DNA from: Caldilineaceae bacterium
Lineage (GTDB): Bacteria; Chloroflexota; Anaerolineae; Caldilineales; Caldilineaceae
Reading direction: 5' to 3'
Assembly (NCBI GenBank): GCA_041391205.1
Contig: JAWKOK010000006.1
Span: forward strand, 50,533 to 114,532
Length of the DNA: 64,000 nucleotides
In this document: piece after piece, positions 1-64,000 of the stretch
Position numbering within the stretch: position 1 is the first letter of the stretch
Layout of the letters: each line of letters opens with the position of its first letter
The notes under the pieces: model-generated
The model's input: the letters and a program-made list of their open reading frames with translations, nothing else
The model's database searches: none
Told to the model about the DNA's origin: nothing
Made by a program: the position numbers and the translations under genes

Positions 1-348
1 ATCGGCGTTGACGTGGTCAATGTCGGCCAACGGGCCGGGGACGAAGTCGTGCAGCTCTACACCCGCACCGACGGCGCCAGCGTCACCCGGCCGGTGCAGG
101 AGTTGCGGGGCTTCAAGCGCGTGCATCTCGAGGCCGGCGCCCGGATGCGGGTTACGTTCACCATGGCCGCCGAGCAACTGGCCTACTACGACGCAGCCAT
201 GCAGTTGGCGGTGGAGCCGGCGACCGTGCAGGTGATGGTCGGCAACTCGGCGCAGCACCTGCCGGCACGCGGCACCTTCACGTTGACGGGGCCGAAGCGG
301 CTGCTGCGTCAACGGTCGGCGTTCTTCTGTGACGTGGACGTAGCCTGA
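1..348 (+). CDS. Glycoside hydrolase family 3 (beta-glucosidase-like), C-terminal fragment; 5' end lies outside the window
   Basis: Frame is open from base 1 to TGA 346-348. The translation ...VVNVGQRAGDEVVQLYTR...ELRGFKRVHLEAG... fits the conserved GH3 C-terminal fibronectin-III-like domain pattern (NxGxxxGxEVVQLY, LxGFxKVxL). Confidence 0.7.
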   Translation: MGVDVVNVGQRAGDEVVQLYTRTDGASVTRPVQELRGFKRVHLEAGARMRVTFTMAAEQLAYYDAAMQLAVEPATVQVMVGNSAQHLPARGTFTLTGPKRLLRQRSAFFCDVDVA

Positions 349-364
349 CGCAGCCGGAGATTCC

Positions 365-467
365 CACGGTTGGAAACCGATGCTGACAGCGAAAAGTCGC
401 CTCAGCGACTACAGACCTAGTGCCTGAGGGCACTTCTCGCTGTCAGTTCGGGGTTTCCAACCCGTGT
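365..467. other. About 100-nt imperfect palindrome or structured element between the GH3 stop and the ZIP start
   Basis: Arms CACGG-TTGGAAACC...CTGACAGCGA (365-392) pair with TCGCTGTCAG...GGTTTCCAA-C-CCGTG (437-467). The interior can form two small hairpins, GTCGC-CTCA-GCGAC and GTGCC-TGAG-GGCAC. Confidence 0.4.
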
Positions 468-493
468 GTCACTGTGGAGCGAGCGAGGAATCC

Positions 494-1189
494 ATGCTCA
501 ACGCGTTCATCCTGGGCGCACTTGCCCAATCATCGCTGCTGCTCAGCGGCCTCGCGGTCTACTGGATCCGCGTGCCGACGCGGGTGGTGGGCTGGCTGGC
601 CGGTTTCGGCGCCGGCACGCTCATCAGCGCCGTGGCCTTCGACTTGATCGCACAGGACATCGCCGAAGGGATCGGCGCAGTGCAGGGCGCGTTGTGGTTG
701 CTCCTCGGCGCGGTCATCTTTGTGGGCGGCGACTATCTTGTCGACAAGCGCTTCGGGGGTGACGGCACCGGCGGCGCACTGGGCATCGTCCTCGGCGCGG
801 TGGTGGACGGCATCCCGGAATCGGTGATTTTCGGCATCCAGGTGGCGCTGGGCATGCCGTTGAGCGTGGCCTTCCTCTTTTCGGTCGCGGTCTCCAACAT
901 CCCGCAGGCACTCGCGCCCTCCGCGGACCTGGCCAAGGCCGGATGGAGCCGGACGAAGATGGCGGCCGTGTGGGGCAGCGTGGTGCTGGCGTGTGGTGTG
1001 GCCGCGGCCGTCGGCTACATGGTTGCCATCCGTATCGCCGACACCAACGGCATGGGCATGGCGGCCCTGGCTGCGGGCGGGCTCCTGGCCATGTTGACCA
1101 ACTCGTTGATCCCGTTTGCCTACGACCGCGGCGGCGCGGGTGCAGGCTTCGGCACAGTCGTGGGGTTCGCGATTTCGCTGATGTTGTGA
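494..1189 (+). CDS. ZIP-family divalent metal (zinc/iron) transporter
   Basis: ATG 494 is preceded by GAGGAA. The 232-aa polytopic membrane protein is Gly/Ala-rich, with GAVVDGIPESV and SNIPQAL segments typical of ZupT/ZIP permeases. The upstream extension in the ORF track is unlikely to be coding. Confidence 0.75.
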   Translation: MLNAFILGALAQSSLLLSGLAVYWIRVPTRVVGWLAGFGAGTLISAVAFDLIAQDIAEGIGAVQGALWLLLGAVIFVGGDYLVDKRFGGDGTGGALGIVLGAVVDGIPESVIFGIQVALGMPLSVAFLFSVAVSNIPQALAPSADLAKAGWSRTKMAAVWGSVVLACGVAAAVGYMVAIRIADTNGMGMAALAAGGLLAMLTNSLIPFAYDRGGAGAGFGTVVGFAISLML

Positions 1190-1250
1190 TGCCGTCCGCA
1201 CCCGTGCTTCGGCAGCAACGCAACCGTTCGATCCAGAGGACAGACAACCC

Positions 1251-1628
1251 ATGGCAGCCTTTCTCCTCACCCTCGGCGCAATGTACACGCTCGTCCGCGA
1301 GATGTGGCGGCTCTTCAATCAGCCCCACTACCGCGCGCTCTCCATCTGGTTCACCATCCTTTTGGCCATCGGCTCGACCTTCTACCACGTGGACGAGGGA
1401 TGGAGCTGGCTCGACTCGCTCTACTTCTGCGTGATCACCCTGGCCACTGTGGGCTACGGCGATCTGGCCCCCACGACGCCCGAGGCCAAAGTCTTTACGA
1501 TCATCTACATCTTCCTGGGCATCAGCATCTTCGTCACCATCGTCAGTCTGTTGGTCAAAGAGCGCCAACACATCTACTTGGAACGGACCAAGAAACCGGC
1601 CGATGATGCGGATTCAGCCCAGTCGTAA
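1251..1628 (+). CDS. Small two-TM potassium channel (Ion_trans_2 type)
   Basis: 125 aa with the canonical K+ selectivity filter TVGYGD between two hydrophobic helices. Confidence 0.8.
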   Translation: MAAFLLTLGAMYTLVREMWRLFNQPHYRALSIWFTILLAIGSTFYHVDEGWSWLDSLYFCVITLATVGYGDLAPTTPEAKVFTIIYIFLGISIFVTIVSLLVKERQHIYLERTKKPADDADSAQS

Positions 1629-1681
1629 GCCTCACCCATGCGCGACCGGATGCGGTCGTCGCCCAGCCGGGAGCACGTCCC

Positions 1682-2800
1682 ATGCCCATCATCGAACCCG
1701 AATTCATGGAGTTGACCAAAGACTTGGATCTGGCGGCTTTCTGGGACGAGAACGACCGCTGCCTGGAATTTACACCCGCCAAGCCGCGCTGCGCCATCTC
1801 GTTCGCGCCGGACGACCACTGGATCTTCGAGTTCATGCAGGTGCCGTCGACGGTGCGCTACTACATGGACAAGGCGTACCGGGACGACCTGCACCGCCAA
1901 GTCAACCAGGTGACGCAGCAGTACGTGGGCAAGACCTGGTTCGACGAGGACACCTTTCAACACAGCCCCAAACGCATCGAGAACCTCTTCGGCTGCGAGT
2001 TCTCCTACTACGAAGGCAGCACGCCCTGGCTCACCCCCACCACCGGGGACCCCGCCGAGTTTGCGCGCCTGTTGGACCAGGCCGAGGCGACCGACGTGGC
2101 GACGTGGAGCTTTCCGCCCGAGTTCTTGGAGGAATGGGAAGAACGCCGTGGCGCGGGCAAAGCGTTGCCCAAGCTGGGCACGGGCAGCCGCGGCCCGGCC
2201 ACCATCATGACATCGGTGCTCAAGCCGGAGACGGTCTTCTACTGGATGTACGACCATCCGGACCTCATGGCCCGCTTCCGTGACATCCTGGCGGCGAAGA
2301 TAGTGGAGTTCAACCGCATTCTGCGCACCTTCAGCGGCAACACCACGCCCGGCTGGTGGATCACCGACGACAACTCCGCCCTCTTCAACCGGGCGTTCTA
2401 CCGTGAATACTGCTTCCCGGTGTTGGACCGGGTGCTCGATGCGCTGGCGCCGGGTGACGCGCCGCGCTACCAGCACTCGGACAGTTCCATGGGCCACTTG
2501 CTGGACATGCAGTACGAACTGGGCATCCGCCGGGTCAACTACGGGCCGGAGGTGGATGCGGGGCGGATCCGTGCGGAGATGCCCGACGCGCTCATCGAAG
2601 GCCAGATGCCGCCCTTCCTCCTGCGCAACGGCAGCCCGGCGGCGATCGAGCAGCGCGTCATCGACGACTTTGGCAAAGCCGGCGCGGGCGGCGGTCTCCA
2701 GGTGGCCACGGCCGGTTCGCTGGCCGCGGGCACCGGCGTGGGACGTATGCGCTGGTTTATGCAGTTGGTCCAGACCCACTGCCGCTACGATTGCGACTAA
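1682..2800 (+). CDS. Uroporphyrinogen-decarboxylase-like (URO-D/MtaA superfamily) protein, function unknown
   Basis: Intact 372-aa ORF. The overall pattern resembles URO-D-family proteins, but no catalytic motif was verified. Confidence 0.4.
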   Translation: MPIIEPEFMELTKDLDLAAFWDENDRCLEFTPAKPRCAISFAPDDHWIFEFMQVPSTVRYYMDKAYRDDLHRQVNQVTQQYVGKTWFDEDTFQHSPKRIENLFGCEFSYYEGSTPWLTPTTGDPAEFARLLDQAEATDVATWSFPPEFLEEWEERRGAGKALPKLGTGSRGPATIMTSVLKPETVFYWMYDHPDLMARFRDILAAKIVEFNRILRTFSGNTTPGWWITDDNSALFNRAFYREYCFPVLDRVLDALAPGDAPRYQHSDSSMGHLLDMQYELGIRRVNYGPEVDAGRIRAEMPDALIEGQMPPFLLRNGSPAAIEQRVIDDFGKAGAGGGLQVATAGSLAAGTGVGRMRWFMQLVQTHCRYDCD

Positions 2801-2821
2801 ACACACAAGGAAGAGTTCCAG

Positions 2822-3637
2822 ATGTCCAACGACACGATCACGCTGCTCGTCCGGGCCGACGACATCGGCTTCTGTCACGCCGCCAACCTCGCCTGCATCG
2901 ACGTCTTCACCCACGGCATCTGCCGCTCGGTGGAGATCATGGCGCCCTGCCCGTGGTTCCCCGAGGCGGTCGCCCTGCTCCACGCCCACCCCACCTACGA
3001 CGTGGGCGTCCACCTGACCATGACCAGCGAATGGGACAACATGAAATGGGGCCCCATCACCGACGCCAAAAGCATTGTCGGGCCGGACGGCTACTTTCAC
3101 ACACGCTATCGCAAGCGGGACGGGTATCCGGATGAGGTTGTGTTGGAGGGCAGCCCGTGGACGCCGGACGAGGTGGAACAGGAGTACCGCGCCCAGATCG
3201 AGCTGGTGCGCAAGCACATCCCCTGGGTCAGTCACCTGACCAATCACATGGGCTATCTGCGCGACGACCCGGTGTTCAGCGCGATCGTGGAAGGGCTGGC
3301 CGCCGAATACGATCTGGCGGTCGACCCGCGGCCCACGGTTTTGAGCGGTTCCGCGGCTTCGGCGAAGACAATCAAGCGCTCACCCCGGCGGAGAAGGTGG
3401 CGACGTTGCGTCAAAACCTGGCGGAACTAGCGCCGGGCCGCTGGATCTTTGTCGACCATCCGGCCTACGACCATCCCGAAACCCCGCAATCCATCACCCC
3501 GGCTACGAGAACGTCGCGGCCGACCGCCAAGGCGTCGTCGATGCCTGGACCGACAGCCGCGTGCTGGAGATCATCGCCGACGCGGGATCCGGCTTGTGAG
3601 CTACGGTGACATCCGCGCGGGGCGCCTGCCCTCCTGA
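2822..3637 (+). CDS. YdjC/ChbG-family carbohydrate deacetylase (frame-disrupted in this sequence)
   Basis: N-terminus LLVRADDIGFCHAAN...VGVHLTMTSEW is typical of YdjC. The reading continues in other frames (...WIFVDHPAYDHPE..., then HPGYENVAADRQGVVDAW..., then GIRLVSYGDI), implying about 3 frame switches between 3340 and 3590. Confidence 0.65.
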
Positions 3638-3713
3638 TGCGTCAAACGGAGCTGAAAAAGAGTCGAGTGCGCACGCCCACGTGCGCACGTGTCCCCATGC
3701 CCGCCACGCCGGT

Positions 3714-5123
3714 TTATCCCGGCGGCTGCCAGTCCATGCCCGCGTCCAGCGGATAGACCGGACGCGCCAAATCGCGGTACGGCAACTGCGTGAGATCCGG
3801 GTTGATGGCGCCGGGGCTGAAGGCCAGGCACGCATAGGCGGCGATACGGCGCAGGTCGGGGAAGAGATAGCCCAGCTTGATGCCGACGATGGCGTGCTGT
3901 GTCAGGTCGAGGCCCAGCGCCTCAAACTGGGCGACGGTGGTGAAGGCCGTGCGCCGGCTGGTGACCACCACCTTGATGCCGTCCACCAGGATGACCGCTT
4001 GCCGATCCGCGCCTGCCGTGTGAAGCGCCAGCACGGTGCCTGTCACCGCCAGCGGCGTGCCGTTGACGGTGTCGAGCTTGCCGCCCAGTGACAGGTTGAC
4101 GGTCGCACCGATGCCGTGGTCAAAGGCGCTCGCCACGGCCGCCGCGTCCGCAATGGCGGCGAAGACCGCGTTCTCCAGACCGTGTGCCAGCATCCGGCCC
4201 AGCACGAACGGCACATCGCCCACGCCGCCGCCGGTGATGTTGTCGCCGCGTCGCTGAGAAAGGCCGGCGTCTCCCCGCGCGCAACCGCCGCCTGTACCAA
4301 CGCGATGCACTCCTCCACTGTGCCGGTGGGCATGCCGAAGTCAAAGGCCGCACGTTGCGCCCACCATGCTGCGGCCAACTCCGCACTGGCAGTCTTGGCC
4401 GCGGCCGCGTCCCACGCGACGGCCACGGCAGGCGCGGCCACCGCGGTTCATCCGCCCATGCGTACCCCACGAGCAACGACGCATCCAGGAGATCGTGACG
4501 GGCGATGGTCGCGGGCAGGTCCGCGTAGAGACTGTGCGCGGGCTCGGCCGTGGTCATGGCGCGTTCGCCGGGCAAGAGGATCGGGATTGGCACAAAGGCC
4601 GTGTGGGGACGCCGGCCCGCGCAAGCACGTGAGCAGCAGGTCAACGGCGCGCCCGTGTCTCCAGCATGTCTTCATGGGGCGCGGTCCGGTAGGCGGTCAG
4701 GAGATCGACTGCGCCGACGACACGCGGCGACACGTTGCCGTGCAGGTCATAACTCGTCGCCAGCAGACAGCCGGGACCGACCACCGCGCGCACGGCCGCC
4801 ATCCAATCGCCTTCCGCGTCCTGCATCCCCTCCACGAACATCGCGCCATGCATGTCCAGGTAGACGCCGTCCCACGGGCCACCGGCCTGTAGCCCCTGCA
4901 GAAATTCCGCCTTAAGACGAGCGTACGCGTCGGCCGCCACCGGTCCGCCGGGCGTGGCCTGGGCAAAGAAGAGCGGCGAAAACGTCGCGTCGGGATGATG
5001 GTCGAGAAACGGATAGCGGGAGTGCAAGGCGTCACCGCGCAGGATCTCGAAGTCATCCAGTGCGGTGAGCACCGGGGAAAATGTGCAGCACTCGACGGCA
5101 ATTCCACCCATGGCAATGTTCAT
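3714..5123 (-). CDS. M81-family metallopeptidase (MlrC / microcystinase C-like), frame-disrupted
   Basis: Start 5123 follows GAGGAGG. N-terminus MNIAMGGIAVECCTFSP is the DUF1485/MlrC signature, and the C-terminal part (GDNITGGGVGD...KLGYLFPDL) is the MlrC_C pattern. Frame switches occur near 4640, 4440 and 4260. Confidence 0.7.
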
Positions 5124-5399
5124 CGGTCGCCTCCTCATGTGGCTGATCTCGGCGCGCAGGGACGTCCCCGTGACGTTGCGCACCCGCGTCATGGTACGCC
5201 GACAGCGCGGCAATGGCAAGGCCCGGTCAACGGCATTGGTGCATCTGAAAATGACGAAATGTTCCTCCGGCCCGTTCTATGGCAAAATGATGTCGCCCGC
5301 AAATGCGGCACATCCCACACCGAGTTTGTTGCAGCACCGAGTTTGTTGAGCGACCAAGATACCCGAGTCACAGAGTCATTTCAACCAAGGAGGAATCAC

Positions 5400-5819
5400 A
5401 TGGCAGTTCGGAGTTCACAAGCTGAGTGGCAAGGCAACCTGCGCGCCGGCAACGGCACCATGAAGCTGGGCAGCGGCATGTTTGAAGGGCCGTTTACCTT
5501 TGCCTCCCGCTTTGAGAGCGGCAAAGGCACCAATCCGGAGGAACTGATCGGTGCGGCCCATGCGGGCTGCTTCTCCATGTTTCTCGCGGCACTTCTAAGT
5601 GGCGACGGCTACGTGCCCAACAGCGTGAAGACCACGGCGACGGTGCACCTGGGCGACGGCCCGACCATCACCAAGATCGAACTGGACTGCGTGGCCGACG
5701 TGCCCGACATCGACGCCGAGACCTTCGCCGACTACGCCGTGCGGGCCAAGGAAGGCTGCCCGGTCTCCAAGGCGCTGGCTGCCGTGCCGGAAATCGTCTT
5801 GGACGCCAGTCTGGCCTAG
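5400..5819 (+). CDS. osmC: OsmC-family peroxiredoxin
   Basis: AGGAGG lies 6 nt upstream of ATG 5400. The 139-aa protein has WQGNL...GTNPEELIGAAHAGCFSM...GCPVSKAL, carrying the two conserved OsmC cysteines. Confidence 0.85.
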   Translation: MAVRSSQAEWQGNLRAGNGTMKLGSGMFEGPFTFASRFESGKGTNPEELIGAAHAGCFSMFLAALLSGDGYVPNSVKTTATVHLGDGPTITKIELDCVADVPDIDAETFADYAVRAKEGCPVSKALAAVPEIVLDASLA

Positions 5820-5858
5820 ACGTTCCCTCGCCCGTCACCTCATCTGCTTCGTCATACC

Positions 5859-5890
5859 TGCCGCACTGCCCGGTCTTGGGCAGTGCGGCA
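5859..5890 (+). terminator. Stem-loop downstream of osmC (13-bp perfect stem, 6-nt loop)
   Basis: TGCCGCACTGCCC-GGTCTT-GGGCAGTGCGGCA begins 40 nt after the osmC stop. There is no U-tract, which is common in high-GC genomes. Confidence 0.5.
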
Positions 5891-6075
5891 CGCGTGTGGC
5901 AGCGACCACTCCGGCCCCATCTCACCCATGCCAATCCCGGCGCCCGTTTCGCCTCAAACCGCGGCTGGACACGATCTGGACACGGAAGATGTCTATACTG
6001 CCGTCATGTTCGTTGGTTCAGCCGCGCAATGATGAACGGCAGAATAATGTTATATTCGTGTTGCATTTCACAATA

Positions 6076-6103
6076 TTGACATTGCCCTCCCGTGTGATAG
6101 GAT
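6076..6103 (+). promoter_or_regulatory. Sigma70-like promoter inside the low-GC IS remnant
   Basis: TTGACA (6076-6081), 16-bp spacer, TAGGAT (6098-6103), oriented toward the transposase fragment. Confidence 0.3.
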
Positions 6104-6218
6104 GGGTTCGGCTTTACTTACACCCTCACTCGTCCAATTCTGTGTTCCTGTCTTAACGAACTTGCAAACCAAAAGTCAATCAGTCTGACATGGCAACGCC
6201 TGCGGGCCTGGCTCAGTA

Positions 6219-6880
6219 CGGCGTAAGTGCCACCGCGCAAATTCGGCATTCCACCACTGGTCGAATCTGTTGATTCATTTCCGCTGGGATATGCGAGTTT
6301 ACTGTGCTTGTGGAGACCTACGTGCGGTGAATTTGCTCTGCAAAGGGGGTTTGGCGTGATGCATGAGCGGCAGAGACAGGAGTTTCTTGGGGCTGCGGCG
6401 GAGATGTTCGACCGGCTCCATGTATGGCGTGCACAGCATCCGGAGGCCAGCTTCGACGAGATCGCGGCCGAGGTGACGCCGCAGCGTAGACAGCTGATGG
6501 GCCTGCTGTTGTGCTGTTTGGCCACCCAACACGGCGACGGCCGCTATGCGACGCTGGCCTGTCCCACTTGCCACATGCCCATGAAATCCAGCGGGCTGCG
6601 CAAGCGTCAAGTGGTGCATCCGGAAGGGGACGTGCTCCTCAAACGTTCGTACCATTACTGCCCCTTCTGCGCCAGCGGGCTCTTCAGCTTGGATCAGCAG
6701 CTCAAAATCACCAGTCTGCGCATGACGCCGGCGACGATTGACGCGGCGTTGACCGTGCGCGACCTGATCGACTCCTACCGGCTCGCGGCCGAGCAGTTCA
6801 CGGCCCTGACCCACGTCTACGTCTCCAAGAGCAGTCTGCAACGCATCGCCAATTCCCTGGACGGCGAGTCCGTCGCCTGA
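6219..6880 (+). mobile_element. IS remnant: terminal-region repeat plus a 3'-truncated ISKra4-like transposase gene (N-terminal roughly 174 aa, from ATG 6359)
   Basis: GC content drops locally from about 5985. The translation contains CPTCHMPMKSSG...YHYCPFCASGLFSLDQQLKI, the zinc-ribbon plus G-x-F-P/S-LD block I associate with ISKra4-family transposase N-termini. The ORF stops after about 174 aa, directly abutting the next gene. Confidence 0.45.
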
Positions 6881-6889
6881 AGTCGCCGG

Positions 6890-7651
6890 TCACGGCGCCG
6901 GGTCAAATCGATAGCCGAAGCGCTGAATGTCCCGGGCATAGACGGCCTGTACGATGGCGGCCGTGTGATCACTGTAGGCGGTGCGATAGTCCCGGCGGGC
7001 GCGGTGCGACCTGTTGACATGCTCCAGCGTGGCCGTGCGCTGCAACCGGCGCGCCACGACGTCGAAGTCATCCTGCAGCGTCTCATAGCGGCCGACGAAG
7101 TCGACCAGGAGCGCGCCCGTGGCATCGCACACGAACTCGACCTGCGGCCGGAAATGGACCCATGTCCGCACCCGCGCCGGCGTTACCCAGCGGCGTACGA
7201 AGTCATCGAAATCGGCGAAGTGGGCCAGGTTGTCGGCGTAAAATTGCTGGTCCCAGTGGTCAAAGCCGCCGCGACACAGGAACCGGTACGCAGACAGAAG
7301 CCGGTCCCAGGGGTTGCGCACAAAGGCGAACTTGAAGTAGGCGGCGAATTCCGCCTCATCGAAGACCAGGCGATATTTCCAGATTTCGGTGTGGCCGCCG
7401 CCGCGGTTGCCGAACAAACTGGCTGCGACCGACTGGGACGCGCACTTGGGGATGCGCACGAAGATACACGCGTTGGCGTCGTAGCCGCGCAGCGATTTGC
7501 CGTGATGGGTTGTGCGCCGGCGCAGCGCACGCAGGTTGCCCACGAACTCCGGCCGGTAGCGGGTGACATAGCGGCGCGCCATGGCGGGCGGCATGGCGTA
7601 GAGCATGGCTTCCAACGTCCGTTCGCGCGGTTCGCTGCAAGCAACGATCAT
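6890..7651 (-). CDS. Sulfotransferase, family 2 (carbohydrate-sulfotransferase type)
   Basis: Intact 253-aa ORF with FVRIPKCASQS (5'-PSB loop) and FAFVRNPWDRLLSAY (3'-PB), both diagnostic of Sulfotransfer_2. Its ATG overlaps the upstream gene's stop (ATGA). Confidence 0.75.
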   Translation of the reverse strand: MIVACSEPRERTLEAMLYAMPPAMARRYVTRYRPEFVGNLRALRRRTTHHGKSLRGYDANACIFVRIPKCASQSVAASLFGNRGGGHTEIWKYRLVFDEAEFAAYFKFAFVRNPWDRLLSAYRFLCRGGFDHWDQQFYADNLAHFADFDDFVRRWVTPARVRTWVHFRPQVEFVCDATGALLVDFVGRYETLQDDFDVVARRLQRTATLEHVNRSHRARRDYRTAYSDHTAAIVQAVYARDIQRFGYRFDPAP

Positions 7652-8490
7652 GACGGCGACTCCTGGGCATAGCCGAAGTAGCGCAGGGCGTCGCCCGCAA
7701 CCCGGTCGATCTCCGCAGTTTCGTAGGGCAGCAGCCGCGCCGCCTGGATGGCATTGACGTCCGTGGCCAGCGCCTGCGTCACCGTGGTGCGGTCGAACCA
7801 GTACTTGCGGTGCTCGTCGCCGAACTGGGTGGCGTGCTCGCCCCCGGCGCCGATGACTTTCTTGGACTTGATGCGCACCTTGTCCAGCCGGGCGGGCTGC
7901 ACATCCAGGAAGTCAAACAGGCGCGCGGCCGCGGCAAACGGATCGGCCAGCACGTCCTCAAAGCGGATCAGCGTGAAGTGGCGGGCCGTGTGCGCCAGCT
8001 GCTCCATGGCCGTGCCGATGCGCTGGTACGTTCTGGCGACTTCCACTGCGCGCCGGCCGCGCCGGAGATAGCCGTCACAGAGGGCGTGGGCGTCGCGGGC
8101 CAGGGCGACAATGTAGAGGTCGGGATACGCTTGTTGCAGGATCGGGGTGAGGAAGATGTCGTCGTTGACCGACTTGAGGCAGAGCGCCGCGGCGGCCACT
8201 TCATCCGGCGTGTACAACAGCCCTGGGGCACGAAACTTGTCGTCGGGGTGCGTCAATGTGCGCAGCTTGAAGCCACAGAGTTCGCGGTCGATCGCCTGCC
8301 GTGTTTCGTCAAGGGCCAGCAGGTCGGGTCGGTAGCGACAGGTGCGCAGAATCTCGGATTGCTGAAACAGTTCGCCTGTTTCATAGCCCGCGGAGCAGAT
8401 GTCCGGATGCGACGTGATCAGATTCCACACGAGGCTGGTGCCGCCATGCTCGAAACCGCACAAAAGGATCACTTTGGCGTTGCAGACCAC
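7648..8490 (-). CDS. Sulfotransferase (P-loop-like PAPS-binding type)
   Basis: GTG 8490 lies 8 nt after AAGGAGG. N-terminus KVILLCGFEHGGTSLVW is the PAPS 5'-phosphosulfate loop, and ALARDAHALCDGYLRR is the 3'-phosphate motif. The longer ORF-track start at 8625 lacks an RBS. Confidence 0.7.
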   Translation of the reverse strand: MVCNAKVILLCGFEHGGTSLVWNLITSHPDICSAGYETGELFQQSEILRTCRYRPDLLALDETRQAIDRELCGFKLRTLTHPDDKFRAPGLLYTPDEVAAAALCLKSVNDDIFLTPILQQAYPDLYIVALARDAHALCDGYLRRGRRAVEVARTYQRIGTAMEQLAHTARHFTLIRFEDVLADPFAAAARLFDFLDVQPARLDKVRIKSKKVIGAGGEHATQFGDEHRKYWFDRTTVTQALATDVNAIQAARLLPYETAEIDRVAGDALRYFGYAQESPS

Positions 8491-8605
8491 GGCAAATTCC
8501 TCCTTCAAACGACCGCGTCGCGACGTGCACGCAGTGGCACCAAGTCTACGTGCAACCCGGTGATTTGTCCACCGGTGTGCACGGTCTTGCCCAGGTTCGG
8601 AGCAG

Positions 8606-8668
8606 ACTTCCCGGAAGCCCTCCAAACCGCTCTATATCCGGCAGATCGTGTGAGGGCTTCCGGGAAGT
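8606..8668. promoter_or_regulatory. 17-bp perfect inverted repeat in the divergent promoter region of the cluster
   Basis: ACTTCCCGGAAGCCCTC (8606-8622) and GAGGGCTTCCGGGAAGT (8652-8668) are separated by 29 bp. A flanking direct repeat TCCGG(G)CAGATCGT is also present. Confidence 0.35.
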
Positions 8669-8713
8669 CCGGGCAGATCGTTTCTCGCACGATTGTCCCA
8701 CCGGAAAGGGGGG

Positions 8714-9832
8714 ATGCGCATGTCCGCCAAAATTGACGGCCCCTCGCTCTCCCCGGAGATGCTGATTGTGCGCGGCCTCGACTTGAACGCGATCGTGGGG
8801 ACGCACGACTATGTCAGCGCCGTCTATCACCTGCTCACCGGCGAGTTCCCCACGACAGGCGCGGCCGCAATGCTGGATCGATGGCTGTTGGACAATCTGT
8901 GCCGCGCGCACGTGGACGCGCCGCTGCCGGCCCAGGGGCGCGCGGCCGCGGCGTCCGGTGCGACGCCCATCGGCGCGACGGTGGCGGCGCTGGCCGTGGC
9001 CGATGGACGCGGCGACGTCGCCCTGCCCGCGCTGCCGGCCGACCTCGGGCTAGAGCTGTACCGCGACGGTCTCTACTATTTCAGCCTGCTGCCACTCTTC
9101 TGGGCCACGGCAGTCGCGGCCGCATCTGAAGCGACGGCGGACGGCGCGAATGGAGCACCGCCGCCGCTGGACGATGCGCACGACTACCTGGATGCCGTCT
9201 TCATCCTTGCCTGCGGCCGCCACCTGGAAACCGATGCCGCGCGCACGGTCTTTGACGCGGTCATGACTGCGTTCCATGCCGGCTTCGGCGGCCTGACGCC
9301 CACCACCATGGCCCTGCGCACCGCGGCATCGGTGCGCGCCGGTGCCCATGGCGCTGGCCGCCGGCTACACGGCCGCGGGGCCGCTGCACGTGAGGCGAGG
9401 CCAGGCCGCCATGACCCTGTTCCAGCGCATGGTGCAACAGGCCGGCGGCGATCTGGACTCCGTTGTCCACGCCACGCTGGCGCGCCTGGATGAAGCCGGC
9501 CGGCGTGCCCGGGTTTGGCCACCCCCTTCAAGCGCGACCCGCGGGTGGCGCACTTGCGGGCAATCATCCGGTCCAGCGGCTTGACGTCGCCCTATCTCAC
9601 CGTCTTCGACACGCTGGCCGCCACGCTGGAGGATCGCCACGGCATCTATCCCAACATCGACAGCATGGCCGCGGCCGCGTTCTTGACGCTCGGGATTGCG
9701 CCCGCGTTCGGCACCGGTCTGTTTCTGAGTTCGCGCGCCGCAGCCATGGTCGTCCACATCCAGGACGCGCTGGAAGAGCAGCCATTCGGCGGCCGCAGCG
9801 AGACACTGCGCGCGTGGCTGCAACAACCGTAA
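8714..9832 (+). CDS. Citrate-synthase / citryl-CoA-lyase family protein (frame-disrupted)
   Basis: ATG follows GGAAAGGGGGG. The protein reads across three frames. The PGFGHP-FKRDPRV motif (citrate synthase catalytic His region) is split by an extra C in the C5 run at 9522-9526. The C-terminal part is YPNIDSMAAAAFLTLG... Confidence 0.6.
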
Positions 9833-9943
9833 ACATGCGCCGGCGTCAGCGACACCGGCCGCACAAGGACTGCAATGCGCTTGCGGCGCGGCCGTGGCCC
9901 AGCCCGGTGACGGCGCCATTTCACACGAGGAGATCATTCGATC

Positions 9944-10624
9944 ATGCCGAGCAAACCGAACCTGCCGGTCCAGTACAGCGCAGAATTGTACGACCAATAC
10001 ACGGCGCGACAGATCCGCAATTATGACGACCTGATGGCGCACTCGCTGCTGTCCGCCTACCGTGAGCACGGCGGCGACGCGCTGACGCTGGACATCGGCA
10101 CGGGCACGGGGCAACTGCTGATCTATCTGGCACAAGCGCCGGAGTTCGACCGCATGCGTTTTGAAGGGCTGGATCTCTTCGACGATATGGTGGCCCAAGC
10201 GCGCCAGAACGTCCACGCCCACGCGCTGGACGCGCGCATCCGCATCGTGCAGGGCGACGTGCACCGGCTGCCCCAGCCCGACGACTACGCCGATTTCATC
10301 GTCAGCCGCTCCACCATCCACCACTGGGCCGAACCGGTGCAGGCCTTCCGCGAGATGGTGCGCGTCCTCAAACCCTTCGGCATCATGATCATCCACGACC
10401 TCCGCCGCGACCCGCCGCCCGACATCCTGGCCGAGTTCAACCGCCGGCGCGCCGAAATCGGGGTGCCGCCTACCAACTTGGCGGAGAAGTACACGGTCGC
10501 CGAAATCTGGGATCTATTGGAGCAGGCCGACATCGCTGACCTCTGCACGGTGGGCACAACGGAAGACGGCATCGCCGCCATCGGTTTTGAGATTCGCATG
10601 CGCAAGGTCACGGAGTGGGCGTAA
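9944..10624 (+). CDS. Class I SAM-dependent methyltransferase
   Basis: Intact 226 aa with LDIGTGTGQL (motif I), DFIVSRSTIHHW and LKPFGIMIIHD. Confidence 0.8.
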   Translation: MPSKPNLPVQYSAELYDQYTARQIRNYDDLMAHSLLSAYREHGGDALTLDIGTGTGQLLIYLAQAPEFDRMRFEGLDLFDDMVAQARQNVHAHALDARIRIVQGDVHRLPQPDDYADFIVSRSTIHHWAEPVQAFREMVRVLKPFGIMIIHDLRRDPPPDILAEFNRRRAEIGVPPTNLAEKYTVAEIWDLLEQADIADLCTVGTTEDGIAAIGFEIRMRKVTEWA

Positions 10625-13600
10625 TGCCGGGAGCCGAACTGTTCGCCCTCGGCGCCGTCGCCGGCCGCTGGCCGCGGCGCTGGACGCGAGCCGCCGGCAC
10701 CGGGCGCAGGCCGCGCGATCGCTGCGCGCCTGGGCCGCAGAGTACGCACTGGCCACGCCATGCGACCCGGCTGGCCGTGGTGGCGGACGACGTCGACGCC
10801 CTGTCGCGCCGCTGGACCGCCTGCGACGCCTCTGCGTGACACCGCCGTTTCCAAGGAACGGATTGCGCCGTCGGTCTTCTACGCGACGGCCCTGCCGGGC
10901 AAACCGTCCTCCTGTTCCCGGGCATCGGCTCGGCGTACGACGGGATGATGGACGGGCCACCCAGGCCTTTCCGGGCGTCGAGCAGTGGTTCCGGGACATG
11001 GACGCGCCGTTCGCCGTCATGGAGCCGCACGCAGCTGTATCCGCCGACGCGCCAAATCTTCTGCCGCAAAACGGCCTGCCCAACTTCATCGGCACCATGG
11101 CCATGTTCGGTCTCATGGAACGCGCGGTGAAGTACCATGCGCTGGCCGGACACAGCAATGGCGAAAACGTTGGTGGCGTCGGGCAAAATGGCGTTCCGTA
11201 GCTCGCGGATGATCTCATGCACATCCTCAGCGACGTGCTCCACGCCAGCGTCCAGAACCACGCCGGCGAATACGTCGCGGGCGTGACGCTTGCGGTCAGC
11301 GGCGTGCCCGTCGACCGGCTGGAAGTGCTCTGCGCCCAATCCGGGGGCAAGATGGTCGTGGCCATGGTGAACTGTCCCACCCAGGTGGTCATGTTCGTCA
11401 CCGACGGCTATGCCGCCCAGGCGCGCGCACTCGTCGCCGGCGCCGGCGGCCTGCACGTGCAGCTTCCGCTCCAGGAGCCGCTCCACACGCCCTTCTTCCG
11501 GCCCGCCATGCCGCGCCTGAGCCAGATCTACGACGCCATCCGCTTCGAGCCGGGCCTCCATCCGGTCTACAGTTGCAACACGGCGCAACTCTTTCCCGCG
11601 GAGCCTGCCGCCATCCGCAGCCTCGCGCTCAGCCAGTGGATCAACCAGGTGCGCTTCCAGGCCATGTTGGAACAGCTCTATGCCGACGGCTTCCGCACCT
11701 TCGTCGAGGTCGGTCCCGGCAGCGTGCTCACCGGTTTTGTGACCGACACGCTGCGCGGGCGCGGCGACTTCCGCGCGCTGGCGACGGACAACCCACGGCG
11801 GCCCGGTCTGCGCCATTTTCCTCGAGACCCTGGGCTGCCTCTTTGTGCACGGCCAGGATCTGGACCTGGCGCATCTGTACAGTGACCCAGCCGAACACGC
11901 CCCGGCCACCGTCACAGGACGCGATGACGTACCGGCCCCGCCGCCTGCCACCCCGTTGCTCTCTTGTATTTCGGTGCCGCTGCGGGACAGGCTACGTGAG
12001 CGCGCCGTCTTCGCCGGCCGTAAACGGTCATGCGGCTGTGCCGGCGGCCGCCAGGTCTGCTGGTGGCGGCCGTCCGTCGCCGCACCCTGACCCGCGCACA
12101 GCAGAGCCTGCTCGAGTCCCACTTTGCGCTCATGCAGGAATTCCTGGGCAGCCAGGAGCGCACATTGACGGCCCTGCGCCACGCTGACAACGCCCGCGCC
12201 GGTGCACATCGATCACGTGCCGACCCGGCCCACGCGAGTGCAGATCGCATTGCCGCTGCTCGGCGCGACGCCTGCGACCGACGGCATGTCCACGACGCTG
12301 GACGTCACCGTGGACGTGGCGCGCCACGTGATGTTGCTGGACCACGCGCTGGCCAACCAGAACGAGCTGACGCCGCCGGGCATGTCGCCGCTGCCGCTGG
12401 TGCCCTTCGCCGTCAGCATGGAGTACATGGCCGAAGTCGCCGCCACGCTGCGACCGGGCTGGTTCGTCCGCCGGCTGGAGAAGCTGCGCAGCTATCGCTG
12501 GCTGGCCCTGGACGCCGGGACGCTGCCTCCGGGTGCTTTCAGGCGCGCAGTGCACGGCGCAGACGCCCGCCGGCGCCACCATCGCGGTGCAGGTGTTCAC
12601 GCTTGCGGGCGACGAACCCGTGCTGGCCGTGGAGGGCGTCGTGCAGATGGAGGCCACGCCGCCGGTGACACGCAACCGGTGTACACACTGCAAGCGCAGT
12701 GTCGTGGAGCCATGCCGGTCCCCCCCTTTGCCGAATTCTATGCACGCTATCTCTTCCACGGTACTTCCCGTTTCCGCTTTCATCCGCTGCGCACGTCGTG
12801 GCCGACGACGGCATCGAAGTCGCTTGAGTGGCCATCGATCCGCAGCAGCGGTACCAGGCCGACGCGGCCCTGCGCCGTCACCTGCTACCGCTGGTCTTTT
12901 TGGACTGTCTGGGCCAGTCGACGGCCTACATTCTCTACGAACGCACAAGCACTTTGCGCTCTTCCCCTCCAGATCGAATCCTTCGAGCAATTTTCGCCCC
13001 AGTTGGCGCGGGCGCAGCAGATTCGGGCGCGCAGCCATGCCGGTTTCAAGGAGGCGATTTGTCACCCACCACGCTGGAATTTCTGGACGACCAGGGACAC
13101 GTGCTCGGGCGTTACCAACTTCCGCCAGCGCTACTTCGACGACCCGCAGGTGGCCCAATTCATTGCGCCTCAGACGCCTGAGTTCTTCCATTCGGCCGAG
13201 TTGACGCGGGTGCACCGGCGGTCACTGCGTGGCATCACCACGGGCTTCAGCAGCGAACTCTTCAGCACCAGTGACGGCATCTGGCTGCGGGCGCTGCGGG
13301 CTGTGGTGCTGGCGCCTGCCGACTCCGCCACGTGGCATCGCGCCGCCTATCGCGCGGCCGCACGCATGCACTGGCTGCTGGGTCGCGTGGCCGCCAAAGA
13401 CGCGGTGCGCCGCTGGGCGCAGGCGACCCACGGGCTGGCGCTCATGCCGTGGGACATTGCGATCACCAACGCGGCGTCGGGTCAGCCGTCGTATGTCCCG
13501 CTGGCGCAGTTGAGTCCGCTGCCCGATCTGGCCATCTCCCAGCCACGACCGCGCTGCATGCGTATTCTGTCCTGCCGGGCCGGGTGGGCATCGACCTGGA

Positions 13601-13990
13601 GTTTGCCCCGGGCCGCGACGAAGCGGTGCTGGCGTCCATCTTGAGCGACGACGAGCGCCTCGTTGCAGCAGGCAGGCGGCGTCACGCTGGCCGGGCTGCT
13701 CTTTTGCTGGTGCAAAGGAAGCGGCGGCCAAAGCGTCGGGTCACGCCAAGGGGGTGGTGCCGTACGCGCAAGGGGCTTCGTCACCTACGCGCCGCCGACC
13801 GCGGCCGCGCCGCGGCCACGCCACCGTTGCCCACGACGGCGCACTTCGCGGTCACGCTTTGGCGCGAGGGAGACGCCCAGCCTGCCCTCTGCCACTTGCC
13901 CGAGTTCGACCCAGGCGTTGCCGTCATCACTTGGCCCAGCCCGTCACATCACCCGCACCACCCGCACGTTGATTCACGCGCCACGTTGCT
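10624..13990 (+). CDS. Multidomain acyltransferase - PKS-type dehydratase - 4'-phosphopantetheinyl transferase protein, heavily frame-disrupted (at least 10 switches); 3' end approximate
   Basis: The ATG overlaps the methyltransferase stop (TAATG). Domain evidence: AT has LLFPGIGSAYDGM..., ALAGHSNGE, ...FVEVGPGSVLTGF. DH has LLDHAL...PLVPFAVSMEYMAEVA and LFHG...LLPLVFLDCLGQ. PPTase has RVGIDLEF and the GAKEAAAKA motif near 13600-13730. Confidence 0.6.
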
Positions 13991-14038
13991 TCACCGACAC
14001 GACAGTCACCCGGCAGACGTTTGCCCCAGGAGGAGACC

Positions 14039-14338
14039 ATGGCGACCAAAGACGAAATCTCCCAGGTTGTGCTCACCACATTGGCGGAGAAACTGGACGA
14101 ATGGACGATTGACCACGACGAGTTGACGCTGCAAACCCTGCTCATCAACGAACTGGGCCTCTCGTCCATCGACGTGGTGCACGTGCTCATGAGCATCAAC
14201 ATGCAGCTCAACGAGCGGCTACAGTACGGCAACTTCATGGTGACGGAGCAGCACAAGGACGACGTCCCGGTCGAGGCGATTGTGGACTACATCGTGACGA
14301 GCCTCAACGAGGGCGAAGACGCGTTCTTGGCGGTCTGA
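14039..14338 (+). CDS. Discrete acyl carrier protein
   Basis: AGGAGG lies upstream of ATG 14039. The 99-aa acidic protein has the INELGLSSIDVVHVL phosphopantetheine-attachment context. Confidence 0.7.
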   Translation: MATKDEISQVVLTTLAEKLDEWTIDHDELTLQTLLINELGLSSIDVVHVLMSINMQLNERLQYGNFMVTEQHKDDVPVEAIVDYIVTSLNEGEDAFLAV

Positions 14339-14359
14339 CCGGCGCGGAGCCGGCTTCAC

Positions 14360-15122
14360 ATGGTGCAACTCTACTTTTCGGCCGACGACTTCGGCCTCAC
14401 AGACGGCGTCGCGCGCGGGATCGTGAGCAGCATCCGCGACGGCGTGGTGGCGACCACCAGTGCCATGGTCTGCGTGCCGGACGCCGCGACCCACTTGCAG
14501 CGCTGGTCCGCGGCGTTGCCGGGTCGCATCGGCGGGCACCTGCAACTCACCGGGGGCCGTCCCTGTCTGCCGCCGGCGCGCGTGCCGTCGCTGGTGGACG
14601 CGTCCGGCGCATTTCTGCCGTCACGCGCTCGCGACCGCGGCCGCACCCGCGCCGAGGAAGTCTACGCCGAGTGGAACGCCCGTTTCGCCTGGCGGAGTGC
14701 GGGATCGCGGTGACGCACCTGGACAGCCATCATCACGTCCACCGCCTGCCCGGCATCTTCGACGTCTACTGCGCCATCGCCCGGGAGCGGAGCCTGCCCG
14801 TGCGCACCCACGACCGGCGCATGACCCAGGCGCTGCGCCGCCGCAACATCCGCTGCGCCGACCAATGTCTGACCGAAGCTCTACGGGGCCAAGGCCACGG
14901 CCGAGGAGCTGCACCGCGCCGTGCGCGCCGCGACCCTGCGCAGCGGGCCGGACGCCGTGCTCGAAGTCATGTGTCACCCTCGGCGAGGTCGACGACGCGC
15001 TGCCGACCTTGAGCAAGTACACGGACGGACGTGCCCAGGAGTTGGCGCTGCTCTGTGCGCCCGAGTTCCGGGCAGAGCTCAAGAGTTGGGGCGTGGAGTT
15101 GCTCGACACACCCCACGGTTGA
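14360..15122 (+). CDS. YdjC/ChbG-family carbohydrate deacetylase (frame-disrupted)
   Basis: N-terminus LYFSADDFGLTDGV..., then THLDSHHHVHRLP in a second frame, and VLEVMCHPGEVDD...ELALLCAPEF at the C-terminus. All are YdjC signatures. Confidence 0.65.
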
Positions 15123-15166
15123 CCCGGAATGTGGGGCGGCTCGCCGCCGGGAAAGGAGGACCGACC

Positions 15167-15947
15167 ATGTCTGCGCCACTCATCCGCAACACGCTGTTCG
15201 ACACGACGCCGCTGGTCGTCCACGCCCACGGGTATCACACGTTCAAGCCGTTAAAAATGGAGCCGATTTCAAGGCGGCCTTCTTCGCCACGCCGCCCCGA
15301 CAGATCGGGCCTCCACGCCGGACCTGACCGTCATCACGTGGAACAACGGCGCCGCGGGCATGGGCATCCTGGAGCGAAGTCTCACGCACCTGGGCGTGCC
15401 GGTGACGGTGCTGGGGCAGGACGTTCCGGTCTGGAACAACGCCGTCCACAAGCCCCAGGTCACGGCCGCTGCGCCAAGCCGCGGATCACGACCGAGTTCG
15501 TGCTGGGCATCGACTCGCGTGATGCGCTGTTGCTGGGCGATCCCGCCGAGTTGGTGGCCCGTTTTGTGGACGAGTACGACTGCCGGCTGCTGTTTGCCGC
15601 GGACCTGGTCAACTGGCCCACGTTGGCCCGCTTCGACGCCTTCGAGTCCTCGTTGCCGCCGGCCCAGGGCAACCGCTTCCGCTACTTCAACGGCGGCATG
15701 TGGATCGGGCGCACGGCGTACTGCCGGCGCTTCTTTGCCGAGGCGACACGCGTGCCGCCCTGCCCGGAACAGCCCGATTCGGAGCAGGGGCATTCTCAAG
15801 CAGATGTTCCCGGGATCACTTCCCGGACGTCTACCTGACTACCGGTGCAGCCTGTTCCAGAACATCGGGTTCGTCTTCAACCCCATTCTTGAAGTGAACG
15901 GCGGCCCCGTGGCGTTGGAACGGCTGCTCAAAGTCAAGTCGACCTGA
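15167..15947 (+). CDS. Putative GT-A-like nucleotide-sugar transferase (frame-disrupted)
   Basis: GAAAGGAGGA precedes ATG 15167. The pieces ...VLGIDSRDALLLGDP...LLFAADLVNWP...RYFNGGMWIGR... resemble PLOD/GT-A-type glycosyltransferase cores. The assignment is tentative. Confidence 0.4.
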
Positions 15948-15960
15948 AGGAAGGCATGCG

Positions 15961-16853
15961 ATGAATCTTCGCTGGAGCTGGTCCATTTCCATCTGCCACG
16001 TGACCGACCCGCGGCACCTCACACCGGCTGCGACACGCCGACGCCCGTGCTCAGCCGCGCTCGACGTGAACGATGTGCCCGCGAGTTTCGTGGCCGATCC
16101 AACTACGCCAGCACGCCGGGTCCTGGCGGCGACGCGGCACATGTTCTTCGAGGTGTGGAACGACGACACGGAGCAGGGCGAGAGATCGGCTACGCGTCCA
16201 GTGGCGATGGGCGGCGCCTGGCGCTACGAGCGCATGGCGCTGCGCATGCCCTACCACCTCTCGTACCCGTTCGTCTTCGCCCGGGAGGGTGCCCACTACA
16301 TGGTGCCGGAGACGCCAGGACGGCGCAGTCAATCTCTTTGTGGCCGACGATTTCCCTCGCTGGCGCAAGCCGCGCCTGCTGGACGGGGACTTCGCTGACG
16401 TGCGTCCCTCTTCCGCTATCTCGACCGCTGGTGGATGTTCGTGCTCCACGGCACCGAGGACTTGATGGCCTTCCACGCCGACGACCTCTTCGGGCCGGCA
16501 GCCCCATGCGGCCAATCCGCTGATCGTGGGCGACCCGACGCGCAGCAGCGCCTGCGGACGTCCCGTCCTGCACGACGGTAGCCTGATCCGCTACGCCCAG
16601 GATTGTCTGCCCGTACGGCTTCCAGGTCCGCGCCATGAACGTGACCGCACTGTCCGCAACCGTGCTTTCACGAAGAGGAAGCGGCCAACAGTCCCATCCT
16701 CAAGCCGACGCGCAAAGGCTGGAAATCGCGCTCAAGATGCACCATGTGGATGCCATGCAACAGGAAGACGGCAGTTGGCTCGCCTGCGTGGACGGAGCGA
16801 CGTTGGTCCGCAGCAGCCCGTTGGAAGGGATCTCGCAAAATGCCCCTTTTTGA
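15961..16853 (+). CDS. GH43-like beta-propeller family protein (the family often annotated as glucosamine inositolphosphorylceramide transferase-like), frame-disrupted
   Basis: Reconstructed pieces are FVADP..., HMFFEVWN..., GEIGYASSGDG, MPYHLSYPFVFAREGAHYMVPET, FPRW, RWWMF, ANPLIV, SLIRYAQDC. Confidence 0.4.
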
Positions 16854-18046
16854 GCAAGACCACCCGCTGCGCGCCTGCCTCCACCGTCGGGTCCGCCCCA
16901 GATCGGCGGCGTGGGCCGCGCAGTGCAGCGTCTCGTCCGTCACCTGAGCGAGGCCGGCTGCGACGTCCACGTGGTGACAACGGTTTACGAAAACCCGGAG
17001 CGGGACGAGCCGTGGTCCAGCCGGGAGGACGGGGCCACCATCCATCGCCTGCCCCTGCTCTCCGGCGACGTGGACGCGCAGGCGCTTCCGGAGGCAGAGT
17101 ACAAGGCGTTGCTACGCGAAGGGGCGCAGAAGCTGGCCCAATACGTCTTCGAGCTTGACGCCCGCCACCGCTTCGAGCTCTTCCACGCGCTTTACCTCAA
17201 GATGGCGTACCCCCTGTGGCTGGCGGCGTTTTTCCGCCCCGCCGTCCGCTCATCGTGAGCCTGCGGCGGCAGCGACATCATGGTGGACGTCGAGAACCCG
17301 ACCATGCGCGACGTCTTCACGCGCATCCTCACCGACGCGACCTGGGTCACGGCCGTCAACCCCGCGTTCCTGCGCCGCCTGGACGGCATCGTCCCGCGCA
17401 CGGGCGGCACGTCGGTCATCGGCAACGCCGTGGACACGGCGGCGCTGCCCCGCTGGGAGCCGACCGCGGCCAATGCCGGCGTGGTCGGCGTGGTGAGCAA
17501 GTTCCGCCGGTCAAGAACATCCCGCTGCTCACCGAGGGCTATGCGCTGGTGCCGGCGGACGTGCGGCGGCGTCTGCTCATGGTCGGCTATTGGGCCGAGT
17601 ATTGCGACGACGAGCGGCTGCGGGCCGACGCCATCGCGGCGCGCTACGGCATCCAAGACGAGATCACGGTGACCGGTGCGCTGCCCGCGACCGCCGTGCC
17701 TGCGCAGTTGCTCAACATGCGCGTCTTCGCCCTCACATCCAAATTCGAGGGCATGTCCAATGCGCTGCTGGAGGCGCTGGCCGTGGGCACGCCCGTGGTG
17801 ACCACCACCGTCGCCGGTTTCGAGGAGCACGCGGTCGCCGGCGAGCATCTGCTCCGGGTGGACTCGGCGGACGCGCCGGCGCTGGCCCGTGCCTTCGACG
17901 CGGTGCTGCGTGACGAGGCGTTGGCGCGGCGTCTCTCCCACGGTGCGCGCGCCCTGGCCGCCCACTACAGCCTGGACGCCGAACGCCGGCGGTGGTTCGA
18001 TCTCTACGGCCAACTCATGGCGGCCCGTGCCCAACCGGCCCGTTGA
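16840..18046 (+). CDS. Glycosyltransferase family 4 (GT-B, Glycos_transf_1), frame-disrupted
   Basis: Pieces are IGGVGRAVQRLVRHL..., SLRGSD, and C-terminal TSKFEGMSNALLEALAVGTPVVTT (the E-x7-E region). Confidence 0.7.
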
Positions 18047-18096
18047 GCGAGCCACACCCGAGCCGCGGATCTATTTTTCACGAGCGAGATAAGCCC

Positions 18097-21000
18097 ATGC
18101 GCAACTTCCTGTGCTTCACCACCACACCGGCCGCCGGCCCGCACGTCGACCTCGCCGGCGCGACCATGCAGGCCGACGGCATCGGCATCCTGGACGCCGA
18201 GTTCTGCGACCCGGCGGCGCTGCCCCGCGCAGTCGAGCACCTGGCCCACCTGCGCACGATTGCCGGTCACATGGACGAAGCGCGCCCCCGCTTCGGCGTC
18301 AAACTGACGGCGCGGCACCATGCAGAGATGCAGCCGTTGCGGAACACACTGGACGGCGCGCCGCACTGGCTGATCCTGACCCGGTGGCGCGCCGCGGACC
18401 TGGAGGCGTGGTCGGTCCCGCCGGGGCAGACGCTGCTGCTGGAGATCACCGATGTTGCGCAATTGGACGATGTGCCTGCGGCGCTGCCGGTGGGCGGTTT
18501 TGTGGCCAAGGGCAACGAGGCCGGCGGCCATGTGGGCGAAGACTCCGCCTTTGTGCTGGCGCAGAAGGTGCTGGCGCGTACCCACGCCCCCGTCTACGTC
18601 CAGGGCGGCATCGGCGTCTACAGCGCGGCCGCCTGTCGCGCGGGCGGCGCGGCCGGCGTGATCCTCGACGATCAATGTTGGCTCATGCCCGAGTCGCCCC
18701 TGGAACCGGCGTGGCAGCGGGAGTTGGCCAAGGTCAACGGCCAGGAGACCGCCGTCTTCGGGACGCGCTTGGGGCAGCGCGTTCGTGTGCTCTTGCGCCC
18801 CACGCTGGCCGGGGCGCACGCGCTGCGCGACGCCGAGCAGCAGTTGGAGACCGATGATGACGACGACCCGGCGGCGCTGGCAGCGCGCTGGCACACACTG
18901 ACGGACGCGCACATCGGCTGGCACGACCCGGCGGCGTATGCGTGGCCGGCCGGTCAGGCCATCGGCCGCGCCCGCGAGCTGTACGAACGCTACCGCACGA
19001 CCGGCCGCCTGATCCAGGCCATGCGCGACGAGAGCTACATGTACCTGGTTCTCGCCCAGGAGCTCCAGCCGCTGGCGCCCGGCGCGCCGCTGGCCGCGTC
19101 CCACGGCACCCGCTATCCGATCATCCAGGGCCCCATGACCCGGGTCAGCGACACGGCCGACTTCGCCAAGGCCGTGGCCGACGCCGGCGCGCTCCCCATG
19201 CTCGCGCTCTCCATGATGCAGTACGACCAGGTCATGCCGCTGCTGGAGGAGACCCAGGCGCGGCTGGGCGCGCAGCCGTGGGGAGTGGGCATTCTCGGCT
19301 TCGTGTCGCCCGACGTGCGCTCGGCGCAGATGCGGGCGGTCTTCGCGGCCAAGCCGCGCTTCGCCATCATCGCAGGCGGGCGGCCGGACCAGGTCGCGGA
19401 AGCGGAGGCCCAGGGCATCGCCACCTACGTCCACGTGCCCGTGCCCACGCTGCTGCCCATGTATCTCGCCCAGGGCATCCGGCGCTTCATCTTCGAGGGA
19501 CGTGAGTGCGGCGGCCACATCGGCCCGCTCACCAGCTTTGCGCTGTGGGACAGTATGGTCAGCACGCTGCTGGCCCACGTGCAGGAGGACGACGCGCCCG
19601 CCGTGCACGTGGTCTTCGCCGGCGGCATCCATGACGAGCGTTCGGCGGCCATGGTCGCGGCGTTGGCGGCGCCCCTGGCCGCGGCCGGGATGAAGGTGGG
19701 CGTGCTCATGGGCACCGCCTATCTCTTCACCCAGGAAGCCGTGCGCGCCGGCGCGATTGTGGAGGCGTTCCAGCAGGAGGCACTGGGCTGCCGCCGGACC
19801 ATCGACCTGGAGATCAGCCCCGGCCACGCCATCCGCTGCGTCGATACGCCCTTCACCCGCGAGTTCTACGCCAAGCGCCGCCAACTTCTGCGCGCGCAGA
19901 CCGCGCCGCGCGAGGTCAGGGAGCAACTGGAAAGTCTGACGCTGGGGCGGCTGCGCATTGCGTCCAAGGGCATCCAGCGCAACGCGGGCGGCGACCACGT
20001 GACGGTGAAGGCGGACGAGCAAGTCGCGCGCGGAATGTACATGATCGGCCAGGTCGCCACCCTGCGCCAGGAGGTGATCCCCATGCACGAGCTGCATGAC
20101 CGCGTCTCCGCGGGCGGGGCTGCGCTCTTGACCGAGGTGCAAACGCGCGCAGTGCAACGGCGTGCCGCAGCCGGCTCGACCACGACATCCGCCGCGACGA
20201 CGCGCGCCGCGGACCCGTCCCATGACGTGGCCATCATCGGCATCAGCCTCATCATGCCGGGCGCCCAGGAGACCGAAGCGTACTGGCGCAACATCGCGGA
20301 CAAGGTTTCCTCCATCGTCGAAATCCCGCCGACGCGCTGGGATCGGCGCCTGCACTTCAGCGAAGACCCGCAGGAGACCGACCGCATCGCGTCCAAGTGG
20401 GGCGGCTTCATCGACGACGTGCCCTTTGACCCCATGCGTTTCGGCATTCCGCCGCGCGCGCTCAACTCCATCAGCCTGCTGCAACTCATCATGCTGGAGA
20501 CCGTGCGCCGCGGCCTGGTGGACGCGGGCTACGCCGGCCAGGATTACGACCACGAACACACGGCCGTCATCGTCGGCACCGACGGCTCCAATCCGCTCAC
20601 CGATCTCTACGGGCTGCGCACCACGCTGCTGCGTTTCCGCGACGAACTCGATCCCGCGCTCTTTGCGCTCCTGCCGCCCATCACCGAAGAGTCCATGCCG
20701 GGCACGCTCTCCAACGTGGTCTCCGGGCGTGGGCCAATCGCTTCAACTTCGGCGGAGCCAACTTCACCGTGGACGCGGCGTGCGCCTTCGTCGCTCACTG
20801 CGCCATTCTGGGGTGCCAGGAACTGTCCGCCCACAATTGCGACTTGATGAAGTCAGCGGCGCAGATCTCACCCAATCGCTCTTCAGCTACCATGGCTTCA
20901 GCCGCACCCGTTTCGTCGCCCACGGGCAGCGCCTTGCCCTTCGACAAGAACGCCAACGGCATCGTCATCAGCGAAGGCTTCGGCGTGGTGATCCTCAAGC

Positions 21001-24000
21001 GGCTGGCCGACGCGCAGCGGGACGGCGACCGCATCTACGCCGTGGTCAAGGGCGTGGGCAAATCCAGTGACGGCAAGGGGCTGGCTTGACCGCGTTTCAG
21101 CCCATCGGCCAGTTGCGCGCCTTCACCCGGGCCTACGCGGAGACCGGCTTCGCCGCGCACGCTCGGTCTCTACGAGGCCCACGGCACCGGCACGGTCGTG
21201 GGCGATCGGGCCGAACTGGAGACGATCACGACCACGCTGCACAATGCGGGGGCCTCGCCGCAAACGTGCGCCATCGGCTCGGTCAAGAGCCTGATCGGGC
21301 ACACCAAGAACGCGGCCGGCGTCGCGGGCCTGATCAAGGTCGTCATGGCGCTCTACCACCGCACGTTGCCGCCCCACGCCAACATCGGCGCGCCGCTGGA
21401 CGGCGTCACCGAGGAGGAGAGCCCGGTCTACATGCTCAAGGAGGCGCGGCCGTGGCTGGCCCACCCCGCGCATCCGCGGCGGGCGGCGGTCAGCGCCTTC
21501 GGCTTCGGCGGGGTCAACGCGCATGTGGTGCTGGAGGAGTACGGCGCGTCGCAAGACCGCGCGCCCGCCCGCCCGCGCGGCGAAGACGGCGCGGCCGATT
21601 GGCCCTGTGAACTCTGCCTCTTCTACGGCGCCGACGTCGCCGACTTGACCCGGCAAGTCGACCGGCTGCTGGCCGATCTGGCCGCGGGCGCGACCCCGCG
21701 CCTGGCAGATCTGGCGTACTCACTGGCCCACGCGGCCGTGAACGCGCCGTCGTCCGCAGCGCGGCTGGCCGTCGTCGCCCGGGATCTGGCCGATTTGACC
21801 CAGAGCCTGACCACCGCCCGCGCCCATCTCCAGAACCCCGCGACCCCGTTGCCCGAGACAATTGCGGTGGCGCGGGATGTTCCGGCCGGTGAGCGCACGG
21901 TGGCGTTCCTCTTCCCCGGGCAGGGCGCGCAGACGCCCAACATGGCGCGGGAGGCGGCCCTGTACATCGGCGAGGTGCGTGCGGCGGTCGAGGACGCCGA
22001 CGCCGTGCTCCAGGCGCGCTACCCGCGGCTGCTGAGCTCGTACATCTATCCGCCCGGCGCGTACACACCCGGCGCGGCCATCCGCCAGCAGACGCAGTTG
22101 ACCAACACCCACGTGGCCCAGCCGGCCATCGGCGCGATCTCGGCCGGCCTGCTCGGGCTGCTGCACCGCCTGGGCATCCGGCCGCAGATGGCCGCGGGCC
22201 ACAGCTTCGGCGAACTGACCGCACTCTTTGCCGCCGGCGCGCTCGCCTACCCGGACTTCATCGCGCTGGCCGAGCGCCGGGGCCACGCCATGGCCCAGTG
22301 CACCGTGGAAGGCGGCATGGCCGCGGTCCACGCGCCCCGGGACGAGGTGGAACGTCTGCTGGCGGAACTGCCCCAGGTGGTCTTTGCCGGGCACAACGCG
22401 CCCAACCAGTGCACCATCACCGGCGAGATCAGCGAACTGCGCGCCGCGGGCGAGCGCCTGCAGGCCGCCCACATCCGCATGGACATGTTGCCCGTGTCGG
22501 GGCCGTTCCACTCGCCGCTCATGCTGCCGGCGCTGGATCCGCTGACCGCGGCCATTCGGGCCACGACGTGGCAGGCGCTGCGCGTGCCGGTCTACTCCAA
22601 CGTGGGCGGCGCGGTCTATGCCGGCGGCGCGGCGGCGACGCGCGCCCATCTGGAGGGCCACCTGCTTCAACCCGTGGACTTTGTGGGGCAGGTGGAAAAG
22701 ATGGTGGCCGATGGGGCGGACCTCTTCGTCGAAGTCGGTCCGCGTACCATCCTCAGCGATCTGACCCGTCGCATCGTCGCCGACCCGGCCATTCCAGTGC
22801 TGGCGCTGGACGGGCTGGGCGGCGGGATGCGCGGTCTGCTCGCGGCGCTGGCCAAGCTGGTCTGCAGCGGCGTCCCCTGCGCGCCGGTGCAACTCTTCGC
22901 CGCGCGCGCCGTCACGCGCGTCGACCTGGACAACCTGGCCGCGACCACCGCGCCGCTGCCGCACTCGCCCACGACCATGCTGACCAACGGCGCGACCATC
23001 CGGCGGCCGGATGACGTCCCGAGCCAGCCGCTGCCGGTGACGTCCCTGCGCGAGTTCGTCAAGGGACGCGCGGCCGGCGACGGCCCGGTCGCTCCGGCGG
23101 ATGGCGCCGATGATTATGTCAACAAGAGTGCGCACTCCACGGCGGCGGTGACGACTGCTTCGTCACCGGTCGCACCGATCACGCCGTCGCAGCCAATGTC
23201 GCCGTCACAGCCACCGGCACAACCGGCGCACACGCCCGCGGCCACACCGTTGATCGCGGCCTTTGAAGCGCACCAGGCGACCATGCGCCAGTTCCTCCAA
23301 ACCCAGGAGGCCATCATGCGCGAGTTCCTGGGATCGAGTCCGCTGCCGGCGGCCGCTTCCCCGCCGCCGGTTGCGTCCACGGCCGCCGCGTCCAATGGAG
23401 CCGAGCCCGGTTTCGCGCCGCAAAGTCCACCGGTGACGGAAGCCGCTGCCATGTCGCCCCCGGCGGCAACGCCCGCGGCTGCCAACGCGGCTGCACCCGT
23501 CGCGCCGCCCGCACCGGCAGACGCCACACCGGCCGCGTCCGCCTTGGCCGGCGGCGACCGGCAAGCGTTGACCGAGACGCTGCGCGCCATCGTGGTCGAC
23601 CGCACGGGCTATCCCCCGGAGATGATCGGCGACACGCTGGACCTGGAGGCGGAACTGGGCGTCGACTCCATCAAGCGCATCGAGATTCTGGAGACGCTCA
23701 AGGGGCTGCTGCCCCAGGCGCTGGTGGCCGTCATGCAGGAGCACTTCGAGGCGCTGGTCGGGGCGAACTCGCTGGCCCAGATCGTGGATGCGCTGGTCGC
23801 AAAGGGCGCAGGCGTCGCAGACGGTGCAGAAGCGGTAGATGCGGCTGTGCCCGCGAAGGTCGCGCCGGACGCTGGTCGCGCCGCGCGGACCCACGCGCCA
23901 CGGCCGCCCGGCGCCTTCGTTGCCGGTGACGTCATCCACCGGCTCCGCAGAAAACGACCGGGCCGACCAGAACGCGCCGGGCAACGGCGCACCCACGAAC

Positions 24001-25695
24001 GGCACACACGCGGTAGACGTGCGCGAGGCCGACCCGTCCACCGACGGCGCGCTGCCGGCTTGCCCGCGCTACGTCGTGCGCAGCCGCATGCAGGGTCTAC
24101 CGCGCAGCCGGGGCGCCACGCTCACCGGTCTCTATCTCATCACCGAGGATGCCATGGGCGTCGCGCCCCACGTGGCCGAGGAACTGCGCCGGCGCGGTGC
24201 GGCGGCGACCGTCATCGGGCGCGGGCAGTTGGTCTCCTTCGAAGCGGTGGAGACGGCGGTGCTCCAAGTGCGGCGGCAGAGCGGTCCCGTGCGCGGCATC
24301 GTGCACCTCGCCCCGTTGACCACGCACCCCATGCCGGATACCCTGGACGCCTGGAAGCAGACCACCCAGCAGGAGTGCAAGAGCCTCTTCCAACTGCTCC
24401 GCCTCTGCGCACCGGACCTGGCCACACCTGCGGACGAAGGCCGGCAAGCGGTGGTGGCGGCCTCGTTCATGGGGGGGTATTTCGGCCGGGACGGCGCGGT
24501 GGAGCCGGGGCTGCCGTCCGGGGGCAGCAGCGTGGGCCTGCTGAAATCCCTGCGCACGGAATGGCCCCATCTCCACGTGCGCGCCGTGGACTTGGACGGC
24601 TATGTGGACGCACACGAGAGCGCGGCGCTCATCGTCGCCGAGCTGCTGGCCGACGACAGCACTGTGGAGGTGGGTTACCCCATGGGCATGCGCGCCGTGC
24701 CGGAGATCGTGGCGGCGCCGCTGCCGGAGCAACTCGTCGGTCGCCACTACCCCGCGCCTGCGTCGGATTGGGTGGCGTTGGTGACGGGCGGGGCGCGCGG
24801 CATCACGGCCGCGATTGCGCGCCGGCTGGTGCTGCCCGGCATGACGGTCCACGTAGTGGGGCGCACGCCGCTCGCCGCGCCCGAGGCTGACGAACTGGCC
24901 GCGTTACACGACGTGCAGGCGCTGCGCGATCACTTCATTGCGCAAGCGCGCGCGGCCGGCACATCCGCCACGCCGGCTGCGCTGGAAGAGCAGGTGCGCG
25001 CCGTCCTGCGCGGGCGGGAGATGCGGGCCAACTTGGCGCAGTTGGAGGCCCAGGGTGCGCGGGTGGAATACCACGCCGTGGACGTGCGCGACGAAGCGGC
25101 CATGCAGACGTTGCTGCGCGGCATCTACGCGCGCTTCGGGCGGCTGGACGTGGTGGTCCACGGCGCCGGTGTCATTGCCGACCGCCTGCTGGCCGACAAA
25201 GATCCCGCGGCGTTCGACCGTGTGTTCGACACCAAGGTGGACAGCATCTACCTGTTGAGCCGCTTCCTGCAGCCGGAGACGCTCAAGCATGTGATGCTCT
25301 TCGGCTCGGTGGCGGGGCGTCACGGCAACGTGGGGCAGACCGACTACGCCGCGGCCAACGAGGTGCTGAACCGTTTCGGCTGGTGGCTGCGGGGCCGGTG
25401 GCCGTCGGTCCACGTGACGACCGTCAACTGGGGGCCGTGGGCCGGCATCGGCATGGCGGACGCGGCGATCATGGACGCGTTGCGGGCGCGCGGCATCATG
25501 CCCGTGGCGCCGGAGGCCGGCATCCGCTTCTTCATGGACGAACTGGTGCACGGCGACGGGACAAGCGAGGTGATCGCGGGCGACGGTCCGTGGCACGCCG
25601 ACGCCACTCCGCCCGCGGCCCACAGCATCGACCTGCACGCGCTCTTCCACGAGATCGATCTGGCGGTGGAACAGATTTGGCGCAGCGACGCGTGA
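18097..25695 (+). CDS. Single-module type I polyketide / secondary-lipid synthase: NMO-like, PfaD-type enoyl reductase, KS, AT, ACP, KR
   Basis: Domain evidence: ER has YPIIQGPMTRVSD...FEGRECGGHIGP...VFAGGIHD. KS has DVAIIGISLIMPGA, VDAACA-SSL (Cys codon 20781-20783), EAHGTGT, GHTKNAAG. AT has FLFPGQGAQ, GHSFGE, GPFHSPLM. ACP has LGVDSIKRIEIL. KR has VTGGARGIT...GSVAGRHGNVGQTDYAAAN. The gene is intact over 18097-20720 and 21200-23880. There are about 6 frame switches in 20720-21200 and one near 23900. Confidence 0.85.
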
Positions 25696-25733
25696 CCGGG
25701 GGCGGCGCGCAGGGCGCGGACGGGAGGCGTGCC

Positions 25734-26576
25734 ATGGCAGAGCAGGCGGCTACGATCGAGCAACAGCTACGCCGCAATGCCGCGTTGTATTTTCCCCACG
25801 CGCTGGGGAAGGTGGCGCCCAAGCACGTGGCCAAAGAGGCGTCAGCCTATGCCCGCGCGGCGGTCGCTCGTGGCACGCCGCTGCGCGCCAAATTCGTCAT
25901 CATGACGCGCGGGCGTGCGGGCAGTGGTCTGCTGGTCGATCTGCTCAACAGTCACCCGCAGATTCGCTGCCAGACCGAGCTGCTCCACGACCGCATGTTG
26001 TTTCCGCGGCGCTACCTGCGCGCCAACGAACGGCTGGCCAGATTGCCGGTCTTCGGCTTCAAGCTGCTCTCCTACCAGATGATCGGCGTGCAGAAACTCG
26101 CCAGCCCGGCCGGGTTCCTGCACGAGCTTGCCGGCGACGGTTACTCCGTGATCTACCTCTGGCGGCGCAATTTGCTGCGCCAGATTTTGTCGCTGCTCTA
26201 CGCCGCGGAGCGACGCTCGTTCCACAGCCACGCCGGCGACGATGTCGCCCACACCACCATGCGTGTGGACCCGGCGATCGTGCTGAGCTGGCTGGAGTTC
26301 AGCACCCGGTTGGGCGAGTGGGAGCGTAGTGTGCTTGCCGAGCTGCCGTATGTCGATGTGACCTACGAGGACGATCTCAGCCGCAGCGAGGCTCAGCAGG
26401 CGACGGTGGCGCGCATCACCACGCGGCTGGGACTGGAGCCGGCGCCCGTGCAGTCCACGCTCACGCCGAGCACCCCGCGCGCGCTCGACGACTTCGTGGC
26501 CAACGCGGACGAGTTGCGCCGCAGCCTGGCCGGTACACCGTACGCCCAGTATCTGGACGCGCCGCACGCCGGCTGA
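25734..26576 (+). CDS. Stf0-like sulfotransferase
   Basis: GGGAGG precedes ATG 25734. The intact 280-aa protein has FVIMTRGRAGSGLLVDLL (PAPS loop) and VIYLWRRNLLRQILS, comparable to the Stf0 (trehalose 2-sulfotransferase) family layout. Confidence 0.65.
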   Translation: MAEQAATIEQQLRRNAALYFPHALGKVAPKHVAKEASAYARAAVARGTPLRAKFVIMTRGRAGSGLLVDLLNSHPQIRCQTELLHDRMLFPRRYLRANERLARLPVFGFKLLSYQMIGVQKLASPAGFLHELAGDGYSVIYLWRRNLLRQILSLLYAAERRSFHSHAGDDVAHTTMRVDPAIVLSWLEFSTRLGEWERSVLAELPYVDVTYEDDLSRSEAQQATVARITTRLGLEPAPVQSTLTPSTPRALDDFVANADELRRSLAGTPYAQYLDAPHAG

Positions 26577-27764
26577 TTGCGCCTCGTCCCGACGCCGGCC
26601 GACGCGCGCCCGTCCGGCCCACATGAGAGGTTGGCTGATCCATTGACGATTTCCACACACCCCAAGTTGGGCTCGCTCCTCTACCACAGCCACCACACCG
26701 TCGGCGTGGGCCATCTGGTGCGCGCCCTCGCCCTGGTGGCGGCGCTGCAAACACGCTTTGACGTGACGTTTCTCTCCGGCGGCGTCTTCCCCGCGGGCCT
26801 GGCGATTCCGCCGGGCGTCAACTTCGTCCAGTTGCCCGCACTCATGCGCGCGGCGAGCGGGCGGCCCCAGAGCGCAGGCAGCGACCGGCCCTGGACCGAG
26901 ACCATGGAATTGCGGCGCGCGGCGGTGCTGGCTCACTTTGCGCACGTCGCGCCCGCCGTGGTCGTGGTCGAGTCGTTCCCCTTCGGCCACCGGCTGTTGA
27001 TGAGCGAGCTGCTCTCGTTGTTGGACGCCAACCGCCACCGCGCGGGCGGTCCGGCCCGCGTCTACGCCAGCATCCGGGACATCATGGAGCGGGACAAGGA
27101 CGCCCCAGTTGTACGACGACCTGGCCGCCAGCCTGGCCAACCACTACTTCGACGGCATTCTGGTCCACACCGACCCGCGCTTCATCACCCTGGACGCCAC
27201 CTTCCAGCCCAAGGTGCCGCTGGCGTGCCGGTCCACCACACCGGCTTCGTGACGAGGACCGGCCCGTTGACTGCGCCGGAGCGTGACGCGACGCCCGCCA
27301 GGCCGTACCTGCTGGCCTCGGCCGGGGGCGGGCGGGTCGGCGGGCCGCTGCTGCGGGCGGTGCTCGCGGCCTACCTTGCGTCCGACCTGCCACGGCGCGT
27401 GGACCTGGTCGTGGTCACGGGGCCGTTTTTGCCGGAGGAAGAGTGTGCCCGGCTGGAGACGACGGCGGCGCGCTATGCCAATGTCAAAATTCTGCGCTGG
27501 ACCGACGACATGCGCGGCCTGATGCGCCACGCGGCCGGCTCGGTGAGCCAGTGCGGCTACAACACGACCATGGACCTGTTGGCGTCCGGCGTGCCCGCGC
27601 TGGTCGTGCCCTATCACACGCCCCACGACTTTGAGCAGAGCACCCGCGCCGCGATTGGCGGGCGCGGGCTGGTGCGCACGCTCGCGCCCGGCGCGCTGGA
27701 TGAAGCCGCCCTGGGCCGGGAACTGGCTGCGCTGCTGGACTTCAAGCCGGCGCACCGGGCCTGA
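26577..27764 (+). CDS. Glycosyltransferase, GT28/MurG-like C-terminal domain family (start uncertain; contains a compensating frameshift pair)
   Basis: LLYHSHHTVGVGHL is the N-terminal G-rich loop, and SVSQCGYNTTMDLLASGVPALVVP is the Glyco_tran_28_C motif. Region 27103-27224 reads sensibly (QLYDDLAASLANHYFDGILVHTDPRFITLD) only in another frame. Confidence 0.65.
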   Translation: MRLVPTPADARPSGPHERLADPLTISTHPKLGSLLYHSHHTVGVGHLVRALALVAALQTRFDVTFLSGGVFPAGLAIPPGVNFVQLPALMRAASGRPQSAGSDRPWTETMELRRAAVLAHFAHVAPAVVVVESFPFGHRLLMSELLSLLDANRHRAGGPARVYASIRDIMERDKDAPVVRRPGRQPGQPLLRRHSGPHRPALHHPGRHLPAQGAAGVPVHHTGFVTRTGPLTAPERDATPARPYLLASAGGGRVGGPLLRAVLAAYLASDLPRRVDLVVVTGPFLPEEECARLETTAARYANVKILRWTDDMRGLMRHAAGSVSQCGYNTTMDLLASGVPALVVPYHTPHDFEQSTRAAIGGRGLVRTLAPGALDEAALGRELAALLDFKPAHRA

Positions 27765-27880
27765 ACCTGGACGGCGCGGCCACCTGCCGCACAGATCGTG
27801 GCCGCCGCCGTCGCACAAGATGCCGTCGCACGGGGTCCGGTCGCCGACGGCAATGTCGCCCACCCAGGAGGCAGTCGCCC

Positions 27881-29075
27881 ATGAGCGCGGACCCGCAGAC
27901 ACGGCCGCGCTGCGGCTTGATCATCAACACGTTGAAACCCGAGGGCGGCATGGGACTCTCCGTGCGCCGCCACATCCACCTGCTCGCGGACGACGTCGAC
28001 ATCATCCCCATCGCGCTGGAACTGTCGGGCAACGAGCGGGATTGGTGCGGACGGGTGGAGCAGCTGACGCTCGACGGCGTGCGCGCCTACCGCATTCACG
28101 CCGCGGACCTGCGCGTCGACCGGGTGAGCGGCAACACGGACATGCGCCATCGCACCTTTGTGGACGAGTTGGTGCGCATCGCCCAGCGAAAGCTGGACGT
28201 GCTGCACGTCTTCGGCGCATTCGAACTGCGCCCCTTCGTGGCCGCGTTGGCCGCGGTCGAGGCCGACATCCCGCTCATCGTCACGTTTCGCGGCTCGGAC
28301 CTGGACATCCGCATCTTCGGCAGCAACTTCGCCCACATGCAGGCCGCAGTGCGCTGCGCCGCCGCCTGCGTCTGCCTCAACGCCGGCGCGCCGGGTGGTG
28401 GAGCGGGTGCTGCAGCCGCAGGCGACAGTCTACGAAATCCCGAACCACATCGAGCCGGAGCCTGCCGACGGTGCGCCGCCCGCGCCCGTCCGCTTGAGCC
28501 ACGACGGCGCGCCGGTGATCGGGTGCGTGGGCGAGTTTCGCCGGGTCATCGGGCTGGACTGGCTGTTGGCGGCGTTCGCCCGGGTCGCCGCGGAGATGCC
28601 GTGCCGGCTGGCGCTCATCGGCCCCGTCCGCGACACGGAGGCGCTCTACTACACGCCGCTCATCGACCGCCATCCCTTCGTGCAGCGCATTCTGCGCGTG
28701 GGACCGGTGGAGCACGCGCAGATTCCGGCCTATCTCAACGCCTGCGATCTGCTCGTCTTCCCGTCGGTCAGCGACGGCTCGCCCAACAAGGTGCTGGAAG
28801 CCATGCGCGCGGCGCGCCCCATCATCGCAGCGCCGGTGGGCGGCATTCTCGAGATGATTCGGCACGAGCGGGAGGGGCTGCTGGTCGACCCGCGCGCCAC
28901 CGACGACCTGGCCGCGGCCATCACCCGCCTGCTGCGTAACCCCGAGGACGCGCGCGCGTTGGGGCAGGCGGCACGTGAACGCGCCATGACCCACTTCACC
29001 GCCGCGCGCGAGTTGGCGGCGTGGCAAGCATGTTATCGCGCGGTGTTGGGCAAGGGAGAGCCGGCGCGCGGTTGA
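27881..29075 (+). CDS. Glycosyltransferase family 4 (frame-disrupted once, near 28385)
   Basis: AGGAGG precedes ATG 27881. The C-terminal FPSVSDGSPNKVLEAMRAARPIIAAPVGG is the GT4 E-x7-E region. Confidence 0.7.
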
Positions 29076-29098
29076 GCGTCTGCGTCAGGTCGACGCGC

Positions 29099-32070
29099 TC
29101 AGGCAAGCTGCCGCTTGGCCAGTTCGTGGAAGAGGCCGGGCTGGGCCATCAACTCGGCGTACGGGCCCGACTGCACCACCTTGCCGTCCTGGATGACGAA
29201 GATGCGGTCGGCCGCCACGATGGTGCTCAGCCGGTGGGCGATGACAATGCGCGTGACCTGGAGACCGTCCAGATTTTCGCTGACGATGCTCTGGGTTTCG
29301 TTGTCCAGCGCGCTGGTCGCTTCGTCGAAGATGAGATAGCGGGGGTGTCCCACCACGGCCCGGGCGATCATCAAGCGCTGCATCTGGCCGCCGGAGAATG
29401 TTGAGCCGCCCTCGGCGATCATGGTGTACATGCCCATGGGCATCTGTTTGATGTCGTTGGCCAGCCCCGCGATGCGCGCAGCTTCCCAGGCGTCGTCCTC
29501 GGAGAGCAGCGACGTGCCGACAATGTTGTCCAGCACGGTGCCGGGCGTCACCTTCCCGTTCTGCAGGACGACGCCGATCTGTCGCCGCACCGCCTGCACG
29601 TTGAGCGTGCGCAGATCCTGGCCGTCGTAGTAGACGCCGCCGCCCTTCACCGGCTCCTCGAACCCCAGCAGCATACGCACGATGGTCGACTTGCCCGCGC
29701 CCGACGGCCCGACGATGGCGACCATTTCCCCCGGCTTGGCGTCCAAGGTGATGCCATCCAGCACCAGCGGACCGTCGGGGTCATAGCGGAAGCTGACTTG
29801 ATACAGCGCCACGCGGCCGTTCAACACGCCGGGGTCGGCCTTGCCGGTGGTGACTTCCGGCCGCGTCTGGAGGATGGGCCGCGCCCGCTCGAAATAGGGC
29901 ACCGCGTTGAGCACGCCGGTGAAGGCCTGCACCTGTTTGAGCGACGCGCTCAGAAACTGGCTGAAGGCCACGTTGAACGAGACGAAGACGCTCACCGAAA
30001 AGGTGTTGCCGCCCAGCCAGAGCGCGATGGACGCAAAGATGGCCATGGAACTGATCAGCGGAAACGCAGATTTGAAGAAGGCGAGCAGATTGTCCACGGT
30101 GCCCGCGGCGTAGGCGTAGTGCTGCTGCTTGGCATAGCCGTCCGACCAGACGCCGAACGCGGTGTCCTCCGCGCCGGCGATGCGAATCTTGCTGATGCCG
30201 GTGAGCAGTTGCAGCACGAGGCCGGAGACCTCGCCCTGGAGCTGAGTGGTCTGCCGCTGGAAGCGCAATTGATAGTAGCTTGTGCCCACGCTCACGCCGA
30301 CGATGATGAGCGCCAGCAACAGCGCCACCAACGCCAGCGCCGGGCTGAGATAGAAGAGCAGCCCGAAGTTGACCAGCGAGAAGACGCCGCTGACCATGGC
30401 CGTGATGGTGGCGTCGCTCAAGAGTTGGCGAATGTTGTTGATGCCGTAGGCGCGGCTGGCCAGGTCGCCCGCGGTGTAGCCGCGGAAGAAATCCACCGGC
30501 AGGCTGAGAAGGCGATCCCAGATGGCGGCGGCCAGCGCACCCGTGCTCTTGGTCTGAAAGCGCAAGATGGCGAACTGCTGAACGATGGAGAAGAGCATGG
30601 TGGCGACCGCGGCCATGACCAGGGCCGCGCCGATGATCAGCAGCTCCGAGCGCTGGTTGTTGGGAATCAGCGTGTGCACGATCCAGCCCGTGGCGATGGG
30701 GATGAGCAGGCCGAGCAACGCCATGGCCAGCCCCATGAGCCCGATCATGATGAGGTCGCGCCGCATGCCCTTGAGGCTGAAACGCACCATCTCCCGGGTC
30801 GAGACGGGTTCGTCGCCGAACTTGGCGTAGAAAACGTACGCATCCGGCTGCAACGTCTTGGCCACGTCCGCGGTGACGGGCACGCTCGTGCCGTCGGCCT
30901 TGACCATGCGGTAGCGGGTGGGCGATTTTTGAGCAGGGCGACCGGCGTGCCGTCGGTGGTGATGGCCAGGAGGGGACCGTTGTCCTTCTGCCACCACTGA
31001 TCGGCCAGACGCACCCGGCGCTTTTGGACGCGCGAGGCGAAGGCGATCTGGTCCAACTCGTCACGGTTGGCCAGATCGCGCTCGGCCTCGATGGGCGGCA
31101 CAAACTCCAGGCCCATCACGTCCCCGATCAGACGGCAGACGCGCAGCAGATCGGAGTCGGCGGGACCGGCCACCGCGCTCTCTGCGGGTGCGCGGCCCAC
31201 GTCCAGCACACGGGCCAACCGGGCGGCGCCGTCGGTGACCACGCTCTGCCGGAAGTCCAGACGCTCCTGCAACTGCTGCGTCAGCGCGGCCAGGGTCGAC
31301 GCGGCTGGGCCGCGAGCGGCCTGCACCTGGGCATGCAGGGACTCCACCAACGTGGACGGCGGCACCTGCGCGATGGCATCGGCCGCGGCCAGGTGGCCAG
31401 ATTGACGGCCGACTCGGCCTGAAGCCACACGTCGAAGACGTCGCCCTGTTCGGCCAAGGGAATCCACTGGTCGCCGGCAAGCTCCGGCAGCGCCAGCGTC
31501 CCACCGATTTTACTGTGACCGTCGCTTTGGTGCACCCAGACCACCGGGGCATCGGGGCGGGCGGCCTTGTCCTTGTCCAATTGCACGGTCTGGCCCGCCT
31601 GCAGCGGCGTGGCGTCGTTGGGCGGGAAGGCGCTGCCCAGCACCGCGGTGACGGCTGCGACCCACGCGTCCAGCCCGGCGGCGACCTGGGCGCGGGATGC
31701 GTCAGCGGCCGCCTGGGCGTCGAGCCAGTTGGCGTCGAGCTTGGACAACCGGGTGTCGCTGTCGCCCACGGCCAGCAAGCCGATGCTGACGGCGCCCGTG
31801 CCGTCGGCGGCCGCCTCGTTACCGGCGGGCGTGGCCGGCACGCCGAGCATGAGCGCGCCGGCGTGGAGCGTCCCCACATACTCGCGCGCCGATGACGTCG
31901 CCGCCTTGCTGGGGCACGGAAAAGAGGTCGACCTCGCCCTGTGTCACGACCCAGACGGTCTGGGGGTCGGACAACAGGATCGGCTTGTTGCCGCCGTAGA
32001 CGTCAGGCGGCGCGCTCTGGGTTGCCACGTCCACAAGAGACGGCGGCGCGCCGTTGGCTTGTTCGCTCAT
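29099..32070 (-). CDS. NHLP-type bacteriocin-export ABC transporter permease/ATPase with N-terminal cyclic-nucleotide-binding-like region (frame-disrupted near 31870, 31400 and 30990)
   Basis: The N-terminus VWVVTQGEVDLFSV is cNMP-binding-like. Six TM helices follow, then Walker A GPSGAGKST, signature FSGGQMQR, Walker B LIFDEATSALD and VIAHRLSTI. The ATG overlaps the upstream gene's stop. Confidence 0.75.
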
Positions 32071-34337
32071 GCGGCACCTGCGCTTTTGGCGGCGTCGCCC
32101 GCGGTGTAGTCGGTGAGCGCGCCCTGCGCCTGGATCAACTCGCGGTAGGGGCCGTCGACCTGGATCATCTCCTGGTGGGTGCCCCGCTGCGCCACCTTGC
32201 CGTGCTGCAACACGATGATCTCATCGCAGTCACGGATGGTGCTCAGCCGGTGCGCGACGATCAGACAGGTGCAGCCGCGCCGGCGCAGATTTTGGTCGAT
32301 CTCGGCTTCGGTGGGCGGGTCGAGCGCGCTGGTCGCTTCGTCCAAGATGAGCAGCGTCGGCTCCAGGACCAGGGCGCGGGCAATCTCCAGACGCTGCGCC
32401 TGGCCGCCGCTGAAGTTTGAGCCGCCCTCCTCCACGTGGCTGTGGTAGGCGTTGGGCCGGGCCGCGATGGCATCGTGGATGCAGGCGTCGGTGGCCGCGG
32501 CGATCACTTGGTCCGAGGGAATGGTCGTGTCCCATAGCGTCAAGTTCTGCATGACGGTGCCGTCGAAGAGAAAGATCTCCTGGTCGACTTTGGAGAGGGA
32601 ATTGGTGACCACGCGACGGTCCACGCGCAGGCGCGGCCGGTTGTCAAAGAGGATGTCGCCCGACCACGGTTCGTAGAGACCCACCACCAGGTTGGCGATG
32701 GTCGACTTGCCGCTGCCGGTCGCGCCCACCAGAGCCACGCGGCTCCCCGGACGCAGCGTCAAGTTGAAGTCTTGGATGAGCGGCGGTTCGAGCCGATTGT
32801 AGCCGAAGGTCACGTTGCGCAGCTCCAACATGCCGCTGAGTTGGGGCAGCGTCAACGCGCCGGCGCCGGCCGCGACATCACCCGGACCGGGCAGCCCCGG
32901 ATCGGTGTCGGTGTCCAGCAGATCGTCCAGGCGGAAGAGCGCGCTCTTGGTCTCCTGGTAGGTGTTGCCCAGATCCAGCAGGTCGCCCATGGGGTCCAGG
33001 AAGCTGCTGGACAGTGCCTGGAAGGCGACGAGCATGCCCACGGTCATGCGGCCGTCCATGATGAGCAGGCCGCCGAAGACGAGGATGACGGCCGCGCTCA
33101 GCCCGTTGAGCAGCGTCGGCACCGAGTTGAGGATCTGGGTGGGTGCGCTCAGGGCCTGCTGCGCGTTGTAGACGCGTGCCTGGAGTCCGGACCAGCGGGC
33201 AAAGAAGTCGGCTTCGGTGCCCGTGGCTTTAAGCGTCTCGATCATGGAGATGCCGTTCATGGAGACGCCCAGCAGCTTGCCCCGTTCCTGCAACATGCGC
33301 TTGCTGGAATCGGAGATGAGCCGGGAGATGAGGCGCAGCACCACGATGTTGATGGCGCCGAAGCCCACCGCCACCAGCGTCAACGGAATCGAATAGTAGA
33401 GCATGAGGAGGAGGTAGAAGAGCGCCAGCACCAGGTTAAGCAGCGCCAGCACAAGCTCCTGGGACAGCAGCGCCGCCACCGTGTCGTTCAAGCCGATGCG
33501 CGAGCCGATCTCGCCGCGGTAGCGCTGGGTGAAGAAGTTCATGGGCAGCCGCAGCACGTGCCACAGGAACTCGGCCGACATGGTCACCGCCAGCTTCATG
33601 CGCAGGCGCAGCAGGTAGTGGGCCTGCAACCAGGTCAACGCGGCCAGGAGCACGGCCGTCACGCCCATGCCGATGAGGAGCACCACCAACTGGCTGCGCA
33701 GTTCGTTGCCCAGATAGTTGTCGATGAACAACTGGGTGAAGATCGGCACGAGCAGCCGCGGGAAGATCAGCCCCAAGCTGGCGAGGATGACGAAGAGCAG
33801 GTTGCGAAAATTGCCCTGGAGACGTCCGGCCAGGGCGCGCATGACGCTGGGCGATTGGCCGCCCTTCTTGAAGTCCGGCCCCGGCTTCAGGGTGATGGCC
33901 ACGTCATCCAGCGCGCTCTTGAAGTCGTCATGCGCCATCTTCTTGACGCCGCTGGACGGGTCGTTGACGTACAGCACCTTGTCATCGTAGCCCTCGACGA
34001 CGACGTACTGGCCGCCCTCGAAGAGCGCGATGAGCGGCGTCGGCATGGTCAACACCTTCTTGACGCCGATGTCATCGTGAAGTTCGGCCTCGAGCCCGTA
34101 CTGGCCCGCGGCCTGGACCACATAGTTGGGCGGCGCGCCGTCCCGGGAGATGCCGCAGGCCTTGCGCAACTCCTCGAGTTCAACATAGCGGCCGTAAAAG
34201 CCCAGAATGACGGCCAGCGCCACCGCACCCGACTCCGTCGCCTCCATCTGCACGATGGTGGGCGTGCGCCGGCGTCGCTGCGTCTGCGGCGCAGGATCGG
34301 GCGGGGACTCGGCTGTCTGCTTCGGCTCGGATGACAT
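32067..34337 (-). CDS. PCAT-type ABC transporter (NHLP family peptidase/permease/ATPase architecture) with a catalytically degenerate C39-like domain
   Basis: Intact 756 aa. The N-terminal domain aligns to peptidase C39, but QMEATESGAVALA replaces QMEAVECGAA, and GGQYVVVEG replaces the catalytic-His block. The ABC part has GATGSGKST, FSGGQAQR, LILDEATSALD and VAHRLSTI. Confidence 0.85.
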   Translation of the reverse strand: MSSEPKQTAESPPDPAPQTQRRRRTPTIVQMEATESGAVALAVILGFYGRYVELEELRKACGISRDGAPPNYVVQAAGQYGLEAELHDDIGVKKVLTMPTPLIALFEGGQYVVVEGYDDKVLYVNDPSSGVKKMAHDDFKSALDDVAITLKPGPDFKKGGQSPSVMRALAGRLQGNFRNLLFVILASLGLIFPRLLVPIFTQLFIDNYLGNELRSQLVVLLIGMGVTAVLLAALTWLQAHYLLRLRMKLAVTMSAEFLWHVLRLPMNFFTQRYRGEIGSRIGLNDTVAALLSQELVLALLNLVLALFYLLLMLYYSIPLTLVAVGFGAINIVVLRLISRLISDSSKRMLQERGKLLGVSMNGISMIETLKATGTEADFFARWSGLQARVYNAQQALSAPTQILNSVPTLLNGLSAAVILVFGGLLIMDGRMTVGMLVAFQALSSSFLDPMGDLLDLGNTYQETKSALFRLDDLLDTDTDPGLPGPGDVAAGAGALTLPQLSGMLELRNVTFGYNRLEPPLIQDFNLTLRPGSRVALVGATGSGKSTIANLVVGLYEPWSGDILFDNRPRLRVDRRVVTNSLSKVDQEIFLFDGTVMQNLTLWDTTIPSDQVIAAATDACIHDAIAARPNAYHSHVEEGGSNFSGGQAQRLEIARALVLEPTLLILDEATSALDPPTEAEIDQNLRRRGCTCLIVAHRLSTIRDCDEIIVLQHGKVAQRGTHQEMIQVDGPYRELIQAQGALTDYTAGDAAKSAGAA

Positions 34338-34407
34338 AGACTCGTTGGTCCCGATGGGAAGATCTCAGACTGGACGGATGACCGGAGTGCGCTTGGCGCG
34401 CGTCGAT

Positions 34408-35241
34408 TCAGCGCCCGAGAATCAGGTCGATGGGCCGCTGCTCTTCGGTGATGACCTGCGCCTTGACGGGGGTGCCGGATTTCAACTGGAACGGAGGCCC
34501 GCTGGAGGATGACCACTGGTAGCCGGACTCATTGGCGGCATCCTCCTTGAGGGTCACAATGATCTGAATCACCGGCCCGTGGACGAGAAAGTCTTCAGCC
34601 AGTGTGTCCGTGCCGAAGAGGCCGGCAATGTCGACCGACGTGACCGGGAAGTCGGAGACCGACGTCACCGTCCCCAGCAGATAGCCGTAGGATTCCACGT
34701 CGGCCGTGCCGGGCGTGATCTGGGCGACCATGCCCGGATCGATGACCTTGCCGGAGGTGAGCGGCAGATAGGCCACCACGCTGAGCGGCTGGTTGAGCTG
34801 CTCGACGCTAGCCAAGGTCGCGCCCTGGCGCGTCTGCAAACCCTGGGCCACGTTGACGCCCGTCACCGTGCCCGAGATCACCGTCGTGACCGGGGTCTGG
34901 GTGCCGTCCGCCTGGGTGACCTCGGCGATTTCGTCGCCGTCGGCCACGGTGTCGCCATCGGTCACGCGCACCGCCGTCACCAGCCCGTCCACCGGAGAAA
35001 CGACGGCGCCGCCGTTGGGGCGCAAGAGCAGGCCGCTTCCCGTCACAGCCCGGGGCAGCGAGCCCAGAAAGCTCCAGACGATGATGGCGGCCACCGCGAT
35101 CAACAGGCCGCTCAGCGCCAGCCAGTTGCGCGGATTGGTGACCTGCATGAGTTCGTCCAGACCCAGAGCGGAAGTGACGCGCTTGCGCGCGCTTTGCGCC
35201 GCCCCGGCGGCGTCTTTTTGCGACGGTTTGTCGTTGCTCAT
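34408..35241 (-). CDS. Short HlyD-family periplasmic adaptor / secretion protein
   Basis: Intact 277 aa with one N-terminal TM helix. Barrel-sandwich hybrid segments (VVSPVDGLVTAVRV..GD.V..GD.IA) are present, but no long coiled-coil insert. It lies immediately upstream of the two ABC genes. Confidence 0.7.
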   Translation of the reverse strand: MSNDKPSQKDAAGAAQSARKRVTSALGLDELMQVTNPRNWLALSGLLIAVAAIIVWSFLGSLPRAVTGSGLLLRPNGGAVVSPVDGLVTAVRVTDGDTVADGDEIAEVTQADGTQTPVTTVISGTVTGVNVAQGLQTRQGATLASVEQLNQPLSVVAYLPLTSGKVIDPGMVAQITPGTADVESYGYLLGTVTSVSDFPVTSVDIAGLFGTDTLAEDFLVHGPVIQIIVTLKEDAANESGYQWSSSSGPPFQLKSGTPVKAQVITEEQRPIDLILGR

Positions 35242-35258
35242 CGTTGTCTATCTCATTG

Positions 35259-35331
35259 CGGCGTAAGTACCACGGTGGAAATTCGGCACGTATACCACGG
35301 GGAGAAACCGTGCGTCCATTTCCGCCGGGAT
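35259..35331 (+). repeat. Second copy of the 72-73-nt element found at the IS remnant (6219-6290)
   Basis: Shared blocks are CGGCGTAAGT(A/G)CCAC, AAATTCGGCA and CATTTCCGC(C/T)GGGAT, at the same spacing in both copies. The element fills most of the TauD-HlyD intergenic gap. Confidence 0.55.
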
Positions 35332-35368
35332 TTACGATCCGTTCAATCCGGGGGAACCGACAGGGACG

Positions 35369-36327
35369 TCAAAATGTGGCCGCCGCGGCCATGCGCACGT
35401 AGACTTCGCGCTTGCCCGGAGGCGAGCCCCGCCGGCCATGCATCACGCGCCAGTTGTCGACCATGACGATGTCGCCCGCCTGCCAGGCGACGGGCGTGGT
35501 GCACTGTTCGCAGACCGTGGCGAATTCCTTGAGCAACTCGGGCGCGAAGGGGCTGCCGTCATCCCAGCGCACCACCAGCGGCATGCTCACGGCGTCGCCG
35601 GCGGCGTTGGTGACCCCGCTGCCCAGGGCGCGCTCGGCCATGACCACGGTCAGGATGTTGTTGATGAACCGGAGCCTGCCCGCGTCGTCCGTCACCAGCG
35701 CAGAGCAGGTGAACGAGGTGCGCAGCGTGCCGGTGGCGGCGTCGAACTCCATGGACGTGTCGTTGGCGGCGCAGACGTCACGCACGACGTCGATGTCATC
35801 GGTCTGGAAGGTGGTCTGCCAGTCGCCGTCGGCCAGGGTGCGGTCGTAGCGAATGGGGGCGTGCGCAGAAGTTCCTGGGTGGCAGGCGAGAGCGCGGCGA
35901 AGATCTCGGCGCCGTCGCCCAGGGTCGTCTCGCCGTCGCGCTCGGGCGGAATTTCGCAGCGGAACCAGAGGATGCGCGGCCGGATCTTGAGATAGAACAT
36001 CTCGCCGTGGAGCGGCATGGGGAAGCCCTGGGAGCCGCCGGTCACGGACAGGATCGTGGACTCATCGTTGATGGCGCGCCGGTCAAAGCTACGGAAGCGG
36101 AAGCCGCCGCCCTGGTAGGTGAGGAAATCGCTGCCGTAGCAATCGGTGAAGGTGCGAAACTCGTCCAGGGTGGAATTGAAGCCGCGCAGGACCAGCGCAC
36201 CGCTGCGGGAGAACAGATCGACAATCTGACGCTCGTCCAGATCCAGGACCGACTCACCGTTGTCGTTGCTGATCACGGTACCGTAGGTCGCAGTCAAGGG
36301 GCTGACGAGCAGCGTTCCTGTTGCCAT
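35369..36327 (-). CDS. TauD/TfdA-family Fe(II)/2-oxoglutarate dioxygenase (one frame switch near 35790-35860)
   Basis: The C-terminal WQAGDIVMVDNWRVMHGRR is the classic TauD motif. The N-terminal part LVLRGF...MPLHGEM contains the H-x-D/E-type iron-ligand region. Confidence 0.65.
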
Positions 36328-36505
36328 GATGTTTCCTTCATCGAGTTCAGTGATTTGGACCAAGGACAATCGGCACAACCATCCCGGCAATAGTCAGGCG
36401 CGTCATCCAACGGTTTGAAGACGCGCCCTCCTGCCAGCATATGATATGAAGATTCGCTGCGCCGGCGCGCGCGACGTCGCCGCAGCGCGGCACTACGACC
36501 GGCCG

Positions 36506-36796
36506 TCAACTGCGATGGCTGATGTAGCCGTCCAAGAGGTCGTGCAGGTCGGTGATCGGCGTCACTTCCACGTCGTGGACGTAGATGAACTTGTAGCGTC
36601 GCAGCCATGTGGCCAGCGATTCGTTGGAGTCGACGTTGACAACCCAGACGCTGCCGCCGCTGACAAGACCATAGGCAGCTTCGATGATGCCCTTGTCCAT
36701 CCCCTGCTGAATCATGTCCTTGCCTTGCTGAATGGCCTCAGGGCTGGCGTTCTGCAAAATGCTTCCGCGTGGTTTGCTGACAATCAAGAATTTCAT
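36506..36796 (-). CDS. 96-aa muconolactone-isomerase-like (ferredoxin-fold, MIase/DUF3303-type) protein
   Basis: A strong RBS, GAGGAGGG, lies 7 nt before the ATG. The size and pattern (MKFLIV...G.I...Y....G.....V.DV.S.E.L...L......V.V.P) match MIase-family small proteins. Local GC content is reduced. Confidence 0.45.
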   Translation of the reverse strand: MKFLIVSKPRGSILQNASPEAIQQGKDMIQQGMDKGIIEAAYGLVSGGSVWVVNVDSNESLATWLRRYKFIYVHDVEVTPITDLHDLLDGYISHRS

Positions 36797-36913
36797 GCGT
36801 TGATCCCTCCTCGTGATCCGGCTTTCACATTACCAACAAAAAACATGAAGATTTCAGTCACGCAATTTCTTCACATTTCGAGTGGCAGCAACACCATTGG
36901 CGCAACCTCACGT

Positions 36914-36942
36914 ATCATAGGGTAGCGAATTGGTGCTGTCAA
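36914..36942 (-). promoter_or_regulatory. Near-consensus sigma70-type promoter for the MIase-TauD-HlyD-ABC-ABC operon
   Basis: On the minus strand: TTGACA, 17 bp, TATGAT (plus-strand coordinates 36937-36942 and 36914-36919). It lies about 115 nt upstream of the 96-aa ORF. Confidence 0.45.
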
Positions 36943-37431
36943 CAGCCATGGCGCCCTCAGGCCGTCCCAAGTTTTTGGGCCGTCACAGGCCGGCGATGGA
37001 CCCTCGCACCCGCGCGCCACGCACCCGCTCACACCCGTCAATGGGTCGATATGCCTGCCCCAACATTCTGGGACGAGCCACGCGCATCCACGCGTCGCCC
37101 CATGCGTCTCAACACCCGGAGACAGTGCCGGACGACACACCAAATCCTGCACGCGCGCGTGGTTCCCCTCTGGCGTGCCGGACCGTCGCGTCGCAGCGCT
37201 GCCGGACAGGGCCGTGCGGGCGGAGCTGCGCCGGGACCATGCCTTTCGCCAAGAAACCGGGACGTCGGACGCCGTTGCACACCGAAATTGGGCAAATTCG
37301 GGCCGTTTGGCCGGGGGTGACGGCCGCGCGTAGCGTGCAGCAGCGGAATCGTGCACAATACGCCCGTTTCCGCCGACTCGTCCCCGCCTGCAGTCCGACC
37401 CTTACGCTAGAATGGCAAGAAAGGTGGAGGT

Positions 37432-38404
37432 ATGGCCCGTTATCTTGTGACCGGCGGCGCCGGCTTCATCGGCTCCAATCTCGTCCATGCGCTGCTGGCA
37501 CAGGGCCGGCACGTGCGCGTGCTGGATGACTTCAGCACCGGCCGCCGCGCCAACCTGGACGAGATCGCCGGCGAGATCGAACTGCTCCAAGGCGATCTGC
37601 GCGATCCGGCCACGTGCGCTCGGGCGGTCGCCGGCGTCGACTTTGTCCTGCATCAGGGGGCCGTACCATCCGTTTCGCGCAGCGTGCGCGATCCGCGCCT
37701 CAGCCACGACGCCAACGCCACGGCAACGCTGAACATGCTCATCGCCGCGCGCATGCCGGCGTCAAGCGTTTCGTGCATGCCTCCTCCTCGTCCATCTACG
37801 GCGATGCGCCGACGTTGCCCAAGCAGGAAGAGATGGCCCCGCGCCCCAAGTCACCCTACGCGGTGGCCAAGCTGGCGGCGGAGAGCTACTGTCGCGTCTT
37901 CAACGAGCTGTACGGGCTGGAGACCGTCTGCCTGCGCTACTTCAATGTGTTCGGGCCGCGCCAAGACCCACAGTCACCCTACTCGGCGGTGATTCCGCTC
38001 TTCGCCACGGCCATGCTCAGGGGGAACGGCCGGTGATCTACGGCGACGGTCTCCAGTCGCGCGATTTCACCTTTGTCGCCAACAACATCGCGGCCAATCT
38101 GCTGGCCACCACCGTGCCCGGCGTGGGCGGCCAGGTCTTCAACATTGCGTGCGGCCGGCGCTACACGCTGCTCGATCTGGTGGAGCGCTCAACCGCATCC
38201 TGCACACGCATCGAGCCGGAGTTTCGCCCCGCGTCCGGCGACGTCAAGCACTCGCTGGCGGACATCACTCAGGCCGAAACGGGATTGGGCTACCGTGTGC
38301 AGGTCGATTTTGAGGCAGGGCTGGCCCAGACGGTGGCGTGGTATCTCCAGGGAGGCAGCGGGCTGCAACAGATGGAACGAGTCGCGGCGTCAAACGGCCG
38401 GTAG
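37432..38404 (+). CDS. NAD-dependent nucleotide-sugar epimerase/dehydratase (SDR, UDP-hexose 4-epimerase-like), frame-disrupted
   Basis: TAGAAT and AAGGTGGAGG lie upstream. [12 protein letters not shown] (Rossmann), SSSSIYG, and [10 protein letters not shown] (YxxxK) are present. Frame switches occur near 37755, 38030 and about 38200. Confidence 0.8.
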
Positions 38405-38439
38405 CAGGGCGCGGATGCGGACATCACGGCGCGTGTCCG

Positions 38440-39823
38440 TCACGCCGTCGGTGGTATATTCTGATTGCGCCGGAAGAGATTCGTGGGGTCGTACTTGTTC
38501 TTCAGTTCCACAAGACGGTCGAAGTTCTGGCCGTAGGCCGCGCGCACGGGATCCTCACCTTCGTCCATGAGAAAGTTGACGTAGGCGCCGCCGCTGGAGT
38601 GAGGATGGAGCGCCTGCCAATCACGCGTCCCGCGGTGCCGCCGGGCATGTCGGCCGGGTCGGGTGACGTGGCGGCGATGATGTGGACGAACTTGGCGTCC
38701 CGGTGACTGTAGGCGGTATCCCGTGGAACGACGATGCACCGCGCCGTCGGTCGGGTAGATGTGGAGCACCGATTGCACCGTGGGAATCTGCGGGCCGAAC
38801 TCCGCGTGGGCGGCGATGGCGTCATCGTTGAGCTCTTGCATGAAGTCGGCCTTCCAGTAGTGGTGCAACCCCGGCGGGACCACCGGGTCAAATGCGCCCT
38901 GGAGGAAGGGATACGGCATGCGGCCCACGTGCTCAAAGAGCGGCGGCCCAAACTCCAACAGCGGCCTGACCGCGTCTTCGCCCTCTTCCAGTGAGCCGGC
39001 GTAGCAGCAGACAACGCCGCAGACCGTCCGGTTGTGGAGATGTTCGGGGAACGGCGGGCCGGGCGGCACCTTGAGGAAGGTGAAGAATGCGCCCAGTTCC
39101 TCGGGCGCAGTGGCCATGAAGTCCCGGTAGAACCGGAGCGCGTCGACACGCTGTTCCAGGGGATAGAAGATGGGACCGCCCAGCACCGTGCTCACCGGGT
39201 GCAACTGGAACTCGAACGACGTGACCACGCCGAAGTTGCCGCCGCCCCCGCGCAGGCCCCAGAACAGATCGGCGTTTTCATCCGGGCCGGCCGTGAGGAT
39301 GCGACCGTCGGCGGTCACAACCTGCGCCGACAGCAGATTGTCGCAGGCGAGCCCGTACTTGCGGCTCAGGTGACCGATGCCGCCGCCCAGCGTCAAGCCG
39401 GCCACGCCCGTTGTCGAGATGAGGCCGCCCGGTGTCGCCAGCCCAAAGACGTGGGTGGCATGATCAACGTCACCCCAGGTACAGCCGCCTTGGACGCGCG
39501 CCCGCCGCGCCGCATCCACCCAAGTCCCCTTCATGGGACCGAGATCGATGACGAGTCCGTCGTCACAGGTGGCGAATCCCGCCACGTTGTGGCCGCCGCC
39601 ACGCACGGCCAGCGGCAGCTCATGATCGCGCGCAAAGTTCACCGCGGCGACGACGTCCGCGGTGTCTTGGCAGCGCACGATGAGCTGCGGTCGCCGGTCG
39701 ATCATGCCGTTGTAGACCTTGCGCGCGGCGTCGTACTCCGCGTCGTGGGGCGAATGACCCGGCCGCGCACCCGTGCTTCCAGTTCAGACACCTGCGCTTG
39801 CACACGCTCGTTGTTGTCAGTCA
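38440..39823 (-). CDS. FAD-linked oxidase (PCMH / berberine-bridge-enzyme-like), frame-disrupted near 39715 and about 38700
   Basis: LAVRGGGHNVAGF, GGGIGHLSRKYGL, FWGLRGGGGNFGVVTSFEF, and the C-terminal BBE-like YVNF...YDPTNLFRRNQNI. Confidence 0.8.
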
Positions 39824-39905
39824 TGCGCGCCGGCTGTACGGTCATCATTCCACCTCCGTATTTTCATCAGTGTTGACTTCGAGTTGTCTATGCTTGTCTG
39901 TGGGC

Positions 39906-39944
39906 GGAACAAACCAGGTTTCTTGAAGAAACCTGGTTTGTTCC
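39906..39944. terminator. Perfect 17-bp hairpin downstream of the duplicated lipoprotein gene
   Basis: GGAACAAACCAGGTTTC-TTGAA-GAAACCTGGTTTGTTCC, in an AT-richer gap between two minus-strand genes. Confidence 0.5.
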
Positions 39945-40036
39945 AGGCGCTACCGGCAAGCTCACCCACGCGACGCCGTGAGAGAACCCGTTGCGATCCA
40001 GCATACAACAGCGCCGCAACCGTCAAATGTCCTGCT

Positions 40037-41098
40037 TCACGCCGGACATGACGCCGTTAACGTGGTCACCATCAGGTGCTGATAGGTGGTTTCGGGGAAC
40101 ATGACCCACGGCTGCGGACCCGGCTCGGTGGTGAAGTTGGGAAGATTTCCGTTGCTCTCGGGCACGAAGACCATCATGTGCGGCGGGCTGCCGACAGGGC
40201 CGCCGCCCTGGAGCATGTAGCCGAAGCCGATGCCGGTGGCCGGCGCGTCGGTCAAGTTGCGCTGGGCCATGAGCACCTCGAAGTACGTGTCATTCAGGCA
40301 CATGGGATCGTTGCCCGGTGTGTCGGGAATGTCTGCGATGCAGGTCCAGCCGTTGTCGCCGGGCAGCAGCTCGATCAACGCCGGCGCAGCCTCATCCGGC
40401 CAGTTCCCCGGCCATTCCTCCGGGTAGCCCATGATCCGCGCGCCCTCGGCGATGGCCGCCGGACCCGCACTCCGGGCATTGGCAACTTCGTCCTCTGCCG
40501 CGGGGATCGCATCCACGGGAGGCGGCGCGAGAACCATCAGGTGCTGATAGGTGGTTTCGGGGAACATGACCCACGGCTGCGGACCCGGCTCGGTGGTGAA
40601 GTTGGGGAGATTCCCGTTGCTCTCGGGCACGAAGACCATCATGTGCGGCGGGCTGCCGACAGGGCCGCCGCCCTGGAGCATGTAGCCGAAGCCGATGCCG
40701 GTGGCCGGCGCGTCGGTCAAGTTGCGCTGGGCCATGAGCACTTCGAAGTACGTGTCATTCAGGCACATGGGATCGTTGCCCGGTGTGTCGGGAATGTCCG
40801 CGATGCAGGTCCAGCCGTTGTCGCCGGGCAGCAGCTCGATCAGTTCCGGCGCCGCCTCATCCGGCCAGTTCCCCGGCCATTCCTCCGGGTAGCCCATGAT
40901 CCGCGCACCCTCGGCGATGGCCGCCGGCCCTGCACTCCGGGCATTGGCAACTTGCTCGTCGGTGGACATAGGCGCCGCGGCTGTGTCCGTTGCGGCGCCA
41001 TCAGTCTCGACGGGTAGATCGAGGGGTTGGCATGCACTCAGCAGCAGCCCGATGGACAACAAGAGCAGAAGACCCAACAGCGTATTGACGTTCTTCAC
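40037..41098 (-). CDS. Secreted lipoprotein built from two near-identical 155-aa repeats, function unknown
   Basis: GTG 41098 lies 5 nt after GAGGAGG. The signal peptide has lipobox LLSAC. The segment ANARSAGPAAIAEGARIMGYPEEW...PETTYQHLMV occurs twice. Confidence 0.7.
   Translation of the reverse strand: MKNVNTLLGLLLLLSIGLLLSACQPLDLPVETDGAATDTAAAPMSTDEQVANARSAGPAAIAEGARIMGYPEEWPGNWPDEAAPELIELLPGDNGWTCIADIPDTPGNDPMCLNDTYFEVLMAQRNLTDAPATGIGFGYMLQGGGPVGSPPHMMVFVPESNGNLPNFTTEPGPQPWVMFPETTYQHLMVLAPPPVDAIPAAEDEVANARSAGPAAIAEGARIMGYPEEWPGNWPDEAAPALIELLPGDNGWTCIADIPDTPGNDPMCLNDTYFEVLMAQRNLTDAPATGIGFGYMLQGGGPVGSPPHMMVFVPESNGNLPNFTTEPGPQPWVMFPETTYQHLMVTTLTASCPA
40068..40951. repeat. Tandem direct duplication, period 465 bp, about 97 % identity over about 420 bp per unit
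   Basis: 40068-40486 versus 40533-40951 differ by only about 12 substitutions. The duplication is in-frame (155 codons). Confidence 0.85.
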
Positions 41099-41447
41099 AG
41101 CGACCTCCTCATTTGGTTGAAGAACAGACCCGAGGAAACGGCGGATCGTGCGTGTCGCGGACGGTGCGTGATGCGCAAGATCACATCCCAACTCGTGCTG
41201 AAACCGCCATCGCCCACAGTTGCCGGGTTGGTGATGCTTGCGTTTGGGCGAATCCGTAGACACGCACCCGCCGGCAGCCTTCGGGGCGGGGAGAAAATGG
41301 ACGGCGATGGCTCCACCCCATGAAAACACACGACGATTGCGGGCGGGTATCCCTGTGTGATACCATTTGGGATACTGCCGACCGGACAACCGAACCACCA
41401 TGGCGCCCACGGGTACAGGAGAGGATACAGCGCGTAAGCGCCCGAAA

Positions 41448-44400
41448 ATGGACCAAATCACCGCGTTCGATGACTGGATACGACGCCGGCGCAAGGCGTT
41501 GGATTTGACCCAGGCCCAGCTTGCGGCCCGGGTCGGCTGCGCGGTGGTCACCATCAAGAAGATCGAGCAGGCCACGCGGCGCCCGTCGCAGCAGATGGCC
41601 GAACTGTTGGCCGACGCGCTTGCCATTCCGGAGGCAGACCGGGCGCTCTTCCTGCGCATGGCGCGCCACGACTACGTCGCCCCCAGCGCGCTCCCCACAA
41701 TCGTCCAGGACGCGACGGCCGACGCCGCGCCGGCCGCCGCTTTCCTGGAATGGCGCGGGCCGAGTCCCTTCGTCGGGCGGGCGCACGAGATGGCGCAACT
41801 GGACACGCACCTGACCGGCGCGCGCAACGGCAGTGGCCGCATCGTCTTCATCTCCGGCGAGGCGGGACGCGGCAAGACGACGTTGATGACCGAGTTTGCC
41901 CGCCATGCATTGGCAACCTATCCGGATCTGATCGTCGCCGGTGGCAACAGCGAAGCCTACGCCGGAACAGGCAATCCGTACCTCCCGTTCCGCGACATCC
42001 TCGCCTTGTTGACGGGCGACATGGAGACGCCCGGACACGTGCGGGGGCTGTCGCAAGATCAGGTGCGCCGGCTCTGGACGCTGCTGCCCTTTTCCGCCCA
42101 GGCCATCTTGGAACAGAACCCCGACCTCATCGACGTGTTCGTCGGCGGTGCGCGCCTGCGCCGGCAGGTTCTGGCCCACCCCATCGCCGCCACGCTCTGC
42201 CGGGCGCAGATTGAGGCGCTTGACCAGCGCCCCGCGCGTCCCGGCAACGTGCCGCAGCGCCGGCTGTTTGAACAGTATGCCCAACTGCTGCGTACGCTCG
42301 CGCAGCGACAGCCGTTGCTTCTTCTGCTCGACGACCTCCAGTGGATTGACCGGGCGTCAGCGGACATGCTGTTCCATGTGGCAAGGCGTTTGACCGGCAG
42401 CCGCATTCTCTTTTTGGGCACCTTCCGGCGCAGCGAAATCGAAACCGGCGCACCCGCACACCATACGCCAAACCACCCACGCCGGAGCGGGCACAGCGAG
42501 GAGCAGGTTGATGGCCGCGCTGGGGAGCACGACGGGGCTGAGATGCCGCACCAGCATGTGCTCACGCCGCTGCTCCAAGAACTCAAGCGTCGCTACGGCG
42601 ATATCGAGATCAACTTGAGCCAATCGACGCCGGAGCGGGATCGCGCCTTTGTGGATGCCCTGCTCGACAGCGAGCCGAACGAGTTGTCCGAAAGCTTTCG
42701 CGCCAAGCTGTTCCAGCGCACACAAGGCCATCCACTCTTCACGGTCGAACTGTTGCGCGACATGGAGGAGCGCGGCGATCTGGTGCAGGATTCAGCCGGG
42801 AATTGGGTCGAAGAGCGGACGGTGGATTGGGAAGCGCTGCCCGCCCGGGTGGAAGCGGTGATCAGCCGGCGCATCGGACGGCTGCCCGCGGCCCTACGCG
42901 AGGCGCTGAAAGTCGCCAGCGTGGAAGGTGAGACCTTTGCGGCGGAGATCATCGCCCATATTTTGGGGACGGATGGCTGGGAACTGGTGCAGCAGCTAAG
43001 CGGAGTCGCCGGCCGGCAGCACCATTTGATCGTCAGCCAGGGGCCGCAACGTCTGGGCAGCCAGTTGCTGTCGTACTATCGTTTTGTCCACATTCTGTTT
43101 CAGGACTACCTCTACGGACTGCTGGATGCAGCGGAACGGGTCTATCTGCACGAGGCGGTGGGGAACGCATGGGAAACGCTGGCGGCCGGCCGGACGGATG
43201 CGGTGGCCATACAGTTGGCCCGCCATTTCCAAGCCGCCGAACTGCCGGACAAAGCCATCACCTATCTCCATGTGGCCGGCAGGCAAGCCATGGCCCTGTC
43301 CGCGCATCACCAGGCGATTGCCCACCTGACCGACGCCCTGGCTCTGCTGCCGGCGCGCAATGGTACGCAAGCACGCGACGAGCGCGAGCTTCAACTCCTG
43401 ACCGATCTGGGCATCTGCTACAAGATCACCAAGGGCTTTGCCATGCCGGGCGTGGAGGAGGTCTACCGCCGCGCCCAGGAGTTGTGCGAAACGGTGGGAG
43501 ATGCGCTGTCCCGAGCATGCGTGTTGTGGGGCTTGCACAGCGTCTATATCGTGCGCGGCGAGTTGGTCGCCGCCTACAAACCGGCACAAGAATGTTTGGC
43601 GCTGGCTGGGGATGAATCGCTTTTGCATGTCACCGCCAACTCCATGCTGGGCTGCGCGCACAGCCACATGGGCGATGTGCGCGCAGCACGCGTCCATTTC
43701 GAGCGGGCGTTCGACGCCTATCGAGCGGACCAGCACCGCACGTACATTTTCTTGGCGGGACTCGACCTGGGCGTCTTCACCCTTGCCCACCTGGCTCATG
43801 TCTTATGCTATCTCGGCCATCCGGACCGGGCGCTGGAGACCGCACACGCGGCAGTGGACCTGGCACAGTCGCTGGCACATCGGTTCAGCCAGGCCGCAGC
43901 CTTGAGTTACCTGACCATGCTCCACCAGTTGCGCGGTGACCGGCGTGCCGTGCGGGTCGCGGCCGCGCAGACCCATCAACTCTGCGAAGAATACGACATT
44001 CCGTATTACCTGGCCTGGTCAACGTTTATGCTGGGATGGGGCATGGCCGAGCACCAACAGAACGAGGAGGGGATTCTCCGCATGGAGCAGAGCCTTGCCG
44101 ACCTCCTGGCCATGCAGACAGGTCTGCGTCGTCCGTACTATCTCGGCTTGCTGGCGGAGACATACACCACGGTCGGGCGCATCGACGACGGCCTGGCGCT
44201 GATCGCGGAGGCGCTTGCCGTCGTGGACGAACAGGATCAGCGGCTCTACGAGCCTGACTTGCATCGCATTCAAGGCCAGTTGCTGTGGGAACAGGCCGCA
44301 CCGGACGCAGCGGTCGAAGCCTGTTTTCGGCGCGCGCACGAACTTGCCCGGGCCCAGGAAGCGAAACTCATGGAAGTGCGGGCAGCCACGGCGCTGGCCC

Positions 44401-44531
44401 GGCTGCTGCAGCGCCAAGGCAAGAAGGAGGAAGCGCACGGCGCTCTGGCCGAGTTGGTCGCATGGTTCGGCGAAGGGGCAGACACGACAGATCTCCGCCA
44501 CGCACAGGCCGTCCTGGCCACGCTGGCGTAA
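41448..44531 (+). CDS. Large HTH(XRE)-AAA ATPase-TPR signal-transduction regulator
   Basis: Intact 1027 aa. N-terminal LDLTQAQLAARVGCAVVTIKKIE is an XRE-type HTH. The Walker A is ISGEAGRGKTTL and the Walker B-like motif is LLLLDDLQWID. The C-terminal half is TPR-like. Confidence 0.75.
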   Translation: MDQITAFDDWIRRRRKALDLTQAQLAARVGCAVVTIKKIEQATRRPSQQMAELLADALAIPEADRALFLRMARHDYVAPSALPTIVQDATADAAPAAAFLEWRGPSPFVGRAHEMAQLDTHLTGARNGSGRIVFISGEAGRGKTTLMTEFARHALATYPDLIVAGGNSEAYAGTGNPYLPFRDILALLTGDMETPGHVRGLSQDQVRRLWTLLPFSAQAILEQNPDLIDVFVGGARLRRQVLAHPIAATLCRAQIEALDQRPARPGNVPQRRLFEQYAQLLRTLAQRQPLLLLLDDLQWIDRASADMLFHVARRLTGSRILFLGTFRRSEIETGAPAHHTPNHPRRSGHSEEQVDGRAGEHDGAEMPHQHVLTPLLQELKRRYGDIEINLSQSTPERDRAFVDALLDSEPNELSESFRAKLFQRTQGHPLFTVELLRDMEERGDLVQDSAGNWVEERTVDWEALPARVEAVISRRIGRLPAALREALKVASVEGETFAAEIIAHILGTDGWELVQQLSGVAGRQHHLIVSQGPQRLGSQLLSYYRFVHILFQDYLYGLLDAAERVYLHEAVGNAWETLAAGRTDAVAIQLARHFQAAELPDKAITYLHVAGRQAMALSAHHQAIAHLTDALALLPARNGTQARDERELQLLTDLGICYKITKGFAMPGVEEVYRRAQELCETVGDALSRACVLWGLHSVYIVRGELVAAYKPAQECLALAGDESLLHVTANSMLGCAHSHMGDVRAARVHFERAFDAYRADQHRTYIFLAGLDLGVFTLAHLAHVLCYLGHPDRALETAHAAVDLAQSLAHRFSQAAALSYLTMLHQLRGDRRAVRVAAAQTHQLCEEYDIPYYLAWSTFMLGWGMAEHQQNEEGILRMEQSLADLLAMQTGLRRPYYLGLLAETYTTVGRIDDGLALIAEALAVVDEQDQRLYEPDLHRIQGQLLWEQAAPDAAVEACFRRAHELARAQEAKLMEVRAATALARLLQRQGKKEEAHGALAELVAWFGEGADTTDLRHAQAVLATLA

Positions 44532-44608
44532 GGAAGACTTCATGGGCCGTCGGACGCAGCAACCGCAGCGCAGCCACATCTGTGAATAGCCGGCCGGAAT
44601 CGCCACGC

Positions 44609-45877
44609 ATGCACGCGAAATCGCGGCGTCCAGCCCTCCCGCGCCCGTGGCTGCGTCAGGGGCAACGGTGGTGGGTCTTCGCGCCGCCCTTCGTGATGAT
44701 GGCGCTGGCCGTGGGCGCCAATGTGCTGATCGGCGTGGGGCTTGCGCGCCTGCTGGAGCCGGCCGCACTGGGCAAGTACATGGTGATGATCGCGGCGGCG
44801 GGGATGGTGAGCCTCTTCGGGTCGCGCGGCCAGCCCATGCTGACCAAACGGCTCTACGCGTTGCGGCCCCAAGGGACATACGACTGGCTCCGTGACCTTG
44901 CCAACGGTCTGCGCTATTCCCTGCCGGTGCTCGTCGTCGTCCTGCTCGGCGCGATTCTGCTCTACCGCTTGCCTGTGGACGAAGCCGTGCAGTTGACGCT
45001 CCTTGTGCTATTGTCGCTGGTGCTGCTCTTCCTGTCCCAGGTGCTGCAGGCCGCGCGCCACCACGCGCTGGGCAATGTGCTGGTGCGGGTGCCCAATGCC
45101 GTCTTGTTGGGCATGCTGACGCCGTTCTTCACGGGCCGCTACCCGCTCACCCTGGGCGGTGCGGTCGCCCTGCGCATCCTGGCGGCCCTGGTTGCGTGTG
45201 TCATCGGCGCAATCTGGCTGTTCAGGAAGACCACGCGCGGCACCGAGATCATCGGGCGCGACCAGCGCGGCCAGGGACGCGACTATCTGGCCCTGAGCGC
45301 CACGTCACTCATGACGAATGAAGGCGTGATTGTCCTGGCCGGCCTGGTGCTCGCGCCGGTGCAGATGGGGGCGTTTGCCGCGTTGATGATCTTGACGCGG
45401 CCTCTGCACATGCTTCAACTGGTCGTCGTGCAGGTGCTGTCGGTGGAGATCGCGCAACGCAAGTGGACGCCCAACCTGTGGGAATACGGCGGATTCGTGG
45501 CGGTCGCGGTCGTCGGGACGGCAGTGGGCATCGTCATTTTCCCCGCGGCCATTCACTGGCTGTACGCGGGTCGCTACGATGCGTACGGCCGGCTGGCCGT
45601 CCCGTTGATGCTGTCGGCCACATTTGCCCTGCTGGAGGCCTGGCCGCGGGCCGCGCTCAACGGGCGAGCCGCGCCGGCGCTGATTCGCGCCTATTCATCG
45701 ACACAGGTGCTTGTGGCACTGGCCGGCGCCGCGGCCATCCTCATAGTCGGCAACAGCTACGGCATTGGGGCCGTGGCATGGGCGCTCTGCCTCTACGCGC
45801 TGGCGCGGTACGTGGTGAGCGCCGGCGCCACACGTCTCCTGCTGACCGGCAAATATGTGCTGGACACGGGCGATTGA
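44609..45877 (+). CDS. Polytopic membrane protein, probable oligo/polysaccharide flippase (Wzx/MOP-like)
   Basis: 422 aa with about 12 predicted TM helices, adjacent to the convergently oriented glycosyltransferase operon. The start was chosen at ATG 44609, because the upstream part of the ORF is Arg/Gly-rich and non-protein-like. Confidence 0.5.
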   Translation: MHAKSRRPALPRPWLRQGQRWWVFAPPFVMMALAVGANVLIGVGLARLLEPAALGKYMVMIAAAGMVSLFGSRGQPMLTKRLYALRPQGTYDWLRDLANGLRYSLPVLVVVLLGAILLYRLPVDEAVQLTLLVLLSLVLLFLSQVLQAARHHALGNVLVRVPNAVLLGMLTPFFTGRYPLTLGGAVALRILAALVACVIGAIWLFRKTTRGTEIIGRDQRGQGRDYLALSATSLMTNEGVIVLAGLVLAPVQMGAFAALMILTRPLHMLQLVVVQVLSVEIAQRKWTPNLWEYGGFVAVAVVGTAVGIVIFPAAIHWLYAGRYDAYGRLAVPLMLSATFALLEAWPRAALNGRAAPALIRAYSSTQVLVALAGAAAILIVGNSYGIGAVAWALCLYALARYVVSAGATRLLLTGKYVLDTGD

Positions 45878-45904
45878 TGGCGCCCGCCCAGCGGCATGAT
45901 CCGG

Positions 45905-47094
45905 TTATGATGTTGCAGCAAGCAAGCTGGAGTAGAAGGCGAGCACTTCGGCGCCCAACGTCTGCCACGAAAACTCTCCGTGCGCCAGGTCGTACGCCCG
46001 TTGGCCCATCACGTTCATCTGCACCGGGTTGGCCAACAGCCGCGCCACAGCGGCGGCAAAATCCACCGGGTTTTCGGCAGCCAACACGCCGATCCCTCGA
46101 GCACGCACCAGCGCGCCCAAGTCGCCGGTGGGATTGGTGACGATGGGTCGACCGGCCGCGATGTAGTCGCCGAAGCGCTGGGGAAAGCGCGCCACGTTCA
46201 CCACATTGTCCACGTACGGCAGCAACATGACGTCGCCGGCCGCGAGCCAGGCGCCCAGATCCGCGTAGGCGACCTGCCCTACGTGACACACATGGTCGCC
46301 CAGCCCCGCGCCCTCCAGCCGCGCCACCGTGTTCAGCAGCCCCGGCCCGACGAGCACGAGTTGAGCATTGGGCGCTTGGACCAACAAGTGCGGCAGCATC
46401 TCGATCAGCATCTCGATGTCATGGTGGTAGATGCCGATGTAAAGCAGCAGGTGGCGCGCACCGGACAGCCCCAACCGGCGGCGAGCCGTCGTCTTGTCCA
46501 GCGGCGGACCAGGGGAGGGAGTGGCCCCGACAGGCACGTAACAGATGCGCTCCGGGTCGACGCCGAGGCGCAGCGTTTCCTCATGCAGATGGCGCGAGAT
46601 GACCGTCACCCCATCGGCGAAGCCGTAAAGGCACGTTCGCCGTAGTGGTCCACCTTGCCGAGGAGCTGTCGCATCAGAAACGTGCGGCTGTCCGCGTAGC
46701 CGTTGCCGCCCCACAGATCTGCCCAATCGCGCACGAGGACAGTATGTTTCCGATGCTTCTGCAGCCGGACAAAGCGGGCCGGAAGGGCCACGGTCGGGCG
46801 GTGTTCAAAGCAGTGGATGACGTCGAAGGACTGGCCCTCCAAGAAGCGCAGACGGGCGAGGAGTTCGTCCGGACTCACGCCGGCGCCGCGCACGCGCGCG
46901 GCCAGGAGCCCCGGCATCTGGACCATGCGCACGCCATCCAGTTCCGCGCAAAGCGGCGCCGACCCCGCATCACGCCGGGCGCAGAGCAGGGTGACGGCGT
47001 GCCCCTGCGCGGCCAGCGCCTTGCCGAGTGACAGTGCCCGGACAAACGTACCGCTTTCCCACGCCCGACCGTGGGTCAACAAGAGGATGCGCAT
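45905..47094 (-). CDS. Glycosyltransferase family 4 (one frame switch near 46630)
   Basis: N-terminus MRILLLTHGRAWESGT...; C-terminus MLLPYVDNVVNVARFPQRFGDYIAAGRPIV. Confidence 0.7.
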
Positions 47095-47100
47095 TGGGGA

Positions 47101-48150
47101 CTAACGCCTGCCGGCGCGGAGGGCGCGCCAATAGCCCTCTGCCTCGCCCGCCAGCCACGCGCCGTGGGCAAGGAGGATGACGGGCAGCGCCCGCCACGCG
47201 GCCGCAACCTGGCGCGAGCGCCAACCATGCCGCAACGTGCGCGCCGTGAGCTTGAGCAGCCGCAACGGCAAGAGCGTCAGCAGGAGGACGAAAAGCGTGT
47301 GTCGCGCCGACCAGGCGAAATAGGTGCGGCGGACCTGGGCAAACTCGCGGCCGCGCACCCGCCGCTCGCGCAGCAGCGCGGCGACGGAGGAGAGGTGATG
47401 GTGCTCGACCACGGCGTCGGGCATGAAGATGAGCGGAATGCCCAATCGTGTGTACTCCCAACTCATCAACGTGTCGCCCACCATGCCCGTGCCGTCGAAG
47501 CCGCCGATTGCCTGGAGCAATGCACGCGGATAGAGGACGTTGGCGGTTGGTGCAATGTCGATTGCGCGCGGGGCGCCGCCCGGCAGCCACTTGTCAAACT
47601 TGCTGAAATGGACGGCGCGATCGACGGGGTACGTGCCATAGCATTGGTACGAACCGACGATCACGCCGTAGTGGGTGAAATAGGCGGCGACCAGACGCGC
47701 AACCCAGTCGACCGGGGCGTAGATGTCCGGATCGGTCGAGACAATGAGCTCGCCCCGGGCCAGTTCGATGCCGGCATTGCGCGCGGCGTGGGGATAGAGC
47801 CGGCTTGGACTTGCGTAGAAAATCACTTGGGGAAAATAAGTGCGGACAAGCTGGGCGCAGGCATCGGTCGGGCTGCTGTCCACCACGATGATTTCCAGCG
47901 GCTGATAGCTCTGCGCCGTCATCGTCTCAAGACTGCGTCGCAGGGTTGCCTGGGAATTGTAGCTGGGAATGACGATGGAAACGAGGGGTCCGGCACGCGC
48001 AGATTTCGGCGAGCGCGTACGGTCAATGGCTGCCGGTGCTGTCCAGATCGATTTGCTGCCGGGGTGCTTGCGCCGCTTTGTTTTCGAGACCATAATCGCT
48101 GCTACTCGACACGCCAAGCCTGAATGTGATGTACGATCGTCAGCCGTCAC
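47101..48150 (-). CDS. Glycosyltransferase family 2 (start uncertain, possibly ATG 48093)
   Basis: VSIVIPSYNSQATL...IIVVDSSPTD...VSTDPD are the GT2 DxD-type signatures. Confidence 0.75.
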   Translation of the reverse strand: MTADDRTSHSGLACRVAAIMVSKTKRRKHPGSKSIWTAPAAIDRTRSPKSARAGPLVSIVIPSYNSQATLRRSLETMTAQSYQPLEIIVVDSSPTDACAQLVRTYFPQVIFYASPSRLYPHAARNAGIELARGELIVSTDPDIYAPVDWVARLVAAYFTHYGVIVGSYQCYGTYPVDRAVHFSKFDKWLPGGAPRAIDIAPTANVLYPRALLQAIGGFDGTGMVGDTLMSWEYTRLGIPLIFMPDAVVEHHHLSSVAALLRERRVRGREFAQVRRTYFAWSARHTLFVLLLTLLPLRLLKLTARTLRHGWRSRQVAAAWRALPVILLAHGAWLAGEAEGYWRALRAGRR

Positions 48151-48239
48151 GACGGGACTGCATACGGCTCAACTGCGGGCGTCTGCCTGTTTAGTGCGCA
48201 CGTGGGCGTACGCACTGGACGACGTCGTGACCGGGATAC

Positions 48240-49223
48240 TCAGCGACGATCCCCGACGTGGGGATACCCCGCGGGCTGCGCCGGCGCCGGCTCCCGTGCC
48301 TGGGACAGTTCGTAGAACGTCAGCTTTTGCCCCAGATCGTTGCCCATCCCCAGATAGCCAAACAAGAGACCGAATGTGTCCGCCAGATGGATCAGCAGGA
48401 GATACGGAAACAGGCGAATGTACGCGAACCAGTCCCAGTTCGTCAGACGGTGCAGGCGTAGCAGCGATTTGACGATGCGCACCGGCAAGACCAACGGGAC
48501 GGTCACGATCCGCAGCACTCGATAGAAGGCGGAACGACCCTGGACACGCAGGCGCCCGAAGAGTACATTCCAGAAAAAATAGTCGTATGCGATGGTCTGC
48601 GGTCGATCTTCGTTCAGGTGAATCCAGCGGGCCGACGCGTCCAGGTAGAGCGTGTAGCCCAGCTCCTGCAGCCGCCACTGGAGCATGGGTTCGGCCAACA
48701 GCCGCTGGTCCAGATCGTCACCAATCGCCAGCAGCGCGGAGCGTCTGTACGCGGTGTTGAGACCGGGGAGCAAGTCGATCGGTCCCGCCGCGGTCGCGTC
48801 AAGCCAACGGCCAAAACTCAAGACACTGACCAATGTGCCCACACGCGGGCCGGGGTCTGCGGGCACCATCACCCCGGCGACGGCATCGCCCGCGCCCCGG
48901 TCGAAGGCCGCCAGGATGCCCTTGAGCCAACCGGGCAGCGCGATGGCATGCTCTTCGAGATAGCCGACGACGTCACCCCGCGCCACATACATGCCGTAGG
49001 CGCGTAGTTCGCCGTAATGGCGAGCGTAACTCATCCGGATCGTGCGCACCTGGGGGTGATCGCTGCCCGCAAGTTGCGAAAAGCGATCCAGTGCCAGATC
49101 CAGCAGAATGACTTCGGCGCGCTCGAGTCCTTCTTGGGCCAGCAGTGATGCCAGGGCGTTGGCGCCTCGCTCGCGCTGCGTGCCGACAATCAGGATGATC
49201 GAAATGTCCGGCACAGATGCCAT
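48240..49223 (-). CDS. Glycosyltransferase family 2-like protein with C-terminal membrane segment
   Basis: ISIILIVGTQRE...VILLDLA...YLEEHA. The start was taken at ATG 49223 (MASVPD). Confidence 0.55.
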   Translation of the reverse strand: MASVPDISIILIVGTQRERGANALASLLAQEGLERAEVILLDLALDRFSQLAGSDHPQVRTIRMSYARHYGELRAYGMYVARGDVVGYLEEHAIALPGWLKGILAAFDRGAGDAVAGVMVPADPGPRVGTLVSVLSFGRWLDATAAGPIDLLPGLNTAYRRSALLAIGDDLDQRLLAEPMLQWRLQELGYTLYLDASARWIHLNEDRPQTIAYDYFFWNVLFGRLRVQGRSAFYRVLRIVTVPLVLPVRIVKSLLRLHRLTNWDWFAYIRLFPYLLLIHLADTFGLLFGYLGMGNDLGQKLTFYELSQAREPAPAQPAGYPHVGDRR

Positions 49224-49429
49224 TACGTGTCCCACCCTCAAGGGTCCAGGTCCGGTCCGGCGGTGAAGAAGCCAGGGTTCGGGCCCAGATTGCGCCGGGT
49301 ACGCGCCCGGCGTTCGTCGGGCATTCGTCCAAATCAGCCAATGCGATAGTACCACATCAGATCGGCATCCTCAAGCGGGAAAATTACGTCCGGTGTGTTA
49401 ATTTTGGGGAAAACATTACGTTCGATCTG

Positions 49430-50599
49430 CTAATCGTCGGCGTACGCAGGCTCGGTCGGGGACGCCGACGGCGCGTCTTCAGGGCGCGTCCAGCGGCGCA
49501 CGGCCGGCGCGAGGACCTCGACGACCAGCACACGCAGGGCCGCGGCCACGGGCACACCGATGATGCCGCCCACGATGCCGCCCACGGACAAGCCCGCAAA
49601 GAAGGCGAACATGCTCAGCAGCGGCGACGAGTGGGTCTGCCGGCCGACGATGTTGGGGAAGAGGATGTTGCCCTCCACAATCTGAATGCCGGACATGCAG
49701 CCGAACGTGAGCAGCCCGGTCACCAACGACTGGGTCAGGGCGAACCCTGTGATGATGATCAATGAGAGTGCGGTGCCGAGGACGGGAATCGCTTCCAACA
49801 GGCCCGCCAAAACGGCAAGAACGATGGGGTACGGCACGCCGATCAGCCGCAGGCCGATGTAGGTCAGGATGCTGACGAAGAAGCCGGTGATGGTGACCCC
49901 GCGCACGTAGCCGCCCGTTGCCTCCACGAGTTCGTCCAACAAATGATCCGTGTCAGCCTGGCGCGAGTCGGCAACCAGAGACTTGATGAAGTCGCGGACC
50001 CGGGGCCCGACCATGAGGCCGTAGAGCGAAGAAGAAGAAGACCACCAGAATGTTGAGCAGAACGTCGGTCACGGCCATGGGCAGGCTCAGGAGCTGGGAG
50101 CTGATGCCCCCCATGGACGAGATCACATTGTCGAGAAACGGCAGTAGATCCTGAAAGCCCATCTGGTTGAGTCGTTGCGACACGGCGTCGATGGCGTCGG
50201 GCAGGGCGTCGTTGACCTGCTGTACCTGGTCCACCAGCGCGAGCGACCAGTGCGCCCAGACCGATCAGGACGAGAAGGATCAGCAAGTAGAAGCCGATGG
50301 CAGCAGCGTAGCGCGGCATCCACTGAGCCAGCCATGCGACAATGCCGGAGAGCGCGGCGGCGATGGCGAAGCCGAGAAAGAGCAGCGCCAGGGGCTGGGC
50401 CAGGAACCAGACCGCAGCCAGCAGACCCAGGCCGAGGAAAAGCGCGGCGGCCACCTCTGCGATGGCGTGCCAGCCGATGTGTACGAGCAGCGGACGGTCA
50501 GGGAAACCGCGACCGATCCTCGTGGGTCATGCGCAGTTCCGCCTCACGTGTGGACGCTTGCTGGTTGTTGGTCGACTGAACTCGTGATTCTGCGGTCAT
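49430..50599 (-). CDS. AI-2E (PerM/UPF0118) family transporter, frame-disrupted
   Basis: The C-terminal LLEAIPVLGTALS...IVEGNILFPNIVGRQ is the family signature. N-terminal TM segments read in two other frames. Confidence 0.7.
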
Positions 50600-50865
50600 G
50601 GCGCGGTTCCCCTTTGTGTGTTGCAGACAAACTCCTCTCCCCATTCTGACCGATTCCACCTCCGTTCGCCATAGACCATCCGACCGGTCAAGGTACAAAA
50701 CCAGCTACAGAGGCCTCCGCCGCCCGGGCCGATTTCCGGTGAAATTGGGCCTGGTTTTCTATCCTACGGCGCAGCCGGATACATGATTCGTGCAATGCGG
50801 CGAGGTATGGTGATGCCGGCGTACACGACGAGAATTTTACGAGAGAACTTTTGGAGGGACGCACG

Positions 50866-51720
50866 ATGGAACCGACTTCTGATTTGCGGACAATGGAGAA
50901 TCGGGCCGAGGATGCCTCACGTGAGGTGATTCCGTGGGTCGTCTGGCTGGCTCGCATCGGCTGTGCGGCTAAAGGCGTCGTCTACTTCACCATCGGCCTG
51001 CTGGCGGCCCAGGCGGCCATCGGCAGCGGCGGGCAGACCACCGGCCCATCCGGCGCGCTCGCATCGATCGCGGACAACCCGTTCGGCATGGTGCTGCTTG
51101 CGTTGGTGGCGTTGGGTCTCTTCGGCTACGCCCTGTGGCGCTTTGTCGAGGCGTGGGTGGATCCGGAGAATGCGGGAACGGACGCCAAGGGACTGGGCCA
51201 AGCGCGTCGGCTTCTGCGATCAGTGGGGTCATCTATGCGCTGCTTGGCGTGGAAGCCGTCCAGATCCTGCTCGGCTCGGCGAGCGGCGGCGGCAACCGCG
51301 TGGACGACTGGACAGCACGCCTGATGGCGCAGCCGTTCGGTGCCTGGCTGGTCGGCATCGTGGGTGTGGTTGTGGTGGGCACCGGCCTCTACCAATTTTA
51401 CCGCAGCTACAGCGCCAAGTTCCGTGAAAAGCTCAAGCTCTACGAGATGAGCGCCCAGGAAACGAAGTGGGCCACCCGCGCCGGGCGCATCGGCTTTACC
51501 GCGCGGCGTGGTCTACGTGCTCATCGGCAGCTTTCTGGTTGTCGCCGCTTATCGCTCCAACCCGGAACAGGCCGGTGGCATCGGCCAGGCGCTGCAGACG
51601 TTGAGCCGGCAACCGTACGGACCGTGGTTGCTGGGGCTGGTCGCCATCGGCCTCATGGCCTACGGCATCTTTGCCTTCGTCCTTGCCCGCTATCGCCGCA
51701 TCTTCATTGCGAGCGCGTGA
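50866..51720 (+). CDS. DUF1206 membrane protein (three repeats), frame-disrupted
   Basis: GGAGGGA precedes ATG 50866. The KGVVYFTIGLLA / GVIYALLG / GVVYVLIG repeat pattern is characteristic of DUF1206. Confidence 0.6.
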
Positions 51721-52498
51721 GGCTTTCGTGTTGCTGCGTGGTCGCGGGCGCAGGCGAATTCTCAGGCGTTTCCACCTGGCCCCGGCGCTGGAGCCAGCGC
51801 GCGCCCAACCAACACGCCGACGCCCAAACGGCGCCCGCCGCCCAGCCGGCCACCACGTCCGTGGGCCAATGTACGCCCAAGTAGACCCGGCTGACGCCGA
51901 CCAGCACGGTCACCAAAATGGCCAGGCTCAGGATGTAGATCTTCATGTGCCGTTTGGCCTGGAGCCGGGCCAACAGCGCCCCGAGCGTCAAGTAGGTGGC
52001 GGCCGAAAGCATGGAGTGGCCGGACGGAAAGCTGGCGTAGCTCACCACACTGCCGTAGGGCACCAGATCGGGCCGGGGGCGATTATAGGCCGTCTTGAGC
52101 AGCAGGCTCAGCACCATGCCGCCCGCGACCACCGCCAGGACGTAAAACGCACCGTTGTTCTTGCCCTCCAGCAGCAAAAAGCCGAACACGCTCAACGTGA
52201 GCAGGGTCAAGACGCCGAGACCGCCCAGGGCCGTGAAGTCGCGCATCATTTCCTCAAACCAGGGCGGGCCGATGGGATCACCCAGATCGGCCGGATTGGG
52301 GCGCAAGGCCAGGATCAACTGCCGGTCGACGGCGTGGGTGTCACCTTCGGCAACCTCGCTGGCGACCCCCAGAAAAACCCACAGCCCGCCGGCGATGATG
52401 GCCACGGCGAGCAGCAGCGCAAGTTCATGGTGGAAGATGTTTTCGCCGGCACGCCGGATGCGCGCGAAGGGTGGAAGGCTCTCGGACTTCTGCTCCAT
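51704..52498 (-). CDS. PAP2-family phosphatase (undecaprenyl-diphosphatase / lipid phosphatase type)
   Basis: KTAYNRPRP, SFPSGHS and SRVYLGVHWPTDV form the complete PAP2 tripartite motif. Confidence 0.8.
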   Translation of the reverse strand: MEQKSESLPPFARIRRAGENIFHHELALLLAVAIIAGGLWVFLGVASEVAEGDTHAVDRQLILALRPNPADLGDPIGPPWFEEMMRDFTALGGLGVLTLLTLSVFGFLLLEGKNNGAFYVLAVVAGGMVLSLLLKTAYNRPRPDLVPYGSVVSYASFPSGHSMLSAATYLTLGALLARLQAKRHMKIYILSLAILVTVLVGVSRVYLGVHWPTDVVAGWAAGAVWASACWLGARWLQRRGQVETPENSPAPATTQQHESLTRSQ

Positions 52499-52541
52499 GA
52501 CAAGGTCCTCTTTATGTTCGACTGTTTTTCTTCGGTCCGGT

Positions 52542-52575
52542 GGATGTCCATCGATGATGGATGTCCATCGATGAT
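52542..52575. repeat. Exact 17-bp tandem direct repeat (x2) upstream of the PAP2 gene
   Basis: GGATGTCCATCGATGAT GGATGTCCATCGATGAT. Each unit contains the palindrome ATCGAT. Confidence 0.6.
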
Positions 52576-52811
52576 GACGCACCTGGCGCGAGCATAGCCG
52601 CGCCGAGCGCTTCCTGCCATGCATCACAGCCCGTCCACAGGTAACGGAATTGGGTACAGAAACCGCTGCGCATGTACCTGACTTCATATCCATTGGATAG
52701 AGCAAAGTTGGTGCGCCACGTCCGAGCCGACTGTAATCTGGAAGAGCCTAGCGGCATGGACTCGACAAGTTCTAGCCGTGGTCTGTACCCGAATTATGAG
52801 TGTAAGGAGCC

Positions 52812-53769
52812 ATGATGCCAACTCTTGGATATACGCTGGCAAGCGAAGAGCACGGTCCGCGCGACCTGGTGGCCTATGCGCAGGAGGCGGAGCGGATTGG
52901 CTTCAGCCATGCGCTGATTTCCGACCATTTTCACCCGTGGATCGACCGGCAAGGGCAGAGCCCCTTCGTCTGGGGCGTAATCGGCGCCGTCGCCCAGGCT
53001 ACCCAGCGGCTGACGCTGGGCACGGGCGTCACCTGTCCCACGCGGCGCATCCACCCTGCCATCATCGCCCAGGCCGCGGCCACGGCGGCGAGTCTGATGC
53101 CCGGCCGCTTCTTTCTGGGCGTGGGCACGGGCGAGAATCTCAACGAGCACATTTTGGGCCAGCGCTGGCCAGCCTACGATCTCCGCTCCGCCATGCTGGA
53201 GGAAGCGGTGGAGGTCATCCGCGCCCTATGGCAAGGTGACAGCTACACCCACTACGGGCGCTTTTTCACGGTGGAAAACGCGCGCATCTACACTCCCGGA
53301 CGAGTTGCCGCCGCTCGTGGTGGCCGCGTCGGGTTCGAAGCGCGGCTGAAATGGCGGGCCGGCTGGGCGACGGCTTGATCAGCACGGCGCCCGACAGGAG
53401 GTCGTCGACATCTTCCAGGCCCACGGCAGCGGCTCCCGTCCCCGCTTCGGGCAGATGACCGTCTGCTGCGGCAGCGATGTAGCCGCCGCGCGCCGCACCG
53501 CCCGCGACCATTGGCCGACATCGGCGCTGCACGGCGAGCTGAACCAGGAACTGCCCACGCCAACCCACTTCGAACAGGCGACCCGGGACGTGACGCCCGA
53601 CATGATCGCCGAGGTGATCGTGTGCGGCAACGACGTGGACGAACATCGCCGGCAGATCGACGCCTTCGCCGACGCCGGGTTCGACCACGTTTACCTCCAC
53701 CAGGTCGGCCCCGATCAGGATGCGTTCTTCAAGTTCTATGCGCAGGAGATTCTACCCGCCTACCAATAG
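52812..53769 (+). CDS. Luciferase-like monooxygenase family, F420-dependent oxidoreductase (G6PDH-related subfamily), frame-disrupted
   Basis: AAGGAG precedes the ATG. LGYTLASEEHGPRDLV...ISDHFHPW...SPFVWGVIGA...GTGVTCPTRRIHPAIIAQAAAT...GVGTGENLNEH closely follows the F420 G6P-family pattern. Two or three frame switches occur in 53290-53460. Confidence 0.7.
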
Positions 53770-53942
53770 CCGCGAGGTCAAAGCGGCTGTATCGACTTGT
53801 GTACCCTCCGTTCACAGGAATTCACCTATTCAACCCGCGGTCCGGTTGCCATACTTGAATTCACAGTTGACCAACGGCGCATCGCGGAAAGGTCGCCCCA
53901 CAGATCGGACGGAAAGAGATATGCAATTAAGCGATCAGGTCC

Positions 53943-54968
53943 ATGGGTAGCTGCAATTCGGGACTGCCTGGCAGCCGGCGGCGTTTTCGCATTACGCTGA
54001 GTCTGGCGTTGTCCATGCTTGCGGCCGCGGGCTGCAACGGCAGTGCGTCCGTCCTCGCGCCGCGCGGACGGGCAGCGATGGAGATCGCCGACCTGTGGTG
54101 GTTTCTCTTCTGGATGGCAACGGCCGTGCTGGTCGTCGTCCTGCTCTTTCTGGCCATCGCCCTGGTCCGGCGCCAGGGCCAACAGGCCGATGAAGAGGCC
54201 GCGGCCCGGGGTGGCTCACGCATCGTGATCTATGCGGGCATCGTCGGTCCTGCCGTCATTCTGCTGCTGGTCTTCAGCGCGACCGTGTGGACGCTGACCA
54301 AGCTGCGCTCCCCCGTGGTGGCGGATGCAAATGTAATCCACGTAATCGGCCGGCGTTGGTGGTGGGAAGTGCAATACCCGGACGCCCAGTTCGCCACCGC
54401 CAACGAGATCCACATTCCTAGCGGGCAACCGGTCCGCCTGGTTTTGACATCGCCGAATGTGCTCCACAGCTTCTGGGTGCCGGAGCTCCAGGGCAAGATC
54501 GACCTGGTGCCCGGCGCCGTCAACACGCTGTGGCTGGAAGCGGATGAGCCGGGTGTCTACCGGGGCCAATGCGCCGAGTTCTGCGGGGTGCAGCACGCCA
54601 ACATGGGTTTTCTGGTCATCGCCCAGCCGCCGGATGCCTACGCCGCCTGGCTGGAACAGCAGCGTCGAGCCGCCGGTACACCGACCGATCCACTGGCACA
54701 GCGCGGACAGGAGGTCTTCCTGAACGCGAACTGCGTGGACTGCCACACGGTGCGGGGGACGTCGGCGACGGGCAACCTGGGACCGGACCTGACCCACTTT
54801 GCCGGTCGCCGCACCTTGGCCTCGGCAACGCTCGACAACGTCCTGGGCAACCTGGGCGGCTGGGTCGCCAACCCGCAGCACATCAAGCCGGGCAGCCTCA
54901 TGCCGCCGGCGGACTTGACCGGCGTCGAGCTTCAAGCCCTGCTGGCGTACCTGGCGTCGCTGGAGTAA
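53943..54968 (+). CDS. ctaC: Cytochrome c oxidase subunit II fused to a C-terminal cytochrome c domain (caa3-type)
   Basis: CuA site HSFWVPEL...CAEFCGVQHANM; C-terminal heme-c motif NCVDCHTV; N-terminal lipobox AAAGC. Confidence 0.85.
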   Translation: MGSCNSGLPGSRRRFRITLSLALSMLAAAGCNGSASVLAPRGRAAMEIADLWWFLFWMATAVLVVVLLFLAIALVRRQGQQADEEAAARGGSRIVIYAGIVGPAVILLLVFSATVWTLTKLRSPVVADANVIHVIGRRWWWEVQYPDAQFATANEIHIPSGQPVRLVLTSPNVLHSFWVPELQGKIDLVPGAVNTLWLEADEPGVYRGQCAEFCGVQHANMGFLVIAQPPDAYAAWLEQQRRAAGTPTDPLAQRGQEVFLNANCVDCHTVRGTSATGNLGPDLTHFAGRRTLASATLDNVLGNLGGWVANPQHIKPGSLMPPADLTGVELQALLAYLASLE

Positions 54969-55066
54969 ACCGGCCACCACACCATGACCGCGAAGAGCGC
55001 AACCGTGAGGACTGCACCCATGACGACCGTGAAGACAGAACCCAATCAAGCGATGCGAAAAGCCGT

Positions 55067-57644
55067 ATGACCAGCACTACAGAGCAGCCTCTCGACGGGA
55101 CCATACCCCAGCGCCGCACGCTCCACGATAAGCCGCGGGTGCTGTCGCCGGCCGAACCGCTCCACCAGCAGCTTTCGGATCGCTGGGCGGACCCGCCGGG
55201 CTTCTTCGGCTGGTTCCGCTCGTTGCAGAACGACGCGCTGGGCGGCCGCATCATGGGCACGGCCTTCCTCTTTTTTCTGACCGGCGGCATCCTGGCGCTA
55301 TTGATGCGGGTGCAACTCTTCCGCGCCGAGAACAGCTTCCTCAGCCCGGACACCTACAACGAACTCTTCACCATGCACGGCTCCACCATGATGTACCTCT
55401 TCGCGGTGCCCATGTTGGAGGGCTTCGCCATCTTTCTCCTGCCCTTCATGTTGGGCAACCGGGAGATGCCCTTCCCGCGCCTGGGGCAGTTCAGCTTTTT
55501 CACATTTCTGCTGGGCGGCATCCTTTTCTACACGAGCTTTCTCTTCCATGCCGTGCCGGATACGGGGTGGTTTGCCTACGTGCCGCTGAGCGGTCCCGCC
55601 TATTCGCCCGGGCTCCCCTTGGATTTTTGGCTGCTGGGGCTGGGCGTGGCCGAGGTGGCCGCCATCGCCGCGGGCGTGGAGATTGTCATTGCGGTGGCGC
55701 GCATGCGAGCGCCGGGCATGGGCTTGGGCAAGATGCCCATCCTGGCCTGGGCCTATCTCATCACGGCGCTGGCTATCCTCTTCGCCTTCACGACGCTGCT
55801 GATTGCCAGTCTCCTCTTGGAGCTGGACCGCAAGATCGGCACCCAATTTTTCAATCCGAACTTGGGGGGCAGCGTCCTGCTCTGGCAACATCTTTTCTGG
55901 ATCTTCGGCCACCCGGAAGTGTACATCCAGTTCATCCCCGCCACCGGCTTCGTCTCCACCATCGTGCCGGTCTTTGTGCGCAGGCCGCTGCTCGGCTACA
56001 ACTACATCGTCATGGCGCTGATCGCCACCGGCGTGATGAGCTTCGCCCTGTGGGTGCATCACATGTTCACGGTGGGGCTGCCCCAGATCGCCATGTCCTT
56101 CTTCGCCGCGGCCAGCATCCTCATCGCCATCCCGGCGGGCATCCAGATTTTCGCCTGGATTGCCACAATCTGGTACGGCAAGCCCATCTGGCGCACGCCG
56201 TTCCTGTTCGTCATGGGCTTCATCATCACGTTCGTCATCGGCGGCCTGTCCGGCGTCATGGTGGGCGTGGTGCCCTTCAACTGGCAAGTGCACGACTCCT
56301 ACTTCATCGTCGCCCATTTCCACTACGTGCTCATCGGCGGCGTGCTCTTTCCCATCTTTGCCGCCCTCTACTACTGGATCCCGCTCTTCACGGCCAAGAT
56401 GCTCAACGAACGCCTGGGCAAGTGGAATTTCTGGCTCGTCTTCATCGGCTTTCACATCACTTTCTTTCCCATGCACATCTCGGGCTTTCTGGGCATGCCG
56501 CGCCGGGTCTACACCTATGACGCCGGCCTGGGGTGGGAGATCTACAACCAGCTCTCGACCATCGGCGCCTTTATCCTGGCGCTGGGTGTGCTGCTCTTCA
56601 TCATCAACTTTTTCTACAGCCTGCGCGCCGGTGACAAGGCGCCCAACAATCCGTGGGGCGCGGGGTCGCTGGAGTGGGGGACCGCGTTGCCGGCGCCCAA
56701 CTACGGCTTTGCCGTTCTGCCCATCGTCCACACGCGCGACCCGTTGTGGGAGCAGGAGAGCCTCTACGAGGGCGATGCGCGGCTGAAGGCCATGCTGGAA
56801 GACCTGGACCAATGGCCGCTCCACTGGCGCGGCGTTGACCACGACGGTGCTGGAGCGCGGCCGACAGAGATCTTTCACGTCTCCGGGCCGTCCATCTGGC
56901 CCTTTGTGACCTCCGTGGGTGTCATCACCATGTTTGCCGCCGAGATCTTCACGCTGCGCAGCCTGGTGGTGGGCGGGCTCATCATCGCGGCCGTGGGCCT
57001 CATCGGCTGGCACTGGCCCAATCGCATCGAGACGACCGAGCGGGAGCTGGAGTTCGAGCGCAAGCATGACATCCTGGTCTTCCCCAACGGGAGCCCCATC
57101 GTCACACGCTGGTCCATGGCGCTGATGGTGCTGCTGCTCGCGATCTGCACCTCGATCTTCGTCTTCAGCTACTTCTACATCCGCTTGCAGCAGCCCATCT
57201 GGCCCTACGACCGGATGCCGCTGCCCGATCTTCTGCTGCCGGGGATTGCCACGGCCGCGCTGGCCGGGGACGGCGGCCATGTACTGGGCGAACCGGCGCA
57301 TTGGCCGGCACAACGACACGGTGAGCCTGCGCGCCGGTCTGCTGACGGCCTTTCTGCTGGGCGCAGTCGCGGTACTCTGCGTCTATCTGGACCTGCGCCG
57401 GGTGCCGTTCGACCACACGATGAACGCCTACGGCTCGCTCTACTACACGCTCTCCATCTTCGGCGCGCTCATCATCGTGGGCGGCATGGCCCAGAATCTG
57501 TTCACCCAGGTGTGGGCGTGGGCCGGCCGCTACACGGCCCGGGAACATGTGGCCGTGGACATCGGTGCGCTCTATTGGTACGCGGCGCTGGCCCTCTGGC
57601 TGATCTTGGCCGGCACGGTCTATCTGTCGCCGCATATGGTGTGA
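55067..57644 (+). CDS. ctaD: Cytochrome c oxidase subunit I fused to subunit III (caa3-type); one frame switch near 57260
   Basis: WFFGHPEVY-type block (LFWIFGHPEVYIQ), VWVHHMFTVG, HFHYVLIGG. The C-terminal extension has subunit-III-like helices (YYTLSIFGALIIVGG...ALYWY). Confidence 0.85.
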
Positions 57645-57672
57645 GAAGAACCTGGTGTGAGAAGAACCCGTC

Positions 57673-58092
57673 ATGTCAGACACAGCGACACATGAACAGA
57701 GCAGCCCCGCCCGACGCCGGCGTGATCGCTGGCTGTGGTTCTGCGTGCTCAGCGGGCCGGTGCTCTACAGCGTCTACTTCGTCGCGGGCTACCTCTTTGC
57801 GGAGGTGACGTGCACGGCGGGACTGCTGCGCTACACCATCATGGGCCTGCAGGCCATCTCCTGGTGGATCGTGGTCATGGCGCTGCTGGCGGCCGGGGTC
57901 ACCGGCTTCAGCACGGTCAAGGCATTCACCATGTGGAAAGAGTTCGCCGCTGCGGATGAGCCGGCCGGCTTCGACGAGCGCTACGTCGCGTTCATGTCGT
58001 TTGTGGGCGCATGGGTGAGCGGCCTCTTCACCGTCGTCATTCTGGTCACCGGCACACCGGCCCTCTTTCTGGTGCTCTGCGATTGGATCTAG
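57673..58092 (+). CDS. Small 4-TM membrane protein of the oxidase operon (function unknown)
   Basis: Intact 139-aa hydrophobic ORF, tightly packed between the subunit I/III gene and the cytochrome c gene. Confidence 0.5.
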   Translation: MSDTATHEQSSPARRRRDRWLWFCVLSGPVLYSVYFVAGYLFAEVTCTAGLLRYTIMGLQAISWWIVVMALLAAGVTGFSTVKAFTMWKEFAAADEPAGFDERYVAFMSFVGAWVSGLFTVVILVTGTPALFLVLCDWI

Positions 58093-58094
58093 CC

Positions 58095-58640
58095 ATGAAG
58101 ATGCGCAAAGAATGGGTCTGGATGGTCATTGCGCTGATTGTGGTCGGATGCATCCGGCTGGGCACCCTGCCGCAAGTGGATGCACCCGAGCTGGTCCAGC
58201 CCCTCACCGTGGACGAACTTTATGGCGGCGTTCCCGTGGTCGTGCCCGACGCGGCACGAACGCGCGCCCCCCTGGCCGGCGCCACGCCCGCTGACGCACG
58301 GCTGATTCAGGATGGCCGGATCCTCTACCTGAGCAACTGCGCCCCCTGTCATCGCCCCAACGGCGAGGGCAACCTGAATCGCTTCCCGGCCCTCGCGCAC
58401 AACGCCTTTGTCACCAACCAGGCGCCGGATCCGCTCATCCGCACGGTGCTCTACGGGCGGGGCGTCATGCCGGCGTTTGCGCCCACGTTGGACGAGCAGG
58501 AGCTTGCCGCGATTCTGTCCTATGTGCGCACCAGTTGGAGCAACGACGCGCCGATCGTCCGTCCCGCCGATGTGCGGGACGTGCTGCAACAGGAACGGGA
58601 ACAGCCACGGTCCGAGTCGTCGCCGGGCGCGCCCCAGTAG
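58095..58640 (+). CDS. Membrane-anchored mono-heme c-type cytochrome
   Basis: N-terminal TM helix, CAPCH heme-binding motif, downstream GVMPAF (Met ligand region). Confidence 0.75.
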   Translation: MKMRKEWVWMVIALIVVGCIRLGTLPQVDAPELVQPLTVDELYGGVPVVVPDAARTRAPLAGATPADARLIQDGRILYLSNCAPCHRPNGEGNLNRFPALAHNAFVTNQAPDPLIRTVLYGRGVMPAFAPTLDEQELAAILSYVRTSWSNDAPIVRPADVRDVLQQEREQPRSESSPGAPQ

Positions 58641-58947
58641 ATCCGCCGAAGATGACCGTGCGACCAGTTCAAAATATGACTGGAATGTATCGCCCGAGGC
58701 CACGAAGGTACACGACGTGGCGGCCTCAAACCGCTATAGTGAAGGCGATGACGGCGTGTCGGTACAGAATCGGTGCACGAACTGTCGGCAACATGGTACC
58801 TGTTTTGGCAATGGCGCCGGAACAGCGTGCCGCAGACCGGCGCCGGCACGCCGTCCATCATCTGACAACAGTGACCTACGTACAACAATGAGGGCGATCC
58901 TCGCGCAAGTTTGCGTGGTTTCAGGCTCGCCCGGAGGGAGATTTCCA

Positions 58948-60697
58948 ATGAGATTTACATTTTCACGCACGTCCATCATGGGCGGGATGCTCATCGCCGT
59001 GCTGCTCTTGAGCGCATGTGCCGGTCTCGGCCAGACCGAAGTGGTCATCGAGCCGGAGACGCTGGAACAACGGCAGGCGGCACAGGACCAGGCGCAGACC
59101 CAGCAAGACGGCCGGATGGCGGGCGCGCAGGATGCTGCCGACGTCCTGATCACCGCCTCCTCGCTCTCGGACTACAACTTCTCCAACCGTGACGGCGAAG
59201 TGACCGGGGAGATCGAGGACGTCATCGTGGATGCGGCCTCGGGCGAAGTGCTCTACGTGAATGTGGAGTACGGCGGCTTTCTGGACCTGGGCGACACCGA
59301 ACTGCCCATGCCCTTGCGCGCCTTCGCCTGGAGCCCCGACGGCGACCTGATCCTGAACTTCGACGAACAAGCACTGGAAGACTTCCCGGATCTCGGGACG
59401 GATTGGTTCGACCCGGGTGTGGCCAGTTGGGACGACGAAGTCGCCGGCTTCTGGAACAACATCGGCTTGACGCCCCAGTTTGACTACACGGAACCGACGA
59501 ACACAGTCGTGCGGGTCGATGACCTGATCGGCTACGACATCGGTGACATCGGCCTGGGTGCCAACAATGTGGACGACCTCCTCATCGATCTGGGCGAGAG
59601 TCGCATCGAGTATGTGCTCGTCGCTTACGATCCGGGCCTGTTCAACGACGAACTGGTGGCCGTTCCCTTCAACGCCTTCCAGCCCATGGCCATCGATTCC
59701 AACACGAGTTTCAACGACGGCCAGCTCTATCTGCGCCCGGAGGTCGACGCGGCCACCATCGAGAGTGCTCCGCGCTTCACGCAGAATGAGATGACGGGCG
59801 CCAACAACTACAGCCTGTTCTCCGAAGCCGATACCTACTGGGGTGACCTGGGCTACGGCCCCAATGCAGCCTTTGACGACCAGACCGGCATGACGGACCA
59901 GTCGACCGGCACCGCCGGAGAACCGCGCGTGGAACCGGCCACGATCGCCGGCGTCGGCGGCGCTCCGGGCAACCTGGTGCGCGCCTCCAGGCTGCTGGAC
60001 TACAACATCAGCAGCGTTGACAACGACAACATCGGCGAGATCGAAGACATCCTCATCGATGTGGAGACGGGAAACATCCTCTTTGCCACGCTGGAGTACG
60101 GCGGCATCCTCGACCTGGGCGACCGGGAAATTCCCATCCCGCTCAGCGCCTTCTCGTGGGCGGGCAACAACACGCTGTCCCTGAACGTGACGGAAGAGCA
60201 ACTGGACCAGTTGCCCGAGTTGGGCAATGACTGGCCCAACGTGGCCGACGCAAGCTGGAACGATGACGTTGCCGGCTTCTGGAACAACTTGGGCGTCGCG
60301 CCCGGCTACGGTGCGACCGATTCCCAGACTGTCATGTACATCTCGAACCTGATCGACCTCAACTTGGCCGACTTCGGGCTGGGCGCAGAAGGCGCCATCC
60401 ATGACATTCTCATCGACCTGTCCAACGCCCAGGCGCAGCACGTCATCGTGGACTACGGCGGCCTCTTCGACAACGATCTGGTGGCCGTGCCCTTCAGCGC
60501 CATTGACGTCAACGTGGTGGATGACGGGTTCCAGTTCACGCCCAACGTGAGCGTGGACGTGCTCCGCAACGCGCCGGATCGATCGGGCCGGCTTCGATGA
60601 AGGTGCTCGCCTCAACGCCGGCTTCGACGACCAAATCGTCGCCTACTGGCAGGATGCCGGCTACCCGTATCAGACCACAGCCGACGACACCATGTAG
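58948..60697 (+). CDS. Acidic lipoprotein with four PRC-barrel domains (one frame switch near 60580)
   Basis: GGAGGGAG precedes ATG 58948. Lipobox LLSAC. There are four PRC-barrel-like segments (e.g. GEVTGEIEDVIVDAASGEVLYVNVEYGGFLDLGD..LPMP). The WDDEVAGFWNN(I/L)G motif occurs twice. Confidence 0.65.
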
Positions 60698-60719
60698 GAC
60701 CAGACACTCTGTCCCCTGC

Positions 60720-60758
60720 GTCCCGGTGTGGATGGCCTTCATACCGGGACGTTTTTTT
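60720..60758 (+). terminator. Rho-independent terminator after the PRC-barrel gene
   Basis: GTCCCGGT, 15-nt loop, ACCGGGAC, followed by GTTTTTTT. Confidence 0.7.
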
Positions 60759-60768
60759 CACCGTGAAC

Positions 60769-61580
60769 ATGATGATGCGACTACGAACGACGTCTTTCCT
60801 CATCTGGATAGTGGCGGCCAGTCTCCTGATTGGAGGCTGCGCCCGCTATCCCCAAGATCCGCATCAGAGCCTGGATCGGGCGCTGGCGCAGGGAACCCTG
60901 CGGGTCGGCGTGCTCCGTCACGAACCGTGGGTGATAGGCGCCGCCGGACGCGCCCGGCGGCGTAGAGGCGGAATTGATCCAGCGCTTCGCCCAAGACATG
61001 GGCATCGGCGTGAGTTGGCGTTGGGGCAACAGCGAAGATCTCTTCGAGGCGCTGGAACACTACGAACTGGACGTCCTCATCGGCGGTCTCACGTCGGCGA
61101 ATCCGTGGAGCCGACACGTCACCATGACCACGCCCTACTTCACCAACCACGTGGTCGTGGCCCTGCCGCCCGGCGCCACATTCCCGGACGGCTCGCCCGC
61201 GCCCGCGCAGACGCCGGCCCTCATCTCGCGCAACGGCGGCATGCTCGAAGAGCTGGCCTGGCTGCTCAAGCGCCAGGAGCTGGACGGCGTGACGGTTGCC
61301 GTGCGGCCGCAAAGCAGCCTGCAAGAGACCCTGCGCGGGCGCAGCGCCGTGGTGGTCGAACGGGCCGATCTCGCCGGCGCGGACGGACCCATCGCCGCCG
61401 AGGGTGGAAGTCCTGGGTCTCGGTTTCCAACCGACCGGCGCCGATCTGGAAACCGTGCACTATGTGTTGGCCGTGCCGCCCGGCGAGAACGCCCTCCTTG
61501 TCCGCCTGGAGAAGACGTTGCTCCACGACACGACACCCGCGCACATTGCGGAGCGTCTGTGGGAGGAGTCACGCAGATGA
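60769..61580 (+). CDS. Family-3 solute-binding (SBP_bac_3-like) lipoprotein, frame-disrupted
   Basis: Signal peptide with LLIGGC. The pieces GTLRVGV..., GVEAELIQRFAQDMG..., YELDVLIGGLT... are typical of polar amino-acid-type SBPs. Confidence 0.5.
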
Positions 61581-61593
61581 AGCAGACACAGCC

Positions 61594-62546
61594 ATGAAGA
61601 TTCGCCGGAACTATCACTTGCCCGAGGCGCAGCAGGAGATGCTGGGCAAAGCCGTGCGGCTGGAGTGGGTGACCATCTTCTTCCTGCTCACCATCACCCT
61701 CGTCATGTACCTGACCATGGGCGCATCCCAGGCCATGCGCACCGCCTGGATCGAGGATGTGCTGAGCCTGGTGCCCCCGATTGCCTTCCTCATCTCCGTG
61801 CGCTATCGGAAGCGCGCGCCGAGCCAGCGCTACCCCTACGGCTTCCGCCGTCTGCCGACGCTGGCATTTCTGGTGGCGGCCGTCGCCATCCTCACCCTAG
61901 GGCTGTACATGTTCTATGACTCGGCGCGCTCGCTGATCGGGCAGGAACATCCCGCCCTGGGTCAGTTCGACCTGTTCGGCTGGTACGTCTGGTCGGGCTG
62001 GGTGATGATCGTCGCCCTGATCTACAGCATGATCCGCCCCTCATCTTGGGACACATGAAGCTGCCGCTGGCCAAAAAGGTCCACGAGAAGACGCTCTACG
62101 CCGGCGCCACCATGAACAAGGACGACTGGTTGACGGCCGGCGCGGCCATTCTCGGCATCTTGGGCATTGGGCTGGGCTGGTGGTGGGCCGACTCGGTTGC
62201 CGCGGGCTTCATCTCCATCGAAGTCGTCATGGACGGCTACAAAAATGTGCACCAAGCCATGGCCGACCTGGCCGATCAGCGCCCGACCAAGGTGGGCGGC
62301 AATGAGCCGCTGGATCTCCCCGATCGGCTGTGCACGGAAGTCCGCAACCTGCCCTTTGTGGCCGACGCCGACGTCCGTCTGCGCGAGGAGGGCCACGTCT
62401 TTTCCGGCGAAATATTTGTCGTGCTACGCGATGCCGCCGCCGGCGAAGAGAGCGTGACGCGCATGGTGGAACAAATCGCCGATTTTGCCACGCAACTGGA
62501 CTGGCGCCTCTACAGCCTGGACGTCATGCCGGTGACCCACCTGTAG
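61594..62546 (+). CDS. Cation diffusion facilitator (CDF) family transporter, one frame switch near 62035
   Basis: TM region with AWIEDVLSLVPPIAF...YPYGFRR, and a C-terminal cytoplasmic alpha/beta domain. Confidence 0.65.
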
Positions 62547-62598
62547 CCGCTGTCGGGCGCCGCAGTGAGCGAACGCATCTGAAAGGACAAGAACACCC

Positions 62599-64000
62599 AT
62601 GGACCTGAAAGCAACGGGCGTAACACGGCGCCAATTTCTGCGCACCATCGCGGCAATCGGCGGGTCGACCGCGGTCTGGGCCACCCTGGACTCGTGGGCC
62701 CTGGCCAAGCCGCCCCGCCAGGAGTTGCCGCAATTGGACGGCCCGGTCGAGGGCGTCCGGCTCATCATCCTGGGCGCGGGCATGGCCGGAATGACCATGG
62801 CCTACGAGCTGGGCAAACTGGGCTACGACATCGAAATCCTCGAAGTGCGCGACCGGCCCGGCGGCCACAATTGGACCATCCGCCGGGGCGCGGTGCTGGA
62901 GGAGTTCGGCGGTGAGCGCCAGGTCTGCGACTTCGACGAGGGCCAGTATTTCAACCCGGGACCGTGGCGCATACCCCATCACCACGAGGCATACCTCCAC
63001 TACTGTCGCGAACTCAATGTGCCCGTGGAGCCATTCATCAACTACCAGGAAGCCAACTATGTCTACGTGGAAGGCGACTTCGGCCCGCTGTCCGGCCGGC
63101 GCATGCGCTACCGCGAGCTGGACGTGGACATGCGCGGCTACACCGCGGAGTTGTTGGCCAAATTCGCCGACAACGGTCAACTGGACGACGAACTGACCGG
63201 CGAGCATGTGGACCAACTCGTCGACTACCTGGTGCACGAAGGGCTGCTGGATGCGGACACGCTGCGCTACACCGGCTCCCACCGGCGCGGCTACGTGACG
63301 CCCCCCGGGGCAGGTATGCAGCCGGGTCAACCATCAGAGCCGTTCGCCCGGGAGGATCTCATCCCCTACGCCGCGGAAATCCGCCGGGCCCAGGGCCACT
63401 ACCTGGCCTCCGCGGCCGCGTACAGCCAGCAGATGACCATGATGCAGCCCGTGGGCGGCATGGATCGAACCGCGTGGGCCTTTGCCCAGGCCATCGGCGA
63501 AGAGAAGTTCAGCTATCAGACCGAGGTCAGAGAAATTCGTCAAGACGAGAACGGAGTCCGCATCGTCTGCCGCGATCTCAACACCGGCGAAACGCGTGAG
63601 GTGACGGGTGACTACTGCGTCAGCGCCATTCCGCTCACCATTCTGTCCACGCTGCCGGCCGACTTTACGCCCGAAATGAGCGAAGCCATCCGCAACATTC
63701 CCTACGTGCCCACCGGCAAGATCGGTCTCCAGTTCAGCCGGCGTTTTTGGGAAGAGGATGACCGCATTTTTGGCGGCGTCTCGCGCACGAACATCTCCAC
63801 CATCGGCGGCATTGCCTATCCCTCCTACGGCTTCCTCGGCGCCAAAGGTGTGCTCCAGGGCTACTACAACTTTGGCACCGACGCCATCCGCGTGAGCAAC
63901 ATGTCCGTGCAGGCGCGCATCGACCATGCGCTGGAACACGGCAGCAAAATTCACCCCCAATACCGGGAGACGTTTGAGAACGGCTTTTCCGTCGCCTGGC
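62599..64000 (+). CDS. Tat-exported flavin-containing amine oxidase (L-amino-acid / monoamine oxidase family); 3' end outside the window
   Basis: I translated this directly, because it is absent from the ORF track (there is no stop codon within the window). It has a twin-arginine signal TRRQFLRTIAAIGG, the FAD dinucleotide fold ILGAGMAGMTMAYEL...LEVRDRPGG, and amino_oxidase-like blocks downstream. The frame stays open for 467 codons. Confidence 0.8.
   Translation, partial: MDLKATGVTRRQFLRTIAAIGGSTAVWATLDSWALAKPPRQELPQLDGPVEGVRLIILGAGMAGMTMAYELGKLGYDIEILEVRDRPGGHNWTIRRGAVLEEFGGERQVCDFDEGQYFNPGPWRIPHHHEAYLHYCRELNVPVEPFINYQEANYVYVEGDFGPLSGRRMRYRELDVDMRGYTAELLAKFADNGQLDDELTGEHVDQLVDYLVHEGLLDADTLRYTGSHRRGYVTPPGAGMQPGQPSEPFAREDLIPYAAEIRRAQGHYLASAAAYSQQMTMMQPVGGMDRTAWAFAQAIGEEKFSYQTEVREIRQDENGVRIVCRDLNTGETREVTGDYCVSAIPLTILSTLPADFTPEMSEAIRNIPYVPTGKIGLQFSRRFWEEDDRIFGGVSRTNISTIGGIAYPSYGFLGAKGVLQGYYNFGTDAIRVSNMSVQARIDHALEHGSKIHPQYRETFENGFSVAW

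Follow-up and report, generated by a model that had tools for sequence, protein, structure and literature searches.

A Pfa-like lipid synthase cluster from Caldilineaceae predicted to make a sulfated amino-glycolipid

Introduction

The deacetylase HpnK converts GlcNAc to GlcN on hopanoid-GlcNAc. For the bolagladins, the citrate synthase BolR and the O-methyltransferase BolS have been proposed to make a fatty-acid tail with three carboxyl groups, a tricarboxylic tail (PMC7756705). Enzymes resembling these lie beside a lipid synthase, glycosyltransferases and sulfotransferases in the window analysed here, a stretch of 64,000 nucleotides from a metagenome-assembled genome (MAG) of an uncultured Caldilineaceae (Chloroflexota) organism. 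The initial annotation had proposed that this mix corresponds to no characterised pathway; a full-text literature search for a PUFA or polyketide synthase combined with a sulfotransferase and a glycosyltransferase found nothing, which bears this out and leaves the cluster an orphan.

Results

Gene content and layout

Using profile searches with frame breaks repaired, we found all gene types described for the span 6890-29075 in the places and order first proposed, and strong family matches confirmed this content. Repair was by mosaic reconstruction, switching between copies of the cluster, which three sister MAGs (L081, L082 and L083) also carry. The genes are as follows.

6890..7651, minus strand: ST-a, Sulfotransfer_2 sulfotransferase, 253 aa, intact (Pfam PF03567, 61 bits, E 2e-16)
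7648..8625, minus strand: ST-b, Sulfotransfer_3 (P-loop) sulfotransferase, longest ORF 325 aa (PF13469, 38.6 bits, E 2e-9)
8714..9832, plus strand: citrate-synthase / citryl-CoA-lyase-like (CS-like) enzyme, about 372 aa (Pfam Citrate_synt 21-348/357 after repair)
9944..10624, plus strand: class I SAM methyltransferase (MT), 226 aa, intact (Methyltransf_11/25/31)
10633..13930, end uncertain, plus strand: AT-DH-PPTase partner, about 1,100 aa (Acyl_transf_1, PS-DH and ACPS after repair)
14039..14338, plus strand: free-standing ACP, 99 aa, intact (PP-binding, E 1.6e-3; GLSSID serine motif)
14360..15122, plus strand: YdjC carbohydrate N-deacetylase, frame-broken in the window (Pfam YdjC 2-265/266, 189 bits after repair)
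15167..15947, plus strand: GT-A-fold glycosyltransferase, GT_PLOD-like (PF25342, E 1.4e-9)
15961..16853, plus strand: GINT1_N protein, frame-broken in the window (PF24793 42-303/304, 170 bits after repair)
16854..18046, exact start uncertain, plus strand: GT4 (a), frame-broken (Glyco_transf_4 / Glyco_trans_4_4 and Glycos_transf_1)
18097..25695, plus strand: Pfa-like megasynthase (PKS), (NMO-like)-ER-KS-AT-ACP-KR, about 2,530 aa (domain profiles and motifs)
25734..26576, plus strand: ST-c, about 280 aa, intact, inside the operon (weak Sulfotransfer_3 P-loop match)
26577..27764, plus strand: GT-B (GT28 / MGT-like), 395 aa, intact (Glyco_tran_28_C, E 1e-6)
27881..29075, plus strand: GT4 (b), about 397 aa (Glyco_trans_1_4 107 bits, Glycos_transf_1 and Glyco_trans_4_4 after repair)

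The layout, a sulfotransferase pair (overlapping by 4 nt) divergent from a co-directional string, was likewise correct. The plus-strand genes are tightly spaced, with glycan genes placed between the partner and ACP genes on one side and the PKS on the other; an RBS-like GGAAAGGGGGG lies upstream of the CS-like ATG, 38 nt separate the PKS stop from the ST-c ATG, which has GGGAGG upstream, and GT28 starts directly at the end of ST-c. As had been claimed, no thioesterase or PAPS-synthesis gene was detected among the annotated ORFs of the window, a search that small or frame-broken ORFs could escape; nor was an acceptor-specific acyltransferase or thioester reductase found.

The synthase core

The PKS contains NMO, ketoacyl-synt, Ketoacyl-synt_C, Acyl_transf_1, PP-binding (one ACP) and KR domains. 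Its KS match is full length (213 + 121 bits), its ER is of the NMO type, and the active-site motifs DAACASSL, EAHGTGT, GHSFGE, LGVDSIKRIEIL and YAAAN are present; relatives are single polypeptides of 2,000-3,100 aa. The partner, whose homologues are PKS neighbours at as many as 71 of 80 loci, carries the motifs GHSNGE, GIDLE and W..KEA..K and is without the N-terminal KS that its relatives have, such as the 1,574-aa KS-AT-DH-PPTase of an Acidobacteriota MAG (L031). Stop codons part the free ACP from the partner gene in all copies covering the junction. The domains of the 'one-module PKS (ER-KS-AT-ACP-KR)' first proposed are thus present but are better described as a PfaD-PfaA-type fusion with an AT-DH-PPTase partner. 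By domain content, the ER-KS-AT-ACP-KR protein, the AT-DH-PPTase partner and the free ACP together form a PUFA-synthase-like (Pfa-like) 'secondary lipid' synthase, and its family suggests that it would be iterative and fully reducing, giving a long, mostly saturated chain.

The partner gene may carry real damage. It is the noisiest stretch in every copy covering it, its repair took 25 copy switches, so that its details are unreliable, and its intactness is the least certain of the cluster genes.

The citrate-synthase-like enzyme and the methyltransferase

The CS-like gene, which has a local double frame break in the window near 9.34-9.52 kb, gave its best NCBIfam matches to citryl-CoA lyase subfamilies (108 bits, below cutoff) and its best PDB match to the citryl-CoA lyase 6hxp (E 1e-11), with the PGFGH and NID motifs kept. 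The best NCBIfam matches of the methyltransferase, BioC and UbiE, were both weak. It is 49% identical to the L031 methyltransferase, which follows an IPMS/homocitrate-synthase-like gene; this enzyme, without a regulatory domain, occupies the place of the CS-like enzyme but is not homologous to it, and the gene pair of Claisen enzyme then methyltransferase is kept.

Glycan-modifying enzymes

The NCBIfam matches of the YdjC protein to chitin disaccharide deacetylase (177 bits) and HpnK (100 bits), both below cutoff, were the closest, and on this likeness it is predicted to be a GlcNAc deacetylase. It may be fused to the GT-A or encoded by a separate gene: L081 is annotated with a 527-aa YdjC+GT_PLOD ORF. 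The GT-A is 36% identical to the L031 GT_PLOD, and its stop codon is kept in all copies covering its end. The gene previously read as a 'GH43-like propeller' is present but belongs to the GINT1_N family (PF24793); L082 and L083 have intact versions of 332 and 301 aa, and a PDB sequence search gave no convincing match.

GT4 (a) is 33-44% identical to the L031 GT4 and matched generic GT4 families in NCBIfam, with BshA in the top four, far below cutoff. GT-B matched MJ1255/VC2487, PseG and MGT weakly, and GT4 (b) has one frame break in the window near 28.3 kb. The glycosyltransferase specificities are all generic, every NCBIfam score being far below cutoff.

Sulfotransferases

ST-a is from a large family, in which over 2,000 proteins are 40-55% identical to it, and the sampled ones lie in contexts without a PKS. 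ST-b, annotated as 280 aa in the sister MAGs, is intact and nearly invariant, with 0 indels across the three aligned copies (window, L081 and L082); its PDB sequence match, to heparan-sulfate 3-O-sulfotransferases, is marginal. The family of ST-c is large, with 13,686 representatives. The likeness to Stf0 claimed for it was undetectable by sequence search and was found by fold: the best PDB match of its AF2 model (pLDDT 84.5) is Stf0 with trehalose (1TEX, E 1.3e-5, TM 0.52/0.58), followed by heparan-sulfate 3-O-sulfotransferases. The model predicts that ST-c is an Stf0-like carbohydrate sulfotransferase. A CurM/Ols-like role is disfavoured, the Ols sulfotransferase being the 16th fold match and an ST-TE didomain being absent. 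With ST-a in the carbohydrate-type Sulfotransfer_2 family and these fold neighbours of ST-c, the target of sulfation is most likely a sugar.

Origin of the frame breaks

The window record contains roughly 50 frame disruptions, 59 at most, across the plus-strand genes, and broken genes occur outside the cluster too. All three sister MAGs have this cluster, with an unchanged gene order and with breaks at different places; many break positions are identical between L081 and L082, indicating that the copies are not fully independent or that some errors are systematic. Comparison of the copies showed a mosaic of blocks that are free of indels, with <1% differences, and noisy patches in between; which copy is the outlier varies from one noisy block to the next. 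Substitutions in the outlier fall about equally on codon positions 1, 2 and 3 (87/72/88, p = 0.38; 33/34/42, p = 0.51). In the ER-KS clean block the differences (12/5/23, p = 0.002) show a third-position excess, indicating purifying selection.

The PKS breaks in the window lie near 20731, 21087-21165 and 23.1-24.0 kb, and every break in the KS is the site of a window-unique 1-2-nt indel. At 20731, L081 reads through with the DAACASSL site intact, and in L083 the stretch from KS to KR is one intact ORF of 1,802 aa that overlaps the intact ER-KS ORF of the window. A mosaic path without any frameshift exists, giving a 2,542-aa PKS ORF with 6 copy switches, and the repaired proteins gave full-length family matches.

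A dead cluster, which the initial annotation had weighed, does not apply, since the breaks sit at different places in the sister MAGs, substitutions are even over codon positions in noisy patches and favour the third in clean blocks, and a frameshift-free path is available. We conclude that the frame breaks are patchy small-indel assembly errors in the sequence record, and that the cluster is genuine and probably functional.

Neighbouring genes

Three features lie downstream of the cluster.

29099..35241, minus strand: NHLP bacteriocin export genes, namely ABC2, a 272-aa gene, ABC1 with C39 peptidase, and HlyD (TIGR matches)
35378..36342, minus strand: TauD Fe(II)/2-oxoglutarate dioxygenase, frame-broken (Pfam TauD)
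36524..36814, minus strand: DUF3303-like small protein, 96 aa (weak PF11746 match)

The analogy with the ABC/MFP exporter of heterocyst glycolipids fails, because the ABC, ABC-C39 and HlyD genes match NHLP bacteriocin export at equivalog level (TIGR03797, 813 bits, cutoff 709; TIGR03796, 940, cutoff 853; TIGR03794, 202, cutoff 156). They are probably a separate unit and no glycolipid exporter. The TauD protein, beyond the span first described, is 35-41% identical to the L031 TauD, which lies directly 3' of the PKS there, and the DUF3303-like protein is 48-51% identical to the ORF that immediately precedes the partner gene in L031. Further glycan genes are found in the neighbourhood, at 37-49 kb.

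Co-occurrence in other genomes

The core pair of PKS and partner is found in about 80 species from different phyla, and accessory genes are kept in one of the 80. This one, L031, shares the methyltransferase, GT4, GT-A, TauD and small protein, for which co-conservation holds; it fails for the sulfotransferases, YdjC, GINT1_N, GT28, the CS-like gene and the free ACP, none of which was found near this PKS type in the 80 other species. Homologues of ST-a and ST-c elsewhere lie in unrelated contexts. Judged from these loci, the cluster's sulfotransferase, YdjC, GINT1_N and GT28 genes are confined to this Caldilineaceae lineage. With no co-conserved sulfotransferase, the argument that sulfation belongs with the lipid depends on where the sulfotransferase genes sit in the operon, in a single population.

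Discussion

The tight co-directional spacing, the interleaved glycan genes, the position of ST-c between PKS and GT28 and the L031 cluster indicate that the genes most likely serve one pathway. Some glycosyltransferases or sulfotransferases could instead serve another glycoconjugate, given the further glycan genes nearby.

In the single pathway, a tricarboxylate from the CS-like enzyme may prime the chain or be condensed with it, and the adjacent methyltransferase would mask a carboxylate, with BolR/BolS and BioC as precedents. Tricarboxylate priming is possible, as suggested by the CS-like motifs, the pair of Claisen enzyme and methyltransferase in L031, and the analogy with BolR/BolS. As no thioesterase is present, release would most likely be by acyl transfer, through the PfaB-like AT of the partner or with a deacetylated amino sugar as N-acyl acceptor. 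The proposals for chain release and for how lipid and sugar are joined are guesses, given that PAPS genes, an acceptor-specific acyltransferase, a thioester reductase and a thioesterase were not found. The GT-A, the two GT4s, the GT28-like GT-B and the GINT1_N protein would build a short glycan containing GlcNAc, which YdjC would deacetylate to GlcN, and the three PAPS-dependent carbohydrate-type sulfotransferases would sulfate the glycan with PAPS whose synthesis is encoded at other genomic loci.

A sulfated, glycosylated polyketide-type lipid, as originally predicted, is still the most economical product, with the synthase type, exporter analogy and co-conservation amended. On balance, we lean slightly towards a functional cluster that would provide this Caldilineaceae organism with an anionic amino-glycolipid that carries sulfate and resides in the cell envelope.

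Gene content and layout of the cluster

The window lies on a contig of 195 kb from the metagenome-assembled genome (MAG) of a Caldilineaceae bacterium (Chloroflexota), and the NCBI protein MEZ4714979.1 is 100% identical to the product of its ORF at 17992-20844. Pfam searches were performed on individual ORFs and on repaired proteins, that is, frame-corrected translations built as a mosaic of the copies in the window and in sister MAGs; three-frame translations with stops written as X were insensitive and missed the AT domains. The results showed that all gene types listed in the initial annotation were present, in the order stated there, as follows.

Genes of the cluster
6890-7651, minus strand: Sulfotransfer_2 gene (ST-a), overlapping the ST-b gene
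7648-8625, minus strand: Sulfotransfer_3 gene (ST-b), overlapping the ST-a gene
8714-29075, plus strand, first part of the gene string: citrate-synthase-like (CS-like) enzyme, SAM methyltransferase, AT-DH-PPTase protein (the partner), 99-aa ACP, YdjC deacetylase
8714-29075, plus strand, middle part: GT_PLOD-type GT-A, GINT1_N-family protein, GT4, ER-KS-AT-ACP-KR megasynthase (the PKS)
8714-29075, plus strand, last part: third sulfotransferase (ST-c), GT28-like GT-B, second GT4

Thioesterase and PAPS-synthesis genes were absent from all annotated ORFs of the window, as had been claimed, and Rfam and tRNA scans of the window gave no match. The G+C content was about 65% in the window and 67-72% in the cluster, which in a profile over 8-30 kb lay 2-7% above its flanks. 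The remnant of an ISKra4/ISH6-like transposase (6227-6877, plus strand) is located at the left edge of the cluster, adjoining ST-a and ST-b; this remnant and the raised G+C content are hints of horizontal acquisition.

The core is a Pfa-like lipid synthase

The megasynthase is composed of a PfaD-type ER fused to the N-terminus of a PfaA-like KS-AT-ACP-KR protein. PF03060 (NMO) matched its N-terminal part with 66-75 bits, as expected of a PfaD-type ER. The repaired PKS contained a full-length KS (213 + 121 bits), an AT (114 bits), a KR (124 bits) and a PP-binding domain, together with the motifs DAACASSL, GHSFGE, LGVDSIK and YAAAN. Its ACP bears the PUFA-type motif LGVDSIKRIEIL and is the single PP-binding stretch of the repaired PKS, from which tandem ACP repeats are absent; relatives such as that of locus L047 have 4-5 repeats. 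In the partner we found AT, PS-DH and ACPS domains only, with no space for a KS between the methyltransferase and the AT, and a PfaC-like KS-CLF with a FabA-type DH was not found in this protein; by contrast, the partner in L031, an Acidobacteriota MAG with a related cluster, has a KS. The ACPS domain at the partner's C-terminus, with GIDLE and W..KEA..K motifs, is a dedicated PPTase. As predicted from these domains, the PKS, the partner and the free ACP together hold all activities of a fully reducing iterative cycle.

Homologues of the PKS with 43-52% identity are single polypeptides of 2,000-3,100 aa, found in at least 80 species of about ten phyla, including cyanobacteria (among them the non-heterocystous Microcystis and Synechococcus), Nevskiaceae, Planctomycetota, Acidobacteriota, Verrucomicrobiota and other Chloroflexota, and nearly always accompanied by a KS-(CLF)-AT-DH partner. 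Its domain content assigns the core to the Pfa-like 'secondary lipid synthase' superfamily, in which no product is known for most types (PMC3098273; PMC13291983). Among the Pfa-like types A-T of Shulse & Allen (2011), the closest by description is Type J, in which a pfaD ER gene is followed by a pfaA homologue with the order KS-MAT-ACP3-KR (PMC3098273). The PfaD-type (NMO-family) ER with KS-AT-ACP-KR, the PUFA-type ACP motif, the dedicated PPTase and a second protein with AT and DH are common to the window cluster and the Pfa-like synthases, whereas the fusion of the ER to the PfaA-like N-terminus, the PKS-type DH (PS-DH) in place of the FabA type and the fusion of the PPTase to the partner set it apart. 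With one ACP, a partner lacking KS and CLF, and no FabA-type DH, the core is not a canonical PUFA synthase.

Putative tailoring enzymes

The repaired CS-like protein matched Citrate_synt over positions 21-348 of 357. Its best matches were the citryl-CoA lyase 6hxp (E 1e-11) and, below cutoff at 108 bits, NCBIfam citryl-CoA lyase subfamilies; the PGFGH and NID motifs align with 6hxp, in an alignment that places the first catalytic His only ambiguously. The SAM methyltransferase gene lies directly downstream. The YdjC protein scored 177 bits as a chitin-disaccharide deacetylase and 100 bits as HpnK, both below the NCBIfam cutoffs. HpnK deacetylates lipid-linked GlcNAc in hopanoid side-chain synthesis, which makes it a direct precedent for the action of a YdjC enzyme on a glycolipid. 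NCBIfam gave only generic specificities for the glycosyltransferases; a BshA-like specificity of the GT4s was considered and dropped, since its support was no greater than generic GT4 similarity.

Among the sulfotransferases, ST-a falls into Sulfotransfer_2, a carbohydrate-type family. The ORF of ST-c is distinct from that of the PKS and is preceded by an RBS; ST-c has no sequence-level match to Stf0 or PF09037; two of its distant homologues carry PF09037. Its structural model (pLDDT 84.5) had as best fold match 1TEX, Stf0 with trehalose (E 1.3e-5, TM 0.52/0.58, 15% identity), followed by heparan-sulfate 3-O-sulfotransferases, and the match to a NodH-type enzyme was marginal (E 0.11). An exhaustive profile search found 13,686 representatives of the ST-c family; the earlier figure of 8 relatives, by which the family had seemed very rare, was an artefact of a word-index prefilter.

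Comparison with characterised pathways

To the extent that sequence features can tell, the cluster lacks defining features of each of the heterocyst glycolipid (Hgl), sulfolipid-1 (SL-1), CurM/Ols, Nod-factor and bolagladin pathways. The Hgl pathway (HglE/D/C/A/B, HglT, DevBCA/HgdBC) resembles it in that the chain of a Pfa-like synthase is glycosylated into an envelope glycolipid, and cyanobacterial proteins, not confined to heterocyst formers, are among the best PKS homologues. Unlike the window cluster, the Hgl pathway is without sulfation and N-deacetylation, and an HglB-type thioester reductase (NAD_binding_4), the terminal enzyme by which Hgl chains become fatty alcohols, is absent from all cluster proteins. 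Mycobacterial SL-1 (Stf0, Pks2, PapA1/2, FadD23, MmpL8) likewise combines a PKS-derived acyl chain with a sulfated sugar, and ST-c matches Stf0 best in structure; however, the PKS class is different and ST-c has no detectable sequence similarity to Stf0. No Pks2-type synthase, PapA acyltransferase, FadD ligase or MmpL transporter was seen among the annotated cluster proteins; the Pks2 NCBIfam model, whose cutoff is 2,400 bits, scored only 30 bits for the partner AT.

The CurM/Ols systems, named in the initial annotation, also pair a PAPS-dependent sulfotransferase with a PKS devoid of a conventional release domain. A role of this type is disfavoured here: each sulfotransferase is encoded on its own and has no TE behind it, KR is the last domain of the PKS, and among the fold matches of ST-c the Ols ST domain ranked only 16th, after the carbohydrate sulfotransferases. 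The combination of a deacetylase, a methyltransferase, a sulfotransferase and a special ACP recalls the logic of Nod-factor synthesis (NodB, NodH, NodS), and NodC (GT2), NodB/polysaccharide-deacetylase and NodA domains were not found in the cluster. The pairing of a glycosyltransferase with an N-deacetylase acting on lipid or small-molecule GlcNAc resembles HpnI/HpnK, BshA/BshB and MshA/MshB, with all scores below cutoffs.

In bolagladins/gladiochelins, citrate-primed lipid tails are proposed to be made with the citrate synthase BolR and the O-methyltransferase BolS (PMC7756705). The window is similar in that a citrate-synthase-family enzyme adjoins a SAM methyltransferase inside a fatty-acyl pathway, but the window enzyme resembles citryl-CoA lyase more than it does the BolR-type citrate synthases, and no priming KS III, acyl-CoA ligase or NRPS was found in the cluster. 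By this analogy, the CS-like/methyltransferase pair would have a role in citrate priming; the same likeness is our rationale for the pair of an isopropylmalate-synthase (IPMS)/homocitrate-synthase-like enzyme and a methyltransferase in L031.

The five glycan genes, the deacetylase, the three sulfotransferases and the CS-like enzyme form a tailoring set that is unreported for any Pfa-like type in the literature searched, and the same search upheld the view that no characterised pathway has this mix. The cluster is an orphan of an uncultured organism, with a core from a known superfamily and a new tailoring combination.

Partial conservation and the L031 cluster

Recurrence across 80 loci is limited to the PKS and its partner, except at one locus, which shares more. 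This is the cluster of L031, a Pyrinomonadaceae (Acidobacteriota) MAG, on contig DASVPO010000024.1.

Genes of the L031 cluster
ABC transporter
Methyltransferase
Small DUF3303-like protein (4855-5163)
KS-AT-DH-PPTase
ER-KS-AT-ACP-KR
TauD dioxygenase (17562-18551; with the DUF3303-like gene flanking the PKS genes)
IPMS/homocitrate-synthase-like enzyme (18561-20552), a catalytic domain without the LeuA regulatory domain, directly before the next gene
Methyltransferase orthologous to that of the window (49%)
GT4
GT_PLOD GT-A

Counterparts in the window
35378-36814, minus strand: TauD dioxygenase and 96-aa DUF3303-like protein, 35-51% identity to L031

The DUF3303-like protein of L031 is 48-51% identical to the product of window 36524-36814, and its TauD is 35-41% identical to the window TauD (about 35.4-36.3 kb). 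These results indicate that the cluster family spans two phyla and, by the shared TauD and DUF3303-like genes, that it probably reaches about 36.8 kb in the window, past the end of the gene string at 29075. In both clusters a Claisen-type 2-oxoacid-condensing enzyme is followed by a methyltransferase, and the two condensing enzymes are non-homologous, being citrate-synthase/citryl-CoA-lyase-like in the window and IPMS/homocitrate-synthase-like in L031; the latter may fill the same role as the former.

The sulfotransferases, YdjC, GINT1_N, GT28, the CS-like enzyme and the free ACP had no counterpart near the other PKSs of this type at the 80 loci, and no additional cluster members emerged from metagenome scans that took the methyltransferase and the small protein as markers. 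The co-conservation that the proposed cluster implies was thus found in part: the methyltransferase, GT4, GT-A, TauD and small protein are retained with the PKS in L031, while the sulfotransferases and most glycan genes are not co-conserved with the PKS in 80 other species. An NAD-dependent sugar epimerase/dehydratase gene (about 37420-38341, plus strand) is spread over three frames in the window and has a homologue near the PKS in the Anaerolineae MAG L055; it could provide nucleotide sugars for the cluster.

Proposed pathway and a composite alternative

The initial annotation had proposed a sulfated, glycosylated polyketide lipid. From the domain content and catalytic motifs, the operon-like packing, the partial conservation across phyla and the purifying selection on the ER-KS block, all of them observed, we lean slightly towards a functional cluster that makes an anionic, sulfated amino-glycolipid of the envelope; each single step deserves much lower confidence. 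First, the synthase would iteratively build a long reduced chain on its ACP, the PPTase domain activating the ACPs. Second, the CS-like enzyme might supply or attach a tricarboxylate, of which the methyltransferase would mask a carboxylate, after the examples of BolR/BolS (PMC7756705) and BioC. Third, because neither a thioesterase nor a reductase is present, the chain would be released by acyl transfer, via the PfaB-like AT of the partner or onto the deacetylated amino sugar. Fourth, the glycosyltransferases would assemble a short GlcNAc-containing glycan, in which YdjC may turn GlcNAc into GlcN. Finally, the three sulfotransferases would sulfate the glycan with PAPS made elsewhere in the genome. 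Carried to its full extent, this pathway would yield a new lipid class, a bolaamphiphile with a Pfa-like chain, a citrate-derived tricarboxylate at one end and a multiply sulfated glucosamine oligosaccharide at the other, the tricarboxylate being methyl-masked during synthesis and the chain passed directly to the sugar by acyl transfer in place of a thioesterase step. We hold this specific structure to be unlikely.

The alternative that survives best is a composite neighbourhood, in which the Pfa-like synthase (with the CS-like enzyme, methyltransferase, partner and ACP) would make a free or membrane lipid, and the glycosyltransferases, YdjC, GINT1_N and the sulfotransferases would decorate, e.g., a sulfated exopolysaccharide, a sheath or an S-layer glycan. 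The absence of co-conservation of the sulfotransferases and most glycan genes with the PKS argues for it, as does the finding that sampled relatives of ST-a and ST-c are located in unrelated, PKS-free contexts. More glycan genes lie nearby (the sugar epimerase at 37.4-38.3 kb; GT4, GT2 and GT2 at 45.9-49.4 kb), and the transposase remnant beside ST-a and ST-b suggests that this pair was acquired separately. However, glycan and PKS genes are intermingled within a single tight co-directional string that runs from the partner to the second GT4, L031 keeps a GT4 and a GT-A with the PKS pair in another phylum, and the cluster was found to lack genes for Wzx/Wzy, a priming phosphoglycosyltransferase and polysaccharide export. 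On balance, we consider a composite neighbourhood a doubtful explanation with a real minority share of the probability.

The right flank encodes a peptide exporter

Next to the cluster, and convergent with it, lies a three-component transporter whose genes all scored above curated equivalog cutoffs.

Features of the right flank
29099-35241, minus strand: NHLP bacteriocin export system, three components
31061-31879: 272-aa gene without an assigned family, within the exporter stretch

ABC1 with a C39 peptidase scored 940 bits with TIGR03796 (cutoff 853), ABC2 813 bits with TIGR03797 (cutoff 709) and HlyD 202 bits with TIGR03794 (cutoff 156). A heterocyst-type ABC/MFP exporter, which the initial annotation had cited as a reference point, therefore does not describe this transporter, which matches the NHLP equivalogs and not DevBCA/HgdBC; by its family assignments it is a peptide exporter rather than a DevBCA-type glycolipid exporter. 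With the TauD and DUF3303-like genes on its far side and on the same strand, the exporter has genes of the cluster family on both sides.

This position raises a second alternative, that the synthase cooperates with the NHLP system to make a ribosomal peptide that is lipidated and/or glycosylated and leaves the cell through ABC1/ABC2/HlyD. A complete, equivalog-level export system directly downstream and embedded between genes shared with L031 is consistent with it, and the arrangement is kept in the sister Caldilineaceae MAG L083. Against these points, no NHLP precursor gene was identified among the annotated ORFs, enzymes that acylate peptides (GNAT or condensation domain) were not found, and L031 has no NHLP exporter, its ABC gene matching only generically at about 30%. 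The small conserved DUF3303-like protein was considered as the precursor and rejected, as it is unlike one. We regard a peptide product as very improbable.

Farther downstream, additional glycosyltransferase genes (GT4, GT2 and GT2) are located at 45905-49352 on the minus strand, about 17 kb from the cluster. An HTH-AAA(STAND-like)-TPR regulator of 1,054 aa is encoded at 41367-44531 (plus strand) and is overlapped by long ORFs at 40037-41659 (minus strand) and 44285-45877 (plus strand), neither with a family match. A 1,079-aa ORF at 54569-57808 (plus strand) contains a COX1 domain at residues 226-669 and follows a COX2-cytochrome c fusion; it may be a fused oxidase subunit.

The frame breaks are assembly noise

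The plus-strand genes of the window contain about 50 frame breaks (upper bound 59), and YdjC, GT4 and the KS domain are each split over several frames. The same cluster with the same gene order was found in L081 (GCA_041391185.1), L082 (GCA_041391045.1) and L083 (GCA_041391165.1), Caldilineaceae MAGs of the same accession series. Their break sets differ, and all four copies are broken somewhere. The window breaks at 20731, 21087-21165 and 23.87-24.03 kb fall at 1-2-nt indels found in the window only; an annotated protein of L081 continues through the break at 20731 with the active site ...VDAACASSLTAL... intact, and L083 has an intact 1,802-aa KS-to-KR ORF that overlaps the intact ER-KS ORF of the window.

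Alignment of the copies revealed indel-free blocks of 1-2 kb with 0-1% differences (7.5-8.5, 18-20, 25-26.5 and 29-30.3 kb), interspersed with patches where 1-2-nt indels are dense and mismatches amount to 5-20%. The outlier copy varies by block (the window at 16-17 kb, L081 at 21-25 kb, L083 at 26-29.5 kb), and in each outlier block the two other copies agree near-perfectly. Such a mosaic is not produced by decay in place, since one divergence time cannot set 1,000 identical nucleotides, synonymous sites included, beside 15% divergence. Substitutions specific to the outliers were spread evenly over the codon positions (87/72/88, p = 0.38; 33/34/42, p = 0.51), whereas differences in the clean ER-KS block showed a third-position excess (12/5/23, p = 0.002). 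This contrast tells noise apart from real, selectively constrained divergence, and the ER-KS block is under purifying selection.

To repair the genes, we computed a codon-aware Viterbi path in which switches between copies were allowed and frameshifts penalised. The path contained zero frameshifts, with 0 breaks unresolved, as each was in frame in some other copy, and the PKS became one ORF of 2,542 aa with 6 switches. Domain matches rose from 87 + 39 to 189 bits for YdjC, from 46 to 170 bits for GINT1_N and, for the KS, from 89 + 63 bits to the full-length values of the repaired PKS (213 + 121). The path may bypass true stops, and the fusions that it made of GINT1_N with GT4 and of the partner with the ACP were corrected by inspection of the junctions. 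At the partner/ACP junction (window about 13980), L082 has an 82-nt insertion relative to the other copies. A plain majority consensus of three and then four copies mended only some breaks, because noisy patches overlap and ties occur; the argument rests on the codon-aware path and on intact ORFs in individual MAGs.

The AT-DH-PPTase gene is the least certain part, since each of the three copies that span it is noisy there and its repair took 25 switches. L081 and L082 have 23 apparent break positions in common and are near-identical in some blocks that differ from the window (15.5-17.5 kb and 21.7-22.0 kb compared); the shared breaks imply that the copies are not fully independent, through shared reads or co-assembly, or that a part of the consensus errors is systematic. 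Since the indels are not enriched in homopolymers, a simple homopolymer error model does not fit; low-coverage long-read consensus is probably the cause of the noise. A replacement of the tailoring cassette between strains, which the 47-59% protein identity of ST-c, GT28 and the second GT4 between the window and L083 had seemed to indicate, was rejected because at the DNA level the two align in a single HSP at 97%, and dense indels in L083 depress the protein identity.

Genes outside the cluster are broken as well, namely those for a second YdjC, an MlrC peptidase, TauD, the sugar epimerase, an AI-2E transporter and a luciferase-like protein. The second YdjC-family gene (2822-3427, plus strand) is truncated at profile position 154 of 266, and the MlrC/M81 peptidase gene (3714-5216, minus strand) is split into two ORFs; both lie outside the cluster.

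That the cluster is dead and its genes are decaying pseudogenes, which the number of breaks, their presence in all four copies, the noise throughout the partner gene and the positions common to L081 and L082 might suggest, is scarcely credible, given that 46 of the 59 window breaks fall at sites unbroken in L081 (likewise 46 of 59 for L082), that every break has an in-frame version, that flanks and some blocks are identical over 1-2 kb, synonymous sites too, beside neighbours 5-20% different, that breaks also occur outside the cluster, and that the real differences are under purifying selection. The frame disruptions are assembly noise and not real decay; the genuine mutations on which the initial annotation said its proposal would fall were not found by sister-copy comparison, codon positions or the frameshift-free path.

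Implications

In practice, the look of pseudogenisation in long-contig MAGs can be assembly noise, which sister MAGs can diagnose without reads. The ER-fused Pfa-like type to which the cluster belongs is widespread, in at least 80 species of about ten phyla, in a superfamily whose types mostly lack an assigned product. Its interpretable tailoring set in the window (glycosylation, N-deacetylation, triple sulfation, and a Claisen enzyme paired with a methyltransferase) leads to testable predictions on the product of this synthase family and on chain release without a thioesterase. If the predicted sulfated glycolipid is real, it would extend the envelope chemistry of filamentous Chloroflexota, about which little is known. 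If the bolaamphiphile structure were also true, it would be the first assigned product of the ER-fused Pfa-like synthase family and the first sulfated 'secondary lipid', from Chloroflexota.

Follow-up and report, generated by a model that had tools for sequence, protein, structure and literature searches.

C39-like domains (CLDs) that lack catalytic activity have so far been described for the RTX-toxin secretion systems of Gram-negative bacteria, and their origin and binding partners are still debated. Work on HlyB has shown that its CLD is needed for tethering the cargo despite being proteolytically inactive (PMC8277102, PMC6363468), and in HlyB-type CLDs the catalytic His is kept, stacked on a conserved Trp (PMC8277102). 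A related situation has been produced by mutation in PCAT1, where removal of the nucleophile (C21A) leaves the cargo bound at the peptidase domain and placed at the lateral opening, uncut (PMC6959990). Here we describe ABC1, the peptidase-type subunit of a three-gene exporter from a Caldilineaceae (Chloroflexota) bacterium, encoded within a 64,000-nucleotide stretch of DNA that was analysed as a whole (the window). We consider it likely, with a probability of roughly 0.7, that ABC1 carries a non-catalytic C39-like domain which recognises, holds or gates its cargo uncut in an exporter of the NHLP type.

The ABC1 gene and its three-gene module

Pfam divides ABC1 into C39, ABC_membrane and ABC_tran domains (Table 1). 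The protein scores 939.7 bits against TIGR03796 (cutoff 853.3), with model positions 1-710 of 710 covered, and P0003, a relative from the same clade, scores 936.6 bits. This family (NHLM_micro_ABC1) comprises the peptidase/permease/ATPase subunits of NHLP-family bacteriocin export ABC transporters. An earlier interpretation of the locus (the sequence-only reading) had described the gene as uninterrupted, with intact ABC motifs, and both points hold: the frame translates without stops, and Walker A (GATGSGKS), the Q-loop, the signature (FSGGQ), Walker B (LLILDE, including its D-E) and the H-loop (AHRLST) are all consensus. The two strings that it quoted from the C39 region, VQMEATESGAVALAVILGFYG and FEGGQYVVVEGYDDKVLYVNDP, are both present in the translation, and the interval that it assigned to the domain (33887-34265) covers about residues 25-150 and so coincides with the Pfam Peptidase_C39 match. 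It had also called for an AlphaFold model, which at the level of the fold bears it out. The AF2 model has a pLDDT of 85 overall and of about 83-94 across the C39-like domain; its best Foldseek matches are PCAT1 structures (6v9z and 4ry2; TM 0.80-0.88 over about 718 columns), and the structural alignment takes in the peptidase domain. As modelled, ABC1 is PCAT1-like in both fold and domain arrangement.

Table 1. Features of the exporter locus, in window coordinates
Feature	Position	Strand	Details
Convergent neighbour genes	17992..29048	+	hglE-like PKS, GT28-like gene, GT4 glycosyltransferase; Pfam and tblastn with L022 genes
ABC2 partner gene	29099..32070	-	TIGR03797; about 990 aa in relatives
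ABC1 subunit gene	32067..34337	-	756 aa; C39-like, six-helix transmembrane and ATPase domains
ABC1 ATPase domain	32328..32774	-	Pfam and motif check
C39-like domain (predicted non-catalytic)	33879..34265	-	Residues 25-153; Pfam PF03412 (Peptidase_C39), E 1.9e-21
Asp126 codon GAC	33960..33962	-	Third triad residue, retained in ABC1
Residues 105-111, L-F-E-G-G-Q-Y	34005..34025	-	Rebuilt loop and Gln110
Gln110 codon CAG	34008..34010	-	Catalytic His site (LahT His101, PCAT1 His99)
Pro70 codon	34128..34130	-	Equivalent of PCAT1 leader-docking Ala55; register from PDB phmmer
Ser36 codon TCG	34230..34232	-	Nucleophile Cys site (LahT Cys27, PCAT1 Cys21)
HlyD-like adaptor	34408..35241	-	277 aa; TIGR03794, 202 bits (cutoff 156.2), two stretches
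DUF3303-like small protein	36506..36796	-	96 aa; recurs near the transporter in relatives

The proposed NHLP-type operon was confirmed, as ABC1, ABC2 and the HlyD-like gene lie above the cutoffs of TIGR03796, TIGR03797 and TIGR03794, respectively; the same is true of all three genes at the related locus L020, and the order HlyD, ABC1, ABC2 is found in every clade locus. The ABC2 start codon overlaps the ABC1 stop codon (ATGA), and the C-terminal 632-aa open reading frame of ABC2 scores 812.7 bits against TIGR03797 (cutoff 709.4). The best TIGR03794 stretch of the adaptor places residues 104-275 on model positions 242-416 of 421, and the alpha-hairpin region in the middle of the model is missing; the protein is 77% identical to its homologue in L022. 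The ATPase motifs of ABC2 are also consensus, and we infer that ABC1 and ABC2 form a heterodimer with two consensus ATP sites. ABC2 is extended at its N terminus by about 310 aa, a region for which Pfam gave no match at E<=1. The idea that it hides a second peptidase domain is unsupported, a six-sequence profile having found no PDB match.

In the window, ABC2 is broken by three frame-changing deletions (near 31882, 31385 and 30931) into four reading-frame segments, as located by tblastn with the L022 and L020 ABC2 proteins and by DNA alignment; the gene is intact in L020, L022, L025 and L030. It may be that the exporter does not work in this organism, or that the assembly is prone to errors; the GT4, PKS, TauD-like, epimerase and GINT1_N-like genes of the window are frameshifted too. 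With so many broken genes, ABC2 three times over, it could be asked whether the unusual residues of ABC1 described below are themselves sequencing or assembly errors, or the marks of a decaying pseudogene. Against this, the ABC1 frame is intact; an independent scaffold (L028), 96.6% identical in DNA and collinear across ABC1, carries the same Ser and Gln; the substitutions are common to eight further clusters from other samples; and dN/dS is far below 1. We regard error or decay as a highly improbable account of the locus, and as refuted for practical purposes where the Ser/Gln substitutions themselves are concerned.

Catalytic positions and the remodelled cleft

The catalytic register was set by a phmmer search of the C39-like domain against the PDB, in which the best match was LahT150 (6mpz, E 2.5e-24). 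Gln30, Ser36, Gln110 and Asp126 of ABC1 align with Gln21, Cys27, His101 and Asp117 of LahT, which are named catalytic-site residues (PMC6363468), and PCAT1 (Q15/C21/H99/D115) gives the same register. Alignment to these structures upholds the central claim of the sequence-only reading i.e. that Ser and Gln occupy the sites of the catalytic Cys and His; it was also correct that the TCG codon of Ser36 is two substitutions away from TGY. Position 36 is Ser in 9/9 clade members (codons TCG, TCC and TCA) and Cys in 110/110 other homologues, while position 110 is Gln throughout the clade (CAG or CAA) and His in all 110 homologues outside it. Judged by its residues, ABC1 would not be an active C39 peptidase, with the catalytic Cys and His replaced and Gln30 and Asp126 kept, and we infer that proteolysis has been lost from the domain.

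A further claim, that the fold-defining residues are kept, is right for ABC1 itself (Gln30, Gly37 and Asp126) but does not extend to the clade as far as the Asp is concerned. Asp126 is shared with the two closest relatives compared (P0002 and P0001/L028). Of the nine clade members, two have Asp at this site, six have Asn and one has Ser, compared with Asp in 108/110 canonical sequences. The loss of two residues, although confirmed, also proved to be part of a much wider remodelling that takes in a loop, residue 70 and a domain-wide drop in identity. The canonical consensus F-W-N-F-N-H-F, i.e. the loop before the His, has become L-x-EGGQY in the clade, and Trp106, invariant in 110 canonical sequences, is replaced by Phe, Thr or Leu. 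The equivalent loop of PCAT1 (residues 91-98) shifts by about 5 Å upon substrate binding, and A55 and I59 of PCAT1 touch the leader's Leu-7 and Leu-12 (PMC6959990). At residue 70, the equivalent of that Ala, Ala is found in 110/110 canonical sequences and Pro in 8/9 clade members. This change argues that canonical leader binding may have been lost as well, in which case a part in structure or regulation would be more plausible than recognition of cargo.

Besides Ser36, Gln30 (the oxyanion residue) and Gly37, which are strictly conserved, four residues (His87, Lys132, Lys140 and Glu107) are invariants peculiar to the clade. In principle, a nucleophilic Ser could be served by a different base, and among these invariants His87 and Lys132 come to mind. 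The domain could on this account still be a protease that has switched catalytic type, with Ser36 as nucleophile and a clade-specific His or Lys as general base; the nucleophilicity of Ser is chemically possible, and Cys to Ser is also the most frequent change in other degenerate lineages. We consider such a switch quite improbable. Every member has Gln in place of the base His, 7/9 have Asn or Ser in place of the Asp, and the Trp and loop by which the narrow Gly-Gly cleft is shaped have been lost; in the predicted topology His87 would lie at the far end of strand 82-88, at the sheet edge opposite residue 110. Moreover, Ser is a single-step, near-isosteric replacement for Cys, and that it recurs can be explained without invoking catalysis.

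Purifying selection on the C39-like domain of a rare clade

The sequence-only reading had proposed a survey of how often the Ser/Gln variant occurs. A domain-only search of a word-indexed protein database returned 1 match from 51 candidates, and the survey was instead made as an exhaustive representative search. Ser/Gln proved to be a property of a whole clade: it is common to the query, to nine clusters (P0001-P0009; 64-99% identity, from independent metagenomes) and to loci L020-L031, and the clade has a bootstrap of 100/100, while the 110 next-closest homologues outside it all have Cys/His. The clade is rare. At the patterns used, a scan of species-representative genomes returned just distant ABC transporters (<=36% identity) and no member of the clade, and a scan of metagenome DNA for EGGQYVVVEGY gave three contigs, two of them already known, with no wider context. 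In the nearest representative clusters the Cys is missing in about 3%, Ser being the most frequent replacement in the other degenerate lineages; Cys to Ser losses in P0123, P0145 and P0172 hint that the transition recurs. Two further degenerate variants, L032 and L033, are placed relative to the clade with a neighbour-joining bootstrap of <=28%, and we therefore claim neither an independent nor a shared origin for them.

The domain has diverged more from the canonical sequences than the rest of the protein has. Mean identity of the C39 domain is 0.75 within the clade, 0.70 within the canonical group and 0.40 between them; the corresponding values are 0.80, 0.62 and 0.53 for the transmembrane domain (TMD) and 0.82, 0.70 and 0.67 for the ATPase domain (NBD). 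The divergence is therefore domain-specific. Within the clade, however, the domain is under purifying selection, with dN/dS values of 0.06 against L028, 0.14 against L022 and 0.08-0.13 inside the sister subclade, compared with 0.04-0.09 for the TMD and NBD. As the domain has been held constant again after the burst of change, it still does something, and its conservation in a small clade despite the loss of the catalytic residues suggests that it has probably been kept as a non-cutting docking module. Clade fixation, the use of synonymous codons at the substituted sites and low dN/dS all support the earlier proposal of a functional transporter with a non-proteolytic domain. For the genome of the window, however, the functional part of that proposal is uncertain because ABC2 has three frameshifts.

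We propose that on the stem of the clade a Gly-Gly-specific cysteine protease became a non-catalytic C39-like domain, through changes comprising Cys to Ser, His to Gln, rebuilding of the loop with loss of the Trp, Ala to Pro and, in most members, Asp to Asn. The domain would sit where the membrane pathway is entered from the side, and would recognise, hold or gate the cargo uncut; the heterodimer would then power export, and the cargo would either keep its signal on leaving or have it trimmed by a different enzyme. This role is proposed by analogy with PCAT1 C21A, to which the cargo binds uncut, and with the cargo-tethering CLD of HlyB.

Neighbourhood, cargo and comparison with known systems

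None of the 35 small open reading frames flanking the module matches the NHLP (TIGR03793) or Nif11 (TIGR03798) precursor families, and tblastn with the NHLP precursor of L035 found no match in the 64-kb window or the clade loci. In L035, a canonical relative, a LanM gene and an NHLP precursor ending in LEAVAGG lie directly upstream of the same module. A DUF3303-like protein upstream of the adaptor (profile match weak, E 0.0044) matches 118-aa genes of L020 (E 7e-19) and L025 (E 4e-17); it was considered as a precursor and set aside, having no NHLP/Nif11 match. The other neighbours are of a different kind. An hglE-like PKS (enoyl reductase/KS/AT/ACP/KR), GT4, GT28-like and GINT1_N-like glycosyltransferases, a polysaccharide deacetylase and sugar epimerases flank the module; the gene kinds of the window recur beside it in L020, L022, L025 and L030, and flanking of the glycosyltransferase/PKS type holds in the window and in L020, L022, L025, L029 and L030.

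These neighbours raise the possibility that the exporter has changed its class of cargo i.e. that after the domain-specific burst the former protease domain was fixed anew as a receptor, regulator or gate, no longer recognising Gly-Gly leaders and serving instead a product of the adjacent PKS and glycosyltransferases (a glycolipid or glycoconjugate) or else a protein exported uncut. The lack of a detected NHLP/Nif11 precursor close to the exporter genes, in the window as at the clade loci, the Pro at the docking position, the rebuilt Gly-Gly cleft loop and the confinement of divergence to the C39-like domain would all fit such a switch, which we nevertheless think unlikely. The synteny was seen in a small number of related genomes, and inheritance of gene order could account for it. 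L034, the nearest canonical relative, has Cys/His intact and yet also lies beside sugar-metabolism genes and also has no precursor. L032, another Ser/Gln variant, has unrelated neighbours. We know of no direct link between NHLP-type transporters and lipid or sugar export, and NHLP transporters are often encoded apart from their precursors (PMC2887384). If the switch were real, it would be a case of an NHLP-type exporter changing its job, and a C39-like domain would have been reached independently by a second route, in a host that probably has no outer membrane.

Under the preferred reading of a non-cutting domain in an NHLP-type exporter, the clade offers a young case with a traceable origin, and the protein can still be recognised as belonging to the NHLP-type protease family. 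There are close relatives with the catalytic residues to compare it with, and it is clear which sites were substituted (nucleophile, base, cleft loop and leader-docking residue), so that reversion and a cut-independent role in transport become testable. For genome mining, the result means that annotation as TIGR03796 or 'peptidase C39' is no guarantee of leader removal.

Canonical TIGR03796 systems (LahT, L035-type) share with ABC1 the domain order, the TIGR03797 and TIGR03794 partners, the gene order and the stop/start overlap, and LahT150 is the best PDB sequence match of the domain. They differ in that the clade has replaced the Cys, the His and mostly the Asp, has rebuilt the FWNFNHF loop and has exchanged the docking Ala for Pro; canonical C39 domains are 70% identical among themselves and the clade domain is 40% identical to them. 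In the L035-type system the precursor and modification enzyme are adjacent, whereas neither is found near the clade modules. PCAT1 C21A resembles ABC1 in lacking the nucleophile within a PCAT1-like architecture on which the ABC1 model superposes. It is, however, a laboratory point mutant that traps its cargo, whereas in the natural variant the cleft and docking helix have changed at many further points, and selection maintains it as a protein that works.

With the CLDs of HlyB, PaxB and LktB, ABC1 shares an N-terminal domain of C39 fold from which the nucleophile Cys is missing, in an ABC exporter that is intact in other respects. The sequence-only reading had likened ABC1 to the HlyB-type situation, and this stands as an analogy only. 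In HlyB-type CLDs the Cys is replaced by Tyr, Leu or Asn and the His is kept, whereas in the ABC1 clade the Cys is replaced by Ser and both the His and the Trp are gone. No HlyB CLD chain appeared at E<=1 in the PDB sequence search with the C39-like domain, and ABC1 scores 391.5 bits against the HlyB family TIGR01846 (cutoff 725.55) and is not a member. The window has no RTX repeats (the GGxGxDxUx nonapeptide is absent in all frames, although a cargo may be encoded elsewhere), the adaptor has no hairpin region, the host belongs to the Chloroflexota, and the transporter is a two-gene ABC pair rather than a homodimer. Our reading is that the non-proteolytic C39-like domain of ABC1 evolved independently and differs in type from that of HlyB.

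Catalytic positions of the C39-like domain

When all PDB chains were searched by sequence, the exporter subunit ABC1 matched the LahT150 peptidase domain best (6mpz, E 2.5e-24), with PCAT1 and ComA next. The catalytic residues are Gln21/Cys27/His101/Asp117 in LahT (PMC6363468) and Q15/C21/H99/D115 in PCAT1 (PMC6959990). Read from the PDB-search alignments and these published numbers, the ABC1 equivalents are Gln30 (oxyanion Gln), Ser36 (nucleophile), Gln110 (general base) and Asp126 (triad Asp). The replacement of Cys by Ser and His by Gln, proposed by a sequence-only reading of the window, is borne out by this alignment and by the codons; both motif strings which that reading quoted are present in the ABC1 translation, and no alternative alignment register placed a Cys or His at the nucleophile or base position.

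ABC1 is also, as had been claimed, an uninterrupted reading frame; a third-position G+C of 0.90 identifies the minus strand as the coding one here (the window as a whole has 66% G+C). NCBIfam assigns it to TIGR03796, which comprises the peptidase/permease/ATPase subunits of NHLP-type exporters; the score, 939.7 bits, exceeds the cutoff of 853.3. An AlphaFold2 model based on a 119-sequence alignment had a mean pLDDT of 85 and a pTM of 0.74; within the C39-like domain, block means were 83-94. The top Foldseek matches of this model were PCAT1 structures (TM 0.80-0.88), with HlyB ranking below them; because ~718 columns were aligned, the PCAT1 superposition includes the peptidase domain.

Coordinates of the exporter genes and other features (window positions unless ABC1 residues or a locus of a relative are named)
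Feature	Position	Strand	Remarks
ABC1	32067-34337	-	756 aa
Peptidase_C39	ABC1 residues 25-153		Pfam, E 1.9e-21
ABC_membrane	ABC1 residues 180-450		Pfam
ABC_tran	ABC1 residues 522-670		Pfam
Ser36 codon	34230-34232		TCG
Gln110 codon	34008-34010		CAG
HlyD-like adaptor	34408-35241	-	upstream of ABC1; matches cognate family TIGR03794
ABC2, second ABC subunit	29099-32070	-	downstream of ABC1; matches TIGR03797
ABC2 frame-changing deletions	near 31882, 31385, 30931		-2, -1 and -1
Other genes split relative to homologues	15900-29050, 35369-38404		GINT1_N-like, two GT4, PKS, TauD-like, sugar epimerase/dehydratase
ABC2 N-terminal extension	L020 12364-13350		~310 aa
Glycolipid-biosynthesis-like cluster	14021-29048	+	putative ACP-like small ORF, PLOD-type GT, GINT1_N-like, GT4, hglE-like PKS, GT28-like, GT4
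DUF3303-like gene	36506-36796	-
DUF3303-like gene	L020 21234-21590
DUF3303-like gene	L025 19446-19802
Predicted lipoprotein	40037-41659	-	signal peptide ends LLSAC
Repeat in lipoprotein gene	40068-40953		465-bp tandem duplication, 1.9 copies, 97% identical
Cytochrome c oxidase operon	53943-57808	+	subunit II with fused cytochrome c, then subunit I
P0123, Ser/Gln variant	L032 10001-12143		same module, unrelated neighbours
P0145, Ser/His variant	L033 7920-10135
Lanthipeptide locus of P0033	L035 3056-12460

Fixation and remodelling

Among 5.8 billion protein clusters, 2,395 homologues were found, and the best 120 of them were aligned. Ser and Gln were present in all of the nine nearest full-length clusters (9/9; P0001-P0009, at 64-99% identity), which together contain 41 sequences drawn from ENA, JGI and Logan assemblies; the tenth nearest, P0010, has a truncated N-terminus without the C39 domain. 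The other 110 aligned homologues (≤56% identity), termed canonical here, had Cys and His in 110/110 cases. The nine sequences formed an exclusive clade in 100/100 bootstraps of a neighbour-joining tree built from the transmembrane and ATPase regions only. Among seven clade loci compared at the DNA level, the Ser codon was TCG, TCC or TCA and the Gln codon CAG or CAA; since these codons vary synonymously, both amino acids have been maintained. The dN/dS of the C39 region (Nei-Gojobori) was 0.06 between the window and L028, 0.14 between the window and L022, and 0.08-0.13 within the sister subclade, only slightly higher than in the membrane and ATPase domains (0.04-0.09), while the unconserved N-terminal tail gave 0.3-0.7. 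The C39-like domain is under purifying selection. Sequencing error or pseudogene decay as the source of Ser/Gln is excluded by the clade-wide fixation, the synonymous codons, the low dN/dS and L028, an independent scaffold from nearly the same organism that is collinear across the ABC1 gene at 96.6% DNA identity.

To survey variant frequency, as called for by the sequence-only reading, the domain alone was run exhaustively with HMMER against 1.84 billion representatives clustered at 50% identity; this returned 3,364 proteins at E≤0.001. Cys and His were present in 146 of the 150 nearest representatives, with four full-domain exceptions: P0123 (Ser/Gln, Trp kept), P0137 (Ala/His), P0145 (Ser/His, with Asn at the Asp position) and P0172 (Ser/Arg); P0183/255-302 was left out, being an incomplete second segment of a protein with several domains. 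The nucleophile is thus lost repeatedly but seldom, in ~3% of the nearby representative clusters; of the four, only P0123 is Ser/Gln, and the Ser/Gln clade is rare. The placement of the four relative to the clade had bootstrap values of ≤28%. The clade motif EGGQYVVVEGY occurred on three contigs when 241 million JGI metagenome records were scanned at the DNA level. Cys to Ser is the recurrent replacement among degenerate NHLP-type ABC1 proteins.

A comparison of each alignment column between the clade and the 110 canonical relatives revealed concerted changes beyond the two residues. The canonical strand and loop F-W-N-F-N-H-F is L-(F/T/L)-E-G-G-Q-Y in the clade, with loss of a Trp found in 110/110 canonical sequences. 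In PCAT1, the corresponding loop (residues 91-98) shifts by ~5 A upon cargo binding, which opens a route to the membrane cavity; Gly-Gly specificity is explained by how narrow this cleft is, and the conserved leucines of the leader are contacted by Ala55 and Ile59 (PMC6959990). The ABC1 equivalents of these two residues are Pro70 and Val74, position 70 being Pro in 8/9 clade members and Ala in 110/110 canonical sequences. Asp126 is retained in the window, P0001 and P0002, with Asn in 6 and Ser in 1 of the nine clade sequences compared. Further changes fixed only in the clade include V34T, A39V, P53E, G86L, R132K, D140K, T144D and a one-residue insertion at 90. Mean pairwise identities within the clade, within the canonical set and between the two were 0.75, 0.70 and 0.40 for the C39 domain, 0.80, 0.62 and 0.53 for the TMD, and 0.82, 0.70 and 0.67 for the NBD. 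This regional pattern indicates a burst of change on the stem of the clade, limited to the peptidase domain and followed by renewed constraint, and is the signature of a functional shift rather than of neglect.

The export module and its neighbourhood

The description of an NHLP-type operon (PCAT, second ABC, short HlyD) agrees with the family matches of all three genes, the order of which is unchanged in every clade locus; the ABC1 stop overlaps the ABC2 start (ATGA). The adaptor has 272-293 aa in most clade loci and matches TIGR03794 in two pieces, skipping the middle of the model. One canonical relative has a 271-aa adaptor, so shortness is general to the family in these phyla rather than particular to the Ser/Gln clade. 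In the window and three relatives, ABC1 (as the sequence-only reading had stated) and ABC2 both have consensus Walker A, Q-loop, FSGGQ signature, Walker B including the catalytic Glu, and H-loop. The N-terminal ~310 residues of ABC2 form a conserved extension (motifs such as GxVDLFxVP and LLAACQLVG) without a match in Pfam or PDB sequence searches; it is present in the Ser/Gln clade and canonical locus L034 and absent from the 707-aa ABC2 of canonical locus L035.

The earlier proposal of a functional transporter with a non-proteolytic domain is supported by the fixed, selectively maintained Ser/Gln domain, but is less certain for this particular genome, whose ABC2 relative to the L022 system (84% identical) is split over four reading-frame segments by three deletions. 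All three lie outside obvious homopolymers and within the N-terminal 380 residues, which are less conserved. The C-terminal ORF (632 aa), which includes the membrane and ATPase domains, is intact and could in principle be expressed alone. The frameshift density in the exporter region is ~1 per 2 kb, and therefore a frameshift-free ABC1 and adaptor (3.1 kb) are unremarkable. The frameshifts of the neighbourhood reflect either error-prone assembly or widespread pseudogenisation.

Canonical P0033 lies in a complete class II lanthipeptide locus with the textbook order of LanM lanthipeptide synthetase, NHLP precursor, short adaptor, ABC1 and 707-aa ABC2; the precursor (103 aa) has a LEAVAGG cleavage motif followed by a Cys/Ser/Thr-rich core. 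A tblastn search with this precursor against the window and eight other loci gave nothing at E<0.1, none of 35 small ORFs flanking the exporter operon matched NHLP, Nif11 or other leader families, and a search of the window for RTX repeats found none. Recurrent around Ser/Gln exporters are GT4, GT28-like and GINT1_N-like glycosyltransferases, an hglE-like PKS, polysaccharide deacetylase, sugar epimerases/dehydratases and a small DUF3303-like protein. These neighbours are suggestive of a different cargo, but weakly so, because the genomes are related, because the nearest canonical relative, L034, also lies among sugar genes without a precursor, and because precursors are frequently unlinked from NHLP transporters (PMC2887384).

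The window's glycolipid-biosynthesis-like cluster runs convergently to the exporter, which in relatives is also flanked by similar genes; the PKS of this cluster has an enoyl reductase/KS/AT/ACP/KR composition, and its small ORF has no Pfam match and is ACP-like by sequence reading only. The DUF3303-like protein (96-118 aa, MKFMLEF...GGGGYAV...) lies within ~10 kb of a Ser/Gln exporter in three loci and matched no leader-peptide family. Elsewhere, the predicted lipoprotein, without a Pfam match, has two near-identical ~155-aa domains encoded by its repeat, and a Caldilineaceae MAG protein matches the cytochrome oxidase subunit I core at 100% identity, the next matches being from Anaerolineae, which places the host in the Chloroflexota.

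Comparison with known systems

The most likely mechanism, at a probability of about 0.7, is that a conserved non-proteolytic domain docks or gates cargo on a heterodimeric ABC exporter; the docking role is proposed by analogy with PCAT1 C21A and HlyB. A full-text literature search of partial coverage found no earlier description of a Ser/Gln NHLP-type variant. The searched literature divides C39 domains into two groups, the active ones and the degenerate C39-like domains (CLDs) without Cys, which are described from Gram-negative bacteria, in RTX type I secretion systems (PMC6363468, PMC8277102). The result is relevant to the PCAT, type I secretion and RiPP genome mining fields, although it is not a categorical surprise.

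In HlyB-type CLDs the Cys is replaced by Tyr, Leu or Asn, the His is kept and stacked on a conserved Trp, and the cargo, large RTX proteins with C-terminal signals, is bound on a different face (PMC8277102). The likeness to HlyB-type proteins that had been suggested therefore stands only loosely, in that ABC1 would be CLD-like as a non-cutting C39 fold on an exporter. The domain falls outside the HlyB-type CLD family, because its His and Trp are absent, its TIGR01846 (HlyB family) score is far under the cutoff and no HlyB CLD chain was matched in the PDB sequence search, whereas it passes the TIGR03796 test; it is a member of the NHLP-type family that degenerated independently.
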